Source: an uncultured Akkermansia sp. | GTDB lineage: Bacteria; Verrucomicrobiota; Verrucomicrobiia; Verrucomicrobiales; Akkermansiaceae | Reading direction: 5' to 3' | Assembly: GCA_947632055.1 (NCBI GenBank) | Contig: CANRNS010000001.1 | Span: 2,047-66,046, forward strand | DNA: 64,000 bases | Shown: positions 1 through 64,000 of the stretch, one piece after another | Layout of the letters: the number at the start of each line of letters is the position of its first letter | Position numbering within the stretch: the stretch's first letter is position 1 | The notes under the pieces: model-generated | The model's input: only the letters and a program-made list of their open reading frames with translations | Databases searched by the model: none | Told to the model about the DNA's origin: nothing | Made by a program: the position numbers and the translations under genes

Positions 1-830
1 GCAAAGAACCATTTCCAATATCCTTCATTAGAGAAGTCGTGATCTCCTCGGAGCATCCATTCGTTTATAAACGAAAGTAATGCTTTTTTATGTTGATGAA
101 ATGCCTGCGCTGTTATAAGACCGCGCTGTCTAAAAGAGCGCATCAAATTAGAGATGTATACGTGACCGAATACATAAGGAACGCTATATCCTCCCTTTTT
201 AAAAGGAAGCCCAACACCGTCTAATATGAATTTGGAATATAATTGAACCTTCGAACCTGTTTCAATCATATTAAATGCGAGATCAACATGCGGGAACCAA
301 TGGTTCAAACGCCTACAAGACGTATCCAATGCTTTTAATAAAATATCTCTTCTACACACCCATGAACCATAATGTGTAATTTCTACGCCTTCTCTCATTA
401 CAAATTCGCTCGGATCTCCCAAGATTCCGCCTTCCTCCTCTTCATTGCAATGATAAGATAGGAAAATAATATCTTCAGTAGCTTGCTTCCTCAAGAAGGA
501 AACAAATTTCTCCAACCCTGCTTCTTTAAAATACGAATAATCATTGTTGAAGCGAACAAAATCGCCCTTTGCAAACTCAGTAACTCGATATAAATTATCC
601 CAAGAAATGGATTCCTCCCAACGATGATATACGATCTTATCTCCAAATCTTTCTTTGTACTCTCGGCAAATATCCGGCGTCTCATCCGTTGAAGCGTTAT
701 CAGAAATTACTATTTCAACATCGTTTGTCTGCTGGAAGATCTTTTGCTTTGTAATTTGCGACAGCGTATTATCCAAGACAATAGCTCGATTACACGTAGG
801 AATGCATATGGAAAGGATGGGTGAAATCAT
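1..830 (-). CDS. Glycosyltransferase family 2 (partial, runs off the left edge)
   Basis: Not in the ORF track. Manual translation from ATG at 830 gives MISPILSICIPTCNRAIVLDNTLSQITKQKIFQQTNDVEIVISDNASTDETPDIC, the classic GT2 N-terminus (IPTxNR, VISDNASTD). Confidence 0.85.
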   Translation of the reverse strand, partial: MISPILSICIPTCNRAIVLDNTLSQITKQKIFQQTNDVEIVISDNASTDETPDICREYKERFGDKIVYHRWEESISWDNLYRVTEFAKGDFVRFNNDYSYFKEAGLEKFVSFLRKQATEDIIFLSYHCNEEEEGGILGDPSEFVMREGVEITHYGSWVCRRDILLKALDTSCRRLNHWFPHVDLAFNMIETGSKVQLYSKFILDGVGLPFKKGGYSVPYVFGHVYISNLMRSFRQRGLITAQAFHQHKKALLSFINEWMLRGDHDFSNEGYWKWFF

Positions 831-855
831 TTTTTATTAGATAGTCGTTGATTGA

Positions 856-2133
856 TTATAGATTTTTCATGATTTGTTCACCGGAAATAAAAAGGGAAGC
901 CTTCCGAGCCCACTGTAATTCGCGGCATTTCCTCTTGATTATTCTTTTCCACTTCCCTCCCCATAAAAGATGATACACAACGCTCAAAAGCGCAATTCTC
1001 CACCGAGTTGCAACCACCTTCTTCTTGAGCGTGATGTAATAACAAATTTGGCAAAGGCTTAGCTGATAGTCATCATCTGAAGGATTTTCTTTCGCCCACA
1101 ACAATGCCCTCTCAAATTGGCATAGCCAATCAGATAAATATTTCAATGGGCACATCCCACCTACAAAATCCGTCATCCTCCTCTCTTTGAATAGCGCTTT
1201 CATTTCTTCGGTCATGCCGAGCATACACGGCCCGAAATGTGGTGCAGGAACAGGTATGATTTCTTCGTAGGCTTTTACCTCTGATACTCTCGCTCCAGCT
1301 GCATGCTGTACAACGGATTGCATCATTATACAAGATGGGCTACGTAATAAAAGAAGCAATTCCGTGCCTGGGTTTGAAAACACGATTGAGTGCGTCGCAG
1401 TCCCAAGGACACCGGCAACAACACAAGCGCCCTTAAAATACGCTATCTGATCTTCCAAGGGAAGTTTTTCCGGATAGATAATATGAAACCCGTTTTTACG
1501 AAAATTTCTCTCTATTTCTCCCTCTCCAAACAAACTTGTAGCACCGGTTTTAAATCTTTCCCTGCTCACGTATATCTTATCATACTTTTTAGCTTGCACA
1601 CGTTCTGCCACTCGTCTGAATGGTGTTATGAATTGAGAGGTATAGATCGGTTCGTTATCAGAGAGAGACGTATGGGGGATTAATATCTCGCTGAATTCGG
1701 TAGGCTGCTGCACAAAAAACGCATTTTCCAATATATTTCCACCGTACAAACGAAAGAAATCCTTGATAAAACTTGGGAGCTTGCCATCCCATCCCGGCTG
1801 CACTGAAAAGGCAATGCGCGCTTCTTTCTCTCTATTTTCAAGATACCATAAACGAACCGTGCTTTCTAAAAGAAAGTGTCCATAATGATCATATCTCAAC
1901 GGCCCCAGATAAATTACGGACTCATCGATCCTCTCTCTCGCTGGCATGAATATTTCAGGATGATACCCTCTTACCAATCCAGAATTTGAAACAAATTTCC
2001 CCGACGAATCCATCACTCCACAGCAACGCGCGAATCGAATATGATTACCAAAAACTTGGGGCAAAATGACTCCCTTTCGTATCACTTCAGCAATCATATT
2101 TTGCGGAATCATTTGTGGATGATTTAAAGTCAT
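856..2133 (-). CDS. Glycosyltransferase family 61 / DUF563 capsular polysaccharide biosynthesis protein
   Basis: HYGHFLLE, KIYVSR, IIYPEKLPLEDQIAYF and VVAGVLGTATHSIVF motifs typical of GT61; lies in a polysaccharide operon. Confidence 0.8.
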   Translation of the reverse strand: MTLNHPQMIPQNMIAEVIRKGVILPQVFGNHIRFARCCGVMDSSGKFVSNSGLVRGYHPEIFMPARERIDESVIYLGPLRYDHYGHFLLESTVRLWYLENREKEARIAFSVQPGWDGKLPSFIKDFFRLYGGNILENAFFVQQPTEFSEILIPHTSLSDNEPIYTSQFITPFRRVAERVQAKKYDKIYVSRERFKTGATSLFGEGEIERNFRKNGFHIIYPEKLPLEDQIAYFKGACVVAGVLGTATHSIVFSNPGTELLLLLRSPSCIMMQSVVQHAAGARVSEVKAYEEIIPVPAPHFGPCMLGMTEEMKALFKERRMTDFVGGMCPLKYLSDWLCQFERALLWAKENPSDDDYQLSLCQICYYITLKKKVVATRWRIALLSVVYHLLWGGKWKRIIKRKCRELQWARKASLFISGEQIMKNL

Positions 2134-2188
2134 AATATATTAATTAAGTGCACCAAAAATTTGTTTCATTCTTTAGGATGAATATTAA

Positions 2189-2446
2189 TCATGCGCCGAG
2201 ACAATACGAAGAAGCATTCTCATGAGGGCATTCTTCCCGTTCCAACTTCTTTTCCCACATCTCGGCAACCGCACGTACGTACTCCTTATGGTAAGCCTTG
2301 CTCTTGTTAAAGACGTCCACCTTCGCCTTCTCCCATTTCGAAAGCTCCTTGAGCTTTCTCTTGTAATATGTGTAGGCGATGAACCATGCCGCGCCCATGG
2401 CGTTCAGCATTTCCTCCGTCTCATTGTTTGGATTTTGAAGTTTCAT
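2189..2446 (-). CDS. Small hypothetical protein (possibly truncated)
   Basis: 85-aa ORF in the same orientation as the operon, visibly more GC-rich than its neighbours; no recognised motif. Confidence 0.4.
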   Translation of the reverse strand: MKLQNPNNETEEMLNAMGAAWFIAYTYYKRKLKELSKWEKAKVDVFNKSKAYHKEYVRAVAEMWEKKLEREECPHENASSYCLGA

Positions 2447-2571
2447 GGTATTGGATAGATTTAATGCTTCACAGATGAATTATGCTCACCGGCTTGGGAA
2501 TCACCTGCGTCTCTTCACCGAGTCGCGTACCAAGTCCACCTGCTAATAGGATAATTTGCATAAGTTTCTAA

Positions 2572-3615
2572 TCAAAAGGACGAAAGCGTTATGATTATTC
2601 CTTTCCTGCTCAGTTTCCGTCTTAAATACCTATAAAGTCGCAAGTATATTTTATATTTCACTCTTTTCCTCCACGTCATTGCGGAGACCGCTGCATCCTC
2701 TTCTTTGCTAACACTAGATTCACTCTTGACTAATTCTTTAAATCCATAATATAAAGCCACTTTTGCTGATTCTTGTACATCCTTTCCTTCAAGTTCATGT
2801 GTATCCAAATTATCAAGGCATGTCTTAAGGGTTTTTCTCATCAATCTCACATAAAAGTCGTGATATTTATAAGAAAAAAACCGATCAAAGGCTATATTGC
2901 CGTATATGTCCGCCGCATTTTTTTCATATTTGCTTAAGCCTGTCCACAAACCAGTACCAAGAATTCGGTATACACCGACTATACTATTTTGCAGATGTGC
3001 CTTGCCATACGACAAATGTAAAATAAAACGAAAAGTATCGCCACAGTATGCAAACTCAGACGGTGTGTCAATCGCTTCTGTAAGTATAGCTGGAATAGCC
3101 GGATATACTACGTTCCTGCATATTTGTCCTACCTCTTGTGGGACGTAAACTTTTCCATGAAGATAATCTTCAAAAGAAAAATCCGCCCTTTCTACCTTAG
3201 TGTCAATCCATGCCCACTTCTTCCCATGATCATCTACAAGAAGATTAGCCATGTAAATTGTGTAATCTTCGTGACTGTCTAGAAAATCAATCGCTTTTTG
3301 AAAATAATCTTTATCCGTGTAGTAATCATCAGCATCTAACACAGTAAAATAAGGTGTTGTTGTTTCCGATAATGCCCCTAAATAACTCCGGTACATCCCT
3401 ATATTCTTTTCACGATATATCACCCTCACCTTGTCCGGATATTGGCGTTCGTATTTTTGGATGATTTCAACGCTTCCATCAGTCGAGGCATTATCCACTA
3501 TCAGGATCGTATATGCAAAAGTCGTCCTCTGGAATAACGCTGATTCTATGGCTTGAGATACAAGATCTGCGTGATTATACGAACGCAGAATAATGGTTAA
3601 TTTGGGAGAATTCAT
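2572..3615 (-). CDS. Glycosyltransferase family 2
   Basis: SYNHADLV, IVDNASTDGS, NIG and LDADDYY (DxD) motifs. Confidence 0.9.
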   Translation of the reverse strand: MNSPKLTIILRSYNHADLVSQAIESALFQRTTFAYTILIVDNASTDGSVEIIQKYERQYPDKVRVIYREKNIGMYRSYLGALSETTTPYFTVLDADDYYTDKDYFQKAIDFLDSHEDYTIYMANLLVDDHGKKWAWIDTKVERADFSFEDYLHGKVYVPQEVGQICRNVVYPAIPAILTEAIDTPSEFAYCGDTFRFILHLSYGKAHLQNSIVGVYRILGTGLWTGLSKYEKNAADIYGNIAFDRFFSYKYHDFYVRLMRKTLKTCLDNLDTHELEGKDVQESAKVALYYGFKELVKSESSVSKEEDAAVSAMTWRKRVKYKIYLRLYRYLRRKLSRKGIIITLSSF

Positions 3616-3737
3616 ATAATTCTGTTTGTTTTTTATGTTGAGAAAACTTTATTTCGTCTTTATATTGCGAGTAGACATATCATGGTCTGGTCATTAATTT
3701 CATAGCTAAAAAAGGGGGGCTTTCTGACATCGGCAAG

Positions 3738-4706
3738 TTACTTACATCTCGTTGAATCGATCTCTTTAATGAGCGTCCACTTGGGCGAACAACAACATCC
3801 GATACTTTCCTTAAAAGTGCACAGCCCGTAATTAGGCACTCCTCCTACCGAGGCCGTCCCAATGTCTATTAATCTTGTCTGAGGAGATTTGTTCTTATAA
3901 TACTCAAACAGCTTGAAAGAGAGGAAATTAATGCTATTTAACCCCCTCGCGCTCGGCTCATTGCCCCAATACACCAACCTTAGGACCTGTGCGGTGAGAT
4001 GATGCACCATGGCCGCTGCCACTGCTACACCTGCAGAACTTTTAACCAGGAAGAAATCAGTCGGAATAATATGCATTGTTTGAAGCACCTCATCCAGCGT
4101 CATGCGCAAAGGATACCCTCTGGACTCTCGATTGTGCTTGATAATTTCGTAGGCAAGGGGAACATCCTCGGTCTTTTCAAAAGACAGACCGTAGGTTAGG
4201 GAATTCTGTAACTTTCCTTTGGCGTTCTTCTGAATTGTATTGATATACCCTTCATCAAAACGTCCCAATTCGTACTCATAGTTGATGTCACAAATGTCGG
4301 CTTTAAATCCGTGATTAACCAGAGTATTCAGAAATTTGGTGACATGGATGGTATCATAGGCGAGCGCCGGTAAGCCGAATTGAATGGCACGAATACCGGA
4401 TTTGCCGACATACAGGCACAATTGTTCGACAGCATCGCTATAATACTCAATTGGGTTATCATGGGCAACTTCCGAGAAAATAGCAAAGGTTGAAGAAAAG
4501 GGAGCTAAGAAAACTTGCTCCTTGATACCGGCCACCAGTCCGAATCTTACTTTGTTGTTTCTGAAGAGAAGGTATTTGACGGCATCAACTTTTCTCTTGT
4601 TCAACTCCACAAATTCCACTGTATCAAAATTAGAGAATGGCTGAGTAACCACTTTCGCGTACTCCTCCGCTGATATATCCTGTATCTCCATTGTATTTCC
4701 CGCCAT
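3738..4706 (-). CDS. GNAT/FemAB-like acyltransferase (polysaccharide modification)
   Basis: YWG..., LIDIGTASVGGVPNYGLCTFKESIG C-terminal motif typical of Acetyltransf_6/FemAB-like proteins in glycan loci. Confidence 0.7.
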   Translation of the reverse strand: MAGNTMEIQDISAEEYAKVVTQPFSNFDTVEFVELNKRKVDAVKYLLFRNNKVRFGLVAGIKEQVFLAPFSSTFAIFSEVAHDNPIEYYSDAVEQLCLYVGKSGIRAIQFGLPALAYDTIHVTKFLNTLVNHGFKADICDINYEYELGRFDEGYINTIQKNAKGKLQNSLTYGLSFEKTEDVPLAYEIIKHNRESRGYPLRMTLDEVLQTMHIIPTDFFLVKSSAGVAVAAAMVHHLTAQVLRLVYWGNEPSARGLNSINFLSFKLFEYYKNKSPQTRLIDIGTASVGGVPNYGLCTFKESIGCCCSPKWTLIKEIDSTRCK

Positions 4707-4767
4707 TGTATTGATGTTTATCCTTCGATGTTTAGCTCTTTCGCGAATATGGTTCTGTGTGGATCAT

Positions 4768-5731
4768 TTAAGAATGCTCTTTGATGATTTGAATCACTCG
4801 TTCCATGTCGTCCGTACGGTAACGCTGATCAATAATCAGAAGGTGCATATACCTCATCAAATAGGGCTCGTAACAAAACGATTCCTGATTCCTGATTCCT
4901 GATTCCTGATTCCTGATTCCGCCAGCACAATGGTATATATATCTTATTATCAATAAGATGCTTCCGTAACTGCTCCTTTTCTGTCAAAAAGGGATAGTAC
5001 ATCGGCACGTCATCATCAGACAGATCATGCTGAAAAAGATTATCGCGCTTCAGATGGTGATCCATGTAACGGAAGTTTTCCATGCGCTGCTGGCGCGTAC
5101 GGTCATAGTCAATGCTTTTAATGAGGCGCGTCGTTAAGTTTGACATCAGCTTGATCTCTTCCCCTATCAAGGAATCATCGTTCTTGTTGAAGTCGGCATA
5201 GCCAAAATTAGCGCCACCCTCAATGCGCATCAGGAGATGCGAAAAACGTTTGTAGCTCTCTTTATCCTGCTCGAGCGTGCCGGGTAGGTTTCTGGAGCAA
5301 TACACATAGCCCCCGTCGGGCAGACCAAAGAATTTGCGAGGAGAATACACGGTTGCTAGTCCCACCGGGGGAGCGTAAAAAGCTTGGGCATTGTCCACAA
5401 TAAGGTTTTTGTATCGCCGAGCCAACGCACGAACGTTCTTACCGCATACCCCGTAATAATTCGTGTAAAGGACGTAGTCATCGGTGCCAAAATCCCGATC
5501 CGGCATGAGGCGGCGGTCTATGTGATAGAAACGCACCTTACATGAGGCCTCCTCAATAGCTTGCCAAACAACGTGACACGTGTAATAAGGAACCCACATC
5601 TCCTTGATGTCATAGGCGCGGATGGCGTACACAATACCATTCCGGGCGTTATTGATGGGCAAAGCCCCATGGTGATAGTGCTCAGAAATGGCGCTTATTT
5701 CAAGCTCGATGTACCCTCCGATGTCTTTCAT
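4768..5731 (-). CDS. DegT-like PLP-dependent sugar aminotransferase family protein, currently frameshifted by a heptamer repeat (present reading stops at 4829)
   Basis: VPYYTC, TNYYG, IVDNAQAF and YSPRKFFGLPDGG motifs. The family-like C-terminus IIDQRYRTDDMERVIQIIKEHS* lies in another frame and ends at 4768. Confidence 0.75.
4880..4920 (-). repeat. Heptanucleotide tandem repeat (GGAATCA)x5+GGAATC inside a CDS
   Basis: Plus strand reads g-attcctg x5-attcc; seen directly. Confidence 0.97.
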
Positions 5732-6261
5732 CTTATGCCATCAAGATCCAGTGATTTTAATTTCCTAGCAGGCACCCCTGCATACACGGAGAACTCCTCT
5801 GTATCCTTAGTCACCACGCTTCCCGCACCAATAATGGAACCTTTTTTGAGGGTAACACCGGGCAATATGGTGACAGAAGCCCCAATCCAAACATCGTCCT
5901 CAATAGTGATTCTCTGTCCTTGCCTAATAAGATGGTCCCTCACGTAAGGCACACTACACAGCAGCGGAGAATTATTGGGTTCGCTGTCTAAAATAATTGT
6001 CACGTTGGGGGCAATGGAAACATGGTTCCCAATGAAAAGGTTTTTATAGTTATCCCCTGTCGCACATGACACCGTAAAACCCGGATTGACGAAGGAGCCC
6101 TCCCCGAAGTGCACACCCAGCTTTTGCCAATACAGACGTCGGGTGCGAGCATCGCCATAAAAGGCAGCAATCATCTTTGTCAATCGCAGCGGCATAATCT
6201 CTGCATGATTGCTGAGGAAATTGTATATCCTCTCATCGAGTGCCTGGAGAAATGTCTTCAT
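5728..6261 (-). CDS. Hexapeptide-repeat (left-handed beta-helix) acyltransferase
   Basis: ITIEDDVWIGASVTILPGVTLKKGSIIGAGSVVTKD...YAGVPAR. Start placed at MKTFL (6261), with an AAGGAGG RBS and ATGA overlap with the upstream stop. Confidence 0.9.
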   Translation of the reverse strand: MKTFLQALDERIYNFLSNHAEIMPLRLTKMIAAFYGDARTRRLYWQKLGVHFGEGSFVNPGFTVSCATGDNYKNLFIGNHVSIAPNVTIILDSEPNNSPLLCSVPYVRDHLIRQGQRITIEDDVWIGASVTILPGVTLKKGSIIGAGSVVTKDTEEFSVYAGVPARKLKSLDLDGIR

Positions 6262-6767
6262 GATCTTCTTACCTCCTTGATAAATTGTTGATAATCGCGG
6301 ATGTAATCGGCTTCGTTGTAATGCTCGCTGGCAAGCACCATCACCACGCAATCAGGGCTAAAATTGGTGAACTCGCGCCATAGGTTGGACTTAATATGCA
6401 GACCTACAGCGGGGTTATCCAAGTGAATAGTGGTGCGGTGTTCACCATCGTCCAAAATGAAGTCGCAGGAACCGGACGTACAGACGACCACCTGCTCCAA
6501 GTTACGATGAGCATGGCGCCCGCGCACCACGTCTTTTTGTGTTCCCCAGATGTAGTAAACGCGCTTGATGTCAAAAGGAAAATCATCCCCTTTTTCCAGA
6601 GCAACCAGTTTGCCGGAATAGTCGCCGTGGATCGGGAAATGCAACAGAGAGAAGCTTCTTGACTCATTGCTGCATGGGGCATGGTTTGGTTTAGAGGAGA
6701 AAACCTTCATACCTCGCAGATCCGGGTCACAGGAAGTCGTTCCTGTGCTCTGTTGCCTTATTTCCAT
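6258..6767 (-). CDS. fdtA: FdtA/QdtA-family dTDP-4-keto-6-deoxyhexose 3,4-isomerase (cupin)
   Basis: [19 protein letters not shown] and [15 protein letters not shown] motifs. Confidence 0.88.
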
Positions 6768-7846
6768 GTGTTGATTGCGTGAATTACTTCCCGAACCTCT
6801 TCATCGGTGAGCACAGGACTGATGGGAAGGCTGAGCACCTCCCGGTGGATTTCCTCCGTGATGGGGTACGATTGCTCTGCCCACTCGCTGTAGGCTCCCT
6901 GTTTGTGCGGTGGCGTCGGGTAATGGATATTCGTTTCGATGCCGTGTCGTCTCAGATACTGCTGTAAGTTGTCGCGCTCCTTGCAGCGCACCACAAATAC
7001 GTGCCATACGTGCGCTGCCTCATCATAAGTTTCTGGCAAAGTGATGAGCGAGTTGGTGATGTGCTCCCGATAGAAGCGTGCAATCTCGCGGCGTCGGGCG
7101 TTATCTGCATCTAGGTGAGCCAGACGCACGTCCAGCACAGCAGCTTGCAGCTCATCCAGCCGCGAATTGGTGCCTTTGTAGATGTGGTGATACTTGTAAT
7201 CAGACCCGTAATTGGCGAGGGCCTTTACTTTTTCATAAAGCGCGGCGTCATTCGTTGTGATGCCACCCGCATCCCCCATCGCACCGAGATTCTTGCCGGG
7301 GTAGAAGGAGAATGCTGCTGCATCGCCAAGATTGCCCACACGTTTTCCACGGTACATCGCCCCGTGTGCTTGAGCCGCGTCCTCAATTACCTTCAGACCG
7401 CACCAACGAGCGACCTCCCACACCTTCTCCATCGGCGTAGCCTGTCCGTAGAGGTGCACCACCAAGATGGCTTTGGTGCGAGGCGTGATAGCTTCTTCAA
7501 TGCGTCCCGGGTCGATGCAATAGGTCGTAGGATCCGGCTCCACGAGCACAGGCGTGCAACCATTCTGCGAGATTGCCAGAATAGAAGCAATAAAGGTGTT
7601 GGCGGGCACAATGATTTCATCCCCATTGCCGAACCCGTACGCTCGGATAATGAGGCTGATGGCTTCCAGTCCATTCGCAACGCCGAGGCAATACTTCGTA
7701 CCACAGTATTCGGCAAAGTGTTTACAAAACTTCTCGTTTTCCTCTCCTTGCAGGTACCGGCCGGAGTCCAGCACAGCCCCTATCCGTGCGTCCATTTCTG
7801 CACGGAAGCGCTCGTTAATTTTTTGCAAGTCGAGAAAGGGGATCAT
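6758..7846 (-). CDS. fdtB: DegT/DnrJ/EryC1/StrS aminotransferase (FdtB/QdtB-like)
   Basis: [39 protein letters not shown] and [10 protein letters not shown] motifs; adjacent to fdtA. Confidence 0.88.
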
Positions 7847-7861
7847 GACGGTAAAAGAAAG

Positions 7862-8983
7862 TTACTGGGCAGATATATGATAGGCAACAATGCCTTTAAA
7901 GTAGCCACGACGCCTGAGTTTTCGTGACAGTGATCTCCATATTTTATACATAATCTTCTCCATGGGACCACGTAAGATGGGAGGATCGAATATGACGTAG
8001 TGCCCAGCAATTTTTGACTCTTGCGTAATTTTCATGAAATCTTTAGCAAGAAAGTCATAGGACTTCTCTAGGTAGTCGCCGTTCTGGAGCGCAAAATCAT
8101 ACAACAGACTAAGTCCCGCCGCACGAATGGACGGAACCGGACTTCCGACGAGCACTAACCCGGCGTAGAAAGGAATATCTCTGTCCACCATGTTTTCATA
8201 GCGGGTAAACTCCGGAAAGATTTTCCGGAACTGCTGGACATCTGCAATCTTCTTCACGCAATCTTTCAACATCAACTCCATCTCACTATAAATTGCACTG
8301 AAATTCTCAACCGTCCACGCCGATAAATTCCCTCTATTCTCACGTCTTCTGTAATATGTCAGCGGAGTCTCCGACTGCGCCATGTCAGAGTTGAGAAGCA
8401 AACGTATGTGCCATTCATAATCTTGGGTCAAACGCAGAAGAGGATTAAGCTTACCTACCTGATCCACGCATTCCCGCCGAATCATCATTCCTGGCACAGG
8501 TAAACAGTTCCCCTCCGTAAAGAGAAATCGCAGTACGTCCCAACGATCCATTTTTTCATGAACATCGATGGAAAAATCTATAGGCTCATTGTCTTCTCCG
8601 ATGGGTATTAAGTCATTGTACAGTACAGAAACATTCTGATGGTGTTCCAAGAACTCATAATCATGGGCCAGTTTCCCTTTTACAAGGCCATCATCCACTG
8701 ACATGCAACATACATATTCACCGTTTACTTTTGATAATGAATGGTTGAACGTGTGACAGACGTGGCGATTCCGATCATTTTTGTAAACGCGGATTCTTGG
8801 GTCGGAAGTATAGCTCTGCAGAAGTCTGTAGGAGTCATCTGTGGAACAATCGTCCGTCACAACCAGTTCCCAATTCGTGAAGTCTTGCTGCAGGAGACTC
8901 TCCATGAAAAAGGGTATGTACTTCTCGTGGTTGTAGCACGTGGTACTAATGGAAATTGCCGGTTGCTCGTTGGGTGGTGTCAT
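7862..8983 (-). CDS. Glycosyltransferase family 2
   Basis: CYNHEKYI, VTDDCSTDDS, SVDD and QDYEWHIR motifs. Confidence 0.9.
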   Translation of the reverse strand: MTPPNEQPAISISTTCYNHEKYIPFFMESLLQQDFTNWELVVTDDCSTDDSYRLLQSYTSDPRIRVYKNDRNRHVCHTFNHSLSKVNGEYVCCMSVDDGLVKGKLAHDYEFLEHHQNVSVLYNDLIPIGEDNEPIDFSIDVHEKMDRWDVLRFLFTEGNCLPVPGMMIRRECVDQVGKLNPLLRLTQDYEWHIRLLLNSDMAQSETPLTYYRRRENRGNLSAWTVENFSAIYSEMELMLKDCVKKIADVQQFRKIFPEFTRYENMVDRDIPFYAGLVLVGSPVPSIRAAGLSLLYDFALQNGDYLEKSYDFLAKDFMKITQESKIAGHYVIFDPPILRGPMEKIMYKIWRSLSRKLRRRGYFKGIVAYHISAQ

Positions 8984-10134
8984 AAATCTGCTGTTTGTAT
9001 GATTTCTTCTAACCGCGAAATTGCCTCTGAAGGGCTGAAGCGCCCCAAATTCTCCGTGGCTTTACGGATCTTTCCTTCCCGTTCTTCCGGATGTCTCTCT
9101 ATGTTTTCCAAAACCTGCGCAAGCGATTCCGGATTCCCCGCTTCAAACAAGTAGCCCGCCTCACCGTGCATGAGAATTTCTGCCGGACCGGAGGGCACAT
9201 CTGAACTCACAGCCGCTACTCCGAGAGCCTGTGCCTCTATGAGCACCGTGGGCAAACCCCCGCCCACAGTCAAGGTAGAGGATAAGATGAGGGCTTGAGC
9301 AGAGCGAATCATAGGATATGGATTATCTAATTGCCCGGTAAATATAATGCTTCCATTTGCTACTTCATTGGTGACCAATTCTTGAAGCTCATCAAGCTGA
9401 GGTCCGTCACCGACAATGACAAGCGAGTATTCGGGGTGCTTCCTCTTAAACAAGGCAAAACCCCGGATAACCGCGGGCACATCCTTATCAAGTGCATTCA
9501 AACGTTGCACTGCTACGAAATAAGGCGTGGGAGAGCCGGTCTTCTCCATACTGCCAAGGTGGCGGATTTCCTCAACATCAATGGGATTATAAATGCAATA
9601 CGTCTTATCGACCCACCTGGGATAGAGCCTCTTGAAATCTCGGATAAAGGCATGACTCAAGCACACAATGCGATCATAAATATCTATGTTCCCTTTTGAA
9701 ACATAGTTCTTGAAAAAAGTGATGCTGCCATGGCATACTCCAATTTTTCTCTGCGGCAATTTTGCTAGGTAAGGAGAAAAGCCGAAATTACAAAAATCTA
9801 TTACAACATCACAATCCCACGCATATTCGACAAGCGCAAATCTCGTGGGTATTTTTGCTGCCTCTCGTCTCATCCTGTATATCCAGCACGCGAGAAAATT
9901 TCTACGTCTTCGAGGAGGCACGTGTATTCCCACAACGCACAACTCTATGGAATGCTCAACAAAATATTGCAAAAAATAAGAATCACTCACATCTGTCAAA
10001 CTTGCAACCTTGCATTTATATCCCATGCTGTTCAGCTGACTCAAGTAGTTAAGCAACACCTTTGCTATACCTCCCATAACAACCCTATCGACGCAAAATA
10101 AAATTACCTTTTCACCTGTCTTGTTCATTTTCAT
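8980..10134 (-). CDS. Glycosyltransferase family 4 (GT-B)
   Basis: MGGIAKV, IYNPID, LVIVGDGP and GLPTVLIEAQALG...SSDVPSGPAEIL motifs. Confidence 0.9.
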   Translation of the reverse strand: MKMNKTGEKVILFCVDRVVMGGIAKVLLNYLSQLNSMGYKCKVASLTDVSDSYFLQYFVEHSIELCVVGIHVPPRRRRNFLACWIYRMRREAAKIPTRFALVEYAWDCDVVIDFCNFGFSPYLAKLPQRKIGVCHGSITFFKNYVSKGNIDIYDRIVCLSHAFIRDFKRLYPRWVDKTYCIYNPIDVEEIRHLGSMEKTGSPTPYFVAVQRLNALDKDVPAVIRGFALFKRKHPEYSLVIVGDGPQLDELQELVTNEVANGSIIFTGQLDNPYPMIRSAQALILSSTLTVGGGLPTVLIEAQALGVAAVSSDVPSGPAEILMHGEAGYLFEAGNPESLAQVLENIERHPEEREGKIRKATENLGRFSPSEAISRLEEIIQTADL

Positions 10135-10219
10135 CTCTTTTCATGCCTATTTCTGCTCGTTTTAACATCCAAACTGCACACTGCATACCGGCACGATGGC
10201 TAATAACTCAGGAGCGTTC

Positions 10220-11026
10220 TTAAGCATAGGCTTCTCCTTTCCGTAGGGCCTTTTTACGGTACACAGGTATGCGGAAGAAACGCACACATACTTCTCCTGA
10301 GTCTTTTTCCTGTCGGACAAAAAAGAATCGAATCAAGGATGATAAAGCTCGATAGTGACGCATGAAGGGGTGTTTGCTACACATGGCTCTCAGTAGCTCC
10401 TTTGTTGCCATCCGGGTTTCCGAAGTCATGGAATTATCGCGTATGAGATAAACGAACAGAGGCTCCCGTACGCAGTAAAAACTTTTCCCCTCACCAATGA
10501 AGTTCATCCAAAATTCCCAATCTTCCAAGCCCTTGTTCATGACGGTATCGTAGCCCCCGTAACGTTCCCAATCCCTCTTGCGGAAGAGAGCGGAGGCGGA
10601 CAGACAATTGGCTCGCGACATGCTCAACTTGGTGGGCCTTACGTAGCGCATGATACCGGAGCGAGCTCCTGCGTAACGAGTGAGCGGATAGATAACATCC
10701 CCAAGGTGCCGCGCATTATATAGCTTTTCAAGACAGGAAGGCTCGATCCTATCATCGGAGTCCAATGGGAAAATCCATTCTCCTTTGGCCGCCTCTATAC
10801 CGCAGTTTCGTGCAGCGACTAGCCCACGATTTTCCTGCGTGAATACACGAATGCGAGAGTCGCGTGCCGCATAGTCCGCAAGGATGTCTCCGCTGCCGTC
10901 CGTGCTTCCATCGTTGATGCAAATAGCTTCCCAGTCCTCAAAAGTTTGGGCAAGCACACTGTCCAAGCACGACGAAAGATACTTTTCGTTGTTATAGACC
11001 GGGATGATGATGGATATTTCAGGCAT
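10220..11026 (-). CDS. Glycosyltransferase family 2 (first gene of the operon)
   Basis: ISIIIPVYNNEKYL, INDGSTDGS, ENRGLVAARN, LDSDD and EDWEFW motifs. Confidence 0.92.
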   Translation of the reverse strand: MPEISIIIPVYNNEKYLSSCLDSVLAQTFEDWEAICINDGSTDGSGDILADYAARDSRIRVFTQENRGLVAARNCGIEAAKGEWIFPLDSDDRIEPSCLEKLYNARHLGDVIYPLTRYAGARSGIMRYVRPTKLSMSRANCLSASALFRKRDWERYGGYDTVMNKGLEDWEFWMNFIGEGKSFYCVREPLFVYLIRDNSMTSETRMATKELLRAMCSKHPFMRHYRALSSLIRFFFVRQEKDSGEVCVRFFRIPVYRKKALRKGEAYA

Positions 11027-11101
11027 ACGGTGAACGCGAACATACCCGCATCCGAAGAACTATAAGCTTCCTCCACGAGTCCGCGCTGCCCCGATTATCT
11101 C

Positions 11102-11279
11102 TTTTTGAAAGAGATATACTGAAGACAATGGAATTAACTTATTGCATGTTAGGAACTCATGATATTTTGCAATTCAAAGTATCGTTGGATACGACCGACA
11201 ATCTCTCTAAGCTCAAATGATTCTTAGTGATTTTTATTCAAAAATATGTGATTTTAGGCTTGATAATCTCTTTCAAAAA
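11102..11279. promoter_or_regulatory. Putative invertible promoter segment bounded by a 14-bp perfect inverted repeat
   Basis: tttttgaaagagat (11102-11115) and atctctttcaaaaa (11266-11279) flank an AT-rich segment immediately upstream of the polysaccharide operon. Confidence 0.65.
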
Positions 11280-11396
11280 ACGATGCTCGTATCTCCTGCA
11301 TCAGAGCCAGAGCAAACGCATTTTTTCATGCGTTTGCCCTATTTTGAGGCATTCCAGACTATACAATGGGGTGCAGGTATGGTATATTGGCAGAGT

Positions 11397-14300
11397 ATGG
11401 GAGTACGAAAAGTTTTATCAATTTGCTCGGTCCTGACTGCGCTGGCTATGGCTTGTAATGTGGCTTCAGCTGCGCAAAGCGGCGACTTTGCCGCGTTGAA
11501 GGCTCACTGGAGTTTTGACGAAGGTCGCGATTGGCACTACATGCCGATGCCGTATAAGTACGATGGAGTGAAAGCCACTGAACTGACCGGTAAAGCTGAT
11601 GATCTGCTACTGAATGAGAAGCAGAAGGCCGATAATGAGGCCTGGGTATCGGGTCGCCAGCGTTCCGGCATAGGTCCCGGGCACGTGCTCACCACGACGA
11701 AGGAACTGCCCTGTCTGAATGGATCGGTGACTTTCTCCTACTGGACCCGCCTGTACGGCGAACCGAACAAGCGCGGAGTTGTCGGCTCCACGCCCCCCAC
11801 GCCCTCCACCCAGTGGGGTGTGATGAATGCAAAAGGTCAAGTTGGCATGCGAGTCAATGGTAAAAACATAGTTTTTTCTCCCACACCCATTACGGATACG
11901 GATTGGCACCACGTGGTCTTTACTCGCGATGAGGAAACAGGCAAGGTTGTTCTGTACTTGGATGGTAAAGAAGTAGCCACCGGCGACACGCCCGCAGGCA
12001 AACTCCCCGGGCAATTTACCTCCATGACCACCAACAATGCAGCGTTGGACCAGATTCATATCTTCGACAAGCCAGTATCCGCTAAAACCGTTGCCGCACT
12101 GTACGACAACCATGCACCCCAGGTGTTCAACCAAACTCATTTGGTGGAGAAATCCAAACCTTCCGTAACGGGCAGCATTCTGCACCAATTTACGTACGAT
12201 GTCGATCAAGACAAGCTGCGCGTGGCCAGCTATTCCCAACCCAAGGGGGGCAAGGTGAAAAGCAACGGCGATGGCACCTTCACCTTCACTCCCGGCAAAT
12301 CCTTCAAGAAAAAAGGTAAAACATCTTTTGACGTCATTGTAACGGATGACCGCGGTGGCTACACCAAAGCTACCATGTACCTGCAGGACAGCCGCCACTT
12401 GGTTGCCCCACCCGTGCGTGAGTTCCGCTACTTCAGCGCTCTGCCGGAGATTCCCGCCTCCGACGGCAATCAGATGAAGCACCGCAATCCCATGGTCATC
12501 AGGATTCGTGGCAAAAAGCCAGATTTGCTTATTCAAGCAAATTCCCGCCTGTGGTACTGCATGAACGAATCCAAGCCCGGCAAAATTCTCTTCTCCAAAC
12601 CGCAAATGCTGCGTACCACCAAGCAGGCCGACTTTGAGACAGACGGCGCTGCCGTGCTTGAAGGCAACAAACTCATTATTCGCAAGCCTGATGGTACCTT
12701 GACTATGGCGACAGTTGCGGGTAAAGACAAACCAGCCTTGGAGATTGGTAACGCCATCACCGATACCACCGGAGCAGCCATGAATCTGCCGGTTCGCCAC
12801 TTTGTGCTGATCGACTACGACCACGATGGGACCCCGGATATTGTAGCCGGATTCAACGACGGCCTCTACTACTTCAAGGGCAAAGCAAAGTACAGCAAAA
12901 CTTCCAACGACACCAAGAAAATAGTCAGCATCAGCTTTGCCCCGGAGAAACAGCTGGTGCACCTGGGGCTTTACAACATTTCACCCGGCGTGGGCGATAT
13001 CAACAACGACGGCCGCACCGACCTCCTGTACGGCATTAACTGGGGCACGCTTCACGTGTGGATCAACGAACCCGCTAAAGCCACTATTTCCGACGGCGCC
13101 TTCATGGACCTAACTCTGGAGGATCCACCGAACGAGAAGTTTTTGCGCAACCTTAACGGCGCCCACCTGGCCATAGCAGATTTTGACAATGATGGAACGC
13201 CGGACATGATTCTTGGCGGCAGCGCCAACAGTGATCTGGCAAGCGCTTTGGGCGTGAATCTCGACACATTTGCAGGCAACCTGGCTCTCATCGAGAAAGA
13301 GCTCTACAAGGGCCACGAGAATGATCTTGGCAAGGTGCTTGAGGCTGACGGGCAGAAAGGCCTCAATCGCTACCGCCAACTGATGAGCAACTGGATTCGC
13401 TGGGCTGTGGCACAGAACACTCCCGCCAAGCGCCAAGCCGCCTGGGATATGCTCGCCGCTCACGTGAAGAAGTGGCCCTTCTTGCAGCGCCGCGTGCTTG
13501 AGGATGCGTGGGTAAAAAAGGAAAAGGGCGAAGTCACCAGCTATGGCAAGATGCACCACGTTCCCGGCATCTTTGCCATGAACTGGGTTGTGCTTCGCCG
13601 CTTGCTGCCGGATTCCGCCAATCACCGTAAGGCCGTAGCTGATGCCCTGGGCATAACCGGACTGGGTCGCGAAGCTTATTTAGACAAAGGCATGCCCTTG
13701 GCTGACAACAACCGCTGCACCGAGGGACAACTGCGCGCCGTATGGGATTTGCTGCGCTACCATGCCCCTATCCTCTTCCCGGATGACCACATCTCCATCG
13801 GACAGAACTACGAGGACGGTCGAGATGCGATGTGCTACGTCTTTACGTCCAACAAAAACACCTTCTGCTCGGATGTAGGTAACAACGTCGCCGAAATGAA
13901 CGGCGACATGGTTCAATTGACAGAGGAATGCTTCGGAACTAAGGGCGCTGCGAATGGCGACTACTTCACCTTTGTGCTTTCCCACGAGGTGTGCCACTCG
14001 CTGGATGCTTATGTGAGAGAGCGCACCGCTAATGACTTAAAACGCCGCTGGGGCGACCAGAATTTCTACGCTGCCACCAATGCCGGCACCAACTCCGACA
14101 TCGTCGCCAATGAAACAGGCTGGTGGGATCTCGACCTCACCAAGGCTCGCTTTAAGGAGCGCGGTCTGTGGGATGGGAATAATGAAACTTGGAATGACGC
14201 ATGGAAAGAGTATTGGCAGAAGTGCCCCTACCGCAACAAGGTCTTCATGCGCGGTGATATAGATTGGTTCCTCGGCTCTCAGCAAGAAACCTTTTCTACT

Positions 14301-14648
14301 CAGGCGAATCACCACTGGGCCCGCTCCGAGGCCCGCCTCATTGGCGCCATTTTGCGCTACTTGCAGGGTTACAAGTCCAATATCAACGAGGTTGTCTTCT
14401 TTCTGGATGTCCTCTCTGCCGGTCAGAACAAGCTTCCCATGTTCCACCCCTGGGCCTCCGGCAAACCCGCCATCGTAAACTTCAACGTGGAATACGCTTG
14501 GCTCACCCGTAACGACAAAGGCTATATCACCGATATCCGCATCGGCGACCGCCACTACGGCTTCGAAGTAGATGAGCAAGGACGCGTCATCGGTCTGCGC
14601 ACCTACCCCTTCGCCGACAAAATTCAAGCCGCTGCAAAAAAACAATAA
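11397..14648 (+). CDS. Secreted multidomain protein: LamG/ConA-like + Ig/cadherin-like + FG-GAP repeats + C-terminal HExxH region
   Basis: Signal peptide from MGVRK (11397). AHWSFDEG, WHHVVFTRD...LYLDG (LamG); DVDQDKL...NGDGTFTFTP (Big_9-like); DYDHDGTPDIV, DINNDGRTDLL and DFDNDGTPDMI (FG-GAP); HEVCH at 13983-13997. Confidence 0.8.
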   Translation: MGVRKVLSICSVLTALAMACNVASAAQSGDFAALKAHWSFDEGRDWHYMPMPYKYDGVKATELTGKADDLLLNEKQKADNEAWVSGRQRSGIGPGHVLTTTKELPCLNGSVTFSYWTRLYGEPNKRGVVGSTPPTPSTQWGVMNAKGQVGMRVNGKNIVFSPTPITDTDWHHVVFTRDEETGKVVLYLDGKEVATGDTPAGKLPGQFTSMTTNNAALDQIHIFDKPVSAKTVAALYDNHAPQVFNQTHLVEKSKPSVTGSILHQFTYDVDQDKLRVASYSQPKGGKVKSNGDGTFTFTPGKSFKKKGKTSFDVIVTDDRGGYTKATMYLQDSRHLVAPPVREFRYFSALPEIPASDGNQMKHRNPMVIRIRGKKPDLLIQANSRLWYCMNESKPGKILFSKPQMLRTTKQADFETDGAAVLEGNKLIIRKPDGTLTMATVAGKDKPALEIGNAITDTTGAAMNLPVRHFVLIDYDHDGTPDIVAGFNDGLYYFKGKAKYSKTSNDTKKIVSISFAPEKQLVHLGLYNISPGVGDINNDGRTDLLYGINWGTLHVWINEPAKATISDGAFMDLTLEDPPNEKFLRNLNGAHLAIADFDNDGTPDMILGGSANSDLASALGVNLDTFAGNLALIEKELYKGHENDLGKVLEADGQKGLNRYRQLMSNWIRWAVAQNTPAKRQAAWDMLAAHVKKWPFLQRRVLEDAWVKKEKGEVTSYGKMHHVPGIFAMNWVVLRRLLPDSANHRKAVADALGITGLGREAYLDKGMPLADNNRCTEGQLRAVWDLLRYHAPILFPDDHISIGQNYEDGRDAMCYVFTSNKNTFCSDVGNNVAEMNGDMVQLTEECFGTKGAANGDYFTFVLSHEVCHSLDAYVRERTANDLKRRWGDQNFYAATNAGTNSDIVANETGWWDLDLTKARFKERGLWDGNNETWNDAWKEYWQKCPYRNKVFMRGDIDWFLGSQQETFSTQANHHWARSEARLIGAILRYLQGYKSNINEVVFFLDVLSAGQNKLPMFHPWASGKPAIVNFNVEYAWLTRNDKGYITDIRIGDRHYGFEVDEQGRVIGLRTYPFADKIQAAAKKQ

Positions 14649-14837
14649 CGGCTCATCCTGAGCGCCAGGGCAATTCCGCTCGGCTTTTGCTTCGCCTCTC
14701 GCGTGCAGTGCGCTCACCTTCCAAATCGTAATTCGTCATTCGCATATCATCAACTCTTTGCGTTGATCGACCTACCGTTAACTACCCATTAGGAATGCTT
14801 TTTTAGGGGACTGATGCGGCTTTGCCATTTCTTCTGC

Positions 14838-14865
14838 TTGACAAAGAAGTCAGATCTGCTAGGAT
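14838..14865 (+). promoter_or_regulatory. sigma70-like promoter of the sulfatase
   Basis: TTGACA-16-TAGGAT with an extended -10 TG; ends 7 nt before the ATG. Confidence 0.65.
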
Positions 14866-14872
14866 ACGGGCG

Positions 14873-16618
14873 ATGAAAAGCTTATATTTGAGCATCTTTG
14901 GAATGGTATTAGCGGCGACTTCCGCCATGGGAGAGCAACAAGCCCAACGACCCAATATCTTGTTCATCATCACCGATGACCACGCTGTACAGGCGCTGGG
15001 AACTAGCGACAAGGATTCTCCTGTGCCACTGCCCGGCTTCCGCCGATTGGCGCAGGAGGGCATGGTCTTTGACCGGGCGTACTGCGCGAACTCGCTGTGC
15101 GGCCCTGCACGGGCGAGCATGCTAACCGGACGCCATTCCCACCACAATGGCTTCATGTTTAACATGCGGTATGATAAGCCAATGACACCTTTTGACGGCA
15201 GTCAACCGACCTACCCTAAGATGTTGCAAGCTGCGGGTTACCAGACCGGACTCATTGGAAAGTGGCATCTCTTCTCGCGCCCCACGGGTTTCGACACCTG
15301 GCAGGTTTTCCCCGCCCAGGGCGACTATTGGGATCCTGAGTTTTTGACGGACACACCCACCGGCAAAAACTTCCTGAGCTACCGTGCGCGTGGGTATGTG
15401 ACCGACTTGCTCACGTCCAAGGCGATCGATTGGCTGGAACAACGCGACAAGTCACGTCCGTTCGCCCTGGTGCTAGGTCACAAGGCTCCTCATCGCAACT
15501 GGCTGCCAGCGCCGCGCCACCTGCAAAAGATCAAGGAGTACGTTGCCAAGCTCACCCCTCCTTCCACCCTGCAGGATGATTGGAAGGACCGACCTGCCTT
15601 CATGAGTCTGACGCGCCAAAGCGTGAGTCGTGACTTATGCAACTGGAATGACTCGCATTTGCAGGCGGACCTCATCCCCTTTGACGTGATGAAGGAAATT
15701 GTGCCCAAGAAGGCGCTCAAGAAAATGGTGGATGCGGGCAAGTTTGCCGGACAAATCCCGGCAGACTTCGATTGGGAAAAGCATACGCCCAAGTACGCTC
15801 CGGAAACGAACTATGGTGACGGATTGAGCCATGTTGAACAAGGCGTACTGCCCATCTACCGAGAATACTACGCAACGCGAACACGCGAGTTTGTGGACGA
15901 GATGCGCAGCGGCAAAATAAAGAGCTTGGCGGACGTCACCGAACGGCGCTGGCGCTGGTACATGGAAGATTATCTGGGCACCCTGCTGGCGGTTGACGAG
16001 TCGATCTCCGCGATTTTGGACTACCTGGATCAACATGGGCTCTCGGAAAACACATTGGTGATCTACGTAGGCGACCAGGGCTTCTACTTGGGCGAACACG
16101 GCTTGTACGACAAGCGCTGGATTTTTGAGGAAAGCATGCGTATGCCCCTCATCATGCGCTGGAAGGGGAAGATACCCGGCGGCGTGCGCAGCCACGCGAC
16201 GGTGCAGAATATCGACTACGCGCCCACGATTGCGGAAGTAGCTGGAGCCGACACCCCAGAGAACAAAGCCAGCTTTGATGGCGTCTCTCTCGTGCCCCTC
16301 TTTGCTACGGGAGAAAATCCCAGCTTTGCGGGGCGTGCACTCTACTACGCTTTCTACGAAAACCCGGGCGAGCACAACGCCCCTCTCCATGACGGCGTGC
16401 GCACCGATCGCTACACCTTCGCGCACATCCTTTCGCTCACCCCGGAGGAAAAGAAGACCGGCATCCGTAAGACGGAGGATGAGTGGTTGCTCATCGATAA
16501 TGAAAAAGACCCGCAGCAACTGCATAACTTGGTCAATGATCCCAACTACAAGGAAGTTTTCCAAAAACTCAAGCAGGAATACGAAAAACAGCGCGCCAAA
16601 TACAAAGCAACGCTCTAA
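14873..16618 (+). CDS. Secreted Cys-type sulfatase
   Basis: Signal peptide; RPNILFIITDDH; CGPARASMLTG (CxPxR); GKWHL; DQGFYLGEHGLYDKRW. Confidence 0.93.
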   Translation: MKSLYLSIFGMVLAATSAMGEQQAQRPNILFIITDDHAVQALGTSDKDSPVPLPGFRRLAQEGMVFDRAYCANSLCGPARASMLTGRHSHHNGFMFNMRYDKPMTPFDGSQPTYPKMLQAAGYQTGLIGKWHLFSRPTGFDTWQVFPAQGDYWDPEFLTDTPTGKNFLSYRARGYVTDLLTSKAIDWLEQRDKSRPFALVLGHKAPHRNWLPAPRHLQKIKEYVAKLTPPSTLQDDWKDRPAFMSLTRQSVSRDLCNWNDSHLQADLIPFDVMKEIVPKKALKKMVDAGKFAGQIPADFDWEKHTPKYAPETNYGDGLSHVEQGVLPIYREYYATRTREFVDEMRSGKIKSLADVTERRWRWYMEDYLGTLLAVDESISAILDYLDQHGLSENTLVIYVGDQGFYLGEHGLYDKRWIFEESMRMPLIMRWKGKIPGGVRSHATVQNIDYAPTIAEVAGADTPENKASFDGVSLVPLFATGENPSFAGRALYYAFYENPGEHNAPLHDGVRTDRYTFAHILSLTPEEKKTGIRKTEDEWLLIDNEKDPQQLHNLVNDPNYKEVFQKLKQEYEKQRAKYKATL

Positions 16619-16701
16619 AAGTTGACGGCAACGTCATCATGAGTGCCCCCAACGCAGTCTATTTGCTTGCCTCAGGTACGCTACGTGATAAGATGGTACG
16701 C

Positions 16702-17421
16702 ATGAGTCCATGGAAAAGAATGATACTGGCGGCTCTGCTGCTGACGGGCAGTATCGGGGCATGCGGACGAGCGGAAAACGCGGCGGATGACCTGCTGTCG
16801 AGCATGCGCAAGATGATGGTGAGCCAAGGGAATCGGGATGTGCTGGGATCTATCCGCAAGGGCAGCTTGAAAGTGCCCTTCAGTCTGAGCGCGCGGGGAG
16901 ATACCATTGCCTTTCAGTACAAGCAAGGCGATGCGTGGAAACGCTTTGACGTGCGCATTGGAGAGAAAAGAGCAGAGCTGATGCACGTCAATGGGGGCAA
17001 GGCGGTTGTGATGGCGCCGGGAACGTATGCCCAGCCGATAGCCGACACGGATGTCACCTACGAAGACCTCTCGCTGCGCTTTCTCTACTGGAAAGGTGGG
17101 ACCATCTTGCCGGATTCAGCCGATTCCCGCATCAAAGGACGCGATTGCTACATTGTCCAAGCTGCCAATCCTTCACCGGGAGTCGGTCAATTTGCCACCG
17201 TACGCATGTGGATTGACAAGGAGAACGGAACTGTGTGGCAGGTGGACGGCTACGGGGCAAACGGAAAACTCAAGAAACGCTTTTCCATCACATCGATCCA
17301 ACGTCTCTCAGATGGCACCTGGTTCTTCAAGCAAATGAAAATGGAAGTGCGCAACCCGCAAAATGACAGGCGTACCATTGCTTTGGACTACCTGGAGATG
17401 GACGATATCCCCAAGAAATGA
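16702..17421 (+). CDS. Outer-membrane lipoprotein-sorting (LolA-like) protein
   Basis: Signal peptide; IADTDVTYEDLS and VRMWIDKE motifs. Start inferred from TTGCCT-16-TAAGAT (16667-16694) ending 7 nt upstream. Confidence 0.7.
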   Translation: MSPWKRMILAALLLTGSIGACGRAENAADDLLSSMRKMMVSQGNRDVLGSIRKGSLKVPFSLSARGDTIAFQYKQGDAWKRFDVRIGEKRAELMHVNGGKAVVMAPGTYAQPIADTDVTYEDLSLRFLYWKGGTILPDSADSRIKGRDCYIVQAANPSPGVGQFATVRMWIDKENGTVWQVDGYGANGKLKKRFSITSIQRLSDGTWFFKQMKMEVRNPQNDRRTIALDYLEMDDIPKK

Positions 17422-17428
17422 CACGTTT

Positions 17429-17460
17429 TAAAAACGCCCGATCTCCGAAGAGACCGGGCG
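17429..17460 (-). terminator. Intrinsic terminator between convergent genes
   Basis: cgcccgatctc-cgaa-gagaccgggcg hairpin followed by a T-run on the minus strand. Confidence 0.7.
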
Positions 17461-17485
17461 AATGAAGTTTGGCGGGATGAAACGA

Positions 17486-19021
17486 CTAACGCTTCAAGAG
17501 ACTGTGTCCGGTCATCTCCACGGGTTGCGGAATGCCCAGCATAGCGAGCAGCGTGGGTGAAAGATCAGCCAACTTGCCGTTCTCCAGCTTCACGCTGTCT
17601 TGATCCGGACCGCAGTAGATGAGATCCACGAGATTCGTGGTATGGGCGGTATTGGGAGAGCCGTCGGGATTGATCATCTGCTCGCAGTTGCCGTGATCCG
17701 CGCAAATAAGGCAGCGCCCGCCCAGCTCCACAATGCGCTTCACGCACTTTTCAAGCGCCTTGTCCACCGCCTCGCATGCGGCGATACCCGCCTGCAGCAC
17801 CCCCGTATGCCCCACCATATCCGGGTTGGCAAAGTTCATGATGGCCACATCGTAATTGCCTATCGCCTCCACAAACTTGTCGGCCACCTCCGCCACGCTC
17901 ATTTGGGGCTTTTCATCGTAGGTAGCCACCTCACGCGGTGAGGGTACCAAAATGCGATCCTCGCCTTCAAACTGCGTTTCCACTCCCCCATTGAAGAAGA
18001 AGGTGACGTGAGCGTACTTCTCCGTCTCGGCAATGCGCAGCTGACGCAGACCTGCCCGCGAAACAACCTCACCGAAAATATTGGCGAGCTTTTCCTGCTC
18101 GAAAACCACGGGCGAGGGATAGCAAGCCTCGTATTCGGTCATGGTGATGTAATGGACCTTGGGGTGCACCTCGCGGTCAAAGCCATCAAAGTCATCGTAG
18201 ATGAAGGCGCGAGAGAGCTCACGAGCGCGGTCGGCGCGGAAATTGATGAAGAAGACCACATCCCCATCGTGCACGCGCGGCTGGTTCGCCTCACAGAAAA
18301 CGGCGGGCTCCAGGAATTCATCCGTTGTGCCCGATTCATAACTCTTTTTAGCGTACTGGGCGGGGGTGCAGGTGCATAATTCTCCACGCCCCAACACGAT
18401 GGAATCCCAGCCTTTTTTCACGCGCTCCCAACGTTTATCCCGATCCATAGCATAAAATCGGCCTACCACGGTGGCAATGCGCGCGCCCACACCGTCGGCT
18501 GCCTCTTGCAGCCGGGTAAGGAACGTCTCGCCGCTCTTCGGGTCCGTATCGCGGCCATCCGTGATGGCGTGAATCATGATGTCCTTCACCCCGGACTGAG
18601 CAGCCAGTTTAATGATACCGAGGAGATGATCGATATGGGAGTGCACGCCGCCATCGGAAATAAGCCCGAGAAGGTGCAAACGATGATCCTTTGCCTTGGC
18701 AAAAGCTTCGGTGATGACCGGATTGGCGGCAAATGTGCCATCTTGAATGGCATTGGAAATGCGGCAGAGATCCTGGTACACAACGCGACCGGCCCCCAAG
18801 TTCAGGTGGCCGACCTCAGAGTTGCCCATTTGCCCATCGGGCAACCCCACCTCCTGCCCGCTTGCTCCGAGCAGCGAGTGCGGGCACGTAGCCAGCAGGT
18901 GATCCGTATAAGGTGTAGCAGCGAGCACGGTGGCATCGCCGGTCTTCTGCGCGGCCTCGGACCCCTGCGGGTTGCGGCCCCAGCCATCGCGTATGATCAA
19001 AACGACAGGTTGATGTGACAT
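17486..19021 (-). CDS. gpmI: 2,3-bisphosphoglycerate-independent phosphoglycerate mutase
   Basis: DGWG, GLPDGQMGNSEVGH, SDGGVHSH, GRFYAMDRDKRW, AETEKYAHVTFFFNGG and NPDMVGHTG motifs. Confidence 0.98.
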   Translation of the reverse strand: MSHQPVVLIIRDGWGRNPQGSEAAQKTGDATVLAATPYTDHLLATCPHSLLGASGQEVGLPDGQMGNSEVGHLNLGAGRVVYQDLCRISNAIQDGTFAANPVITEAFAKAKDHRLHLLGLISDGGVHSHIDHLLGIIKLAAQSGVKDIMIHAITDGRDTDPKSGETFLTRLQEAADGVGARIATVVGRFYAMDRDKRWERVKKGWDSIVLGRGELCTCTPAQYAKKSYESGTTDEFLEPAVFCEANQPRVHDGDVVFFINFRADRARELSRAFIYDDFDGFDREVHPKVHYITMTEYEACYPSPVVFEQEKLANIFGEVVSRAGLRQLRIAETEKYAHVTFFFNGGVETQFEGEDRILVPSPREVATYDEKPQMSVAEVADKFVEAIGNYDVAIMNFANPDMVGHTGVLQAGIAACEAVDKALEKCVKRIVELGGRCLICADHGNCEQMINPDGSPNTAHTTNLVDLIYCGPDQDSVKLENGKLADLSPTLLAMLGIPQPVEMTGHSLLKR

Positions 19022-19027
19022 GCGTCC

Positions 19028-19056
19028 AGTATACCACCTTTCTTCCAGGATGTGAA
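19028..19056 (-). promoter_or_regulatory. sigma70-like promoter of gpmI
   Basis: TTCACA-17-TATACT, ending 6 nt before the ATG. Confidence 0.6.
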
Positions 19057-19703
19057 GTCAAATGAAAGGCAGGCAACCCAAGGCAAATGCGTTAGAAAAT
19101 GTCGACTGCAAGAATAAATGCAACAGATGACAGAAAGAGTTGAAGCTATGGGAAGAGGGGGAGTAAAATAATGAGAGGAAGGATTGAACCTTATGCCAGA
19201 CGGATTCGGCAGGACCTTATTCGCGACTTGTTGGCATGCTTCCTTCCATCCATAGAACTCGCATGGGGAATGGGTGGAATGAGCCAAGAAGAGATTTTAT
19301 GGGAACGCGTGTGAGGTAATGTGCTTGCCTTTTCGAGCAATGCAGCTATAACGTGCGTCTTGGTACCATGGTCCATAGTGTCTTGTTTGGCTTGTCTTGA
19401 ACTTCATAGCGCCCTTCTTGTGCCAAGAACCTGTTGCATTTCATTTTCGCGATCCACAAAATCAGGGTCTCCGGCAAATTCTCTGAGACAGGTCATAAAG
19501 GGATAAAATAAAAAATTGGCACTTCAGCCTTGCATTCTCTGCAATACTCATTGCAGAATGGTGTTGTGATCAAGTCACTTTATGAATGCAATGGTTGGAG
19601 TGCCGATGAACCTATTTTGTGCGATGAGGGTGTACTTGTTAAGCTGCACGCGTCATTAGTTCCTGCTTCAATGAGGTTATCAACGGTATTCGTTACAAAA
19701 TAA

Positions 19704-19961
19704 TTCGGTGAGGATAGGAGCGTTACATCGCAGAAATTGGGGGATTACCTGTCCGACTGGATTCGGGAACTCGCAGGCAGGATATACGAGCAATATCGTG
19801 CTCTGGATGGAGTCCAGCTGATGAAGCTTCTTCACAAAGAATGTCAGGAATGGAGGGATCCTGACGGAAGTAGCGTTCCCATTTCTCTTTCCGATATTCC
19901 GGGGTGTTCGGCGAAGGAAGCGGAAGCCTTCGCGGCAAAGCTAAACGCTATGTCCAAATAA
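19704..19961 (+). pseudogene. Remnant of a Panacea/SocA (DUF4065)-like antitoxin, N-terminus lost
   Basis: LMKLLHKECQEWRDPDGSSVPISLSDI resembles the C-terminal H..EW.DP.GSS.PI motif of DUF4065 proteins; in-frame TAA at 19701 upstream. Confidence 0.55.
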
Positions 19962-20338
19962 TGAGCGAAGCTCAGAGAGTGCGGCCAGGGTGTGTATTTC
20001 GCAACACAGGAGTGATGGGACATCGGTGAGTTGTCGTTGCCATTACCGAAGAAGGAAAGATGCTTCTCGCCAATTGGACGTCGCTGCGCCCCAATCGGAG
20101 AGCGACCTGCGTACTTCATCCAGGAGAACACCATGGCATCACGCATGATTCCTATATTCTTTTTGCCTTGGCTCGAGAGTACTCCTACAAACAATGAGCA
20201 GAACTCATCAGAGAGGGAAACCTGGTACCGGACGGGCAATTGAACGAACAGACACTCTGCCGCATTCAGCAGGCTCTTTTTACGGACAGATCTACATCGG
20301 ACCGCCTAAAGAAGCAATACGCATTTCTCAAGAAATAG
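19961..20338 (+). pseudogene. Putative toxin partner (PemK/MazF-like) interrupted by two in-frame TGA codons
   Basis: TAATG coupling to the antitoxin. Manual translation: MSEAQ...GHR*VVVAITEEGKMLLANWTS...TCVLHPGEHHGITHDSYI...KQ*AEL...FLKK*; internal stops at 20027 and 20195. Confidence 0.55.
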
Positions 20339-20500
20339 GGTGATGTTCATTGCAGGGAGGGAGTCGTTGGCATCTCATAACGTGATCGATGGGACGACGT
20401 TATGCGCATGATTATGGGATAGAGCATCCGCCCCTCCTTGTAAATTACGAATCAAAAATTGTTGATAATGTACGCGTTGCCAAGTTTTTTCTGATGTGAC

Positions 20501-20526
20501 GCAAGCGCATGGGGGCATGCGCTTGC
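20501..20526. terminator. GC-rich hairpin downstream of the autotransporter
   Basis: Perfect 11-bp stem gcaagcgcatg-gggg-catgcgcttgc; no adjacent U-tract on the minus strand. Confidence 0.5.
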
Positions 20527-20549
20527 CTGGCGGGTTCGCTCTCGTTTCG

Positions 20550-23500
20550 TCAGAAGGTGATCTTGTAGCCTGCGCTCGCGTTCACGCTCGTCCAGCCGCG
20601 ACGGTACTCGATCGAGGCGTCCATGAAGATGCTGCCGTTGCCGCTCCCCAGCGGGATGGTCAGCCCGGCTCCCGCTTCGATGCCCACCGCTCCCACTTCC
20701 GCGCTCTCCACCTTCGCCATCGTTCTGGACCCGATGATGCCGTTGGTTGCCTTGCCGGAGCGGTCTCCCGCATCGGCCTTGAGCAACAGGCGCGCCTCAA
20801 AGATCGAATCGCGTTTGAAGGCGTTTTCGCTCACCACGCACTGGAAGCGCGCTCCCATCCCGAAGGTCAGCACGCTCTGCCGCATGTCATCCACCTTCAA
20901 GCCCGCGTCGCTTCCCGTCTCCGTGTACCCCTTGATTCCCACGTGCCGGAACTCCACATTCACGATCGGTTGCAGCGCCGCCGTCCCCCTCTCATTCATC
21001 AGTTTGGTGTAGCCCAACTCGTACAGCGCGCCAAAGGCATAGCCATTCGTGCTGCCCTTCGTGCGGTAGCTGCCGCTGCCGTAGTTCACCGTGCGGTTCA
21101 GCCGCACATCCGCCAAGCCTCCACTCACCACGAAGGTGTGCATCCATGGCCCCTGCATCGTGCGCATGAAGGCCGACAGGTACATCGTGTCCAGGTGACC
21201 GGTGGCGGAATCGGCGGCGTCCGGCCTCAGACGTCCGTACATCGCCGTCAGCGCCACTCCAACGCTCGTCCGGTCCGACAAGTCCGCCCCCACGCCGAGG
21301 CTGCCGCCCCAGTTGTTGAGCGTGTAGCCGGGCAAATAGCCGTCCGCATCCAGCTTGTGGTAGCCGCCCTCCGCGTTGATCCAGGCATGCCAGGTGGGGA
21401 AGACGTCGTACTGGTCGTAGCGCGCCTCGCTGTTCACCGTGGTGGTGCGGTTGCGCATGGTGTTGAGTTGGCGGTGCAGGTCTTCCGCCAAGGCCGGGGT
21501 GAGAGTGGAGATGGACGCGCCCGCCACAGCCGTGAGCGTACGCTCCATTCCCGCGGCGTCCTTCCCGTCCATCATGCCGATGACGGCCATGCCCAGTTTC
21601 GCGTAGTCCGAGTTCGGATTGTTGAGCACATCCATGAAGGCGCCCCATTGCGTCTTATCCTTCAGGAAATCCCACAACATCTCCGCACCTGCCAATCCGT
21701 TCTTCCCGGCGTTGGGCATCACGCGCTCAAACTTGTTGTCCTCCGCCTTCTTCGTCGTCACGGTGATGTTACCCTTTTCATCCACTGTCACATCCGACAA
21801 ATCGTCAAAGACAAAGGCGCTGCCGCTCAGCGTCACTTTGTCTTTCAGAGTCTCTTGGCTCTGCTCTGTCGTGAAACCGAGAGTGAAGGATTGTACACGC
21901 TTGCCATCACCGTGCACCTCCAAACTGCCCGATTCGCCCACAGTGAGCTTCCCAGAAACAGGGGCCTCACTGCCCGTCTTGGAGGTGTCGACATCCATGC
22001 GCAACTTGCCGTTCACCGTCACATCGCCGAACGCAGGGGGAGCCTTCTCTTCAGAGCCCTCGGAGGTCTTCTCCGGAATCAGGTTCAGATTAAGCTGGGC
22101 GCCATCGTTTACAGTGAGTCCCCAGTTGGATCCACTTTCCGTGGTCACATTGTCGAGCGTGAAGGTCCCGCCTTCCACCACCAGCGTGCCGGCAGTGTCG
22201 GAAGGCTGGTTGCCGGAGCTCGCCAGCGTACCGGAGAAGGTGCCGCCACTTACAGTCAGCTTGCCGCCCTTCGCGCTCTTGAGCGTGCCGTTGCCATTCA
22301 GGGCGGAAAGGCTGCTGTTGCCCGCACCCACGTCCAGCACGGTGTCCTCTCCGTCCATGTTCACGCCTACGCCGTCCAACTGCGGCTTCTCCTCTTCTCC
22401 GCCTCCGGTGAGCGTGAGGCTGGCACTGTCCTCGAGGGTAACGGTTCCCGTGCCATCGCCGGTGAATTGAGTGGATGCTAGCGTATTCTTCCCCTCAAGC
22501 ACCAACTCAGCGCCCTCAGTTATCTCGATCTTATTGTCCTCGGTGTAACTACCCTCCTTTTCCTGAATTTGCCCTTTGATGGTGGTCTTGCCGTTTTGCA
22601 GTTTTAATCCACGCTGCTCGACGCCCTCGACAGCCCCCTCGTACGCGAACTCAAGGTTTTGCATGCTGTTGTTCGCGCCGCGTAGCACCAGCGCTCCTTG
22701 CTGGATGCTTGTGGTGCCATCTGTCAGTTGGTAGTTGTCGCCCACGGTCAGGGTGCCCTTGCCGGTCTTGGTGATGTCCACGCCGGGTCCTCCAGTAATC
22801 TTCCCCTTGAAGGAGGTGTCCTGCCCCCTCACGGTGGTGTCATCTGGTTCGGGCAGAGTTTCGCCTTCGTGACCATTCATGTTCACGTTCTCGTGATAGG
22901 TGTTGTCCAGTTTCACGTTCAGGCGGTTCTTCCCAATGGCATCTTCCTTTGCAGTATTATTGATGGCAAGCTCCGTGCCTTCAGTACCCAGCAGGTTGTT
23001 CACCTTGGCATCCTTAGCGGAAGAATCACTGCCATCCCAATTCAGGGTCAGCGTCTGTCCATGCAGTAACACGGTCGCGCGTTTGTCCAACAAGTCCGTG
23101 ACTTTGTCGCTGACCGGACTGTCGCCGCCTTCCTTCCCGTTCACGAGGTACAGGTCCTGCGTGGTGCCCGTCATGCTAATGCCGTCCTCCGTGTAGCTGA
23201 ACGAAGAGATGATGGTGGAAAGGATTTGCGCCACCGTGTCATCCATGCCGGCCAGAGGGTTTCCGTTGTCAGGATTATCGTTCCGATTCCATGATTTCTC
23301 GTCCCACGAGCCGTTTGCCAAAGCTGTCAGGGTAACGGTCCCCTCATTTTCATCGAACAAGTCAAAAATGTCTTCGCTGAAGGCAAGTTGAGTGTTGCTT
23401 CCGCGTTTCACCTTGGAATCACCTTTCTTCTCTTTCCATTCGATGAGAGCCGTACCCTCAGCATTCTCAGCTGAGAAGTGCAGCTCCAGCCCATGGCTCT

Positions 23501-26500
23501 CATCAACTGTGTAGGTGCCTGTCACGCCGGTGAGCTGTCCGTGCTCGTTGATGGTGATGCCGTCCAGATTGCTTGCAGCCATCCCGTTTACATCCACCAC
23601 ACCGCCCTGCGGCGCCGCTTCGCGCGGGGTGGCCTGCAGGGAATAAGCCCGTGCCGTTTGTGAAGCGCCCGATGCCAGTGCCGTACTCACGTATAAGCCA
23701 GCATTATCGTTGAGTTTCTCCTCGAACCCTTCACCCAATGTTACGTTGGAAAGCACAATGGTTCCGGTTCCGTCTACGTCTTTCGTGTACCCCGTTAAAT
23801 CAATGTGGCCTTTTCCCCCACCCAGCACACCGCCCAATACGATGGCTCCCTTGCTGGAATCGCTCGTGTCCAGCGTGACACCGCTGCCCAGTTCTCCGGC
23901 TATCACCACATCGCCCGTGCCAGTGGCCTTCACGGTGAGGGCCTCTCCTTTATTTCCCAAGCTGCCCGTCAGGGTCACTTGATCCTTGGCATCGACCTCG
24001 AGCGTGCCCGAACCGCTCACATTGGCTTGCACAATGCCGCTGGCCGCCTCTCCCGAGAGTGTCCATGTTGAATTCCCACTTTCTCCGGTGTTAAGTGTGC
24101 CCGTGAAGTTGTATATGTCTCCGGTGAGCGTGCCTTGGCTGCCCTCCCCAAGCGCCTCGAGTGTCAGAGTGCCGCCGTTTTCAGCAGTCTCCCCGCTTTG
24201 CAGGGTACCGGTAAGTGTCACTGTGCCGCTCAGCGTGGTCTCTCCATCCACGAGAACCGTGCCGGCTTTCACCGTGTTCCCGTCGTCGGAAGAGGAGGTA
24301 AGAGAGGCGCCGGCGAGCGTGAGCGTCGTGTTTCCATCGCCCAATCCATCGTCGCTGCCGATCGTGACATGACTGCCACTGGCCAACTCAATATCGCTCA
24401 CGTCGTTTTGACCGCTCAGGACGACGTTTCCGCTCTCCACGCTCAGGACGCCCTGACCGGTCACACCGCTCACTTCGAGCGAGCCCGTGGTAGATTTCAG
24501 TTTCAGCTCAGCGTGCTTGCTCACTTCAGCTCCGCCGGTGAGTTTCGAAGTCGAGCTGTCATTGCCTCCGTGCGCATCGAGCGTGAGCGTGCCGCCCTCC
24601 ACTTTCATGTGTCCGGCGTGCTCAATCTCACCTATTTGCTCCATCCAGGAGAGGGTGAAGTCGCCCGTCCCGGTCTTGGTCGTGCCGGTGTCCAGCGCCA
24701 TCTCGAGCCCATTGTTGTCGCTTACGTGGGTGCTTTCGTTTCCCCATGTCACGCCACCCTCACCGACTTTCTCGTCCACCTCCACTTGCAGCACGTTGCC
24801 GACGCTGTCCTCCGTCACCAGCCCGCTCACGTCCTGGCGGGCTCCTTCCTTGACGTAGCGTAGGGCGCTTCCCTCGCGCAACTCCAGCTGAGTACCTTCA
24901 GGCAGGGCTTCATCATGTCCCAGTCCCAAGGTGCCCTCTACGATGGCTTTCGGAATGCTTGTGTTCTTCAGGTTTAAGTCCAGTTCAGCCCCTTCTTCTA
25001 CGACCAACAGGCCTTCGCCCTGGATATCCAGTCCGCCGCCCGCATCGTTGCCTTCAAAGCTGTATTGACCGCCTTCGACAAAGACGTTGTTCGGAGTTAC
25101 GGGTCCCTGTACCTGCACCTGACTGCCCTTCGGATCAGCTCCTTCCTCCGTGAAATGCACGTCTTTGCCACCTGGAGCTACCGGCCCTTCGCCTTCTACA
25201 GACTCCCATTCCTTCTGATCATCATCGTTCCACGTCCCTCCACTGTTACCGTCCCACTTCACCCCCGTCTGGCCATCCCAGACAAGTCGACCTTCTTCAT
25301 CCAGATGGAGATCCGTGTACCTCCACGACGCGCCCTGTACGACTACATCAAAGTACTTCACCCACTCGGATTGCCATGAACTGCCCTCAACGTTGAAGAA
25401 GTCCACACTGGTTTCCCCGGATCCGCCTGTCAGCGCATCCAAATAATCCGATGTCAGGTTGAGCGTGATGGGCGCGGATCCTGCCGCCGTGCCGAATCCT
25501 CCCCCAAGCGCCAGGTGGGCGAGGTGAGCGGGATCCGCCCCTTCCGCGACATCCAGCGTGAGTCGGGCATTGCTGTCCCAGTTCACCTCCCCGGTTAGCG
25601 TCAATTTGCCTCCCACCAAGGTGAGCTGCGCGTTGCTGCCAACGCTGAGCGAGCTCGTAAGCTCCCCACCCGCGATGCGCAGGTGCGCACCCTCTCCCAG
25701 CTGCAAATTCGCAGCGATTCTACTTTCGCCATTTGTGACATTTGTCACGATCAGGGGTGTATCGCCTTCCACGACCAGGGTTCCACCGCTCAGCTCCAGC
25801 CTGCCGCCGTATTCACCACCGCCCATGGACTTCAAGGTCACTCCTTCGCCCACGCTGATGACGCCGCCACCACCGCTCAAGGTCCCGCTCACCGCGGCGG
25901 AACCGGCAGTGAGATGCACATGACCTTCACCTGCCGTGCTCAGCCCTCCAAGCGAGAGCTCTCCTTCCCCTTCCCAGACAAAGCTGCCCCCCTGCGCCTT
26001 TAAGCTGCCGCCAACGTTCATGCTCGTTGATGGTGGGCTTGATAGCGTACCATTGTCAGTGCCGCCAACGTGAAGCAGACCGCCCAGTACATCGACGTCA
26101 CCGCCCACGCTGATGTTGCCGGCGATGTATTGTTTATGTTCCTCGTCCGAACGTTCATTCATCGTGAGGTTGCCCCCCACCGTCAATGTCCCCCTGTAGG
26201 CGCGTTGTTGCTTCGTCCAAACATCGGCATTGGAGTTGAACGTCCACGTATCGTCGGCCACAATCTCCAAGTCCTCGACCATGATATTGCTGCTTCCTGT
26301 GCCATTGTGCGACCTCAGACCGCCTACGGTCAATTTGCCGTGCTGCTTCTCGAAGCTGCCGTTGCGCACCTCCAGGCAGGCATCCTCCAAGTTTGTATCT
26401 CCCTCGCCGGTGATTGTGGTCGTGGCGCCGTTGTTCACGAGTCGCAGGGCACAGCCCGTATCTGTGGGTGTCTCTCCGCTTCCCATCACGATATTGCCGA

Positions 26501-29500
26501 TGGTGTTCGTGCTTTCCAAGAGAATTTGCTTGCCCACCATTTCTACGTTCCCAAGTGCGTTTAGATTCTGCACTTTGTTCCAGCTGTCACCCGTCGTAGT
26601 TGTCCCCATGATGCTCATCTTTATCCCCTCCGCCACTTCCAGATTCGCTCCGTCGAAGGTTGTGCCACTTCCCTCGCTTAAGTCCACCACAAAGGCGCCG
26701 GTGCCGACCATCTCTGCTCTCGCATTGGTTCCAACGCTCAACAGATCATTTCTTCCCCGGAGTGTCAGCGTAGATCCTTCTTCCAGCGTGATAGTAACTT
26801 TATCCTCATTAATGACCTTCAAACTTCCAGTGAAGGTAGCTGTCTTCCCCGTTTCAAGGGTCAGCCAATCCTTCAGAGTTACCTCCAGCCCAAAGTTGCT
26901 TTCCATCGCTTGCAAATCCATGGTTACTACAGTCAGTCCGTTGCCTGAACCTTCAGCAGCCAGGAAATTCACTGTACCGCCCATGGTGATCAGCTCACTA
27001 GATTGCACAGCGCCGCTCACCTTGATTGTTGCGTCTTCCTCTTCATCGCTATTAAAGGTGGTGGCGGCGCCGTTCGTGAATGTCGCTTCGCTATCCCATA
27101 CAATGCTGCCGCTACTGCTCTCAGCTGCCCAAGTGAGGTCGCTTTCCTCGTGCAGGCTACCCGTCCAAACTACATCATTCAGTTTGGTGAGAGTTAGAAT
27201 GCCGGAGGCGTCGAGTGACGGTGTGTAGCCAATAATGAAGTCAAAAGTCAGATTGCTATTGCTGTATAATGAGGCAAGCGTTGTTGCCGCAGCGCCTCCG
27301 AAGAGGTGAAGCTTCCAGCTTTGAGAACCGTCATCTCCTGTTGTGACATCGCTCAGGTGTTCCTGAACCCACTCTTCCACTCCGGTGAGGGTTAGTGTAA
27401 GCGTATGGCCATTGTTTGTGATTCCCCCGAGTGTTAATGCGGCAGGATCTTCCACTCCCACGCCCGCTTCCCGCACGTCCAACTGCATCCTGGCATTGCC
27501 ATTCAACGTGATGGAGCCCAGAGTGTTTGTTCCCGTCCCCTGAATGATGAATTGGCTCGATCCGTTCAAGGTGAGAGCCATCCCTGATGCATTCACATTC
27601 CCCAGCACTGTTAGCACATGTCCGCCATTATAGTTTACCGTGCTGCTGCCGGTGGCAGTCAACGATTTAATCGTTGCGCTTTGCATGATACTGAGAGTTC
27701 CCCCATTCAAGACGATGCCGTAGCTGTGCATATCCAATGCCGTTGCGGTGGATAATTGGAGAGTAGTCCCTTGGGACATCTCAATTTCTCCGCCCTCGTT
27801 TCCAATCATTTGGAAATTTTCATCAATTTTCAAGATGGCATTCCCACTTCCTTTGATCACAAGCTTGTGACCATGTCCATCAAACGAACCGGCATAACCT
27901 CCTCTACCGGCAAAATGCAGTGTAACATTTTCCACGTAAATAGTGGCATCATTCGCCAACTCCACATCCCACTTCATCCAATCTTGAGCTGTCACATGGA
28001 GCGCTCCTGTGTTTTCGTCATTGCCATGCCCCTCAAGGATGAGTTTTCCATGCTGGGTATAATAGCCTTGGTAGTCAAATACTTGAGAAACCGTTGTTTT
28101 CAGGGTGGCTCCGGACGCTATCTTCAATTCGCGCAGGAAGCTCATGCCCTTGCCTATGTTTGTAGCATTAGCGGCAAGAATCAAGGTGGAGTCACTTGCC
28201 ACCTCGAGTCGTCCAATGCCCTCATGAGTGTTATCACGCTGCAGATTGGTGTCACCCGCTGCGAAAAGAGCGGCAAAGAGGTTGTTGTTTCCATTGACGG
28301 TCACGGTGTCCGCATCCAGCACCACGGTGCCATCTCCGGAGAGCGTGGTGCCGGTCCAGTGGCTCGCTGTAGTGTCAGATACGCTAATTGTGCCGTTTTC
28401 TGCCACGATCATATTGCCCAGATTTTTCGTGCCTTCGCCACCCAGCGTAAGCTTTCCCGTGATTTTTCCTCCGTTGAGGGCAATGTCGCCTGCGCTTTCA
28501 AAAGTGACGCTTGCGTCGTCTTGCACTGTAAACGTCCCGGTGGCAGTTAACGAGGAACCCTGTTCTCCGGTGAATTGCCACTTACCATCGCGCACTTCGA
28601 TGTCATGAGGCCTCACCTCCCCGGAGATGGCGATGGAATGGTTTTCGTCTGTTGCATCAGTGAAGATGATGCTGTCACCTGCCACGAAGCTGCTTTCATT
28701 CCCGTACGGATCGAGCCAATGATCATCCTGAAGCTCATTCTGCCACGTTGTTACCCCGCTGCTCCATGTTAGCGTCTCTACACGAGAGACAAAATGCACG
28801 ACCCCATCTTCGTCCACGGTGAGTTCGCGTCTCCCTTCGGTGTAATCACTTGCGAGTCTGGCTTTCAAAAACTCCAGCGCTTCCTCTTTATTCCAACCGT
28901 CGGCAGTGGTATCAAAGAGCTTGTAATCCCAATCACTGTATGACGTTAGCCCCGTTAGGGAGAGTTCAAGGTCTGTGATATCTTTCAGCGATGTCAGAGC
29001 CCCATCCGTCAACTTGAGTTCCCCACCATGAATCTGTAGCGTCCATTTTCCCTCTTCTCCTGACAGCTGTATTTCTCCGCCCCCGACTTCCAACACACCG
29101 CCCACTCCGAGAGTCCAGGTTTGTCCGCGCGTGGCAGTCATGCCGCTCAACGCTTTCACGGTGCCGTTGCCCACCGTCAGCGACCCCGTCGACACCGTTC
29201 CGCCCAGCTCCAATGTCCCTTCGGTGACGGTCGCATCTCCTGTCACCGTCAACCCGCCGTTGGCTGTAAGTTTGCTTCCGCTGCCAGCCAACGCAAGGTG
29301 ATGGGCCGTCAACAGACCGCTCACCGTCAGTGTACCCGTGTTGCCCGCCTCCGAACCACCTATGGCAAGACCGCTTTCAAAGCCAACACCCACCGTTAGC
29401 GCACCGTTGATGGTGCCCGTCGCTCCCCAGCCAACCTGCATGCCATCGTTTAAAAGCTCACCACTTGAGCCAGTGTAGCCGTATACCGAGAGATCGCCGT

Positions 29501-32500
29501 ACACCGTCAAAGTAGACTTGCCTTCCCCGGAAGTTCCAATCACCGTCACTCCACTGGCTCGATGCGTCACATCGCTTACATCGGACTTGCCAAGCGTCAG
29601 GGTTCCGACGGAGCTACTCGTTTCATTGTGTTCACCAACCGTTATTTGCCCGCTACCGCAAACCTCTCCCACACCTGGCGCTTCTGTTCCTTTTTTGTTA
29701 CCGCACAGATACCCTTCAATCGTCACATTGGCACCGTCCGCCACCGTCAACTTGGCATAATTGTTTAGAGTGGCATTCCCCGTCACAGTTAACGTTGCTC
29801 CTTCACCAGCCACGCCAATGTTCCTAGTTACTGTCAAGAGCCCAGCCTGCAATGTGCCCCCCGTGACAGTCAACCCCGTCACAGTTAAATCAGTGCCGTC
29901 TCCACCGACATAGAGCTCATGGGTAAAGCTCAGCTCACCTGCCTGCAAGTCGAGGCTCTTCAGAAGCGTTCGTTCAGTAGTCGTAAACTCCTGGGTGCCC
30001 TCTCCTTTTTTCACCATGCTCATGCTCTGATTGTTGACGACTCCCGAGAATGTCTGCTGTTCCTCACTGCCGACATCCAGCACCAACTTACCGTCGCCGT
30101 TGAAGGAGCCATTGCTGCCGGAGAGCCCTGCAAAGGTGTAGCCATCTGTTGCCGTCGTACCGACACTCAAGGTGCCTCCGTTCATAGTGAGGAGACCGCC
30201 TGTCTGTCCATTCTCATAATCCAAGGTTAGAGTACCACTGGTCGAGACTGTGATGTCGGACGCCCTCCCAAAGCTGAAGCCGTTCCCCAAAGTCAGACTC
30301 CCGCTCGTCACGGTCAGGGTCGTCCCCGAGAAGGCTCCCGTGTAGCTGAAAGCCGTCCCATTCCCCGCGTACTCAAAGTTTGTCTCAATGGCGCCTGCGA
30401 AACTTCCCCCATTCCCGGTCAATTTCAATAATCCGGAGCCGGTGATGGAGCCAAATTGATTTTGCATGCCTCCGAGCGTGTTGGTAACCGTCAGGACAGA
30501 GGTCTCCCCCAGGGTAACCTCACCACTCCCATCGATGTTGAGAATGTACGCCGTAACTGTTCCTGTCGTGGAAAGCGTGCCGAGAACGTTCAACGTGTTG
30601 CCGACATTTGCCCTATCTCCCAGCAGGAACGTTGCTCCGGTACTCACAACAATCGTTCCATTGTGTGTCGGTGCAATCGTTCCGGTGTACGCTTTCGTGC
30701 CCTCACCGGCCAAGGTCATTGTAATGCCACCCCCAAAGCTCACGCCACCCGCACCCGACAGGGTTTGAAACGTGGCATTTTTTTCCATTTGGAGCGTTGA
30801 GCCTTCTTGCAGCTGCATTTCCACATTGGCAAATGTATCGCCAGCATCCGTATTCATGAACAACTTGGCTCCCCGGTTCAGGAGGAAAATACCGCTTCCC
30901 GCCTCTCCTTCTGCCATCTCATACCCAGCATAAAATCGGAAATTTACATTATTCGCTCCGGCAGCAAAGGTCAGTGTGTGTCTATTGAGCGATAGTTTCC
31001 CCGGCGTATTATCGCCGCCAGCACCACCATCGAAAGAAAAGTAGTTATTTCCCGTGACTTCGGTGTAGAGAGTCGCGTCGCCCGTCAGACTCACGTTCCA
31101 TTTTACCCATACCGCTGTCGTGCCGCTTGTCAGCGCGCCATGACCGTCTGTCGTTCCGCTGCCTTCCAATTCGATGGTGCCAACTTTTGAGTAGTTGCCT
31201 TGTAGTGAAGAGTTATCAAACACGTTGGCTCCCAATTGCAGAGTTGCTCCATCCTTCACGGTGAGCTTCTGAATGAGACTCAGTCCTTTGCCAACGTCGT
31301 TGTTATTAAGAGCCAGTGTCGTGCCTCTCGCAATCTTGAACCGCCCGATACCCGCGTGAGAGTCATCACGCTGGATAGCGGTATCGCCCGCCGCGAAGAG
31401 GTTAGCGAAAAGGTTAGCGTTCTGATCGACTGTCACGGTGCCATTCGCATCCAGCACCACGGTGCCATCTCCGGAAAGCGTGGTGTCCTTCCAGTTGCTT
31501 GCTGTGCCATCCGTGATAGTAAGGGTGCCATTAATAGTCGCTGTGCCGAGGCTCTTTGCCCCCGTAAAGTTCAGCTTCAAGTTGCCGGAAACTTCCGCTT
31601 CCCCTACCTTGAAAGAAGTCAATTCACTGAAAGTGGCTGTCGCACCTGCTGCCACCCTCAATCTGCCGACGGTATGAACTGAACTCCCTTCTCCGGAAAA
31701 TGTCCAATCTCCCGACTCGAAAGCGATGTTGCCAGGTTCCACCGTGCCAATAATCGACACGTCTGTGTCGACCGAGCTATATTCACCCGTTGTGGTGAAG
31801 GTGACAGCATCGCCATTGGAGAAATAGGTGCCACCTTCACTGCCCGACATATTCCACATGGTATCCTCGCCACCCGTTTGCGCCTGCCACGTGTTGCTAT
31901 CCGAAGAGCCGTTCCATGTGAGCTCTGTAATCGTTCCCTGAATGGTCAGAACACCTTGGGCACTCAGCTCATAATGCTGGGTGCGGCTCAGGGGTCTCAA
32001 ATGCGCGGCAAACGCATTCCAGAGAGACTGATTCTCCGCCAGCAACTTCGCGGCCAGTTCGCTGCTCACCAGCTGCAAGCCCGTGCCATCCCAACCGATC
32101 AATTCCAGCTCGCCTACAAGGGATGACAAGGTCGTTGTGCTAAGGTTTAGCAGGGTATGTCCTCCACCGGTGAGGTAGCTGGAAACGTCCACGGAGAAAA
32201 GATTTTCCAGATTGATATTTGTCAGGTCACTCTCGTTTGCCGCGCTCAAATCCAAGGTGCCACCCGTGAGCTGAATCTTAAGCCCCGTATTCGTGAATGA
32301 AAAGTCATGATCCGCAACACTACCGAGCTCTAGCGTTCCTCCGCTCACCGTGAACCCTGTGCTCACATTCACCTCACCGCCCAGCGTCAGGCTTCCCTGG
32401 GTCAGAGTCACGGAACCCGCCTCCAGCCCGCCTTTCAGGATGACCGTACCGTCGGTGATCTCCAACTGATTATCATCTTGAATTTTGCAAGACCCCATAA

Positions 32501-34976
32501 CCGTGAGAGTTCCACCGTTCCTCACGACCACGTTCTCCGTACCATTACTGTTCAGTCCATGCAAATTCCCGCTGATCGTCACGGAACTCCCCTTGCCGCA
32601 AATTTCCAATGCATTGGCTCCTCCACCTACTGTAACACCGTACAAATTCGCGTCCCCGGTAATGTTGACCACAGAACCGGGGCCTTCCCCTTCAGTCGAA
32701 GCTTGCACCAAGAGACCTCTCGCCATTAACGCGTCACCAGAGGCTAGTCCTTCCCCTGTAATGGTAAGATTCCCAATGCTATCTTCATCTCCTATTTTCA
32801 GGACGCCAGCATGCGCATTGTTACCTTGTCCGCGGATGTAGCCAACCGTCAGGTTCCCTCCATCGGTGATGCTCAGATTGCCTCCTTGGTCATCGTTCAA
32901 GGAAAGACGGCTTTGGACTGTCATTGAACTGTTAGCACCGCTAATTTCGAGAGATCCAACCCACGCATTGGTACCGACTTGGAGCGTGCCTCCCCCGGTC
33001 ACCTTCACTTTGTTGCTGAGGTTGGGATTATTATCTCTGCCGGAATTTACTCCGTCTCCGTGCAGATTTTTCTTAATATCGAGAAGCCCAGCATCCACAA
33101 TGAGAGCACAACCATCATCGTAAACGCCATAAACATTTACATCGCCGTACACAGTCACCGTTGACTGGGTGCTTTCACCCTTGCCTTGTACTTTCAGACC
33201 TCGTGTTTTGAGAACTTCTCCTGCTTCTCCTAGTGATGCCTCGCTTCCCACAGTCAATGTGCCAATGCTATCACTTCCTTCTCCCACCAGAATACGACCG
33301 GCATGACCACGGTTGCTGTTTTGTGCGTTTTTTACCCCCTGCAAAGTAGCGACAGTCAAGCTTCCGCCATGATTGATGGTGAGAGTTGTGCCATCAGTTG
33401 GGTCATATAATCCCATCGAACCGGATATCGTTACATTGCCGCCATTGACGGTAAGGGAATGCCTAAAGTCCCAATCATGGTCAAATTGAGCGTGGGCATT
33501 TGTATTCACAGCGAAGTTTGACCAAGTCTCTCCGTAGTCGGCTTCGAACTTTAGCGTGCCACCCTCCACTGTGGTGGATCTCGTATCAAGATGGCTAGTC
33601 GTAAGGATTTGCGTGCCCGTTCCCCGTTTCACGAGGTCGACCTTTTTCCCGGCGTTGCCGACCTGATCTGAAAACTGCCCCGCGAAGGAGGGCATTTCTT
33701 CGTCATCATCTCCGCTGTAGTCGATGACGAGTTTAGCCATGTCTCCTCCTCCCTCGTCCAATTTAATTACTGAGTCTCCATTTCCTCCCGTCAGCCCTCT
33801 CACCACGTAGGTGGCGTCGGCAACATCTGCTGCTCCGGTGAAGTACAAGTTGCCGTTTACCACTAACACTGTGTTGGACAAGCTGCCGGTCTCCCCGGTA
33901 GTAGAGTAGCCGAGGACGAGGGTAGAGCCGCTGTCCACCTCGAGTTCGTGGATGTTGTTGTTAATTCTGGTCGCGTAGCTCACATCGCTGAGTGTAAGCT
34001 TGTGCGTCCCGGTCAGCTTTACTTTTTGGATGCCCTCTTGATAAGTTACCGTGGGGAAAAGACGCGTGAACCAATTGTCGGTGTCGGCTGAGAGCGTCTT
34101 ATCTGAGGAGAGTTCCAATTCCACGGTACCTTGACCGTGTACAAAGGCGTTTCCATTGATATTGGTATTATCCGCGCCTACCCTGAGCGTAGCACCTCTA
34201 GCAATGGAGATGCCTCCCTCCCCGGAGATAGCGTCCCCTTGCTCCAACAAATTGCCTGTCAACTCTAGCAATCCACTGCCGGTAAACTGCAGCACACCTT
34301 TCTGGATATCAACAAGCTTTGTTTTGACAGTCACATAATTTCCGAAAGTTACTGTTCCGGCGCGTAAAGTCAGCTCCTCAGCAATGGCGAGAATGTTTGT
34401 GGTATTGCCTTGCCCGGTAAAGTTGTAATTGGTCGTATCAGCACCTCCTGCCGCCCCCACCATGAGTTCCTGCATCGACACCGTCCCATCCGGTAAAGAA
34501 CCACTGACCGCTACATTGACGGCGTCCTTGTCTTGACCCGCGCTTCCCGCCAGCACGACCTGGTATTCTGCCAGGGAGTCGGCGTCTCCAGACCAGCCAT
34601 CACTGCTTCTAGCCGATGAAGAGAGGGTAAAATCGCCCTGTTGTGTCCACGTCAAAGCTAGATCCCCGCTTGCAATAGGCATCACGCCATTCGTGGCGGC
34701 AAGCAGCATGACGTCCTCCTCGCTGTTGGCGGCGAGGGGAGCATGTTCTTCTTCATCTTCACTCTCTGTCCCCAGAGCAAGCTCGTCACCGGCGGGGGCA
34801 GCCAGCGGGGGGACTTCGTCTGCCTGGGCGAAGGTCGCCGTGCTCCACAGCAGGGAGAAGGCGCCCAAGAGGGCCGTCCCGGATGCCACGGTGCGCCGCA
34901 GCGCGCGGCGTCCGGCGAGGGTTGCAAGGCAAGCCAACAAAGCCTTGCGGAGACCAGTAGGTAAGTGGAGTTTCAT
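20550..34976 (-). CDS. Giant (~4808 aa) autotransporter adhesin with a beta-helical passenger
   Basis: MKLHLPTGLRKALLACL extended signal region (start at 34976). G/T/S/N-rich passenger with PATR-like motifs (LVKRGTGTQILT, MVKKGEGTQEFT, TTKTGTGDFTLS, ITKTGKGTLTVG). C-terminal barrel from AWINAEGG, ending in GYKITF. Confidence 0.93.
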   Translation of the reverse strand: MKLHLPTGLRKALLACLATLAGRRALRRTVASGTALLGAFSLLWSTATFAQADEVPPLAAPAGDELALGTESEDEEEHAPLAANSEEDVMLLAATNGVMPIASGDLALTWTQQGDFTLSSSARSSDGWSGDADSLAEYQVVLAGSAGQDKDAVNVAVSGSLPDGTVSMQELMVGAAGGADTTNYNFTGQGNTTNILAIAEELTLRAGTVTFGNYVTVKTKLVDIQKGVLQFTGSGLLELTGNLLEQGDAISGEGGISIARGATLRVGADNTNINGNAFVHGQGTVELELSSDKTLSADTDNWFTRLFPTVTYQEGIQKVKLTGTHKLTLSDVSYATRINNNIHELEVDSGSTLVLGYSTTGETGSLSNTVLVVNGNLYFTGAADVADATYVVRGLTGGNGDSVIKLDEGGGDMAKLVIDYSGDDDEEMPSFAGQFSDQVGNAGKKVDLVKRGTGTQILTTSHLDTRSTTVEGGTLKFEADYGETWSNFAVNTNAHAQFDHDWDFRHSLTVNGGNVTISGSMGLYDPTDGTTLTINHGGSLTVATLQGVKNAQNSNRGHAGRILVGEGSDSIGTLTVGSEASLGEAGEVLKTRGLKVQGKGESTQSTVTVYGDVNVYGVYDDGCALIVDAGLLDIKKNLHGDGVNSGRDNNPNLSNKVKVTGGGTLQVGTNAWVGSLEISGANSSMTVQSRLSLNDDQGGNLSITDGGNLTVGYIRGQGNNAHAGVLKIGDEDSIGNLTITGEGLASGDALMARGLLVQASTEGEGPGSVVNITGDANLYGVTVGGGANALEICGKGSSVTISGNLHGLNSNGTENVVVRNGGTLTVMGSCKIQDDNQLEITDGTVILKGGLEAGSVTLTQGSLTLGGEVNVSTGFTVSGGTLELGSVADHDFSFTNTGLKIQLTGGTLDLSAANESDLTNINLENLFSVDVSSYLTGGGHTLLNLSTTTLSSLVGELELIGWDGTGLQLVSSELAAKLLAENQSLWNAFAAHLRPLSRTQHYELSAQGVLTIQGTITELTWNGSSDSNTWQAQTGGEDTMWNMSGSEGGTYFSNGDAVTFTTTGEYSSVDTDVSIIGTVEPGNIAFESGDWTFSGEGSSVHTVGRLRVAAGATATFSELTSFKVGEAEVSGNLKLNFTGAKSLGTATINGTLTITDGTASNWKDTTLSGDGTVVLDANGTVTVDQNANLFANLFAAGDTAIQRDDSHAGIGRFKIARGTTLALNNNDVGKGLSLIQKLTVKDGATLQLGANVFDNSSLQGNYSKVGTIELEGSGTTDGHGALTSGTTAVWVKWNVSLTGDATLYTEVTGNNYFSFDGGAGGDNTPGKLSLNRHTLTFAAGANNVNFRFYAGYEMAEGEAGSGIFLLNRGAKLFMNTDAGDTFANVEMQLQEGSTLQMEKNATFQTLSGAGGVSFGGGITMTLAGEGTKAYTGTIAPTHNGTIVVSTGATFLLGDRANVGNTLNVLGTLSTTGTVTAYILNIDGSGEVTLGETSVLTVTNTLGGMQNQFGSITGSGLLKLTGNGGSFAGAIETNFEYAGNGTAFSYTGAFSGTTLTVTSGSLTLGNGFSFGRASDITVSTSGTLTLDYENGQTGGLLTMNGGTLSVGTTATDGYTFAGLSGSNGSFNGDGKLVLDVGSEEQQTFSGVVNNQSMSMVKKGEGTQEFTTTERTLLKSLDLQAGELSFTHELYVGGDGTDLTVTGLTVTGGTLQAGLLTVTRNIGVAGEGATLTVTGNATLNNYAKLTVADGANVTIEGYLCGNKKGTEAPGVGEVCGSGQITVGEHNETSSSVGTLTLGKSDVSDVTHRASGVTVIGTSGEGKSTLTVYGDLSVYGYTGSSGELLNDGMQVGWGATGTINGALTVGVGFESGLAIGGSEAGNTGTLTVSGLLTAHHLALAGSGSKLTANGGLTVTGDATVTEGTLELGGTVSTGSLTVGNGTVKALSGMTATRGQTWTLGVGGVLEVGGGEIQLSGEEGKWTLQIHGGELKLTDGALTSLKDITDLELSLTGLTSYSDWDYKLFDTTADGWNKEEALEFLKARLASDYTEGRRELTVDEDGVVHFVSRVETLTWSSGVTTWQNELQDDHWLDPYGNESSFVAGDSIIFTDATDENHSIAISGEVRPHDIEVRDGKWQFTGEQGSSLTATGTFTVQDDASVTFESAGDIALNGGKITGKLTLGGEGTKNLGNMIVAENGTISVSDTTASHWTGTTLSGDGTVVLDADTVTVNGNNNLFAALFAAGDTNLQRDNTHEGIGRLEVASDSTLILAANATNIGKGMSFLRELKIASGATLKTTVSQVFDYQGYYTQHGKLILEGHGNDENTGALHVTAQDWMKWDVELANDATIYVENVTLHFAGRGGYAGSFDGHGHKLVIKGSGNAILKIDENFQMIGNEGGEIEMSQGTTLQLSTATALDMHSYGIVLNGGTLSIMQSATIKSLTATGSSTVNYNGGHVLTVLGNVNASGMALTLNGSSQFIIQGTGTNTLGSITLNGNARMQLDVREAGVGVEDPAALTLGGITNNGHTLTLTLTGVEEWVQEHLSDVTTGDDGSQSWKLHLFGGAAATTLASLYSNSNLTFDFIIGYTPSLDASGILTLTKLNDVVWTGSLHEESDLTWAAESSSGSIVWDSEATFTNGAATTFNSDEEEDATIKVSGAVQSSELITMGGTVNFLAAEGSGNGLTVVTMDLQAMESNFGLEVTLKDWLTLETGKTATFTGSLKVINEDKVTITLEEGSTLTLRGRNDLLSVGTNARAEMVGTGAFVVDLSEGSGTTFDGANLEVAEGIKMSIMGTTTTGDSWNKVQNLNALGNVEMVGKQILLESTNTIGNIVMGSGETPTDTGCALRLVNNGATTTITGEGDTNLEDACLEVRNGSFEKQHGKLTVGGLRSHNGTGSSNIMVEDLEIVADDTWTFNSNADVWTKQQRAYRGTLTVGGNLTMNERSDEEHKQYIAGNISVGGDVDVLGGLLHVGGTDNGTLSSPPSTSMNVGGSLKAQGGSFVWEGEGELSLGGLSTAGEGHVHLTAGSAAVSGTLSGGGGVISVGEGVTLKSMGGGEYGGRLELSGGTLVVEGDTPLIVTNVTNGESRIAANLQLGEGAHLRIAGGELTSSLSVGSNAQLTLVGGKLTLTGEVNWDSNARLTLDVAEGADPAHLAHLALGGGFGTAAGSAPITLNLTSDYLDALTGGSGETSVDFFNVEGSSWQSEWVKYFDVVVQGASWRYTDLHLDEEGRLVWDGQTGVKWDGNSGGTWNDDDQKEWESVEGEGPVAPGGKDVHFTEEGADPKGSQVQVQGPVTPNNVFVEGGQYSFEGNDAGGGLDIQGEGLLVVEEGAELDLNLKNTSIPKAIVEGTLGLGHDEALPEGTQLELREGSALRYVKEGARQDVSGLVTEDSVGNVLQVEVDEKVGEGGVTWGNESTHVSDNNGLEMALDTGTTKTGTGDFTLSWMEQIGEIEHAGHMKVEGGTLTLDAHGGNDSSTSKLTGGAEVSKHAELKLKSTTGSLEVSGVTGQGVLSVESGNVVLSGQNDVSDIELASGSHVTIGSDDGLGDGNTTLTLAGASLTSSSDDGNTVKAGTVLVDGETTLSGTVTLTGTLQSGETAENGGTLTLEALGEGSQGTLTGDIYNFTGTLNTGESGNSTWTLSGEAASGIVQANVSGSGTLEVDAKDQVTLTGSLGNKGEALTVKATGTGDVVIAGELGSGVTLDTSDSSKGAIVLGGVLGGGKGHIDLTGYTKDVDGTGTIVLSNVTLGEGFEEKLNDNAGLYVSTALASGASQTARAYSLQATPREAAPQGGVVDVNGMAASNLDGITINEHGQLTGVTGTYTVDESHGLELHFSAENAEGTALIEWKEKKGDSKVKRGSNTQLAFSEDIFDLFDENEGTVTLTALANGSWDEKSWNRNDNPDNGNPLAGMDDTVAQILSTIISSFSYTEDGISMTGTTQDLYLVNGKEGGDSPVSDKVTDLLDKRATVLLHGQTLTLNWDGSDSSAKDAKVNNLLGTEGTELAINNTAKEDAIGKNRLNVKLDNTYHENVNMNGHEGETLPEPDDTTVRGQDTSFKGKITGGPGVDITKTGKGTLTVGDNYQLTDGTTSIQQGALVLRGANNSMQNLEFAYEGAVEGVEQRGLKLQNGKTTIKGQIQEKEGSYTEDNKIEITEGAELVLEGKNTLASTQFTGDGTGTVTLEDSASLTLTGGGEEEKPQLDGVGVNMDGEDTVLDVGAGNSSLSALNGNGTLKSAKGGKLTVSGGTFSGTLASSGNQPSDTAGTLVVEGGTFTLDNVTTESGSNWGLTVNDGAQLNLNLIPEKTSEGSEEKAPPAFGDVTVNGKLRMDVDTSKTGSEAPVSGKLTVGESGSLEVHGDGKRVQSFTLGFTTEQSQETLKDKVTLSGSAFVFDDLSDVTVDEKGNITVTTKKAEDNKFERVMPNAGKNGLAGAEMLWDFLKDKTQWGAFMDVLNNPNSDYAKLGMAVIGMMDGKDAAGMERTLTAVAGASISTLTPALAEDLHRQLNTMRNRTTTVNSEARYDQYDVFPTWHAWINAEGGYHKLDADGYLPGYTLNNWGGSLGVGADLSDRTSVGVALTAMYGRLRPDAADSATGHLDTMYLSAFMRTMQGPWMHTFVVSGGLADVRLNRTVNYGSGSYRTKGSTNGYAFGALYELGYTKLMNERGTAALQPIVNVEFRHVGIKGYTETGSDAGLKVDDMRQSVLTFGMGARFQCVVSENAFKRDSIFEARLLLKADAGDRSGKATNGIIGSRTMAKVESAEVGAVGIEAGAGLTIPLGSGNGSIFMDASIEYRRGWTSVNASAGYKITF

Positions 34977-35050
34977 GATGCTGACGATTGGTGATGGAAG
35001 CAGACCTAAGGCGCGCAACACGTACGCGCGAGGACCCGCTTGCATGGTGC

Positions 35051-35375
35051 AGTATATCTCTTTTCAAAAGAGATATACTCGTCACGAAACTATAAATTAT
35101 TTATTATCAAATAATTATATATTAAAAAGTGCTTTCGTTTTTTCAAGGAGCGAAGAAGCATTTTTTTCTTGTGTCATACTTCATTTTCAAGGTCTTTGAG
35201 CTTGCAAGCGAGGCATCTCTTTTGAAAAGAGGTAGACTTTCTTTCGTTTCTCTTATTGATTGATCGGCAACGTTTAGAAAGTATCAATTTCTTTCGGGTG
35301 CGTCAACAGAAGATCCTGAGAAATTTTTTCAAAATTTTTGAAAAAGAAACTGGACATTGCTTTTGAAAAGAGATA
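35051..35375. promoter_or_regulatory. Putative invertible promoter region with three related sites (A 35051-35079, B 35215-35238, C 35360-35375)
   Basis: A/B form a perfect 17-bp IR (35058-35074 vs 35215-35231). A/C form a perfect 16-bp IR (35055-35070 vs 35360-35375). AT-rich interior directly upstream of the autotransporter. Confidence 0.7.
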
Positions 35376-35444
35376 CACACTCCGTAAAACAATTAGAGAG
35401 AGGGAGGGAAAGAGAGAATCATGACGTAGCAGGGAACAATGTGC

Positions 35445-35473
35445 TTGCAAGCCGGGCATGTAGAAGCTAGAAT
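35445..35473 (+). promoter_or_regulatory. sigma70-like promoter of the PutA-like gene
   Basis: TTGCAA-17-TAGAAT, ending 10 nt before ATG 35484. Confidence 0.65.
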
Positions 35474-35483
35474 GGGAGCGGAC

Positions 35484-38400
35484 ATGGGCGAGACAGAAAT
35501 GCGCACTTTAATAGACGATGCCCGCAGTAAGGGTTGGGCAGACCAGACGCTTGTGCAGCGGGCGACGGAACTGGCGCGGGAGGTGTACGCGGCGGCGCTG
35601 AGTCGGATGCGCGCGGAGGAACGCGCATTTCATGCGGCGGCCAAGAAGTTGGCGGTGGATGAGGAGAGCCGCCGATTTGTGCGCCGACTGTGCGAGGTCG
35701 TGCTGCATCCGGCCGAAGATTCGGGGGAGCAACTCAAGGGGATGATAGCGGAGCATGGCGGGGTGCCGACCTTTTTCAGTTCGATGGCGCGTTTGCGCAT
35801 CAGGGCGGCAGTTATGGCGCCGCGCAGCATGCAGGGCACGGCATTAGGGGAGCTCAAGCGCGTGTTCCGGTCGACTTTTGGAGAACTTGTATTGCCCACG
35901 CACATGAGCAAAGTGAGCCGCCGGGCGGAGGCTCTTGCCAGGGAGAAGATGCGGCTCGTGTTGCGTCCGTTGTCGCCGCGTGTGTTCGGACAAAAAGGAG
36001 CGGAACGCTACGAAAACAATTTGTTGGCTATCCTCACCAAACAGCCGGGGGTGGGGGTGGCGGTGGAACCGCTGAGGCTTTGTCCGGCGCTCTCTCTGGA
36101 TTCGCCGGAGTACGGCGCCCAACTGTTGGCCGGTAAACTGCAGCGTCTTTTGCAGGCAGCCCGGCAGGCCGGCGGTAGTCCCATCCACATCAAGACGCGC
36201 TGCAGCGATACCTTGGGGGTGGTGATGGGGGCGCTCAAGCGCGTGCTGAGTATGCCGGATTTGGAGACGGCCGAGGTGAGTGTGGAGCTGCCGGCCTACC
36301 TGAAGACGAGTCTCGACTACCTGCGCGACTTGACGGACTGGGCAACGATGCGCGCGGGTCGCGCGATCCGCGTGTTGTTGGTGAAGGGGGATTACTTGGA
36401 GGAGCAGCGCCGCTGCAGCGCCCGCTACGGATCACAAGATCAATTGTGCCATGGAAAGGCGGAAACAGATATGTACTTCATACGTCTGCTGGAAGCGGCG
36501 ATGGCATGCCCCGAGCAGGCTATTACGCCCGTGGTTGGCACGCACGAAGTCATGCACTTGAGCTATGCCGCTCTTCTTTGGGCGCGCAGCGGAAGAGAGG
36601 GCCTGCCACCCATCTCGCTGATTCATGGATTGGGCAACCACGTGGGGCGCGTGTTTGCCGAGCTGGGATGCCGGGTGGATTTAGTGGCGGGCGTGGCGGC
36701 CGAGGAGAGCGAAACGCGTGCGTTTGAACGCTACTTGCTACGCACTCTGCACGAGCTCGCCCGTCCGGATAGCTATTTGGCTGGCGCGAATGCAGCGAAT
36801 CCGGCGGAAATTGATTGGTCGGCCAAGGCAAAACCGATTATGGCAGCGCACAGCATGCGCGATTCAGGGAAAGCGGCATCTGCCGCCCAGCCTGCGCCTG
36901 ATTTTTGGAAACCGGCGGGGCTTTCAGCCCTGACGGAACGCGCCGAGGTCGATGCTTTTTACGCTGCTGCACGAGCCGAAAAGGAACGAGCTCAGGAACT
37001 CATTCCCCTGCGCTTAGGGGAGCGCGAGTTGGCCAGCCCGCTCACTTGCATTCACCGCTCGTTGATTGTGCCCGGATTGGAAGATTATCGCTACGCGGGG
37101 GCTGACTACGCTGCCGTGGATGCCGCATTGGCCTTTGCTGAGCGACTGACCGGCGAGCCCAAGCCCGGCATGGATGAACGCGCGGCGAGTTTGTGTCGTG
37201 CCGCGCGCGAGCTGAAAAAGCGGGCCCGGCAGTTTGTGGGGGCGCTGGTGCGCGATGCGGGGTTCACTGTGGCGGATGCCGCGGCGGAACTGCGCGATGC
37301 CCAGGAGGCTTTGCGGTATGCGGCCTCTCAGGATGAGACGTGGCGAGGCTTGCAGGATGGCGCTGTAGCCCGTGCCCGCGGCGTGGTGGCGGTGGCGACG
37401 GGATCCGCCCACCCGCTTGCCGAGGCGGCGGATGGTATTGCTGCCGCATGGATGGGGGGCAACACGATTGTCTATGTGCCGGCCACTTATTCTGCTTTGC
37501 TCGGTGCGCTCTTCTCGGGGCTGCTGAGGGAATGCGGGGTGCAGTTGATCACGTTGCCTTGTGCGGATGCTGAAATTGCCCAGCGACTTGTGACGGATCA
37601 CCGCGTGAGTGCGGCGGTGTGTGCGGCCGTTCCGCAAGTTGCGCGCCACTTGGTTGCCGCCAACCCGGATGCGGCTATATTGGCGTCCCCTGCTATGGGA
37701 CCGAGCGTGTATCTGGCGGAGAGCTGCGATTGGGAGCGAGCCTTGCGCGAGGTGATCGCCGCCGCCTTTTGTCGCTCCGGGCAGGCGTCCCATTGCCCGC
37801 ACATTTTGATGGTCCATGCGAGTTTGTGTGATGACGCTGCCTTTTGCGCTGCTATCGAGGACGCGGTGGCATCCCAGGAGCCGCGTCCCACATGGCTGGA
37901 GGGCGCACAGCTCGGCCCTGTCTCCTCTCCATTGGGTGACCGCGAGCGCAAGTTGCTTTCCGGTGAGTCGAGCAATGTGGAATGGTGGGTTGCACCTCGC
38001 GCGGAGAGTCCCGCCTCCCAACTGTGGAGCCCCGGACTGTGCGCCCACGTGCAGCCGCAGGACGATTTTGTGCGCTTTGGACAGCGTCTCCCCGTGCTGG
38101 GAATTGTGCGCGTGAGCGATGCTCGCGAGGCAGCCGTCATTCAAATGCGCCTTTCGCGCGGCAGCTCTGCCGTCATCTATTCGGAGGATGAGGAGGAGAT
38201 TGCCACATGGAGGCGCGAAGTGGATTGTCGGCGCGTGGGGGTGAACTGCTGCCCGTCATTGAGGCACGGCGCGTTCCCCATGCCCATGTGCAAGACAACG
38301 CAAAGCGCCGCCACGGGCCCGATGCGCGGGTTGATGAGCGGCGTGGTGGCCCTTTGTCACTGGGAAGAAAATGAGCGACCCTCTTCACGCAGCCCGCGCA

Positions 38401-38954
38401 GGAATTTGCAATTCGACCCCAAGGATGTTCTCCCCTCGTCCTCTCGTGTGGATGAAGCGATGCGGCTTTCTGCTGCAGCCGATTCCATCTCATACTGGTG
38501 GGAAAAGGAGTTTAGCTGCGAGCGCCCTTTGTCGCCGACGGATGGTTTGCAAGCGGTGTTGAGGTACTGCCCGGAGCGCGTATGCCTGCGCATTGAAAAG
38601 ACGCTCAGCGATGTTGATGTGGCGATCATGCTCATGGCGGCGATGCAGACACGCAGCCGCATTGAGTTGAGCGCTGAGGTTGAGCGCGATTGGCTCTCTT
38701 TGTTCTGTGAGCAGAACGGTGTATCGCTCAGTTATGCCAGCAAGGAGGACTTTGAGGCCAGCTATGCGGCGTTGGCGGCTCGCGGGCTTTTGCTGCGCGC
38801 TCCTGGGGCGGGGGACGAGGCTGTGGCGCGAGCGGCGACCTGTGGCCTGCGTACCGAAGCTTCGGCTGTGCTTGCTAACGGGCGTCTGGAACTCATGCGA
38901 TACTTGGAGGAACGCGTGGTGATACGCCCCATTGAGCGCATCCCTCAAGAGTGA
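35484..38954 (+). CDS. PutA-like protein (proline dehydrogenase + aldehyde dehydrogenase folds) with degenerate catalytic motifs
   Basis: LPAYLK, LLVKGDY, ETDMYFIRLL, VGTHE, YLLRTLHE, ARGVVAV, GNTIVY, AFCRSGQ and WSPG match the PutA layout and length, but key residues have diverged. Confidence 0.7.
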   Translation: MGETEMRTLIDDARSKGWADQTLVQRATELAREVYAAALSRMRAEERAFHAAAKKLAVDEESRRFVRRLCEVVLHPAEDSGEQLKGMIAEHGGVPTFFSSMARLRIRAAVMAPRSMQGTALGELKRVFRSTFGELVLPTHMSKVSRRAEALAREKMRLVLRPLSPRVFGQKGAERYENNLLAILTKQPGVGVAVEPLRLCPALSLDSPEYGAQLLAGKLQRLLQAARQAGGSPIHIKTRCSDTLGVVMGALKRVLSMPDLETAEVSVELPAYLKTSLDYLRDLTDWATMRAGRAIRVLLVKGDYLEEQRRCSARYGSQDQLCHGKAETDMYFIRLLEAAMACPEQAITPVVGTHEVMHLSYAALLWARSGREGLPPISLIHGLGNHVGRVFAELGCRVDLVAGVAAEESETRAFERYLLRTLHELARPDSYLAGANAANPAEIDWSAKAKPIMAAHSMRDSGKAASAAQPAPDFWKPAGLSALTERAEVDAFYAAARAEKERAQELIPLRLGERELASPLTCIHRSLIVPGLEDYRYAGADYAAVDAALAFAERLTGEPKPGMDERAASLCRAARELKKRARQFVGALVRDAGFTVADAAAELRDAQEALRYAASQDETWRGLQDGAVARARGVVAVATGSAHPLAEAADGIAAAWMGGNTIVYVPATYSALLGALFSGLLRECGVQLITLPCADAEIAQRLVTDHRVSAAVCAAVPQVARHLVAANPDAAILASPAMGPSVYLAESCDWERALREVIAAAFCRSGQASHCPHILMVHASLCDDAAFCAAIEDAVASQEPRPTWLEGAQLGPVSSPLGDRERKLLSGESSNVEWWVAPRAESPASQLWSPGLCAHVQPQDDFVRFGQRLPVLGIVRVSDAREAAVIQMRLSRGSSAVIYSEDEEEIATWRREVDCRRVGVNCCPSLRHGAFPMPMCKTTQSAATGPMRGLMSGVVALCHWEENERPSSRSPRRNLQFDPKDVLPSSSRVDEAMRLSAAADSISYWWEKEFSCERPLSPTDGLQAVLRYCPERVCLRIEKTLSDVDVAIMLMAAMQTRSRIELSAEVERDWLSLFCEQNGVSLSYASKEDFEASYAALAARGLLLRAPGAGDEAVARAATCGLRTEASAVLANGRLELMRYLEERVVIRPIERIPQE

Positions 38955-38963
38955 GCGAGATGC

Positions 38964-39947
38964 TCAGGGGAGGATGGGCACGACAAAGGCGCCCCCGACT
39001 GCCAGCCACAGCGGCAGCGTGAAGAAAGAGCACAGCGTGGTGGAAAGCAGAATCTGCGTGCCCACGTTTGGTTGACCGCCGTATCGCCTCGCGAGCAACA
39101 CGGGGATTACCGCGCTCGGTATGGCGCTCTGTATGACCATGATGCGCTTGATTTCCGCCTCTACCGGAAGAAGCCATGCTACAAAAAGAATGAGCAGGGG
39201 AATGACCCCCAACCTTGCAATGAGTCCGCTGACGAGCATGCGCGGTTGCCATTTGAATTGCACCAGCATGTCCCTCATCAAACAGCCGAACAGGATGAGA
39301 CTCACCGGGGTGGCCACGGCTCCCGTCATTTCTGCGGCTTTCATGACCGGTGGCTGTGCCACATAGGCGCCGAGCCCGGTCCACACCAGAAGCAGGGATA
39401 CCACGACGGCCAACAGTGGTCCGCGCATGAAAATTCCGATGTCCATGTCCCGCATGCTGCCGCGCATGAGCGCGACCCCGAAGCTCCACACGAAGATCTC
39501 GCATCCCACGTTGTGGATGAAAAGCACGCCGAGCGTGGGATCATCCTGTACGCTGAAGAGCATCTGCACAATCGGAATGACAAAAAACGCATAATTCTGC
39601 ATCCCGGCCGTGAGCGTGAAGGTGCGTAAGCCGTTCCCGATGCGCAACCGAAGCAGGCGCGCCACCACCCATGCTGCCATTACCCCCAGCAACATCTCTG
39701 CAAAGCCGCAGCCGACGGCTCGAAGCGTAAATCCGACACTCGCAATGTCGGGGTGGGCTTCGACCACCATGTAGCGCATGATGTTGTAAAAGATGAGACA
39801 TGGGTAGGCCACATCCATCGCCAACTGCATGACCGGTTTGTCTTCTTCTGCTTTGAGCGCTCCCTTGCTGCGCAGCCAAAAACCTATTGCAAAAAATACG
39901 TAAACCGGGATGGTTGACAGAAGAGCGTGTGTCACGATACTCACCAT
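38964..39947 (-). CDS. AEC (auxin efflux carrier) family transporter
   Basis: About 10 TM helices; YPCLIF, NYAFFVIPI, QSAIPSAV and STTLCSFFTLPLW motifs. Confidence 0.88.
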   Translation of the reverse strand: MVSIVTHALLSTIPVYVFFAIGFWLRSKGALKAEEDKPVMQLAMDVAYPCLIFYNIMRYMVVEAHPDIASVGFTLRAVGCGFAEMLLGVMAAWVVARLLRLRIGNGLRTFTLTAGMQNYAFFVIPIVQMLFSVQDDPTLGVLFIHNVGCEIFVWSFGVALMRGSMRDMDIGIFMRGPLLAVVVSLLLVWTGLGAYVAQPPVMKAAEMTGAVATPVSLILFGCLMRDMLVQFKWQPRMLVSGLIARLGVIPLLILFVAWLLPVEAEIKRIMVIQSAIPSAVIPVLLARRYGGQPNVGTQILLSTTLCSFFTLPLWLAVGGAFVVPILP

Positions 39948-39992
39948 AAAACTCCTCCTCTCACTCGCTTAATTCAGACGCGGCATGCGCTC

Positions 39993-40021
39993 ATTCTATC
40001 CGTTCGCTTTCGTTCTGTCAA
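39993..40021 (-). promoter_or_regulatory. sigma70-like promoter of the AEC transporter
   Basis: TTGACA-17-TAGAAT; GAGGAGGAG RBS before the start codon. Confidence 0.7.
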
Positions 40022-40474
40022 TGCCATCCCACGCCGCATTGCCTCGACAATATAGTCACCGAAAGCTCGCCAAATACGAGAAAAGGGACTCCCTCAAATG
40101 TTTGATCCCCCAAAATGCAGGGTTCATATCAATCACATACCACTCAAAATGAGCAAACAAGCAAGAATAGAGCTGCTTTCTGTGTAGGAGCAAAAAACGC
40201 CGTCCGGCAAGAAGAAAGGGAGACGAACAATGACAGGGCGTGAAAAGCGCAAGCTCGCCAAGAAGAGTGCGTTGTTGATCGGACAGCCAGGTGGAAAGTA
40301 CACGGCGGTGCAGTTCCCGGGGCCTTATTTTTGATGCGGTAGATGACAGATAGGGTATGAAAAGCTGGGCGCATAGAATCTTCGTGGCAACGCTGGATCG
40401 TGTGCTGCTCTTTACAAAGAAGAATCAAGGAGTGGGCAAAGAGCGGCGAGAGCATGCGATGTCAAAAATAGCGC

Positions 40475-40503
40475 TTGCAAAGTGGGGGGGAGTGTGTTAC
40501 CAT
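40475..40503 (+). promoter_or_regulatory. sigma70-like promoter of rpoZ
   Basis: TTGCAA-17-TACCAT with an extended TG. Confidence 0.55.
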
Positions 40504-40540
40504 ACGCCCACTTCGCGCGGGCAACCGGAGTTTACACCCC

Positions 40541-40795
40541 ATGAAAACAGAACTTATTGAGAAAGCGAGTCGCATAGTAGGAGACAATCAATTGTTCATC
40601 AATGTTGTTTCTAAGAGAGTGCAGCAGATCAATCACGGAGCGGATCCCTATGTGCCCACAACTCCGGAGATGGGCGCCGGTGATATAGCCCTTACGGAGA
40701 TCATTGAGGGGAAGTTGCGATGGCATGCAGAGACCGAATCGAAAACGTCTTCTGATCCTTTTGAAGCATTGAGCGACGAGAAACCAGAAGCTTGA
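40541..40795 (+). CDS. rpoZ: RNA polymerase omega subunit
   Basis: LIEKAS...FINVVSKRVQQINHGADP...DIALTEIIEGK. Confidence 0.85.
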   Translation: MKTELIEKASRIVGDNQLFINVVSKRVQQINHGADPYVPTTPEMGAGDIALTEIIEGKLRWHAETESKTSSDPFEALSDEKPEA

Positions 40796-40865
40796 GTTGC
40801 TCGTTGCCTGTGCGTGCGCGGCTCAGGTTTACTTCCACCATCCAGCAGGGATTATGCCTGGGTCT

Positions 40866-41351
40866 ATGAAACCACGGACGGATGTCAAGGTGATCGCCGC
40901 CAATAAAAAGGCGGGGCGTGATTATGAGGTGTGCGAGCGTTTTGAGTGTGGGATGGAGTTGCGTGGAACCGAGGTCAAGTCGATCCGCGCCGGCAAGGTC
41001 AATGTAGCAGATGCCTTTGCTCGCGTTGAACGGGGACAGCTTTTCCTCTACGGCTGCGATATCCAACCATGGGAGACTGCCGGTAGCTGGTTTCAGCACG
41101 AAACCCGTCGTCCCCGTCGTTTGTTGGCACACAAACGCGAGATTCTGAAGATGGAGCTGCGCACTACCCAGCGTGGATTTGCTTTGCCATTGCTTCGACT
41201 GTATTGGAAGAGCGGGAAGGTGAAGGCTGAACTCGGATTGGGACGGGGCAAGACGCATCGTGATCGTCGTTATGATTTGAAAGCGCGAGCTGAGATGTTG
41301 GAAGCGCGCCGCGAAGTTGTGCGGTTCAACAAATCGGGATCGGTCCGCTGA
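40866..41351 (+). CDS. smpB: SsrA-binding protein
   Basis: NKKAGRDY, GMELRGTEVKSIR, RRLLAHKREI and GRGKTHRDRR motifs. Confidence 0.97.
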   Translation: MKPRTDVKVIAANKKAGRDYEVCERFECGMELRGTEVKSIRAGKVNVADAFARVERGQLFLYGCDIQPWETAGSWFQHETRRPRRLLAHKREILKMELRTTQRGFALPLLRLYWKSGKVKAELGLGRGKTHRDRRYDLKARAEMLEARREVVRFNKSGSVR

Positions 41352-41490
41352 GAGCCTGCTTTTTTGCTTTGTCGCTTCCCGCGCGATCATCTGGGAACAT
41401 ATATTTCATGGGCGGGGAACGTGATTATGAACTTCCTTTATATTTTTCATGGGACAGAGGTGTGTCGCGCTCAAAAAGGGGAGGCTGCGC

Positions 41491-41519
41491 TTGCCAGGGG
41501 GTAGGAATCGTGCTATGAT
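41491..41519 (+). promoter_or_regulatory. sigma70-like promoter of tyrS
   Basis: TTGCCA-17-TATGAT with an extended TG, ending 9 nt before the ATG. Confidence 0.65.
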
Positions 41520-41528
41520 GCACGGCGC

Positions 41529-42758
41529 ATGATGACATTTTACGAGGAATTGCAATGGCGCGGGCTGATCAATCAGATTTCCGATGAAAAGCTGATTGAT
41601 AAGTTGAATGCAGGGGGATTGACTTTCTATATCGGCACTGACCCGACAGCCGGTAGTTTGCATTTGGGACACTATTCAAGTTTTCTCATCACAAAGCGTT
41701 TGCAGCGTGCGGGACATCACCCCCTGCTGTTGGTGGGATTGGCTACGGGACTTATTGGCGATCCGCGCGGCACGGTAGAGCGTGAACTGCAGGAAAAGGA
41801 GCTTGTGATGAGCAACTATGAGAGCTTACGTGCCCAAGTTGAAAAAGTTTTTGGATTCGAGGTCATCAACAATTACGATTGGATTAAGGACCTGAATGTG
41901 ATTGATTTTTTCCGCAACTACGGCAAGTATATCAACGTTGGCTACATGCTCGGCAAAGACCACGTGCGACGCCAGATGGAAACGGGCATCTCGTATGCCG
42001 AGTTCTCCTACATGCTCATTCAGGCCATTGATTTCAAGCACTTGCACGAGACACGCGGCGTGGACTTACAAGTGGCCGGCAGCGACCAGTGGGGCAATAT
42101 CACCACCGGCATAGAACTCATCCGCAAAACGACCGGGGATGAAGTTTATGGTCTCACTATGCCTCTGGTGACTGATAGCCAGGGCAACAAGTTTGGCAAG
42201 AGCGAAGGGAACGCCCTTTGGCTCGATAAAGAGAAAACCAGTTCCTACAAACTTTACCAATTCCTCGTGAATACGGAGGATTCCCAAGTGATAAGCTACC
42301 TGAAACGGCTTACCTTCCTCACTCCTGAACAGATCATGGAGATTGAGGCGGATCATACTGCTCACCCGGAGCGTCGCTTGGCTCAAAAAGCCCTCGCGCG
42401 CGAGATTATCACCGATTTGCATGGAAGCGAAGAGTTTGATCATGCTGTGCAGCTGAGCGGCAAGCTTTTTGCCGGAGACTATTCGGGCATGAGCTTGCAC
42501 GATATTCGCACGGGACTACAGGGAGCCCCGCAGGTGAAACTTCCGGCGGGTGCAGGGATCGTGGATGCGCTGGCGGCGGCTGGCATCTGCGCCTCCAAAC
42601 GCGAGGCGCGTGAGTTTGTCTCCAATGGAGCGCTTTCAGTGAACGGCGCGATCGTGACAGATCCGGCCTATGCATTTGTTCCACAAAACGCTTTGCAGGG
42701 TGAGCTCTTCATTATACGCCGCGGCAAGAAAAAGTTTTATCTGGGAACATTGACATGA
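41529..42758 (+). CDS. tyrS: Tyrosine--tRNA ligase
   Basis: DPTAGSLHLGH, QVAGSDQWGNI, KFGKSEG and a C-terminal S4 domain (RRGKKK). Confidence 0.98.
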   Translation: MMTFYEELQWRGLINQISDEKLIDKLNAGGLTFYIGTDPTAGSLHLGHYSSFLITKRLQRAGHHPLLLVGLATGLIGDPRGTVERELQEKELVMSNYESLRAQVEKVFGFEVINNYDWIKDLNVIDFFRNYGKYINVGYMLGKDHVRRQMETGISYAEFSYMLIQAIDFKHLHETRGVDLQVAGSDQWGNITTGIELIRKTTGDEVYGLTMPLVTDSQGNKFGKSEGNALWLDKEKTSSYKLYQFLVNTEDSQVISYLKRLTFLTPEQIMEIEADHTAHPERRLAQKALAREIITDLHGSEEFDHAVQLSGKLFAGDYSGMSLHDIRTGLQGAPQVKLPAGAGIVDALAAAGICASKREAREFVSNGALSVNGAIVTDPAYAFVPQNALQGELFIIRRGKKKFYLGTLT

Positions 42759-43555
42759 GACGCTTCTTGTTGCTATTCTCTCTCCTGGGGTGCTTTGCCG
42801 CAGCAAAGCAGCAGCCGACCGCTCCTTTGTCGGCTGCCTCGGTGGAGCCTGTTGGTGAAGTGGAGGCGGCAGAGCAAGAGCAAAGGGCTCGCTGTGCCTT
42901 GAAGCGCGTGCACTTGTTGCGTATGTTCTTCTTGGTGCAGGCTCATCATCTCAATACACCGGAACATGATGCAGAATGTCTGGCTCTGGCGCGTCGTTTG
43001 CAGGCTCCGGCGGCGTATATAAAACTCTTGGAGGTGGAAGCTGCCGGTCCTCTTTCCGGTCGCGATCATTACGAGCACAACGAGGCTGTGAATCAGGTGA
43101 TGATTGCGTACGGAGTGGACGCACTTGCAGCGCGGCTTCTTGCAGAACGCTTGTGTTGCAATGAGCAGCAAGCCCGCGAGCTTACGGAATGGCTGCCCAT
43201 GGATTTCGTTTTTAATGTGGTGCCGAGAAGTCAACTGAGCCCGCAGGATGTTTCAGATCAGTTGGCAGCCATGCGTGAGCTCTTTGAACGCATGCAGCAG
43301 GAGTATTCCAAGGCTGTTGACCGAGAGAGTGCAGACGCTGCAGCAAATGACTTGTTGCAGGTTTTGTCATGGTTGCCGAAAAGCGCGCCGCTGCGTCTCA
43401 TCATCGGGCGGCGTCGCTCTGTTGACTTTCCCGGGTACAGTCAGATCGTTCTTCCTGCTGAACAAAAGTTAAATGAGCAGCGCAAACGCCTCATTGAAGC
43501 CGATTTCTACGGCTCAAAAAAACTGAATGCCATGGACCAGTTGCTGTGCTTGTAA
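42755..43555 (+). CDS. Hypothetical exported protein
   Basis: Signal-peptide-like N-terminus (MRRFLLLFSLLGC); ATGA overlap with tyrS. Confidence 0.7.
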   Translation: MRRFLLLFSLLGCFAAAKQQPTAPLSAASVEPVGEVEAAEQEQRARCALKRVHLLRMFFLVQAHHLNTPEHDAECLALARRLQAPAAYIKLLEVEAAGPLSGRDHYEHNEAVNQVMIAYGVDALAARLLAERLCCNEQQARELTEWLPMDFVFNVVPRSQLSPQDVSDQLAAMRELFERMQQEYSKAVDRESADAAANDLLQVLSWLPKSAPLRLIIGRRRSVDFPGYSQIVLPAEQKLNEQRKRLIEADFYGSKKLNAMDQLLCL

Positions 43556-43632
43556 GCGATTGGAAAGGGGCAGGGTACGAGGCGGGGAAGTCCCTTTTTT
43601 TGAAAAAATTAAAAAAAAGAATCAGACGTATC

Positions 43633-43661
43633 TTGAAATAGATCGAAAGGTGTGTTATACT
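43633..43661 (+). promoter_or_regulatory. sigma70-like promoter with an A/T-tract UP element
   Basis: TTGAAA-17-TATACT with an extended TG; T7-G-A6/A8 tract upstream. Confidence 0.65.
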
Positions 43662-43736
43662 TATATCAAGCCGCGGGACAGAAGCGGGATTTTGGAGCGA
43701 ATGGGCTCCGAATTTAATTAGCAAGGCAGGTGTAAT

Positions 43737-46700
43737 ATGTTAAACTCGTCACTTAATCCGGATCGAGCTACGCTCAATTTCCTCAACGCTTACACAGAAG
43801 AGGTGCGCGATGAGGGCGAAAAGTTGCAAAAAGAGGGGGCTGTGACTCAAATTTTTGGTAATCACCTCTTTATTCAGGGACGCGTGGAAACAAAAAAAGG
43901 GGTGTTCCGAACGAGCCTGCGTCTGCAGGGAAATCGTTGGTACGGTTCATGTACGGCGGAGGACGAGGAAGTTGCAGGCTCGTGTCTGGTAGCAACCATG
44001 ATAGAGCGTCTGTACCGTGGCACCAGCATGCCGGAAAGTCCGAATGAGCTCAATGAGATTCCTCTCACCGACGTGCTGGAAGAAAAACTGGGGCGCGACT
44101 TGGATGCTCGCGAGGAGGATTACGTGAATCGCCTTGAAAAACGCTACCGTCGCTTTGCCATTGAGCAGGAAATTCACGATCACGATCTCGTACGTCTCAA
44201 CCCGCGCTGGGAGATATCCGGGTATGAGGCGTTGGAACTTTGGCCGACGCCTCCGCGCAATATCTTGGAGTTTTGGAATTACATTGCCTACGCTTTCGCA
44301 AAAAAGCGCATCAGCTTCCCTACCTTCATGAGTGTCGTCACTGACCTCGGCAAGGTCCAAACGCGCATGCGCGAGTGGGAACATGAGAAAGAAATCAGCA
44401 CGTGGTACGAACGCATCCGCAGTATCAATGAGCGCCCCCCCCAGCCTCCGCGCATACACCTGCATATGCGGCTTATCTCCACCATCAATGAAGCTCACTT
44501 TGAATTTCGTCATTTGGACGCTGATGAGTGGCAGACGATACGCGAGAAGGCTCAGCTTGACGAGCTGATGGCCGGCTTTATCCGCGGTTCGTACAAGATG
44601 GACCCGCAGTCAGACATTCTGCTGAATGTGCTCAATGATTACAGCGAGCGCGAGGGTGCGGTGATGCTTGATTTGGATAAAGAAGAGGCATGTCGCGTGA
44701 TGAACAGGCTCTTCCATCAACCGGCTCTCAAAGGCTACTTGCTCAACTTGGATGATTGCTACTTCAAGGTGGTAAAAGAACCGTTGAAGTGGATATGCAT
44801 TGATGATCCCATTGTTCCGGATTGTTATGGCTTGCAGTTGGTGACTGCTGCAGGAGTGCACGTGACTCACTCTGTGCGCCAGCTGCCGGGACAAGAGGAA
44901 CTTTACCAATCGGATGAGACTGTTTTTCCCGGTCCTCCGCGCTGGATGGAAGGCACCGAGGTAGAGCCGCGTTACTCCATACCGAAGGCCGTCATCGACA
45001 GTTTGGACGGAGTGGAGTTCTTGCGCAAGATTGGCGCCACGTTGCCGCCCAGTATGGAGCAGCGCGTCGTGGATATTGAGATGATTCCAACATTCCACAT
45101 GAAGATTGCACGCGGTCTCACCAGCGTGGATACGGAACACGTGCTGCTCGAGGTTACCGCCCAGGATAAGTCCGGACGCCGCAAGGAGCGTCTCGGCAAA
45201 GACGATTGGGAGGTTCTCGAACAGGTACGCGTGAAAGACGGCACCTTGCTGCGCTTCATCCGCGACTATCTCTACCCCATTCCCTCCATGATTGAGCAGA
45301 TGGCTTTCACCTACGGCCTGCCTCGCACCAAGGAGGATGACTTGCCGGATGAAGCTGGCAGCAAATACTACACCCAGGAAATTGAAAAGTGGCTTAAAGG
45401 TGTGTACGGCAGTAAAGCGGATTTGCCTGTTGGCGTTTTCAAAACGCGGATCACAAAACAGTTCCCGGAGAAGTTTGCCGAGTGGGTCAAGACGATCCCG
45501 GACACCGTTCATGTGGAAATGGATAGGGGATTGCAGTCCCTGCTGGACGACCCCATCGCTGCTTCCATTCGTTTTGAAGTCGTGAAACAGGAGATCGACT
45601 GGTTTGATCTGCGAGTTGTTTTCGATGTGGAGGGTCTCACGCTTTCCAAGGAACAAATTCGGTCGCTCGTTGCGGCGCGTGGTGGTTACGTGCGCATGGA
45701 TGACGGTACGTGGATGCGTCTGGAGATTAAGCTCAACGAGGATGAACGCGACGCCGTGACGAAACTTGGCCTTGATCCCTATGACTTGTCCGGGGAGACC
45801 CACCGCATGCACGCTTTGCAGCTGGCTGATCCACGTGCGGCAGAGGTCTTTGATCCCCAGGCTTGGGCAAAAATCAAAGAGCGTACGGCAGAGATACAAA
45901 TTGACGTGAAGCCGGATGTCCCGAGTTCCTTGCAGGCCACGCTGCGTCCCTACCAAGTGGATGGCTTCCGTTTCCTTGCTTACCTTGCGGTGAACGGGTT
46001 TGGAGGGATCTTGGCGGATGATATGGGTTTGGGTAAAACGATTCAGTCGATCACATACATCCTCTGGCTGCGCGAGGAATGGGCGCGCAACCATTCCGGC
46101 AAAGGTAAGGGCAAGAAAATGGAGCCCACACCGCCGGTTCTCATTGTGTGTCCTAAATCAGTGTTGGATGTATGGGCCGGTGAAACGGAAAAGTTCGCGC
46201 CCGGTGTGCGTGTCATGGTGATCCGCAATAAAGATCAGGCGGATGTGAAGCATATTCTCTCTGAGGTGGACATGGTTGTCATCAACTACGCCCAGTTGCG
46301 CGTGTGCGGTGACCAGATCAACGCCATTAAATGGCTCACCGTTATTTTGGATGAGGGGCAGCAAATTAAAAACCCGGACTCCAAGGCTGCCAAAGCTGCG
46401 CGTGAAATCATCGCCTACAATCGCCTGGTGCTCTCCGGCACGCCCATTGAAAACCGCCTGTTGGATATGTGGTCGCTCATGGCTTTTGCGATGCCCGGCG
46501 TGCTCGGCAGCCGCGCTTATTTCAAAAAGCGCTTTGACAAGCGTAAGGATGCTCAGAGTCAAAATCGTCTGGCTGCGCGCCTCAAGCCATTCCTGCTGCG
46601 CCGTACCAAGCAGCAGGTGGCCAAGGATCTTCCGCCGCGCACGGAGGAAGTCGTGTTGGCTCGCATGGAGGGCATCCAGCTGCAGCTATACCGCCACGAG

Positions 46701-47465
46701 TTGCGTCAGATCCAAAAGGCGCTGCTGCGGCTTGATTCCAATGAAGAGGTGAAGAAAAATTCCTTCGCCATTCTGCAGGGACTCATGAAACTGCGCCAGA
46801 TATGCTGTCACCCGGCCTTGTTGCCCGACTTCAAGGAAATTGTAGAAAAACGAGGTCTGAAGGCTGACTTGGGAAGCGCGGAACTCAACTATCGCGATGT
46901 GAGCAGCGCCAAGCTTAATGCCCTCTTCTACCTGCTTGACCAGCTGCGCGAGGAAGGTCACAAGGTCTTGGTGTTTTCTCAATTCGTAAAAATGCTCGAC
47001 ATTATCAAGGAGCGCCTCGTGGAGGAGAATCGCACTTTCCATTACTTGACCGGACAGGTGAAGGATCGCAAGGGCGTTATCGAGAGTTTCCAGACAACGA
47101 AGGAGCCGAGCGTCTTCCTCCTTTCGCTGAAGGCGGGCGGGGCGGGGCTCAACCTCACTTCTGCTTCCTATGTCGTGCTCTACGACCCATGGTGGAATCC
47201 CGCCGTTGAGAGTCAGGCCATTGACCGTACGCACCGCATCGGACAGAAAAACAAGGTCATTGCTTATCGCCTCATCACCCGCGACTCCGTGGAAGAGAAA
47301 ATTCGTAAGTTGCAAATCCTCAAGAGTCAGCTTGTCACCAATGTTCTCGGTGATGACGGCTTTGCCTCCAGTTTGGATCTGAAGGACCTGCAGTTTATCT
47401 TGGCTCATGGCGGCGAGGATGACTCGGATGTGACCGAGGAGCCGGATGCATCGGAAGATGAGTAA
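43737..47465 (+). CDS. SNF2-family helicase-like ATPase
   Basis: LRPYQVDG, LADDMGLGKT, LDEGQ, LSGTPIEN, LRRTK, LVFSQF, LSLKAGGAGLNL and DPWWNPAVESQAIDRTHRIGQ motifs. Confidence 0.95.
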   Translation: MLNSSLNPDRATLNFLNAYTEEVRDEGEKLQKEGAVTQIFGNHLFIQGRVETKKGVFRTSLRLQGNRWYGSCTAEDEEVAGSCLVATMIERLYRGTSMPESPNELNEIPLTDVLEEKLGRDLDAREEDYVNRLEKRYRRFAIEQEIHDHDLVRLNPRWEISGYEALELWPTPPRNILEFWNYIAYAFAKKRISFPTFMSVVTDLGKVQTRMREWEHEKEISTWYERIRSINERPPQPPRIHLHMRLISTINEAHFEFRHLDADEWQTIREKAQLDELMAGFIRGSYKMDPQSDILLNVLNDYSEREGAVMLDLDKEEACRVMNRLFHQPALKGYLLNLDDCYFKVVKEPLKWICIDDPIVPDCYGLQLVTAAGVHVTHSVRQLPGQEELYQSDETVFPGPPRWMEGTEVEPRYSIPKAVIDSLDGVEFLRKIGATLPPSMEQRVVDIEMIPTFHMKIARGLTSVDTEHVLLEVTAQDKSGRRKERLGKDDWEVLEQVRVKDGTLLRFIRDYLYPIPSMIEQMAFTYGLPRTKEDDLPDEAGSKYYTQEIEKWLKGVYGSKADLPVGVFKTRITKQFPEKFAEWVKTIPDTVHVEMDRGLQSLLDDPIAASIRFEVVKQEIDWFDLRVVFDVEGLTLSKEQIRSLVAARGGYVRMDDGTWMRLEIKLNEDERDAVTKLGLDPYDLSGETHRMHALQLADPRAAEVFDPQAWAKIKERTAEIQIDVKPDVPSSLQATLRPYQVDGFRFLAYLAVNGFGGILADDMGLGKTIQSITYILWLREEWARNHSGKGKGKKMEPTPPVLIVCPKSVLDVWAGETEKFAPGVRVMVIRNKDQADVKHILSEVDMVVINYAQLRVCGDQINAIKWLTVILDEGQQIKNPDSKAAKAAREIIAYNRLVLSGTPIENRLLDMWSLMAFAMPGVLGSRAYFKKRFDKRKDAQSQNRLAARLKPFLLRRTKQQVAKDLPPRTEEVVLARMEGIQLQLYRHELRQIQKALLRLDSNEEVKKNSFAILQGLMKLRQICCHPALLPDFKEIVEKRGLKADLGSAELNYRDVSSAKLNALFYLLDQLREEGHKVLVFSQFVKMLDIIKERLVEENRTFHYLTGQVKDRKGVIESFQTTKEPSVFLLSLKAGGAGLNLTSASYVVLYDPWWNPAVESQAIDRTHRIGQKNKVIAYRLITRDSVEEKIRKLQILKSQLVTNVLGDDGFASSLDLKDLQFILAHGGEDDSDVTEEPDASEDE

Positions 47466-49119
47466 TCCGCAGCCCAGTCGGTACACCGTTTTACGCAGGC
47501 GCTTCGTGCGTGTCGTGTTCGGTGTGCAGCTGGGACTGCTCGTTGCTTGTGGGGAGAGAGAGACGAGTGCGGAGATTGCTGCACGGCAGGGGATCCTCCT
47601 TCTTGGCAACAATACGGAAATCCAGAGTTTGGATCCTCACAAGGCCGCCGCCGTGGCGGATGGCAAAGTTATTTCGTCTCTGTTGGAGGGATTGGTGCGT
47701 CCGGATGCGAGCGATTCCGGTTCAGTTTTGCCGGGCATGGCGGAGACATGGGAGTCGAGTGCTGATGCGCGGACATGGGTGTTTCACTTGCGTGCTGCGC
47801 AGTGGAGCGATGGTCACCCCGTCACGTCCCACGATTTTGCGTATGCTTACCACCGTTTGCTGCACCCCAAGTTTGGCGGGCGCTATGCTGAGATGCTCTA
47901 CCCACTCCGCGGCGCACGTGCGTTCCATCGCGGTGAAGTCAACTGGGAGCGGGTGGGGGTGCGTACGCCGGATGCTCGCACGCTTGTGCTGGAACTTGAA
48001 GCTCCCGAACCCCAATTGCTGCGCCGCTTGCTGCACTTCACCTGGTACCCGCTACCAGCCCACCAGGTCGAAAAAATGGGTGGCATGCTGGAGCGCAGCA
48101 GTTTATGGTCGCGCGTCCGCAATTGGGTGGGCAATGGCGCCTACGTTCCCCGAGAGCACCGCCTTAACGATTACCTGTGCGTGCTGCCCAATTCGCTCTA
48201 TTGGCGTGCGCGCGAGGTGCGTAACCGTGGCATTCGTTTTTTGCCCATCGTTAATGGTTATACCGAGACGCGTATGTACTTCGGCGGCAAGCTCCATATC
48301 TCCAACAACGTACCGCCGGAAATGCTCGATTATGCCCGTAGGCGCGCTCCTCGTGAGTTTTGTCGGGATGCCTATTATTGTACCATTTTTTACCGTCTCA
48401 ATACCGCGCGGACGCCGCTGAATGATGTGCGCGTTCGGCGTGCCCTTTCTTTGGCGGTGGACCGCGAGTTGCTGGTGCAGCGGGTCGTGCGTGGGGCAGG
48501 GAAAGTTGCTTGGGGCTTCACTCCCCCTACATCGGATTACGCCGGGGCGGTGGATGAGGAGGTGCAACCTATGTCCCAGACGCAGCGCGAAGAGCTGGCG
48601 CGCGATTTGTTGACCCAAGCGGGCTTCCCGAAGGGGCGTGGTTTCCCCACCCTGCAGATTATGACAACGTCGCGCGATGTGCAGCGGGTGATGGCCGAGA
48701 GCATTCAGGCCATGTGGGCTCGTGTGCTCGGTGTGCGTGTAGAGATTCGTGCGTGCGAGTGGGCCGCTTACAAGGCCGCGCAGCAAAACGGAGAGTACGA
48801 TATCTCTTCCTGTTCGTGGAGCGGCGACTTCTTGGATCCCGCTACCTTTGTCGAACTTTGGCAGACCGGCGCCGGCAACAACTGCACTGGTTGGGGAAGC
48901 CCTGCTTGCGATGCGCAGCTTGCCGCCGCCCGACAGGCAGCCGACCCGCAGCAGCGTCTGGCTCACCTGGCTGCTGCCGAGCGCGAGGTTCTGCGCGCCT
49001 GTCCCGTCATCCCGCTCTACTGGAGTGAGCGCACCTACATGAAGTCACCCTGCGTGAGTGGTTGGCACCCGCTTTTGCTGGATAATCATCCCTTGGATGC
49101 CGTGGAGGTGAAGCCATGA
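47458..49119 (+). CDS. oppA: Oligopeptide ABC transporter substrate-binding lipoprotein
   Basis: LLVAC lipobox; SLDPH, WSDGHPVTSHDF, GNGAY and VRVRRALSLAVDR motifs. Confidence 0.9.
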   Translation: MSNPQPSRYTVLRRRFVRVVFGVQLGLLVACGERETSAEIAARQGILLLGNNTEIQSLDPHKAAAVADGKVISSLLEGLVRPDASDSGSVLPGMAETWESSADARTWVFHLRAAQWSDGHPVTSHDFAYAYHRLLHPKFGGRYAEMLYPLRGARAFHRGEVNWERVGVRTPDARTLVLELEAPEPQLLRRLLHFTWYPLPAHQVEKMGGMLERSSLWSRVRNWVGNGAYVPREHRLNDYLCVLPNSLYWRAREVRNRGIRFLPIVNGYTETRMYFGGKLHISNNVPPEMLDYARRRAPREFCRDAYYCTIFYRLNTARTPLNDVRVRRALSLAVDRELLVQRVVRGAGKVAWGFTPPTSDYAGAVDEEVQPMSQTQREELARDLLTQAGFPKGRGFPTLQIMTTSRDVQRVMAESIQAMWARVLGVRVEIRACEWAAYKAAQQNGEYDISSCSWSGDFLDPATFVELWQTGAGNNCTGWGSPACDAQLAAARQAADPQQRLAHLAAAEREVLRACPVIPLYWSERTYMKSPCVSGWHPLLLDNHPLDAVEVKP

Positions 49120-50033
49120 TGCGCTATTTGGCCAGACGCGTGGGGCAGGGGGCGCTGGTGCTTTTTGTGCTTGAGTCGATCACCTTTTTTATGGTGCGCG
49201 CTCTGCCCGGCAATCCCTTTTTAGGCGAGCGCAAATTGCCGGAGCATGTACTCGCTCAGCTTAATTCTTTGTACGGGTTGGATGCCGGTATCTGGGAGCA
49301 ATATGTACGTTATTGGAAAGCCATTGTGCTGCATGGCGACTTCGGACCATCGTTGGTGCGTGAGGGCATCCAGGTGTCGGAGATCATTGGACAGGCTTTT
49401 CCCGTGTCGCTGGCATTGGGTTGCCTGGCTATGCTGCTGGCCATTCTGGCGGGCATACCGGCGGGCATGCTGGCAGCTTATTACCGCAACTCCCGAGTGG
49501 ACAGGTGGTTGATGTTCGCGGCCGTGGTGGGTATCTGCATCCCTTCTTTCGTGTTGGCTCCTGTACTGGGTATCACGCTAGGCGCGCATGTGCCGGGGTT
49601 GAGTGTGGCCGGCTGGGACCACCCGCTGTGCATCTTGCTGCCGGCCGTAGCCCTGGGCGTGGTGAATGCGGCGTATATCGCGCGCCTCACTCGCGCTGGC
49701 ATGGTGGAAACGCTTGCTTCCGATTTTGTACGCACGGCGCGAGCCAAGGGCGCCGGTACAGGGCGGATTTTGTGGGTGCATGCGCTGCGCAGCGGCTTGC
49801 TGCCGGCCGTCTCATATTTAGGCCCGGCTTTTGCGGCGCTGATCACCGGTTCATTCGTGGTTGAATCTTGTTTTCAGGTGCCAGGGTTGGGGTTGCATTT
49901 CGTGAATGCCACCACCGACCGCGATTACTTCCTCATTCAGGGACTGGTATTCTGTTACGGTGTGCTCATTGTGGCGGCGAATCTCGCTGTTGATATTTGC
50001 CAAGCCTGGCTCAACCCGCGCCTTCGTTCATGA
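49116..50033 (+). CDS. oppB: Oligopeptide ABC permease
   Basis: GDFGPS, DFVRTARAKG EAA loop and GSFVVE...PGLG motifs. Confidence 0.92.
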   Translation: MMRYLARRVGQGALVLFVLESITFFMVRALPGNPFLGERKLPEHVLAQLNSLYGLDAGIWEQYVRYWKAIVLHGDFGPSLVREGIQVSEIIGQAFPVSLALGCLAMLLAILAGIPAGMLAAYYRNSRVDRWLMFAAVVGICIPSFVLAPVLGITLGAHVPGLSVAGWDHPLCILLPAVALGVVNAAYIARLTRAGMVETLASDFVRTARAKGAGTGRILWVHALRSGLLPAVSYLGPAFAALITGSFVVESCFQVPGLGLHFVNATTDRDYFLIQGLVFCYGVLIVAANLAVDICQAWLNPRLRS

Positions 50034-50977
50034 AATCCTCTTTCTCCAGTTTGCGTGGTCATTCGCTTCTTCAGGATGCATGGAAACGTCTCTGTTGCAA
50101 CCGCACTGCGGTGTGTTCCATCGTCTTTCTTATACTCATGCTGCTGGCGTGTTTTATCTTGCCGTTGTTCCCTTGCGTGGCCAACCCGAATCTCACCGAT
50201 TTAGAGCATATTGCTGCCGGGAGCAGTTGGCAGCATTGGCTGGGCACGGACCACTTGGGGCGCGATATGCTGGCGCGTGTGCTTTACGGGGGGCGCATTT
50301 CTCTGCTGGTGGGCGTGTTGGCTACGGCGGTAGCCGTGGCGTTGGGAGTGGCGTATGGCATGGTGTCCGGTTATGTGGGGGGGCGCACGGATGCGGTGAT
50401 GATGCGTGCGGCAGATGTGCTTTTTGCTCTTCCTTTCATCGTGGTGGTGGTGGTATTTTCCTTGAGCATTGAAGAGCCTTGCCGCCGGATGACTGATCAT
50501 GCTGTGCAACTCACTGGGTGGAGTCGCGATACCCTGGCGCCTCTCTTTGGGCTCATCCCAATCTTCTTAGCGATAGGCGCTCTTGGTTGGCTTACGCTAG
50601 CTCGCATTGTGCGCACCCAAACGCTCGTCCTCCGCCAGCAGGAGTTTGTGCTCGCTGCCCGCTCACTCGGACTCAGTCATGGCACGATCCTTTTGCGCCA
50701 CATTGCGCCCAATTTGCTCGGCCCCGTCATTGTGTATACTACACTGGCCGTGCCGGGTATCATCCTGACCGAGTCCACGCTTTCCTTTATCGGCCTTGGA
50801 GTGAAGGCGCCTAACTCTTCCTGGGGAACGCTGATCAAAGAGGGAGCAGACCGCATGGAAGTGGCGCCTCAGCTGCTTATTTACCCAGCTGTGTTCTTTT
50901 GCCTTACCCTGCTTGCTCTCAATTTCTTGGGCGATGGCTTGCGTGATGCCTTTGATCCTAAATCCGCCAAAGATTGA
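50030..50977 (+). CDS. oppC: Oligopeptide ABC permease
   Basis: HWLGTDHLGRD, EFVLAARSLG, HIAPN and ESTLSFIGLG motifs. Confidence 0.92.
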   Translation: MKSSFSSLRGHSLLQDAWKRLCCNRTAVCSIVFLILMLLACFILPLFPCVANPNLTDLEHIAAGSSWQHWLGTDHLGRDMLARVLYGGRISLLVGVLATAVAVALGVAYGMVSGYVGGRTDAVMMRAADVLFALPFIVVVVVFSLSIEEPCRRMTDHAVQLTGWSRDTLAPLFGLIPIFLAIGALGWLTLARIVRTQTLVLRQQEFVLAARSLGLSHGTILLRHIAPNLLGPVIVYTTLAVPGIILTESTLSFIGLGVKAPNSSWGTLIKEGADRMEVAPQLLIYPAVFFCLTLLALNFLGDGLRDAFDPKSAKD

Positions 50978-50983
50978 ACTGCG

Positions 50984-51316
50984 TCAGACTTTGCTCAACG
51001 CGCGCACGGCCGTGCACACGCAGCGAGGGCATGGGATGCGCCCGTCTCGCTTCAGCTGCGAGCATTTGTCAGCGCCAAGCGTGCTGTTAAACAGGGCACG
51101 CAGTTCAGCTTCGCGCTCCGGAGCCATGGTGATAGCTGCATAAAGCGCGCCGCACGTGCCCCCGGGCGCCTTGCCGACGTTGCAATGTTGCATGGCGGGC
51201 ACGAGCTCTTCGTGCCCCATGGTGGCGCAGACGGTTTGAGCGCAATTGAGGTGGCGAGGTGGTTGGCGAAAGAGCGAGAGAGCTTTTTGTTCAATGGGAG
51301 TCAGCTGTGAATCCAT
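50984..51316 (-). CDS. C-GCAxxG-C-C family putative redox protein
   Basis: NCAQTV, TCGALYA, DKCSQLK and PCPRCV cysteine pattern. Confidence 0.75.
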   Translation of the reverse strand: MDSQLTPIEQKALSLFRQPPRHLNCAQTVCATMGHEELVPAMQHCNVGKAPGGTCGALYAAITMAPEREAELRALFNSTLGADKCSQLKRDGRIPCPRCVCTAVRALSKV

Positions 51317-52191
51317 AGCGTTTTCAAATAAGTTTCGGGTGAAAAGTCAAAGGGCATGGGAAGTTCCTCAATACGGGCTGCAGGAGGTATCGCTGCACTG
51401 ACCATGTGCAAAAAATCCGCTGGGCTCAGACTCCGGCAGTTGGTGGTGCAGAGGAGGTGTCCACCCGGCGCCAGACATGGCACGGCCAGGCGTACGAGTT
51501 CTGAATAATCCCGCTCTGCGCGCCAAACGTGTCCCTTCGCATCGCGTGAAAAGGTGGGTGGGTCGAGCACGATCATGTTGAATTGCCTCCCTTGTCGGAC
51601 GAAGCGGCTGAGCCAGTGAAGCGCGTCGCCTTTGCAGAAAAAATGCCGTGCGGGGTCAATTCCGTTGGCGCGCATATTTTCCCGACAAACTTCAAGGCAT
51701 GGTCGGGCGAGATCCAGCGTGGTTGCAGTAGCCCCGCCCAGCGCCGCACATACGGAGAAGGCCCCGGTGTAGGCAAAGAGATTCAACACGGTCATGCCCG
51801 GACGGCAGAGCTGACGTAGCCGCGAGCGGTTGTCACGCTGGTCGATGAAGAGCCCTTGCGAGTACCCGCCCCGCATGTTCAGCAGGTAGTGCACCCCGTT
51901 TTCCCTCACAGTAAGCTCCAGAGGCTCCTTCGGCGGGTTCATTGGCTCCGGCGCGCTCTTCTCTCCCTTCGACAGATGCTTGACAAACACATCAGCTCCG
52001 CTTGCAAGCAGCCACTCGTGCAGCTCTCCAGGCATCGCGACATTCCTCAGTGATACCAAAAAACGCCCCCCGAGCGCATCCACGCTCACCCCGGGGAAAA
52101 GTGTTTCCTCCGGCAATACGCGGTAGGCATCCGTGTCAGGTTCCAATGCGGCGCGTCGTTCCGCCAGCAGCTGGTCCAGACGCGCATGCAT
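51301..52191 (-). CDS. SAM-dependent methyltransferase (RlmI/RlmK-like)
   Basis: SQGLFIDQRDNR, VLNLFAYTGAFS, VLDPPTF and YLK motifs. Confidence 0.85.
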   Translation of the reverse strand: MHARLDQLLAERRAALEPDTDAYRVLPEETLFPGVSVDALGGRFLVSLRNVAMPGELHEWLLASGADVFVKHLSKGEKSAPEPMNPPKEPLELTVRENGVHYLLNMRGGYSQGLFIDQRDNRSRLRQLCRPGMTVLNLFAYTGAFSVCAALGGATATTLDLARPCLEVCRENMRANGIDPARHFFCKGDALHWLSRFVRQGRQFNMIVLDPPTFSRDAKGHVWRAERDYSELVRLAVPCLAPGGHLLCTTNCRSLSPADFLHMVSAAIPPAARIEELPMPFDFSPETYLKTLWIHS

Positions 52192-52199
52192 GAAAGGAG

Positions 52200-52610
52200 T
52201 CAGGCAAGTTGTGCCGCTGCGCGGCGGATTGTGTTCGCCATCGTGGTGAGCGCATTCGCCCGCGTAGAGGCCAAATGTTCCTTTAGGCCGGCCGTGTCCA
52301 ATCTGCTCAGGTCGGCTGCCAACACCTCCTGCGGTGTGAGCCCGGAGAGCAGACGCACAAAAATCGCAATCAGGCCCTTTGTGATCAGAGAATCGCTGTC
52401 AGCGTGAATGATAAAGACCCCCTCTGCCATTTCCGTACCCACCCACACCTGACTTTGGCAGCCCTGAATGAGATTTTCCGGTCGACGATACTGCTCCGGC
52501 ATGGGCGCCAAATGACGTCCCAGCGAGATGATGTACTCGTAGCGTTCTTGCCAGTCCTCAAAGACGGACAAGTCCTCCAGCAGCTCTTCGATGCGTTCTG
52601 CGTAGCTCAT
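52200..52610 (-). CDS. sufE: SufE family sulfur-transfer protein
   Basis: WQERYEYII, IQGCQSQVW and ADSDSLITKGL motifs. Confidence 0.92.
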   Translation of the reverse strand: MSYAERIEELLEDLSVFEDWQERYEYIISLGRHLAPMPEQYRRPENLIQGCQSQVWVGTEMAEGVFIIHADSDSLITKGLIAIFVRLLSGLTPQEVLAADLSRLDTAGLKEHLASTRANALTTMANTIRRAAAQLA

Positions 52611-53515
52611 GACTGTGCAAGCGTGTAGAGCACGGCTTTCTGGGCGTGAAGGCGGTTTTCCGCTTCGGTGAAAATAGCTCCGGCGTGCTTTTCTAACACC
52701 TCATCGGTGATCTCGTAGCCGCGATAGGCCGGTAAGCAGTGAAACACGCTGTGTCCCGTCGCCGCATGCGTCAGGAGTTCGCAGTTCACTTGGTAGGGGA
52801 AGAAAGCTTTTTCTTTGGTGCCTTTCTCTGCTTCTTGTCCCATGGATATCCATGTGTCGGTGTTGATGACCGTAGCGCCGTTTACGGCTTCTACTGGATC
52901 CGTCGTGCAGATGATATTCGGATAATCGAGCTGCGCGAGCAGCTCTGCACTCGGCAGGGCTTGCTGTGGTCCGCCCAGCGCCAGCGTGAAGCCCAGCCTT
53001 TTTGCCGCCCACATCCACGAACGTCCCATGTTGTTGTCCGTATCGCCGAGAAAGGCAATTTTCATATCTTTCCATGCTCCTATCCCGTACAGCTCTTCAA
53101 GCGTGAGCAAATCCGCCAGTATTTGGCAAGGGTGCTCCTGGTCGGTGAGGGCATTGATGGTCGGTATGCCGGAAAACGTCGCAAACTCCTGCACGTCGCT
53201 CTGCGCATAGGTGCGAATAATCGCCCCGTGTACCATGCGTCCCAGCACGCGCGCCGTGTCTTTCACCGGTTCGCCGCGCCCGAGCTGCGTGTCGCGTGTG
53301 GAGAGAAACATGGGCTTGCCTCCTAGCTCGTTCACCCCAACCTCAAACGACACGCGCGTGCGAGTCGACGACTTGGAGAAGATGAGCGCCCAGGTTTGTC
53401 CGGCCAGCGGTTGCGTCGTGTGGTGCCCCCGTTCCGCCTTCAGTCGGTGTCCTAGAGTCAGTAGTTGCCTGATTTGTTCGCCGGTGAGTTCTTCGATGGA
53501 TAGCAAGTTTTTCAT
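52607..53515 (-). CDS. argF: Ornithine carbamoyltransferase
   Basis: SSTRTRVSF, HPCQILAD, DTWISMG and HCLPA motifs; start MKNLLS at 53515. Confidence 0.97.
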   Translation of the reverse strand: MKNLLSIEELTGEQIRQLLTLGHRLKAERGHHTTQPLAGQTWALIFSKSSTRTRVSFEVGVNELGGKPMFLSTRDTQLGRGEPVKDTARVLGRMVHGAIIRTYAQSDVQEFATFSGIPTINALTDQEHPCQILADLLTLEELYGIGAWKDMKIAFLGDTDNNMGRSWMWAAKRLGFTLALGGPQQALPSAELLAQLDYPNIICTTDPVEAVNGATVINTDTWISMGQEAEKGTKEKAFFPYQVNCELLTHAATGHSVFHCLPAYRGYEITDEVLEKHAGAIFTEAENRLHAQKAVLYTLAQS

Positions 53516-53537
53516 GAGCTTTCTTCGGAAGCGCCCG

Positions 53538-53631
53538 ATTATACCACGCCCGCTCTTTTTGTAAAGTGCGGGAAACTGCCCTGGCGCAGCTTTTTGCAGC
53601 CTTGACAACCCGGGGAGCTCTGCGGTATAGT
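53538..53631. promoter_or_regulatory. Divergent promoters for argF and dapA
   Basis: Minus strand TTTACA-16-TATAAT (53565-53538); plus strand TTGACA-18-TATAGT (53602-53631). Confidence 0.65.
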
Positions 53632-53643
53632 TGCGGGGAACCT

Positions 53644-54528
53644 ATGAGATATTCAGGCCTTTATACAGCAATCATCACTCCGTTTCGCAACGGGCAGGTA
53701 GACATGCAAGCTTTTCGCGCTCTCATTGAAGCGCAAATTACCGCCGGAGTCACGGGAATTGTCCCGGTCGGCACCACCGGTGAGTCCCCCACTCTCTCGC
53801 ATGTCGAGCACATGGATGTGATCCGCATGGCGATTGAGTACGCCGCTGGACGCTGCCAGGTGATTGCCGGCACGGGATCGAATTCCACCGCCGAGGCTGT
53901 CGCCATGACTAAAGATGCCGCCGCGATGGGGGCGGATGGCACGCTTCAGGTGTGTCCTTATTACAACAAGCCCAGCCAGGAGGGACTCTACCGCCACTTC
54001 AAAGCGGTTGCTGAGTGTTCGTCTTTGCCGGTGTTGCTGTACAGCATTCCCGGGCGCAGCGGCATTGAGATTGCCGTGGAAACCGTGGCGCGTCTTGCGG
54101 CTGATTGTCCCACGGTTGTGGCCATTAAAGAGGCTGGCGGCAGTGTGGATCGCGTGAACCGCCTTGTGCAGGCCCTTCCGGAGGATTTTGCCGTACTCTG
54201 CGGGGATGATGGACTCACGGTTCCTTTCATTTCCTGCGGTGCGGTGGGCTTGGTGTCGGTGACGTCCAATGTCGCGCCGGTGCAGATGAAAGCGCTTGTG
54301 GACGCTGCGCTCAGCGGCGATGGTAAGAAGGCGCTTGCCCTGCAGAAGAAGTACTACCCGCTTATGAAGGGGCTGATGAGTTTGGATGTGAACCCTGTTC
54401 CCATCAAGGCGGCGTTGGCGCTGCGTGGGGATATTTCCTGGGAGTTGCGGCTGCCGCTTGCCCCGCTGGCAGAGGAGAAGAAAGCGGCATTAGTCGAGCT
54501 GATGCGCCGTTTTGATTTACTTGCATAA
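53644..54528 (+). CDS. dapA: 4-hydroxy-tetrahydrodipicolinate synthase
   Basis: GTTGESPTL, PYYNKP, YSIPGRS, IKEA and NPVPIK motifs. Confidence 0.97.
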   Translation: MRYSGLYTAIITPFRNGQVDMQAFRALIEAQITAGVTGIVPVGTTGESPTLSHVEHMDVIRMAIEYAAGRCQVIAGTGSNSTAEAVAMTKDAAAMGADGTLQVCPYYNKPSQEGLYRHFKAVAECSSLPVLLYSIPGRSGIEIAVETVARLAADCPTVVAIKEAGGSVDRVNRLVQALPEDFAVLCGDDGLTVPFISCGAVGLVSVTSNVAPVQMKALVDAALSGDGKKALALQKKYYPLMKGLMSLDVNPVPIKAALALRGDISWELRLPLAPLAEEKKAALVELMRRFDLLA

Positions 54529-54546
54529 CTTTTTCCGATACTTACG

Positions 54547-55278
54547 ATGAATATACTTGTTACGGGTATTTCGGGGCGCATGGGGCAGGCTGTCAAGCAG
54601 GCCGTAGAATTGTGCGCTGAGACGGTGTTGACGGCTACCCACGATGTGGGGCAGGATATCGGTGTTGCCCTTTCTCAGGCTGATCTCGCCATCGACTTTT
54701 CCTTCCACGGATTTACTCCGGAGTTGCTTGCAGCTGCCGTGGCGCAGAAAAAACCGCTCGTCATCGGCACCACGGGGCACACCGATGAAGAGCGTGCCGC
54801 TATTGTTGAGGCCGCCGGAAGCATTCCCATCGTCTTCGCCTCCAACTATTCCGTTGGTGTGAACACGCTATTCTGGCTCACGCGCAAGGCTGTGCGGATC
54901 CTGCGGGATTACGATGTGGAAATTGTCGAGATGCACCATCACCACAAACTGGATGCTCCCAGCGGCACCGCACGCTCTCTTGCAGAGGTCGTGTGCGAGG
55001 AAACCGGTATGGATTACAATAAGGACGTGATGCATGGTCGGGAGGGCATGGTGGGAGCGCGCCCACGCCGCCAAATTGGCATGCATTCGCTGCGCGGCGG
55101 GGATGTAGTGGGCGACCATACCGTGATTTTTGCTACCGAGGGTGAACGCGTGGAACTTGCGCACAAAGCCTCTGGTCGTATGACTTTCGCATCCGGCGCC
55201 GTACGAGCTGCTCTGTGGCTTGCCAATCGACCGTCCGGTCTCTACAGCATGCAAGATGTGCTCGGTTTCACAGATTGA
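54547..55278 (+). CDS. dapB: 4-hydroxy-tetrahydrodipicolinate reductase
   Basis: GISGRMG, IGTTG and EMHHHHKLDAPSGTA motifs. Confidence 0.97.
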   Translation: MNILVTGISGRMGQAVKQAVELCAETVLTATHDVGQDIGVALSQADLAIDFSFHGFTPELLAAAVAQKKPLVIGTTGHTDEERAAIVEAAGSIPIVFASNYSVGVNTLFWLTRKAVRILRDYDVEIVEMHHHHKLDAPSGTARSLAEVVCEETGMDYNKDVMHGREGMVGARPRRQIGMHSLRGGDVVGDHTVIFATEGERVELAHKASGRMTFASGAVRAALWLANRPSGLYSMQDVLGFTD

Positions 55279-55777
55279 TTCTGCCACTGCTCGGCGCACG
55301 GGATTCTCCCTCGGTTCCAACAGCGGCGATCGCTTGGCTCTTCTCGAACGTGCCTGCGATGGACTCGCGCAACTTTTTGGTCATTTGCGGCTTTCCCAGG
55401 TGTATGAGACGGAGCCGGTGGAATGCCCGCCCGGCAGTCCGTTTTTTTTGAATGCCTGTGTGGAGGTGACGACCAAGATACCCCCGGAGGAGATCTTACG
55501 ATCCTGTCAGGAGATAGAGAGAGAGCTTGGGCGCGAGCGTACCGGCGTCTGTGGCGAAGTGCGCACTTGCGATATCGACCTCCTCTATTCCGGCGAATTG
55601 CAAATGCAAACTCCCCAGCTGACTTTGCCTCACCCGCGCGCTGCGCTGCGTCGCTTTGTGCTGCAACCACTCTGCGATATCGATCCCTCCCTCGTGCTTC
55701 CCGGAGAAACTGCCACCGTGCAGCAGCTCCTCGCTCGCTTGCCGGAATCCCCCGCCGTCACTTTGTTCAACTTGTAA
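55256..55777 (+). CDS. folK: 2-amino-4-hydroxy-6-hydroxymethyldihydropteridine diphosphokinase (start uncertain)
   Basis: SLGSNSGDR, YETEP, FLNA, RTCDIDLL and LPHPR...FVLQPL motifs. Confidence 0.92.
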   Translation: MCSVSQIDSATARRTGFSLGSNSGDRLALLERACDGLAQLFGHLRLSQVYETEPVECPPGSPFFLNACVEVTTKIPPEEILRSCQEIERELGRERTGVCGEVRTCDIDLLYSGELQMQTPQLTLPHPRAALRRFVLQPLCDIDPSLVLPGETATVQQLLARLPESPAVTLFNL

Positions 55778-55781
55778 CGCC

Positions 55782-56561
55782 ATGCTTACTGCCGAAGAAA
55801 AAATCTGCGCTATACGAGCCTGTCGAGGTGTGAAACCCATCTCTCAACTCACGGCTTATGACTACCCCACTGCGCGCTTGCTGGATGAAGCAGGTGTGGA
55901 TATGTTGTTGGTAGGCGATTCACTGGGGATGATGGTGTTAGGATTCCCGGATACGACAAGCGTGACCTTGCAGCACATGTTGCACCATACCGCGGCCGTG
56001 GCTCGCGCGCAGACTAAAGCCTTGCTTGTGGCGGATATGCCTATCCATACTTATGACACGCCCGAGCAGGCATTGGAAAGCGCGCGCGCGCTCGTGGAGG
56101 TCGGTGCAGAAGCGGTCAAGCTGGAGGGTGGCTGCGCTGTGGAACCCATGATTCGTGCCATTGTCCAGGCGGGTATCCCTGTGCAGGCGCATATCGGTTT
56201 GCTTCCCCAGCATATCAAGGAAGATGGTGGTTACCGTATGCGCGGCAAATCGGAGAGTGAAGCCCATGCGCTTTCCGACGATTTGCAGGCTGTTACGCGC
56301 GCTGGCGCCTTTTCCGTGGTGATTGAATGTACGCGGGCGGAGGTGGCAGCACAGCTCACGGCAGCGGCTTCTGTCATCACCATCGGCATTGGCGCTGGAC
56401 ACGGCACCTGCGATGGTGAGGTGCAGGTCTTCCACGATCTCGTGCGCTATTTTCCCTGGTTTACTCCGCGCTTCGCCGTGCAGCATGCTGACCTGGCGGA
56501 CAGCATCACCTCCGCGACTCAAAAGTGGATTGCCGGACTCCTTCTGCCCGGGCAGAAATGA
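55782..56561 (+). CDS. panB: 3-methyl-2-oxobutanoate hydroxymethyltransferase
   Basis: LTAYDYP, LLVGDSLG, VKLEGG, HIGLLPQ and IGIGAG motifs. Confidence 0.97.
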   Translation: MLTAEEKICAIRACRGVKPISQLTAYDYPTARLLDEAGVDMLLVGDSLGMMVLGFPDTTSVTLQHMLHHTAAVARAQTKALLVADMPIHTYDTPEQALESARALVEVGAEAVKLEGGCAVEPMIRAIVQAGIPVQAHIGLLPQHIKEDGGYRMRGKSESEAHALSDDLQAVTRAGAFSVVIECTRAEVAAQLTAAASVITIGIGAGHGTCDGEVQVFHDLVRYFPWFTPRFAVQHADLADSITSATQKWIAGLLLPGQK

Positions 56562-56576
56562 CACGGGAACGTTGCC

Positions 56577-57185
56577 CTATCTTTCCAGATCGCCGAGGAG
56601 ACTCTGGAGTTGTTTGTGGGCGTAGAAAATGCGGGAGCGCAGGGTTCCTTCGGAGACGTGGAGTATTTTGGAAATTTCCTGGTAGGAGAGCCCCATGATG
56701 TCGCAAAGAGTGACGACTTCGCGGTGAGAGGGCGAGAGCTGGTCGAGCGCTTTGCGGAGCCTCTTTTTGATGTCGGTGATGTGGGCGCTGCGAATGGGGT
56801 CGGCGTCCAAAGCCTGGTCGGCGAGCTCGCTGTCTTTTTCAAGCGGTGCGCCTTTTTCATCATCATCGATGCTGAAGGCATTTTCGCGTTTGCGTTTGCG
56901 CAGGAAGTTGCGGGCCTGATTGGCGGCGATCGTGTAGAGCCAGGTGTAGAAAGCGCTCTTTTGGTTGAAATAGCGCAGCGAGCGAAAGGCCCTCAGAAAG
57001 GCCTCCTGCGCTACGTCGTATGCATCTGCCTCAGACCCGAGCATCTGCAGCAGCATTGCGTGCAGCTTGCGGCTGTGGCGGTGAATGAGTTCATCAAACG
57101 CGCGCGTTTCCCCGGACAAGGTGATGCGGATGAGCTCCTCATCCGGGAGTTCAGTCCAATCTTGGGGTGTGGCGTTGTCGGGCAT
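56577..57185 (-). CDS. ECF RNA polymerase sigma factor
   Basis: DVAQEAFLRAF, FYTWLYTIAAN and GLSYQEIS...GTLRSRIFYA motifs. Confidence 0.93.
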   Translation of the reverse strand: MPDNATPQDWTELPDEELIRITLSGETRAFDELIHRHSRKLHAMLLQMLGSEADAYDVAQEAFLRAFRSLRYFNQKSAFYTWLYTIAANQARNFLRKRKRENAFSIDDDEKGAPLEKDSELADQALDADPIRSAHITDIKKRLRKALDQLSPSHREVVTLCDIMGLSYQEISKILHVSEGTLRSRIFYAHKQLQSLLGDLER

Positions 57186-57229
57186 GGAAAGCGTAGGGCA
57201 TTGCGGGAAAGTGAAGCCAGGCGTTGGCG

Positions 57230-59149
57230 TCACACGGGCAGGGAGTACGAGCGTCCATCCCGACCTTCATACCAGTTGATGAAAGCGACGTTGGCCGTTG
57301 TGAACCCTCCGGGAGTGGGATAATTGCCGCTGAAGTACCAGTCGCCGCAAGGTCCTTTTATGGCGGAGTGCAACCCCTCGAGCGTCTGGTAGATGATCTG
57401 CACCTCGCAGGGGGAATTATCCGGAGTGACCAGCCGCGAGATTTCATCCGTGATCTCATCGGCGCTGAAGGGTGAATAGATGGATTTGACCGGGTTGCTG
57501 CGTTGCTTCGGCGGCAGTGTGAGTTGGTGACGGCATTCATCGTACACACGAGTGATGTATGCGTAGTCTCCGCGTTTCTTGAGCAGAGAAATAGCCGCCT
57601 GAAATGCGATAAACTTGCCCAATTCACTCATGTCGATGCCGTAGCAATCCGGATATCGAATTTGCGGAGCTGAGGACAGGATAACGATCTTTCGCGCCTT
57701 GGAACGCGCTAAAAGGCGCAGCAGAGATACCCGCAGCGTGGTGCCACGCACGATCGAGTCGTCGATGGCGATGAGCACTTCCTGCTCTCCCACGGCGCCG
57801 TACGTGAGGTCGTACACTTGAGCTGCCATCTGCTTGCGGCTGCTCTCTTCGGAGATGAAAGTGCGCAGTTTGATATCCTTGTGGGCAATTTTTTCAGCGC
57901 GCGGCCAGCGGCGTTGTATCAGCTCGCGGATGAGATCATCGGTGAGCGTGCCCTTGTGGAAATTCTCGATGACGGCGGCGGTAACGCAGTCTCTGCGGTA
58001 GGAGCGCAGGCCTTCTAGCAGGCCGTAGTACGAAACTTCGGCAGTGTTGGGGATGTAAGTGATAGCCGCTTTCGAGAAGTTTTCATCGCCGAGACATTCC
58101 ACAACTTTTTCCGCCAAATTGGCGCCGAGTTGTTTGCGTTCTTGGTAAATGATAGGATCGTTGCCGCGTGAGAAATAGATCGCTTCAAAGGAGCAGGGGG
58201 TTGGTTCCAATGGCGTTGTGTAGGGGGCGATGGTGATTTTCCCATCGCTCTTGACCACTATCATGTTGGCGCGATCCAGCTCGTGGACGTCTTCGCACTC
58301 CACCTCCATGACGCTCATCAACGGCACGCGCTCGCTCGCGATGGCCAGGTACTCTTCAGTGAGCACGTAGTGGCAGGGACGTATACCGTGCGGGTCACGC
58401 AGGCAGAAGAAGTCCCCATTGCCTACCGCCCCCATCACGCAGTACCCCCCGTCCCAGTTTTGGGAGGCCTTGCCGATGATATCATAAAGGTCGAGGCGTT
58501 GGGAGATAACGCTGGGGATTTCTCGGCCCGGGGTGTTGTCGCGCAGCTCGCGGTAAATATCTGTGTGGGCTTCGTCCAGGTAGTAGCCGATTTCTTCCAA
58601 TACGGCCTGCGTATCGGTGTCGAAAATAGGATGTTGACCGCGTTCGATGAGCGTGCGATTGAGCTCATTTGCATTGGTCATGTTGAAATTTCCCAGCAGC
58701 ATGAGTGTGCGCGTGGTCCAGTTGGTGCGGCGCAGAAAGGGGTGGCAGCTCCCTTCGTCAAACTGTCCGCTGGTGCCGTAGCGCAGGTGACCCATCAAGA
58801 TTTCTCCGCCAAAGTTGAAATGCCTTTTGTAGGCTTGCGCATCCTGGGGATCCCACCCGCCGGTTTCACGCAGGGTACGCAGATTGCGCTGCTGAGCGGA
58901 GAAAATGTCTGAAAGGGCGGAAGAGGTGGCGTTGCGCGCGCGAAACACGTACGGCTCCCCAAGTGGCATATTCAGCTTGACGCAGCCTATGCCTGCGCCG
59001 TCCTGCCCGCGGTTGTGCTGCTTTTCCATGAGAAGGAAAAGCTTGTTGAATGCCCATTCCGGCGACCCATACTTATTGGCAAAGTATGAGAGCGGTTTGA
59101 GCAGGCGAATCGCGGCTACGCCGCATTCATGGTGCAGGGGGTCGGACAT
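57230..59149 (-). CDS. purF: Amidophosphoribosyltransferase (long form)
   Basis: HHECGV, QHNRGQDGAG, GHLRYGT, DDSIVRGTT and PDCYGIDM motifs. Confidence 0.95.
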   Translation of the reverse strand: MSDPLHHECGVAAIRLLKPLSYFANKYGSPEWAFNKLFLLMEKQHNRGQDGAGIGCVKLNMPLGEPYVFRARNATSSALSDIFSAQQRNLRTLRETGGWDPQDAQAYKRHFNFGGEILMGHLRYGTSGQFDEGSCHPFLRRTNWTTRTLMLLGNFNMTNANELNRTLIERGQHPIFDTDTQAVLEEIGYYLDEAHTDIYRELRDNTPGREIPSVISQRLDLYDIIGKASQNWDGGYCVMGAVGNGDFFCLRDPHGIRPCHYVLTEEYLAIASERVPLMSVMEVECEDVHELDRANMIVVKSDGKITIAPYTTPLEPTPCSFEAIYFSRGNDPIIYQERKQLGANLAEKVVECLGDENFSKAAITYIPNTAEVSYYGLLEGLRSYRRDCVTAAVIENFHKGTLTDDLIRELIQRRWPRAEKIAHKDIKLRTFISEESSRKQMAAQVYDLTYGAVGEQEVLIAIDDSIVRGTTLRVSLLRLLARSKARKIVILSSAPQIRYPDCYGIDMSELGKFIAFQAAISLLKKRGDYAYITRVYDECRHQLTLPPKQRSNPVKSIYSPFSADEITDEISRLVTPDNSPCEVQIIYQTLEGLHSAIKGPCGDWYFSGNYPTPGGFTTANVAFINWYEGRDGRSYSLPV

Positions 59150-59200
59150 GGCAGGTTGGCAGGGTGAGAGAGGGAGAGTTGGAGTTGGGAAAAGGGCGAG

Positions 59201-60199
59201 TCAGGAGGCGATGCGTACGCGGATGCCTGCGCCTTGCTGCAGCGTACCCAGGACATGGGAACGGGGACCCACGTTCATCGCGCTGCCCACTTGGTCGGGG
59301 GCAACGATAGCGACCCATCCGATACCCATGTTGAAAGTATGGAAGCGGTCTTGCTCATCCACGTACTGCAGTATTTTTTGCACAGGCTCGTTTTGCCAGA
59401 AGGGGACGGTCAGTTCAGCTCCCTTGTCGCCCAGGAAACGCTCCAGATTCTCCGGCAAGCCTCCGCCGGTGATGTGAGCAAATGCCTTTGGAACGAGTTG
59501 GACGGCGCGCATCTGCTCCACCACATCGTTGTAGAGACGGGTGGGGGCCAGCGCCGTGCGCAATTCTTCACGGGTCAGCAAGTTGGGGTGCTGCGCGAGG
59601 ATGCGCCGCACAAGGCTCCATCCGTTGGCGTGGAATCCATCACTCTCGTACCCGATCAGCACGTCCCCCACCTGCACACGCGAGGGATCGATCATGCAAT
59701 CCTTTTCCACACAGCCGATGCAGAACCCGGCCAGCTCGACCAAATCCTCCGGCACCACGCCGGGCATCTCCGCGGTCTCCCCGCCGGCCAGAATACAGTT
59801 GCAACTCTCCAGATAATCGCACATGCCCGCTACGAGGCGCGTGATTCGCGGCGTTTCGCGCTTCAGGTTGGAGATTCCCAAATAATCGAGGAAAAGCAGG
59901 GGGTCGCCGCCCGTTGTCAATATGTCGTTCACATTCATCGCCACGAGGTCCTTGCCTGCCGTTTCAAGCATATCTTGCTCGTAGAGCAGCTCGGTTTTGG
60001 TGCCTACGCCGTCTGTCCCCGTCACGATGACCGGTTGTTTGTAGCTGCTCAAATCGTAGGCGGCGGCAAAAAGTCCGAAAGCATTGAAGAGGCTGCGGTT
60101 TTTCTGCGTGCGCTTGACATGGGAGCTGATGTTGTGGACAAATGATTGAGCTTCAATCGTATCAACTCCAGATTGCTTGTAGGTGAGTTTCGAGGACAT
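59201..60199 (-). CDS. purM: Phosphoribosylformylglycinamidine cyclo-ligase
   Basis: YKQSGVD, DGVGTK, GGETAEMPG, HITGGGL and TFNMGIG motifs; start MSSKL at 60199. Confidence 0.97.
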   Translation of the reverse strand: MSSKLTYKQSGVDTIEAQSFVHNISSHVKRTQKNRSLFNAFGLFAAAYDLSSYKQPVIVTGTDGVGTKTELLYEQDMLETAGKDLVAMNVNDILTTGGDPLLFLDYLGISNLKRETPRITRLVAGMCDYLESCNCILAGGETAEMPGVVPEDLVELAGFCIGCVEKDCMIDPSRVQVGDVLIGYESDGFHANGWSLVRRILAQHPNLLTREELRTALAPTRLYNDVVEQMRAVQLVPKAFAHITGGGLPENLERFLGDKGAELTVPFWQNEPVQKILQYVDEQDRFHTFNMGIGWVAIVAPDQVGSAMNVGPRSHVLGTLQQGAGIRVRIAS

Positions 60200-60232
60200 G
60201 GAGAGGAAAAAATACGCGGTGAATTCGCCCTC

Positions 60233-60261
60233 ATTATACTCTTTCAACGTGGGAAAAGCAA
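60233..60261 (-). promoter_or_regulatory. sigma70-like promoter of purM-purF
   Basis: TTGCTT-17-TATAAT. Confidence 0.65.
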
Positions 60262-60339
60262 GGCGGATTTTCACAAGTTCCTCTATTTGATGGAATGCGC
60301 GGCTCAAGATGCGCGACGCCCAATCCAAAGTTCTCGGTA

Positions 60340-61338
60340 TCAATGAGTCATCTCCTCCCTGCAACACGCGGGACAGAGCTCGGCAAAGTGCCCCGGCGCG
60401 ACCTCCGCGAAGGGGGGGCGTTGCGCACCTAGCGGAGCGCGGCGTCCCATGCGTTGGCAAAAACGGCAGCCCGTGGCGTATTCGTGGGGGGCAGGCACTT
60501 GGCCGGGAATGCCGGGCAGGGGTGATCGATGTGGCATATCCGGACGGATGGTGGCGGCCAGCAACGCGCGCGTGTAGGCGTGCCGCGGGTGGGTGAGCAG
60601 TTCCCCCGTCGGGGCGAATTCTACCACCCGACCGGCGTACATCACGTAGACGACATCGCAATTCTGCGCGATGATCCCCAGATGATGGGAAATGAGCAAG
60701 GTGGCCGCGCCGGACTCGTGCCGTAGTTCTCGCAGCAGGGCGAGCACCTGCTGCTGCACCGTGGTATCCAGGGCCGTAGTAGGTTCATCGGCTATGATGA
60801 GTTCGGGTCTGCAGGCCAGGGCAATGGCAATCATGACCCGTTGGCGCATGCCTCCGGAGAGTGAGTGCGGGTACTCTCGTGCGCGCAGCTCCGGAGCGGG
60901 TATTCGCACGGCCTCCAGCAATTCTCGAGCGCGTTGCAAGGCCTCTTCCTCACCCATGCCCAAGTGAAGCATGAGTGGCTCGGCAATCTGTTGTCCGATG
61001 CGCTGCACGGGATTGAGCGTTTGCAGAGCTTCCTGAAAAATCACGCCGATGTGAGCGCCGCGGATGCCGTTGAGCTGCCGCGTGGGCATGGCGAGTAAAT
61101 CCTGCCCGTGGAAGAGCGCCTGGCCGGCAAGAATGCGTCCGCTCGGGTGAGGCAGCAGGCGCACGGCGCTCATGGCAACGGCGCTTTTCCCGCACCCGCT
61201 CTCGCCTACAATGCCCGCGCACTCCCCGGGCGCGACACTCAAATTCACTCCATCCACCACCGGCAGCACTCCATGCTCACCGGCAAAGGCCGTGGTCAGC
61301 TGGCGTATTTCCAACAAGGGGGCGATGGACGTGTTCAT
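60340..61338 (-). CDS. Peptide ABC transporter ATP-binding protein (OppD/DppD-like)
   Basis: [25 protein letters not shown] motifs and the C-terminal GCRF...C domain. Confidence 0.95.
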
Positions 61339-63539
61339 GATTTGTTGTTGGGCAGGGGTATCTGCAGCTCGGCTTCCGGGAATCGGCGACCCTTCGCGCG
61401 GGCGCGTTGCGTTTCTCGCATCAGTTTCGGGTCAATCCAGTACAGGTGGCTGTCCAAGGGATCGTAGTAGAGCGGCGGACAGAAGCGCGTCTCCTTCGTG
61501 TTCGGCCAGCATAGCCACCTCCATTGCGCAAAGCGCCAAAAGTGGGAGGACCAGCCCGGCACCCATGCGCAGGAATCGGCGATGAGCTGCTGCACGCGGT
61601 GCTGCGCGCGGATGGCTTCGGTCAAGGTGGGTGCGGAGCGGGCTTCGTAGATGGCGCGGTCGAGTTCGGGGGACGCCGTAGCGGTGATATTGTTTGTGCC
61701 GGGCAGAGCTTTGCCGTCCGCATCGTACGCGTATTGGGAGAGGAAATAGGGAGCGGCATCGGGTACGGGTGGACTGAATCCCCACGAGAAAATGCATGCG
61801 CTGTAGTTCTTGTTTTTTACCTTCAGGTAAAAGAGCGTGTCATCCATTTGCTCAAATTGCAGGTCCAGCCCGCAGCGTGCTGCATCCGTCTTCAGGAGGC
61901 TCATGGCCGCTGCATAGGTCGGATCCACGCGCGAACTCACCAGCGCCTGCAGCCGTTTGCCGTCCGCCCTGCGCAGAATACCATCTTTCCCCTCTGTTGT
62001 GTAGCCGGCAGCCGCAAAGCAGGCACGTGCTCGATCGGGGTCGTAGGGCAGAGCTTGCAGGTTCGGGTTGGTAAACTCACCGAATCCGGAGAAGTAGGTC
62101 CCTCCTCGCCGGTAGTCCCCGCGAAAAAGGGTGTCAATCACCGCTTGCACATTCAGCGCATAGTGAAAACCGCGGCGCACGTCCGGATTGTTAAATGGCG
62201 GGGCGGAGCAATTCAAGTGAAAGCCAAAGCTGTTGCGTGGCCACTCATTTTGAAAGACAACACGGCGGATGTAACCGGCATGCACTTGTGGAATCTCCAG
62301 TCCTTCGTACCAGAAGTCGGCATCGCGCCCGGAGATGGCATCCAACTCGCCGATGCGGAACATCTCGCGGATTTTGGCAGCCTCGTTGATAAAGGTGTAG
62401 GAAATGTGATCCACATTGCAGGTGTGGCGCGTATAGCGGCGGTTTGCCGCCCACCAGTTTTTCACGCGCGTGAGCGTCAGTTGATTGCCCATCACTGTCC
62501 GCTTGGCATCGACCTCGTACCCGCCGGTTGTCGGCGCCGCGCGCCACAGGTATCGCTCCGGGAAATCGGGTCCGAACTCCGCGTAGAAGCGCGTGCAGGC
62601 GCTCGGCAGCTTGCCGGCATCGTAGGCGGCGTAGGGGCGGGGCGTTGGCAAGGTGATGCCCATGATGTGGTCGCTGTAGATCGCAATGCGAGCGAAGTTG
62701 GAGAGGTAGTAGTCAGGGAAAAAGGGATCGGCGCTGTGGGGAGATGTCCTCAGGAAGAGCGAGGCCACAAAGTCGCGCGCGGTGAGCGCATCGCCATTGG
62801 AAAAACGCGCTGCCGGGTCAATGTGGAAGTAGATTGTGCGTCCATCCGGTGAGGTTGCCCAACGATCCGCCGTGCCGGGTATGAGCTTGCGCGTGCCGGG
62901 GTGCAGGCGCACCAGGGGCAGGTCGATATCATCGTACAGGTAGCGGCGGGTGGAGTTGTTGCTGTTCGGCCCGAAAACGCGCAGCGTGTTGGGGAAAGAT
63001 CGCTGAAGGGCCAGGCGCAGCGTTCCCCCTTTGATGGCGGCGGGGTCGCCGAGTTCAGGCTCAGTCAGGCCGTTTTCCCATTGCAGATTGGCGGGCAAAT
63101 CTTTTTTCGTCAGGAAGACGAGGCAGTTGCCGATTTGGCGCCGCTCGCGCAGCTGTTGCGCCTCGAGGATGAGCAAGTCGAGTCGCGCCTGCGTTGCGTC
63201 CCGGTCGGTGGCATTTTCTTTCAGGCGTTGCTGCAGGTTCAGAATCTGGGCATCGGCGCGTGCAATGCGCAAATCCAGATAGTTCCGCACCCGTTCGTTC
63301 CACCGCTTCACGAAACCGGAAAAGCCGGGTGGCATACGCCAGCGGCGGACATAGCCTGGTACATTGGCCTCATCGACAAACCCCAATGGAAGCTTTTCGG
63401 GCGCAGGGGGCTTCCATCCCAGCCCCGTGCGCGTGCTTTCGTCCCCACAGCTCGTGAGCCAGATCCCCCCCGCTGCTATGAGCGTCAGTCCGCCCAGGAA
63501 GCGAAGGAGGTAACCCCATGTGTGGGAAGATTCATTCAT
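61335..63539 (-). CDS. Peptide ABC transporter substrate-binding lipoprotein (YejA-like)
   Basis: WLTSC lipobox, AIKGGTLR, ARFSNG, TTGGY and DVRRGFHYALN motifs; start MNESS at 63539. Confidence 0.85.
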   Translation of the reverse strand: MNESSHTWGYLLRFLGGLTLIAAGGIWLTSCGDESTRTGLGWKPPAPEKLPLGFVDEANVPGYVRRWRMPPGFSGFVKRWNERVRNYLDLRIARADAQILNLQQRLKENATDRDATQARLDLLILEAQQLRERRQIGNCLVFLTKKDLPANLQWENGLTEPELGDPAAIKGGTLRLALQRSFPNTLRVFGPNSNNSTRRYLYDDIDLPLVRLHPGTRKLIPGTADRWATSPDGRTIYFHIDPAARFSNGDALTARDFVASLFLRTSPHSADPFFPDYYLSNFARIAIYSDHIMGITLPTPRPYAAYDAGKLPSACTRFYAEFGPDFPERYLWRAAPTTGGYEVDAKRTVMGNQLTLTRVKNWWAANRRYTRHTCNVDHISYTFINEAAKIREMFRIGELDAISGRDADFWYEGLEIPQVHAGYIRRVVFQNEWPRNSFGFHLNCSAPPFNNPDVRRGFHYALNVQAVIDTLFRGDYRRGGTYFSGFGEFTNPNLQALPYDPDRARACFAAAGYTTEGKDGILRRADGKRLQALVSSRVDPTYAAAMSLLKTDAARCGLDLQFEQMDDTLFYLKVKNKNYSACIFSWGFSPPVPDAAPYFLSQYAYDADGKALPGTNNITATASPELDRAIYEARSAPTLTEAIRAQHRVQQLIADSCAWVPGWSSHFWRFAQWRWLCWPNTKETRFCPPLYYDPLDSHLYWIDPKLMRETQRARAKGRRFPEAELQIPLPNNKS

Positions 63540-64000
63540 AGTGGGTGAGACGTTGTGGCGTGGTGGCTTCGCGTGCCGATTCGCCGATAAAAGTGATGAG
63601 CAGCAGCATGACGATAAGCGCTCCGGCGGCTGAAGAGGCCACCCAGGGAGAAGAGAGTCGAGCCAACCCATCGTTGAGCAGCCTCCCCCAGCTCGCGCAT
63701 GTGTCTGGCAGGCCGAATCCCAAGTAGTCCAGTGATGTGAGCGAGAGTACGACAAAGGCAAAACTGAAGGGGAGCAGCGTGATGACGATGCCCGTGAGGT
63801 TGGGCAGTATATGGCGCAGGATGATATGCGCCGTGCTCGCCCCCATGGCTCGAGCGGCGGCAACGTAGTCATGCGTTTTTTCGCGCATGGTCCCGGTCCG
63901 GATGAGATATGTTACCGGCATCCACCCCAATAGCGCCATCAGCAACAGGGTGGTCGGCAGCCCGCGCAGGCTCTGCGGCGCCATGTCGGTGATCGCCATG
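63532..64000 (-). CDS. Peptide ABC permease (partial, runs off the right edge)
   Basis: DYVAAARAMGA EAA loop, HILPN and LDYLGFGL...SWG motifs. Confidence 0.9.
   Translation of the reverse strand, partial: MAITDMAPQSLRGLPTTLLLMALLGWMPVTYLIRTGTMREKTHDYVAAARAMGASTAHIILRHILPNLTGIVITLLPFSFAFVVLSLTSLDYLGFGLPDTCASWGRLLNDGLARLSSPWVASSAAGALIVMLLLITFIGESAREATTPQRLTHYE

Follow-up and report, generated by a model that had tools for sequence, protein, structure and literature searches.

In Bacteroides, capsule invertons hold the promoter wholly inside the invertible segment, which is bounded by repeats of the ARACGTWCGT type and is turned by the global invertase Mpi, a serine recombinase. The fimS element of Escherichia coli is a single locus of 314 bp with a complete promoter inside and with dedicated recombinase genes adjacent to it (FimB-FimE). 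Inversion at the capsular polysaccharide loci of B. fragilis was reportedly described by Krinos et al. in 2001, and Jiang et al. are said to have reported promoter invertons adjoining Akkermansia capsule loci, together with an inverton motif, in 2019. Invertons are numerous in Akkermansia (PMC10028968). A. muciniphila contains about 32 invertons of one group, with 17-bp inverted repeats about 157 bp apart, some of which lie beside autotransporters (PMC11892184), and its capsule locus cps1 was found to be switched by an inverton, using PCR, qPCR and long reads (PMC13343947). Promoter invertons which adjoin Akkermansia capsule loci are thus already published (mBio 2026).

The element described here was found in a window of 64,000 nucleotides, this being the whole stretch of DNA analysed, from a rabbit-gut Akkermansia metagenome-assembled genome (MAG) of 2.12 Mb (G000; 151 contigs, 87% complete, GC content 54.7%). 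It resembles the A. muciniphila invertons (group 138, cps1) in belonging to the same genus, in its intergenic position and size of about 190 bp, in its occurrence in dozens of copies per genome and in the proposed ON/OFF phase variation. Repeats of 17–19 bp around a segment of 150–160 bp, beside capsule or glycosyltransferase (GT) loci and genes for giant autotransporter-like proteins, are likewise common to both. The family to which the element belongs has 19-bp sites, segments of 120–151 bp and 37 loci, with GT or sugar genes and genes for proteins of 1000–7300 amino acids as neighbours. The recognition sequence is a different one: unlike the CGGATT..AATCCG motif of the A. muciniphila type, it reads ATCTCTTT-NNN-AAAGAGAT. 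Searches with the literal published motif CGGATTNNAATCCG, a palindrome with a 2-nt gap, gave single chance-level hits in 101 genomes of the genus and none in G000; the literal reading is probably wrong, since the notation probably means left and right arms, and the scan is therefore a weak test. Unlike cps1, where switching was demonstrated by PCR, qPCR and long reads, the inverton of the glycan operon is described here from its sequence.

The whole element measures 188 bp (11097–11284) and is situated upstream of the glycosyltransferase operon. It contains a perfect 14-bp inverted repeat, tttttgaaagagat at 11102–11115 and atctctttcaaaaa at 11266–11279, with 150 nt in between, which grows to 24 nt at 83% complementarity; the pair brackets a short intergenic segment, 68 nt from the start of the first GT2 gene. 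With up to two mismatches, the 14-mer occurred seven times in the window, compared to 0.45 expected occurrences. Each 14-bp arm sits within a 19-bp near-palindromic core site of the general form given above. The left core site, ATCTCTTT-TTG-AAAGAGAT (11097–11115), is a near-perfect palindrome with an asymmetric centre; the right core site, ATCTCTTT-CAA-AAAACGAT (11266–11284), has two mismatches in its outer half-site. The centres TTG (left) and CAA (right) are reverse complements of each other, and it is solely by this asymmetry that the two sites are mutually inverted. One of the two departures from the consensus in the half-site AAAACGAT is absent from other good sites, and the same half-site with its two mismatches is common to all four paralogous copies of the element in G000.

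The inner segment of 150 bp (11116–11265), which would be the invertible part, is AT-rich toward its right end and lacks a complete sigma-70-like promoter; it carries only a -35-like hexamer, TTGATA (11260–11265, plus strand), which directly adjoins the right site on its inner side and is preceded by an AT-rich tract. A -10-like hexamer, GATAAT (11094–11099, minus strand), spans the outer boundary of the left site, with GAT coming from the site and AAT from the fixed flank, followed by the GC-rich CGGGGC. The composite of the mobile hexamer with this fixed -10 is predicted. The repeat and both hexamers had been listed in the first-pass annotation, which had overlooked the 19-bp core sites around the arms; the coordinates and letters of the repeat, the TTGATA abutting its right arm and the minus-strand GATAAT were exact on re-reading. 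Its further statement, that inversion would yield TTGATA-16-GATAAT near the GT2 start, was reproduced in silico: inversion of 11116–11265 placed TTGATA, 16 nt and GATAAT on the minus strand, about 61–67 nt upstream of the GT2 start codon (11026), with the -10 end 67 nt before it. This composite matches 10 of 12 consensus positions, with A2 and T6 present, and the left site would then read AAAGAGAT joined to TATCAAGCC at the junction. A sigma-70 scan of the present orientation detected no promoter which faces the GT operon, in agreement with the annotation, and none within the segment. The composite would be weaker than TTGACA-17-TATACT of other family members, due to its 16-bp spacer and the GATAAT hexamer.

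The polysaccharide or glycosylation operon (3–11026, minus strand) runs off the window. From 11026 downward it encodes, uninterrupted, GT2, GT1/GT4, GT2, a DegT aminotransferase, two unassigned ORFs, GT2 and GT61; its distal part has a GC content of 40–46%. Its leader (11027–11093, minus strand) has homologous leaders in G000 at contigs C24 and C25. On the other side of the inverton, a terminator-like hairpin with a T tract (11312–11337, plus strand; fold -22.9 kcal/mol, z -3.6) precedes the LamG gene and would stop rightward transcription. Dozens of copies of this hairpin, GCAAACGCATTTTTTCATGCGTTTGC, with 90–93% identity are scattered in the genomes G111, G072 and G047, and it appears to represent a family of REP-like elements or terminators in these Akkermansia genomes. 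The gene for a secreted LamG/cadherin-like/FG-GAP protein (11397–14648, plus strand) lies outside the switch. It had been suggested in the first annotation that this gene possesses an extended -10 of its own; the sigma-70 scan indeed found TATACA-17-TATATT with a TG extension (TATACA-17-tgGTATATT; 11360–11388, plus strand). In G014, the closest sampled relative, conservation of the LamG gene and its promoter starts at about window position 11340, and upstream of that point a putative tRNA gene (recognized by eye) and unrelated genes are present, with no GT operon and no site. The LamG gene is thus independent of the switch, which by the same synteny belongs to the glycan locus.

The GC content of window positions 1–6000 is 40–46%, compared to 54.7% genome-wide, and the whole operon is missing from the syntenic place in G014; together these two observations suggest that this region is a horizontally acquired, species-variable glycan island. 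Inside one of the unassigned ORFs of the operon (4880–4920) a perfect heptamer tandem repeat, GATTCCT × 5.9, was noticed, which could possibly be a slipped-strand switch layered on the inverton.

For an estimate of the size of the family, sites with at most two mismatches to ATCTCTTTNNNAAAGAGAT were counted, with the reversed genome as control. G000 contained 94 such sites, the reversed genome none. They form 48 adjacent pairs at about 37 loci, and 46 of the 80 perfect inverted-repeat pairs in G000 (at least 13 bp, 60–600 bp apart) belong to the same family as the glycan-operon inverton. Three classes of inner segments can be distinguished by length, at about 147–151, 136–140 and 119–122 nt. 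Loci with two sites adjoin glycan genes (DegT, GT8, dehydratase/epimerases, GT92/GT2, ATP-grasp), and those with three or four sites adjoin genes for very large proteins of 1061 to 7320 amino acids. The centre triplets differ among loci and include TCA, TCG, TTG, TTA, TGG and CCC. Among 101 sampled genomes of the genus, the motif with at most one mismatch was present in 20 and abundant in about ten; counts at this threshold were 74 in G000, 55 in G047, 49 in G111, 33 each in G058 and G072, 19 in G043 and 18 in G014. Motif-bearing records with titles are designated "uncultured Akkermansia sp.", and most of them are MAGs from rabbit gut ("Lapin"); the sequencing runs which contain the window region are rabbit-gut metagenomes as well.

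A member with three sites is present in the window itself at 35055–35378, between the genes for a 4831-aa and an 1171-aa protein, and similar switches occur in G000 on contigs C12, C39, C47, C66, C101 and C107. Their layout is S1 (centre TCA), a segment of 136–140 nt with a hairpin and a T run, S2 (TGA), a segment of 120–122 nt which terminates in CTGGAC before the last site, and S3 (TGA). Since S2 and S3 are direct repeats, only the inversions S1 × S2 and S1 × S3 would be allowed, and these loci are predicted to be switches with four states between two divergent genes. Some other palindromic repeat pairs were seen in G000: CGTATTTATAATACGTATG, about 150–170 bp apart, at C38:5782–5950 and C2:32740–32903, and ATCGGACAAAAAT at C95 and C10. 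They may represent further small inverton families.

Tyrosine recombinases need a homologous overlap region between the partner sites for strand exchange. The centre triplets were reverse-complementary in 36 of the 48 adjacent pairs of G000, versus 12.5 on average and never more than 23 when partners were shuffled (5000 trials), and this matching within pairs fits such a need; each of the 10 pairs with directly matching centres is the extra segment of a multi-site locus. On loci of related MAGs the result was replicated, with matching centres in 24 of 26 pairs. The sites have two inverted arms around an asymmetric, partner-matched centre, as would be expected for core sites of a tyrosine recombinase. 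Comparisons of colinear loci provided direct views of inversion. In L077 (Lapin-024) and L093 (Lapin-003-2), assemblies from two different rabbits, the flanks are colinear (alignment of 913 nt, 91%, with the mismatching inverted part included), and the 195-bp element between them is 100% identical on the opposite strand; a similar arrangement was found within G000 between two paralogues, C66 and C101, whose flanks are colinear and whose first segments are 88% identical in reverse. Inversion of family members other than the glycan-operon copy is thus shown by sequence comparison.

The ends of many contigs in several MAGs lie exactly one base beyond a core site, which is the behaviour expected of an assembler when both orientations occur in a sample. 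Such ends are found in G000 at C2:5, C8:65, C31:57, C102:35 and C118:2, and elsewhere in L069, L075, L088, L094, L096, L098 and L099; L088 is a contig of 2.8 kb with two inverted sites at its bounds. L093 (CANQDA010000094.1) is binned as "uncultured Lachnospiraceae bacterium", contains five sites of the family and is 91–100% identical to an Akkermansia MAG contig; it is probably mis-binned.

Several regularities around the sites argue for a promoter which is divided between segment and flank. Throughout G000 the pentamer T[TG][TG]AC stands directly next to a site 30 times on the inner and once on the outer side, and on the related MAG loci 24 times and 5 times, respectively; with the first base of the site it forms TTGACA or TGGACA. 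In the subfamily of the glycan-operon copy the hexamer is located one base further out and reads TTGATA, TTGATT, TTGACA or TTGACT. On the outer side three classes of flanks were distinguished: A[TCA]AC[TA], which together with the last T of the site gives TATACT, TACACT or TAAACT at 17 bp; AATC[GAT], which gives GAT/AAT at 16 bp (the slash marks the edge of the site); and G[CA]GCA, with nothing -10-like. Homologous 5' ends of GT2 genes, with their leaders and invertons, were found in other species in the orientation opposite to that of the window copy, with a predicted ON composite TTGAYT-16-GATAAT. It reads TTGATT-16-GATAAT in G072:C16 and TTGACT-16-GATAAT in G111:C9, where a second GAT/AAT flank and a divergent GT2 gene are present on the far side; G043:C111 has the same composite, and a further one occurs in L082, whose -35 end is almost identical to that of the window copy. 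GAT/AAT is retained in the flank also where the segment faces away. The ON geometry is conserved in these relatives, and we infer a promoter function of the composite.

Members of the subfamily were also seen between two divergent GT2 genes with GAT/AAT on both outer flanks, namely in L033 (G111:C9) at 1627–2010 and in L077 at 6055–6241, with its counterpart in L093. With GAT/AAT on both flanks, the L077/L093 element would toggle between two divergent operons, and in L033 as well as L077/L093 one mobile -35 would switch between two glycan operons instead of ON and OFF.

Two other explanations of these data have to be considered. The sites could be paired operators, about 168 bp apart and acting by looping, or else the termini of a miniature transposable element which became inserted many times, in either case with no inversion in place. 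Every site is palindromic and in this respect operator-like, and short, numerous elements bounded by inverted repeats are reminiscent of MITEs; however, an element in both orientations between the same flanks at 100% identity (L077/L093), and likewise the paralogues C66/C101, would not be expected, nor would centre triplets which are matched within pairs and different between loci, or a -35-like hexamer so strongly restricted to the inner side (30 versus 1). Target-site duplications or direct repeats outside the sites were not found. Both readings were rejected on account of the L077/L093 inversion, the missing target-site duplications and the matching of the centres, and the chance that either is correct seems negligible. 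The element could, on the other hand, be a real inverton whose promoter is not split, with a complete non-canonical promoter, a terminator or an insulator inside the segment. The hairpin with a T run in one segment of the three-site members would suit such an arrangement, and an ATAC extension, which stands beside many sites, could mimic a -10; it is frequent on inner ends, too, so that the "-10" signal may in part reflect sequence of a recombinase arm. Against this, the segment is without a complete sigma-70-like promoter, TTGAYT-16-GATAAT is found again in other species at precisely the point where the flank of a GT gene and the -35 end come together, and GAT/AAT is kept in the flank even with the segment facing away. 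A switch without a split promoter is thus considered very improbable, and an inverton with a split promoter is the preferred reading for the family.

The state of the glycan-operon copy was followed in public assemblies. Four ENA contigs carry its GT2 gene; the three which were read, from three samples (ERZ27249325, ERZ27249596, ERZ27249106), bridge GT2, inverton and LamG, and over 450 nt across the inverton they are identical to the window, with the same OFF orientation. The fourth contig, the sequence of which was unseen, was reported as similar. The paralogous copies in G000 (C7, C24, C25) are 88–92% identical and have the same orientation, with the -35 end facing the AAAACGAT half-site. 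No flip at this locus was therefore seen in the four bridging ENA contigs and the three paralogues. Logan contigs from rabbit-gut runs break at 11009 and 11260, with none bridging the element and no strand-change joint listed; they are silent on orientation because they are broken at paralogous repeats. Neither junction state of the locus was matched as an exact pattern in the collections metagenome_contigs and genome_contigs (the window's own records excluded), and alternative LamG products of 1083, 1121 and 1143 aa, by which flipped contigs could be caught, had nothing on record. Assemblies show the majority state alone, here at a coverage of about 5×. With no promoter facing the operon in the assembled orientation, the glycan-operon switch is OFF in every available consensus.

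This uniformity would also be expected if the glycan-locus copies were locked or decaying switches which no longer invert, due to the degenerate right outer half-site, the operon then being permanently silent or expressed from a different signal. One orientation in all four bridging contigs and all four paralogous copies speaks for this, as does the conservation of the 2-mismatch AAAACGAT across the four copies; furthermore, contig C1 is unbroken at the site, unlike those of many family members, which are found at contig ends. But AAAGCGAT, which is one step from AAAACGAT, is common in sites of apparently fully functional loci, the centres are still perfectly matched (TTG/CAA), and at that coverage a consensus would conceal a minority state. 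The -35, the AT tract and GATAAT with CGGGGC are, moreover, intact in four copies whose overall identity is 88–92%, and together with the matched centres this argues for continuing selection. A loss of inversion therefore appears unlikely, although it deserves more weight than the two explanations discussed above, and the AAAACGAT half-site may either bias the glycan-locus copy to OFF or lock it. The element is probably a promoter inverton, one of a lineage-specific family in Akkermansia, and a live ON/OFF switch, whose own flipping we infer from its sequence and its relatives.

Concerning the enzyme, no serine recombinase (PF00239) was found in the 87%-complete MAG. Its tyrosine recombinases (PF00589) comprise six paralogues, plus two Xer-like proteins and two phage-type integrases. 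Three of the paralogues, encoded on C20, C26 and C130 (P0001 type), have 333 amino acids and 86–93% identity; the other three (C64, C67, C71) are at about 40%. The paralogous family is represented by 2–18 copies in nearly every genome of the genus, and orthologues of P0001 with at least 85% identity occurred only in motif-bearing genomes (G111, G014, G058, G047, G072, G073), with homologues of 71–75% identity in G091. This joint occurrence is consistent with enzyme and site having co-evolved; it is confounded by shared ancestry, and the 333-aa type is therefore a candidate only.

The following mechanism is proposed. Two inverted 19-bp core sites, each consisting of the 8-bp arms ATCTCTTT and AAAGAGAT and an asymmetric 3-bp centre, bracket the 150-bp segment. 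The segment would be flipped by strand exchange inside the matched centres, carried out by a tyrosine recombinase whose gene lies elsewhere in the genome and which is most likely one of the three 333-aa paralogues. The segment would bring an AT-rich upstream tract and the -35 TTGATA at one end, the 19-bp site would serve as promoter spacer, and the -10 GATAAT would be shared between the outer end of the left site and the fixed flank on the operon side. With the switch OFF, the -35 would point at the degenerate right site and the terminator-like hairpin; in the ON state, inversion would form TTGATA-16-GATAAT upstream of GT2, and the operon would be expressed.

A wider reading, which joins the site as spacer, the mobile -35, insulation by the centres, the recombinase set and a built-in OFF bias for this clade of rabbit-gut Akkermansia, has perhaps an even chance of being right in all its parts. 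About 37 switches would each move a half-promoter of -35 and UP sequence among fixed -10 halves; ON/OFF switching would result where one flank is without a -10, as in the glycan-operon copy, and toggling where a -10 is present on both sides (G111:C9, L077/L093). Recombination between switches would be prevented by centre triplets specific to each locus, a few paralogous tyrosine recombinases with newly evolved site specificity would drive all of them, and the degenerate outer half-site of the four glycan-locus copies would constitute the OFF bias.

In comparison with the more distant systems, the likeness to the B. fragilis capsule invertons consists in several glycan loci per genome with a short invertible promoter region, and in combinatorial surface variation. 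The present MAG, as far as its 87% completeness shows, has tyrosine recombinases only, unlike B. fragilis, and the promoter is apparently split. The analogy with B. fragilis drawn in the first-pass annotation is therefore right with respect to the outcome, but the published Akkermansia invertons, including the cps1 switch, are a closer precedent; its view of a family with split -35/-10 geometry, linked to a polysaccharide operon, gained support from the ON copies in three other Akkermansia species and from the identical element flipped between L077 and L093. With fimS and FimB-FimE the element would share promoter inversion by a tyrosine recombinase and half-sites around short inverted repeats, and the asymmetric half-sites of fimS, which lead to a directional bias, may have a counterpart here in the degenerate right half-site. 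Unlike fimS, there are about 37 loci, the promoter appears to be split, and no recombinase gene was noted alongside the sites, the neighbours of which were not surveyed systematically.

A -35 and a -10 split across a recombination site were described in none of the A. muciniphila inverton papers examined, and no paper combining "split promoter" with inversion or phase variation was among the matches listed; the split architecture may perhaps be previously undescribed. What is new here is the recognition sequence and the proposed division of the promoter, whereas promoter inversion beside Akkermansia capsule loci was already known, and no new principle of phase variation is involved.

Akkermansia is a candidate probiotic, and both its association with mucus and its colonisation are influenced by the capsule and by surface proteins (PMC13343947). 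Akkermansia lineages from non-human hosts would appear to apply the same strategy of phase variation to several of their glycan loci through another recognition sequence, so that these elements would escape inverton searches based on the A. muciniphila motif; the split architecture would mislead programs for calling orientation which expect a whole promoter within the inverton. The recombination site apparently doubles as promoter spacer, which would be a compact design for ON/OFF switching or two-way toggling, and the simple pattern of the sites lets a whole regulon be read.

Follow-up and report, generated by a model that had tools for sequence, protein, structure and literature searches.

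Akkermansia is a much-studied gut commensal, the capsule and surface proteins of which are phase variable. Invertible promoters, or invertons, have been reported in A. muciniphila, including 'inverton group 138' in hCom2 (PMC11892184) and the cps1 inverton (PMC13343947), and an inverton motif of the form CGGATT..AATCCG was described by Jiang et al. 2019, as quoted in PMC13343947. These elements consist of ~150-170 bp segments delimited by short inverted repeats, occur in dozens of copies per genome and adjoin capsule or glycan and autotransporter genes (PMC13343947, PMC11892184). In each of these respects they resemble a family of sites, here termed class 1, found in the genome of an uncultured Akkermansia from rabbit gut (assembly completeness 87%), from which a stretch of 64,000 nucleotides, the window, was analysed; one published example, spanning 2092093-2092109-2092267-2092283 (PMC11892184), is of the same size as those described here. 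Sites of the published A. muciniphila type (ACGNATT-N3-AATNCGT), here termed class 2, share the class-1 geometry in related genomes, with arms flanking a 3-nt core and a spacing of ~166-171 bp. By contrast, the class-1 arms, ATCTCTTT, are unrelated to the published ACGGATT and the window repeats differ from CGGATT..AATCCG, and are therefore a variant rather than members of that motif group. The published motif itself is present in this lineage at only ~5-6 loci, none of them a class-1 switch and most of them before recombinase genes, and the published A. muciniphila set differs further from the class-1 system in that the latter includes three-site arrays ahead of giant proteins. Hence Akkermansia is already known to have switches of this kind, whereas the recognition sequence here, judged from the arms, is different and new.

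Class-1 sites in the window and across the genome

When the window was scanned with ATCTCTTT-N3-AAAGAGAT, tolerating up to three mismatches, the entire tally consisted of matches at 11097, 11266, 35056, 35215 and 35356; 100 shuffled versions of the window contained a mean of 0.22 matches, and five or more were found in none of them (0/100). All five sites that a preliminary description had listed as sharing common arms are therefore present, as is the identical inner arm that it had noted, GAGATATACT, at 11111-11120 and 35070-35079, to which a third, minus-strand copy (35051-35060) can be added, against 0.06 copies expected. The scan for site pairs that it had suggested, extended to the whole genome, identified 86 class-1 sites forming 37 loci, comprising 26 pairs with a spacing of 165-170 bp, ten triplets with spacings of 155-159 plus 126-141 bp and a single quadruplet. 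Seven sites with no more than two mismatches were unclustered, four of which lie at contig ends. It had been held that single, unpaired, randomly oriented sites throughout the genome would speak against recombination; the opposite was found, the sites being overwhelmingly clustered at fixed spacing. Each consists of two 12-bp arms, G-N2-Y-ATCTCTTT and its mirror image, enclosing an asymmetric 3-nt core, and a profile of the 74 terminal sites, with G at -4 and C at +23, defines an extended site of 27 bp. This site family and its geometry are demonstrated.

The genes behind the 37 switches are equally plainly observed, and encode glycosyltransferases, sugar-modifying enzymes, autotransporters or giant proteins and TssB. 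The proposed control of surface loci is borne out by this context, as the switches precede surface-glycan and autotransporter or giant-protein genes, plus one type VI secretion gene. As in an inverton, the segment lies upstream of surface genes and contains a putative promoter element. We consider it very probable (approximately 0.85) that the five window sites serve for recombination in two invertible-promoter switches of the Akkermansia type, within a genome-wide set of 37.

Putative split promoters at the two window loci

At all 37 loci, a T[TG]GAC-like box preceded by T/A runs occupies one fixed register at one end of the segment, and TAnnnT is found in one outer flank (TATACT, TAAACT, TACACT, GATAAT and others), exactly 16-17 nt from the -35 box. 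The invertible segment would accordingly contribute one promoter half, consisting of an A/T-rich, UP-like tract and a -35 box abutting the repeat, with the repeat itself doubling as the 16-17-nt promoter spacer and the -10 box lying in the fixed, gene-side flank. As the -35 box is in the segment and the -10 box outside it, inversion would build or break a sigma-70-type promoter. Promoter function, like the rate of switching in living populations, is something that we infer. The -10-like flank overlaps a constrained position of the extended site (C at +23), and its conservation may be partly due to recombinase binding. The same -35, repeat and -10 layout is also evident in the class-2 switches of one closed relative's genome. 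In the assembled state, ~15 loci are predicted to be ON and ~22 OFF, the latter including both window switches.

The first of these adjoins a GT2-led glycan operon with a start codon at 11026. A putative fixed -10 hexamer, GATAAT, directed towards the operon (11094-11099, minus strand), shares the final 3 nt of the gene-proximal site (11097-11115, core TTG; extended 27-bp site 11093-11119), and the same flank recurs at three paralogous loci (C7a, C24 and C25). The invertible segment is 150 bp long (11116-11265) and contains a T-rich, UP-like tract; the likely -35 box, TTGATA, is at its right end (11260-11265), directed away from the operon in the OFF orientation. The distal partner site (11266-11284, core CAA) has the conserved variant AAAACGAT as its outer arm. 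Inversion of the segment was computed to generate TTGATA-N16-GATAAT before the operon. Immediately past the distal site, a terminator-like hairpin followed by a T-run (11312-11337, plus strand) would halt transcription from the parked half-promoter ahead of a lectin/FG-GAP gene, the probable start of which is at 11397.

The second locus has three sites and precedes a giant autotransporter ORF of 4831 aa with a C-terminal PF03797 beta-domain (20550-35045, minus strand), the true start of which is probably the ATG at 34976, where a signal region beginning MKLHLPTGLRKALL is common to the paralogues. The putative fixed -10 hexamer, TATACT (35051-35056, minus strand), is replaced by TATGCT in paralogue C39. 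Site 1 (35056-35074, core TCA) lies within a 29-bp palindrome that is perfect save for the central base. It is separated by the 140 bp segment A (35075-35214) from site 2 (35215-35233, core TGA), which is inverted relative to site 1 and a direct repeat of site 3 (35356-35374, core TGA), the inner arm of the latter being the variant ATTGCTTT. Between sites 2 and 3 is the 122 bp segment B (35234-35355), with GAAAAAGAAAC at its end and a likely -35 box, TGGACA (35351-35356), the last A of which is the first base of site 3; this box is directed to the side of a PutA-like gene, an orientation that is OFF for the autotransporter. Segment A is flanked by inverted sites; segment B, which bears the putative promoter half, would be displaced only through recombination of the outer sites, giving four possible arrangements in total. 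Homologues of segment A are represented in both orientations among the paralogues, and a search within it for an internal promoter returned matches to the consensus as well as a conserved TTGTGTCATAC motif, which were inconsistent across loci. No RNA family was matched in an Rfam search of 10800-35700.

Core matching, inversions and alternative explanations

The glycan locus has the cores TTTTTGAAA / TTTCAAAAA and the autotransporter locus TTTTCAAAA / TTTTGAAAA / TTTTGAAAA; as had been described, the site nearest the gene is in each case in inverse orientation to the remaining one or two. Such matching is observed throughout the genome: in every one of the 36 simple loci, the 3-nt core at one outer site is the exact reverse complement of that at the other. 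Furthermore, paralogous loci that are ~92-95% identical differ in core, with both sites altered jointly. For instance, C24 has TCG/CGA where its paralogue C25 has TTG/CAA, and within another paralogue set C32, C38 and C102 have TCG, C100a and C100b TTG, and C46 and C48 TCA. Such strict within-locus matching and paired change support, at the level of sequence, the core deciding which partner recombines. Recombination would be restricted to sites with identical cores, the core would also fix its direction, and strand exchange would be placed across TT-N3-AA, for the position of which the core covariation represents natural evidence. The suggestion that cores are locus-specific stands in this sense of partner choice, but not literally, because ~seven types (TCA 15, TCG 10, TTG 7 and others) serve the 37 loci. 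Likewise, the core difference could block the 24-kb exchange between the two window loci, as proposed, but core diversity is no general safeguard, given that loci of equal core share contigs: 3.5 kb apart on either side of one autotransporter gene (C100), 27 kb apart (C12) and 49 kb apart (C3).

Several comparisons reveal inverted blocks. A triplet in this genome (C8:55-390) is 97.6% identical to, and inverted relative to, its counterpart in a relative (L031), while the flanks are collinear at 96% and 91% identity, and a variant half-site, ATCGCATTT, moves along with the segment end. A comparison with paralogue C39 (92%) places flank and block in opposite relative orientation at the window's autotransporter locus, so that this switch is seen in its other state among the paralogues, and two loci of the relative, L162 and L161, differ by the same inversion; between C66 and C101 (88% identity), the stretch from site 1 through segment A to site 2 is alone inverted. 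These inversions between species or paralogues are demonstrated, and as sequence comparisons they prove that the sites underwent inversion in the past. The breakpoints fall inside the sites, and the original reading of these as recombination sites rather than plain operators holds. The orthologous flanks around the autotransporter switch are retained in 0 of 100 genomes of the genus, and its orientation is therefore comparable through paralogues only. The window region is present, in the reference orientation, in three rabbit or gut metagenome contig sets; this orientation alone was spanned and no strand-changing joints were seen, in contigs (Logan) that drop minor variants and in which paralogues confound. 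In one raw-read run, 30 of 38 reads were just 90-95% alike, seemingly from a sample lacking this strain, and the loose ends and short 'skips' at repeats had sides of <30 nt, derived from paralogues.

That the palindromes might instead be operators of a dimeric transcription factor, co-regulating surface loci without DNA rearrangement, is suggested by their near-perfect 8-3-8 symmetry over promoters and by the lack of inverted reads at the window loci. Such operators would leave unexplained both the pairs and triplets at a fixed spacing of ~167 bp and the reverse-complementary, jointly changing cores within each locus, and they conflict with blocks inverted exactly between sites, with half-sites exchanged, in relatives and paralogues; we give this explanation hardly any credence. 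It is extremely unlikely, too, that the ~186-bp units are MITEs with 19-bp terminal repeats spread by a transposase. Dozens of short elements of similar length with terminal inverted repeats do have that appearance, and contig ends are modestly enriched nearby (11 observed, 4.7 expected), but target-site duplications do not exceed random expectation, no transposase family is tied to the elements, and their interiors are unrelated across loci except at the promoter end, where the position is invariable and the -35 and -10 boxes are in exact register. Inversion in place, as seen here, is likewise at odds with such elements.

The exclusive reference orientation at the window locus could also indicate relics, which inverted in the past and are today fixed promoters or non-promoters. 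Against this, arms and cores are near-perfect at 86 sites and the cores co-vary, near-identical paralogues mix ON and OFF states, the recombinase paralogues discussed below are retained and catalytically intact, and inversion of the homologous switches of A. muciniphila takes place in culture as well as in mice and in people (PMC13343947), making relics very unlikely. A further alternative accepts real switches, but ascribes their flipping to a Hin/Mpi-type serine invertase lost from an assembly that is, after all, incomplete; Mpi, the global invertase of Bacteroides fragilis, is indeed a serine recombinase (cited in PMC11602134). Nevertheless, serine recombinases (PF00239), like the IS110/Piv type (PF01548), are absent throughout the 87% complete assembly, PF00239 is also absent from four of five fully complete relatives harbouring 24-36 class-2 sites of identical geometry, and an odd, 3-nt core fits the 7-bp overlap of tyrosine recombinases better than the 2-bp crossover of serine recombinases. 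A missing serine invertase is consequently highly improbable, and tyrosine-recombinase-driven inversion is the version of the inverton reading followed here.

Candidate recombinases and comparison with other inversion systems

No recombinase gene (PF00589, PF00239 or PF01548) is present on the window contig, C1, in agreement with the preliminary description, nor, on the contigs of the 37 loci, does one lie within reach of a switch; the switches are therefore served in trans, as it had proposed. The listing of recombinases that it recommended yielded no serine type and six paralogous tyrosine recombinases, distinct from XerC and XerD, with intact catalytic R..K..HxxR..H..Y residues. These are the candidate flipping enzymes, one or more of which we infer to act on the switches, and a trans-acting enzyme of this kind would bind the class-1 arms. 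The search for the enzyme is thereby narrowed to one tyrosine-recombinase family, of which one closed relative's genome encodes just one member, a 363-aa protein, its only other such enzymes being XerC, XerD and a tRNA-linked integrase. Cross-genome identity profiles assigned no enzyme, all four recombinase types declining alike with phylogenetic distance; one genome (G027) has 19 class-1 sites, but its assembly lacks a close C20-type gene. No class-1 half-sites were found near recombinase genes, and a literature search found no paper linking an Akkermansia recombinase to inversion or naming the enzyme that flips these switches.

Near-identical recombinase paralogues on C20, C26 and C130 each lie behind a class-2 switch, as do orthologues in the genomes of at least six other species; in a seventh, the contig ends inside the switch. 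Each such switch measures 170-172 bp, has matched cores and ends ~10 nt before the start codon, its interior containing a complete promoter-like element facing the gene, which suggests that the flipping enzymes may themselves be phase variable. A two-tier stochastic hierarchy, in which invertase genes behind ancestral class-2 invertible promoters rule the class-1 switches, is a tentative extension of this observation that is somewhat more doubtful than likely. Were it true, inversion before the recombinase gene would either activate or lock the enzyme flipping the 37 class-1 surface switches, a lineage would alternate between 'shuffling' and 'frozen' surface states, and enzyme duplication would yield new site classes in the genus. 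The genome thus shows that, within one genus, such a system can acquire entirely different recognition arms and yet retain its geometry, core logic and promoter layout.

Among other known systems, the Mpi-controlled capsule promoters of B. fragilis are alike in pairing one trans-acting enzyme with many dispersed invertible promoters for surface polysaccharide in a gut commensal, but Mpi is a serine recombinase and each promoter lies wholly within its segment, whereas here the promoter would be split by the repeat; the term 'split promoter' was not found for any inversion switch in the literature searched. Similarly, E. coli fimS is a short promoter segment, controlling a surface structure, that is inverted by tyrosine recombinases (FimB and FimE), although it is a single locus with adjacent recombinase genes and a promoter inside its 314-bp segment, in contrast to 37 loci served in trans. 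The R64 shufflon resembles the three-site arrays in that a tyrosine recombinase (Rci) acts on more than two sites per locus to give several arrangements; it shuffles pilV coding segments, whereas three sites here would rearrange non-coding promoter segments. Finally, the heterospecific lox and FRT sites of Cre and FLP, and the overlap of lambda Int, also combine palindromic arms with an asymmetric centre that requires identity between partners and sets direction, a logic to which the covariation of the class-1 cores points, while the class-1 sites are natural, with a variable 3-nt centre in a presumed 7-bp overlap and ~seven types in one genome.

A clustered family of palindromic sites

The pattern ATCTCTTT-N3-AAAGAGAT, sought with up to three mismatches, was matched five times in the window (at 11097, 11266, 35056, 35215 and 35356), while shuffled versions of the window gave a mean of 0.22 matches and none of 100 shuffles contained five, confirming the five sites with common arms of the preliminary description. 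The first two form a switch beside glycan genes (locus 1) and the other three a switch beside an autotransporter gene (locus 2); the core sequences and relative site orientations at both loci agreed with those described previously. Besides its two copies at 11111-11120 and 35070-35079, the sequence GAGATATACT has a minus-strand copy at 35051-35060.

The contig harbouring the window (C1) belongs to a 2.12 Mb assembly of 151 contigs that is 87% complete. The genome scan for paired sites proposed at the outset found this class-1 motif to be clustered, with 86 sites distributed among 37 loci: 26 pairs with a start-to-start spacing of 165-170 bp, ten triplets with spacings of 155-159 plus 126-141 bp, and one quadruplet, comprised of a triplet and a pair with one site in common. 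Seven sites with two or fewer mismatches were unclustered, four of them at contig ends, and 11 of the 302 contig ends were within 300 bp of a class-1 site, against 4.7 expected. A perfect site at C125:511-529 stands alone: it has the conserved OFF-side flank, but nothing to pair with in the surrounding 260 bp, and may have been left behind when direct sites recombined in an excision. Within the species-representative collection, the exact paired-site pattern was matched in 62 stretches, every one from a metagenome bin of rabbit gut ('Lapin'): 59 carry the label uncultured Akkermansia sp. and the other three are probably mis-binned. Likewise, the sequencing runs containing the window were rabbit or gut metagenomes.

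Profiling the 74 terminal sites, each read from its outer to its inner side, defined a 27 bp element consisting of G at -4 (71/74), the 8 nt arm ATCTCTTT, T at position 9 (72/74), a variable centre, the mirror arm and C at +23 (66/74). Asymmetry is confined to the 3 nt core, and at each of the 36 simple loci one outer core is the exact reverse complement of the other (TCA/TGA in 15, TCG/CGA in 10, TTG/CAA in 7, TTA/TAA in 2, and TGG/CCA and CCC/GGG in one each). Paralogous loci with around 92-95% identical segments have different cores, both sites being altered together, for instance between C24 and C25, or between the groups C32/C38/C102, C100a/b and C46/C48. Strand exchange by tyrosine recombinases such as Cre, FLP and lambda Int needs identical central regions, and compensatory core changes are the expectation if the same requirement applies here; the core and its flanking invariant TT and AA would constitute a 7 bp overlap. 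The reading of the repeats as recombination sites was supported in the main, but the specificity attributed to locus-specific cores was overstated: two switches 3.5 kb apart (C100:1571-1756 and 5093-5278), standing on either side of one 1108 aa autotransporter gene, share the cores TTG/CAA, so cores do not insulate neighbouring loci there.

Proposed split promoters and neighbouring genes

At all 37 loci, a T/A-rich tract lies at one end of the movable DNA, adjoined by a -35-like box (TTGACA, TGGACA, TTGATA, TGTACA or TTGACT) in one fixed register relative to the repeat; base 1 of the site is the last A of the box in its commonest form (TGGACA; TTGACA at most loci). The repeat would act as a 16-17 nt promoter spacer. 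At exactly that spacing, the outer flank on the side of the outward-reading gene bears a TAnnnT hexamer (TATACT, TAAACT, TACACT, TAGACT, TATGCT or GATAAT), while the flank on the other side usually matches poorly (TGCGCA, TGAGCA or GATGCT). As assembled, the promoter halves are joined at around 15 loci and apart at around 22, and we infer that inversion joins or breaks the promoter. At locus 1, where the half-promoter is directed at a terminator-like hairpin (11312-11337), inversion would give TTGATA-N16-GATAAT reading into a GT2-led operon; at locus 2, a crossover joining sites 1 and 3 would give TGGACA-N17-TATACT upstream of the autotransporter, the likely start of which is the ATG at 34976. 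Flank conservation may partly serve recombinase binding, given the C at +23; against this, poor flanks exist at kept sites, showing that the TAnnnT box is not required for site retention.

Two further motifs accompany the switches. The element G[CA]GCA-N2-CTGTGGAACA abuts the OFF-side site in the outer flank of at least ten loci (for example C4:10383-10400, C38:2231-2248, C47:586-603 and C125:530-547; reversed at C39, C66 and C101); it is not a consistent ORF start and might be bound by an accessory protein or serve as the -35 box of an alternative sigma factor. Palindromes of the type TTGAT-N1-5-ATCAA, some with GATC, recur inside many invertible segments 25-40 nt from the end without the -35 box (for example at window 35256-35275 and in C28, C39, C7c and C8), and could be binding sites of an accessory or bending protein.

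Outward-reading neighbours include glycosyltransferases (GT2, GT8, GT10 and GT92); sugar-modifying proteins, namely an epimerase, a DegT aminotransferase, AT3-SGNH and AlgX-like acyltransferases, GNATs, a hexapeptide transferase, a cytidylyltransferase and an ATP-grasp enzyme; a GH16 protein; and, at eight or more loci, autotransporters or giant proteins. One switch, assembled OFF (C5:4141-4324), lies 12 nt upstream of tssB (4336-4914; TssB/VipA, PF05591), encoding a type VI secretion sheath protein. The other flank is often a housekeeping gene, such as malic enzyme, a PutA-like protein or aldo-keto reductase.

Three-site arrays and inversion between related loci

In three-site loci, mostly upstream of giant secreted proteins, the core of site 2 has the orientation of site 3, such that segment A always has inverted sites on both sides and the promoter-bearing segment B always has direct ones. 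Exchange between sites 1 and 3 would transfer B to the opposite flank, and exchange between 1 and 2 (or 2 and 3 after 1 and 3) would flip A only, allowing four arrangements. Segment A contains the conserved motifs TTTATTATCAA and TTGTGTCATAC, and no consistent promoter was found in it across loci.

Two kinds of event, 1x3 and A alone, were seen by comparison. The three-site block C8:55-390, upstream of a 13,941-codon ORF, is inverted at 97.6% identity relative to L031, from another Lapin Akkermansia bin, with both flanks collinear (96% and 91%); the variant half-site ATCGCATTT remains with the -35 end of the segment, which locates the crossover to the middle of the site. Between locus 2 and its paralogue C39, the autotransporter 5' region and its site are inverted (92%) and the invertible block is collinear, a pattern repeated in a relative's paralogues L162 and L161. 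Site 1, segment A and site 2 are inverted at 88% between the otherwise collinear C66 and C101, indicating that A also flips alone. By these alignments, the sites have undergone inversion over evolutionary time; interpretations of the sites as plain operators, of the units as MITEs, or of the switches as relics are each disfavoured.

The ORF downstream of the C8 switch (C8:424-42246) is uninterrupted, and its first 1000 residues had no Pfam match. Metagenome-contig depth peaks 10- to 30-fold at window positions 34936-34977, encoding the MKLHLPTGLRKALL signal sequence, a region that many autotransporter paralogues, of one strain or of different strains, have in common.

A candidate recombinase family and a second site class

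No serine (PF00239) or IS110/Piv-type (PF01548) recombinase was found in the 87% complete genome. Ten tyrosine recombinase genes are present, two being XerC- and XerD-like and six forming one family with intact catalytic residues and the C-terminus ...LQxEMGHRxxxLLRTRY. Three of the six are mutually 86-93% identical, and their flanks are not repeated, so these three do not belong to a mobile element; no class-1 switch has any of the six nearby. Members of the family occur in 100 of 101 sampled genus genomes, at 1-20 copies each. Among five complete relatives rich in a sister site class (class 2), four lack a serine recombinase, and in the closed genome G066 the set is limited to XerC, XerD, a tRNA-linked integrase and one family member. 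These inventories make this non-Xer family the best candidate for the invertase, and a serine enzyme missing from the assembly is disfavoured.

Class-2 pairs (ACGNATT-N3-AATNCGT), 154-172 bp apart with matched cores, are found outside the window at C20:6133-6321, C26:917-1104, C38:5781-5951 and C2:32736-32903, the outer arm of the distal C2 site being degenerate. At C130:106-122 there is one site, whose partner lies beyond the contig start, and C98:211-227 is possibly the other half of this locus. At C20, C26 and C130, the locus ends around 10 nt short of the start codon of one of the three near-identical recombinase genes. Orthologues in the genomes of six other species have the same placement, with cores CAT/ATG, TCA/TGA and AGT/ACT; for a seventh, at a contig start, only the gene-proximal site is visible. 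The segment interior contains a complete promoter-like T[TG]G[CT]AA-N17/18-TATTTT pointing at the recombinase gene; in the distal fixed flank, a strong -10 box is directed at a gene for a small secreted protein, which is transcribed divergently. The invertases may thereby be subject to two-tier control, if the candidate genes are themselves switched. Another recombinase gene (C71) has a single perfect palindrome, ACGGATT-GCT-AATCCGT, around 150 nt upstream.

Class-2 sites carry the motif already reported for A. muciniphila, CGGATT..AATCCG (PMC13343947). Large closed genus genomes contain 24-36 class-2 sites, against 3-6 in class-1-rich genomes; 14 or more class-1 sites occur in nine of 101 sampled genomes, including the present one, and the arm variants ATCTCATT and ATCTCTCT in other genus genomes. 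By this distribution and these variants, the arms turn over within the genus and the geometry is retained.

The window switches belong to the Akkermansia inverton system, reportedly described by Jiang et al. in 2019. This system has been found again (PMC11892184), and its cps1 inverton flips in culture, mice and people (PMC13343947). Relative to the invertons described, the window adds arms of a different sequence, arrays of three sites, covarying cores as evidence of where crossover occurs, and a candidate enzyme family with switches of its own.

Follow-up and report, generated by a model that had tools for sequence, protein, structure and literature searches.

The window analysed here is a stretch of 64,000 nucleotides of DNA from an uncultured Akkermansia sp. 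It lies on contig C1 of the host genome (G000), which comprises 2.12 Mb in 151 contigs and is 87% complete. Between a giant autotransporter gene and a PutA-like gene, which are divergently oriented, the window contains an intergenic segment with three copies of one short site and what appear to be the separated parts of a promoter. The features of this locus, and of a related one elsewhere in the window, are listed by their positions in the window.

20550 to 34976, minus strand: giant autotransporter gene, the likely target of the switch; open reading frame 20550 to 35045.
35051 to 35056, minus strand: putative fixed -10 box TATACT, immediately outside site A, toward the autotransporter.
35057 to 35073, no strand: site A, core TCTCTTT-TCA-AAAGAGA, centre at 35064-35066.
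35074 to 35215, plus strand: module s2, about 141 bp, between sites A and B.
35216 to 35232, no strand: site B, core TCTCTTT-TGA-AAAGAGG, in inverted orientation to A and a direct repeat of C.
35233 to 35350, plus strand: module s1, the B-C segment, with an A/T-rich tract at about 35318-35349 upstream of the -35.
35351 to 35356, plus strand: TGGACA, the putative movable -35, directly against the inner side of site C.
35357 to 35373, no strand: site C, core TTGCTTT-TGA-AAAGAGA, the proposed inversion partner of A.
35374 to 35379, plus strand: poor 'parking' -10 TACACA outside site C, faced by the -35 as assembled.
35439 to 38954, plus strand: PutA-like gene (Pro_dh and Aldedh), on the parking side of the switch.
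35445 to 35473, plus strand: promoter-like TTGCAA-17-TAGAAT of the PutA-like gene, from a promoter scan.
11098 to 11283, no strand: second switch of the TCTCTTT family in the window, with two sites whose centres are TTG and CAA, 169 bp apart (G000 C1:13143 and 13312).

Read from the sequence, the autotransporter has a signal-peptide start, MKLHLP. The likely start codon is the ATG at 34976, and in the list of open reading frames the open frame continues to 35045. The C-terminal 500 residues match the Pfam Autotransporter beta-domain (E = 9e-35). The matches of the PutA-like protein to Pro_dh and Aldedh are moderate (E = 6e-23 and 5e-29). The region 34924-35040, made up of the signal-peptide start and a GC-rich palindromic element of the 5' UTR, is conserved among paralogous autotransporter genes of the host genome and of G047, G014 and G043, and it is here that metagenome depth peaks.

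One 17-bp site, TCTCTTT-NNN-AAAGAGA, is present three times, as A, B and C, with A and B 159 nt apart and A and C 300 nt apart. The directional asymmetry of the sites lies in the 3-nt centre, which is TCA in A and TGA in B and C; it is because of these centres that A is inverted relative to both B and C, while B and C are direct repeats. A repeat search also found a perfect 29-nt palindrome at 35051-35079, with site A in its middle. With up to three mismatches allowed, the core motif is matched five times in the window, against 0.16 expected.

The initial annotation proposed that inversion of the A-C segment would assemble a promoter for the autotransporter, and its description of the DNA was accurate. 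It reported a perfect 16-bp inverted repeat, and 35055-35070 and 35360-35375 are indeed exact reverse complements, extendable to 19 nt at 95%. The hexamers it named are all in place: TATACT on the minus strand (AGTATA at 35051-35056), TGGACA at 35351-35356 and TACACA at 35374-35379. The 17-nt spacing is found for each pair of hexamers, the inner partner at site A being TATACT at 35074-35079. Its hand-inverted product, TGGACA-17-TATACT, is correct, and the ATG at 34976 would lie about 68 nt downstream of it. The separate promoter that it assigned to the PutA-like gene, at 35445-35473, was recovered by the promoter scan.

The site is not confined to the window. With at most one mismatch, the core is present at 55 genomic sites in G000, compared with one for the reversed control, and CTCTTT-N3-AAAGAG is the sole abundant palindrome of such geometry in the genome, with 37 copies against seven for the next. 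There are about 37 multi-site loci in G000, of two types: pairs about 165-170 nt apart and triplets with spacings of about 157 and 140 nt. Eleven of the loci have three sites. Centres vary among loci (TCA/TGA, TCG/CGA, TTG/CAA, TTA/TAA, TGG/CCA and CCC/GGG), with TCA/TGA common to about half of those in G000. Within a locus, the partner sites are the outermost ones, and the centre of one is the reverse complement of the other's at 36 of 37 loci in G000, 25 of 25 in G047 and six of six in G014. Such covariation is expected of a crossover region that needs a match between partner sites. Elsewhere in G000 the genes beside the switches encode other giant proteins and a fucosyltransferase, and on the opposite side of some switches there are housekeeping genes, for example those for seryl-tRNA synthetase and an LpxA-like acyltransferase.

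Two side observations concern the setting of these loci. Over all contigs of G000, 20 of 55 site clusters are less than 800 nt from a contig end, where 6.3 would be expected (P ~1e-6); these assembly breaks at switches may come either from repeats or from mixed orientations. In addition, the switch at C12:29013-29313 of G000 is made up of three sites centred on TCA/TGA, and that of L064 (G047:C8:12400-15600) of two sites centred on TTG/CAA, between orthologous flanks of 88-94% identity. Replacement of switch cassettes seems to occur across loci or lineages.

Has the DNA between such sites been inverted? The contig C8 locus of G000, at the start of that contig and beside a gene for a protein of 13,940 aa, can be compared with its counterpart in G047. 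The flanks are colinear at 96-100% identity, and the 278-nt interior is inverted at 97.6% identity. Inverting C8 in silico between the centres of the outer sites produces a single colinear match of 591 nt to G047. A variant half-site, AATGCGA, is next to the -35 in both genomes; because it remains with the -35, the crossover is placed in the centre of the core. In G047 the ortholog of the 13,940-aa gene has TGGACA-17-TACACT, whereas in G000 the box on C8 faces TGTACA and the -35 is at the far end. The difference between the two is exactly the outer-site inversion, with TGGACA moved onto TACACT, and by comparison of the two sequences it is the same event as the one proposed for A and C. At a gene of 7,320 aa on contig C7, G000 and G047 differ in the converse sense.

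G047 also has an ortholog of the autotransporter of the window, 77% identical, which adjoins TGGACA-17-TAAGCT. It is one of two divergent paralogous genes that have one triplet in common. At L052 2560-3400 (G047:C53), a single three-site switch is shared by two divergent paralogous autotransporter genes, and its one -35 could serve either gene, giving either/or expression. A search for the orthologous locus in G014 and G043 found no ortholog, the matches being limited to the signal-peptide region and the sites.

The sites have a consistent relationship to promoter-like hexamers. At 30 of 37 loci in G000 and at 23 of the 25 loci fetched from G047, one outer site, and one only, has a -35-like hexamer directly against its inner edge; from how often such hexamers occur in the genome, the probability of this placement in G000 by chance is about 4e-64. 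The hexamer is mostly TGGACA and sometimes TTGACA, TTGACT or TGTACA. At all 11 three-site loci of G000 it is beside site C, and a homologous A/T tract adjoins TGGACA at sister loci. Just outside the sites are hexamers of two kinds. Some are good -10 sequences (TATACT, TACACT, TAAACT, TAATCT and TAGACT) and others are poor or decoy sequences (TGCGCA, TGAGCA, TTCGCG and TACACA), the latter being common at the end that now holds the -35. Of the loci with a single -35 (n = 29), nine have TAnnnT as the box that the -35 currently faces and 16 have it at the other end, and therefore most switches in the assembly read as parked. Ordinary promoters of the organism are built alike: away from the switches, a TAnnnT follows T[TG]GAC[AT]-N17 in 24% of cases upstream of genes in the sense direction, compared with 8% on the antisense strand and 1.7% inside open reading frames.

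Because the -35 abuts the inside of the site, and TAnnnT or decoy hexamers lie just outside, the 17-bp site would be the 17-nt spacer of a promoter. The initial annotation had put this forward for the one locus, with a movable -35 and a fixed -10, and its proposal gains support from the counts in both genomes and from the inversion at the orthologous locus. From the pattern of the hexamers, the split elements are predicted to have promoter activity once joined.

Invertons are already known in this genus. Akkermansia promoter invertons have been described as 'inverton group 138' (PMC11892184), include the cps1 capsule switch (PMC13343947) and have the inverted-repeat motif CGGATT..AATCCG (Jiang et al. 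2019, as quoted in PMC13343947). Experimental inversion of this CGGATT-type family has been reported (PMC13343947; PMC11892184), and motif-based promoter tests on Akkermansia invertons gave weak signals (PMC11892184). A literal search for CGGATT-NN-AATCCG was uninformative; a variable-gap search resolved the classical site as CGGATT-NNN-AATCCG. G000 has two sites of the form CGGATT-N(0-12)-AATCCG, against 24-78 in several classical congeners. Classical loci have pair spacings of about 165 and about 300-315 nt and complementary centres. In the complete congener G007, TTG(A/T)(C/T)N is located 1 nt inside one site at 14 of 15 classical loci, and 'TA' is located 1 nt outside a site at 11 of 15, which again gives a spacing of 17 nt. 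Core and offsets differ between the two types, at 15 bp and 1 nt in the classical one and 17 bp and 0 nt in the TCTCTTT one, and the distance between -35 and -10 is 17 nt in both. This compensation between core and offset, which keeps the 17 nt, speaks more strongly than anything else for the hexamers as parts of a promoter and not as contacts of the recombinase.

What else is carried on the invertible DNA? In all 11 three-site loci of G000 the TTATTATCAA-like and TTTCTTGTGTCATAC blocks of s2 are conserved, and the TTTCTTGTGTCATAC block is oriented toward the -35 in nine of the 11. The module is flipped in C101, C12_29141 and L082 of G047, so that both orientations are present among paralogs; site B has therefore been used too. 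Folding of the plus strand of s2 is stronger than that of shuffled sequences (z -3.1). A terminator scan of the module found no terminator, and the fold is unlike between copies. The promoter scan found an autotransporter-facing, promoter-like TTGAAA-16-TAATAT inside s2, on the minus strand at 35146-35119, which by eye is not kept in sister copies. A candidate extended -10, TGTGTCATACN, was rejected as its last base varies. No promoter or terminator reading fits all copies of s2, and the module may be an accessory-protein or bending site. The two-site switches of about 167 nt are without s2, and have only the -35 and the sites in common with the triplets.

These features of s2 could also be accommodated if the switch inverts, but TGGACA is a contact for the recombinase or an accessory protein, and expression is set by other invertible DNA such as a complete promoter or a terminator in s2 or s1. 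TGGACA is nearly invariant, more uniform than a usual -35, as might be expected of a protein contact, and the strongly conserved blocks of s2, its promoter-like site and its fold above that of shuffles would suit a regulatory role for the module. We consider this unlikely. The classical family has another hexamer (TTGACT/TTGACC), a 1-nt offset and a 15-nt core, yet keeps the 17 nt to the outer 'TA', which a promoter would explain and a protein contact would not. The outer hexamers resemble TAnnnT at one end of a switch and are decoys at the opposite one, the two-site switches lack s2, and the s2 promoter-like site varies among sister copies.

Which enzyme might act on these sites? A search of G000 for serine recombinases (PF00239) found no match, in a genome that at 87% completeness does not prove absence. 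There are ten tyrosine recombinases in G000, six of which make up one paralogous family. Three copies of a 333-aa tyrosine recombinase, on contigs C20, C26 and C130, are 86-93% identical to one another, and none of the three adjoins a switch. Homologs of the recombinase family were found in 41 of 41 congeners searched; copies of the C20 type at least 79% identical (79-91%) were found only in G014, G047 and G043. These are also the congeners with exact TCTCTTT-type sites, 13 in G014, 39 in G047 (control 0) and 13 in G043. The remaining congeners, about 38, have 0-1 sites, with recombinase matches of at most 64% in those tested. The sites of G047 were predicted in advance from the presence of the recombinase and were then found. 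The association between recombinase and site is suggestive only, because the genomes are related and not independent. The RHR...H...Y region of the C20-type recombinase, its predicted catalytic part, aligns to XerA. A tyrosine recombinase acting in trans is the likely enzyme, and the C20 type, on its co-occurrence with the site, is the best candidate. Copies 89-92% identical are also present in L111, L121 and L136, rabbit MAG bins that carry the label Lachnospiraceae or Bacilli; mis-binning of Akkermansia contigs is a more probable origin than transfer.

We think it probable, with good though not complete confidence, that 35051-35379 is a three-site, split-promoter switch working by DNA inversion, in a lineage-specific branch of the Akkermansia inverton family. 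A trans-acting tyrosine recombinase, for which the C20 type is the candidate, would recombine TCTCTTT-NNN-AAAGAGA with the crossover in the asymmetric centre, and only sites with matching centres in inverted orientation would be partners. The site would double as the 17-nt spacer of a sigma-70-type promoter, with the -35 TGGACA and the A/T-rich tract on the invertible DNA and the -10 boxes in the fixed flanks. In the assembled state the -35 would be parked at C against TACACA, toward the PutA-like gene, and the TATACT of the autotransporter would have no -35 (OFF). Inversion between A and C would place TGGACA-17-TATACT upstream of the autotransporter ATG (ON), and inversion between A and B would flip the 141-bp s2 module. 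Given the TTGAAA-16-TAATAT in s2, the OFF state may not be silent.

Inversion between A and C themselves would follow from the membership of this locus in the family, and the locus was found in one orientation throughout: all the assemblies and contig sets examined have the parked (OFF) arrangement. Seven listed sequencing runs contain the stretch, none of them recorded as RNA. No strand-changing joints are listed in the Logan contigs of X1, X5 and X6, three rabbit/gut metagenomes in which paralogs cross-map heavily. Contigs of X1 and X5 span A to C in the reference orientation, and the joints listed are all 'skips' from paralogs, so that these runs speak neither for nor against inversion at this locus. 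The raw-read run X8 gave five reads at 99% identity or above, the organism being barely present in it. An independent ENA assembly, reached through an exact match to the PutA-like protein, is 100% identical with the orientation unchanged, and none of the JGI metagenome contigs scanned matched the fixed flank together with the site A core. Contigs report the majority state, so a minority of cells with the A-C segment inverted is compatible with a single orientation.

Is 35051-35379 then a fossil or locked copy of a family that inverts elsewhere, its autotransporter permanently off or under another promoter? The single orientation is what such a copy would display, and sites C and B have two mismatches and one mismatch, respectively, to the consensus core. 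We regard this as a little less likely still than a protein-contact role for TGGACA: the arms of A and C retain their perfect 16-bp inverted repeat with matching centres, sister sites that look functional are similarly mismatched (the inverted C8/G047 pair has a half-site with two mismatches), and minority orientations are dropped from contigs. That the palindromes are transcription-factor operators, or a dispersed REP- or MITE-like repeat without programmed inversion, would fit the palindromic form of each site, its position in promoters and the many copies at contig ends, but is very improbable and was rejected on the exact centre-to-centre inversion of C8 relative to G047, alongside the centres that covary as reverse complements within loci, the flipped s2 modules and a geometry in common with an experimentally inverting family (PMC13343947).

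The split-promoter reading of this locus invites a broader one, which we offer tentatively and would not yet rate an even chance: that all Akkermansia invertons, of the classical type and of the new branch, are split-promoter switches with the site as spacer. One -35 would alternate between a genuine -10 and a decoy, or serve one or the other of two divergent genes, the 3-nt centre would be an address that restricts pairing, though many loci share one centre, and three-site versions would add further states. If true of the whole class, this would amount to a principle of design that the literature has yet to state, and would account for the weak motif-based promoter signals in PMC11892184. Our literature search, outside which Jiang et al. 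2019 fell, found no paper on programmed inversion that divides a promoter at the spacer. The surface of Akkermansia, a gut symbiont studied in many laboratories, is known to be phase-variable, and if the site is the spacer, the two junction hexamers alone would tell whether a given surface gene is ON or OFF. The centre triplet may help to decide which sites one enzyme pairs. The rabbit-gut clade shows that the specificity of the site can shift from CGGATT to TCTCTTT with the geometry and the promoter logic kept, and inverton-finding tools reliant on known motifs could miss such branches. The split-promoter design would also be a compact natural template for recombinase-based switches.

The closest known systems are the classical Akkermansia invertons. 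The locus has, like them, an intergenic inverted-repeat segment of 150-320 bp near a surface gene, and it lacks their motif CGGATT..AATCCG. Genus, short arms, a 3-nt asymmetric centre complementary between partners, pair spacings, tens of loci per genome, a position near surface-protein and glycan genes, paralogous tyrosine recombinases and a -35-like hexamer at the inner edge are all held in common. Unlike the classical invertons, the arms are TCTCTTT/AAAGAGA and this locus has a third, internal site, B. On this comparison of sequences, 35051-35379 is a diverged branch of the published family, differing in motif and alike in architecture. The initial annotation, which set joining of -35 and -10 apart from classical switches, overrated the novelty of the split design, since classical Akkermansia invertons in G007 have the same split of -35 and -10.

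In the fimS switch of E. coli (FimB/FimE), Salmonella hin and the capsule promoters of Bacteroides fragilis (Mpi), a complete promoter is inside the invertible DNA, and with Mpi one recombinase acts on many loci. The locus described here is like these in that a short intergenic segment would be inverted site-specifically and a surface structure toggled. It is unlike them in that only the -35 and the tract upstream of it are inside the segment and the -10 boxes are outside the sites. The circle-junction promoters of IS3, IS911 and IS30, and the hybrid promoters formed with an outward -35 at IS ends, are reviewed in PMC9330008. There too a mobile -35 is joined to a -10 across a recombination junction, but through transposition or circle formation, whereas the proposed switch is reversible, programmed and two-state. 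A search of the 300-bp segment for a transposase open reading frame found none, and the switch elements are at fixed orthologous positions. In the R64 shufflon (Rci) and the vsa and vpma systems of Mycoplasma, coding segments are shuffled or genes are moved to a fixed expression site. The three-site switch resembles these in having more than two sites for one tyrosine recombinase, which would give more than two arrangements, but the modules shuffled here would be non-coding parts of a promoter.
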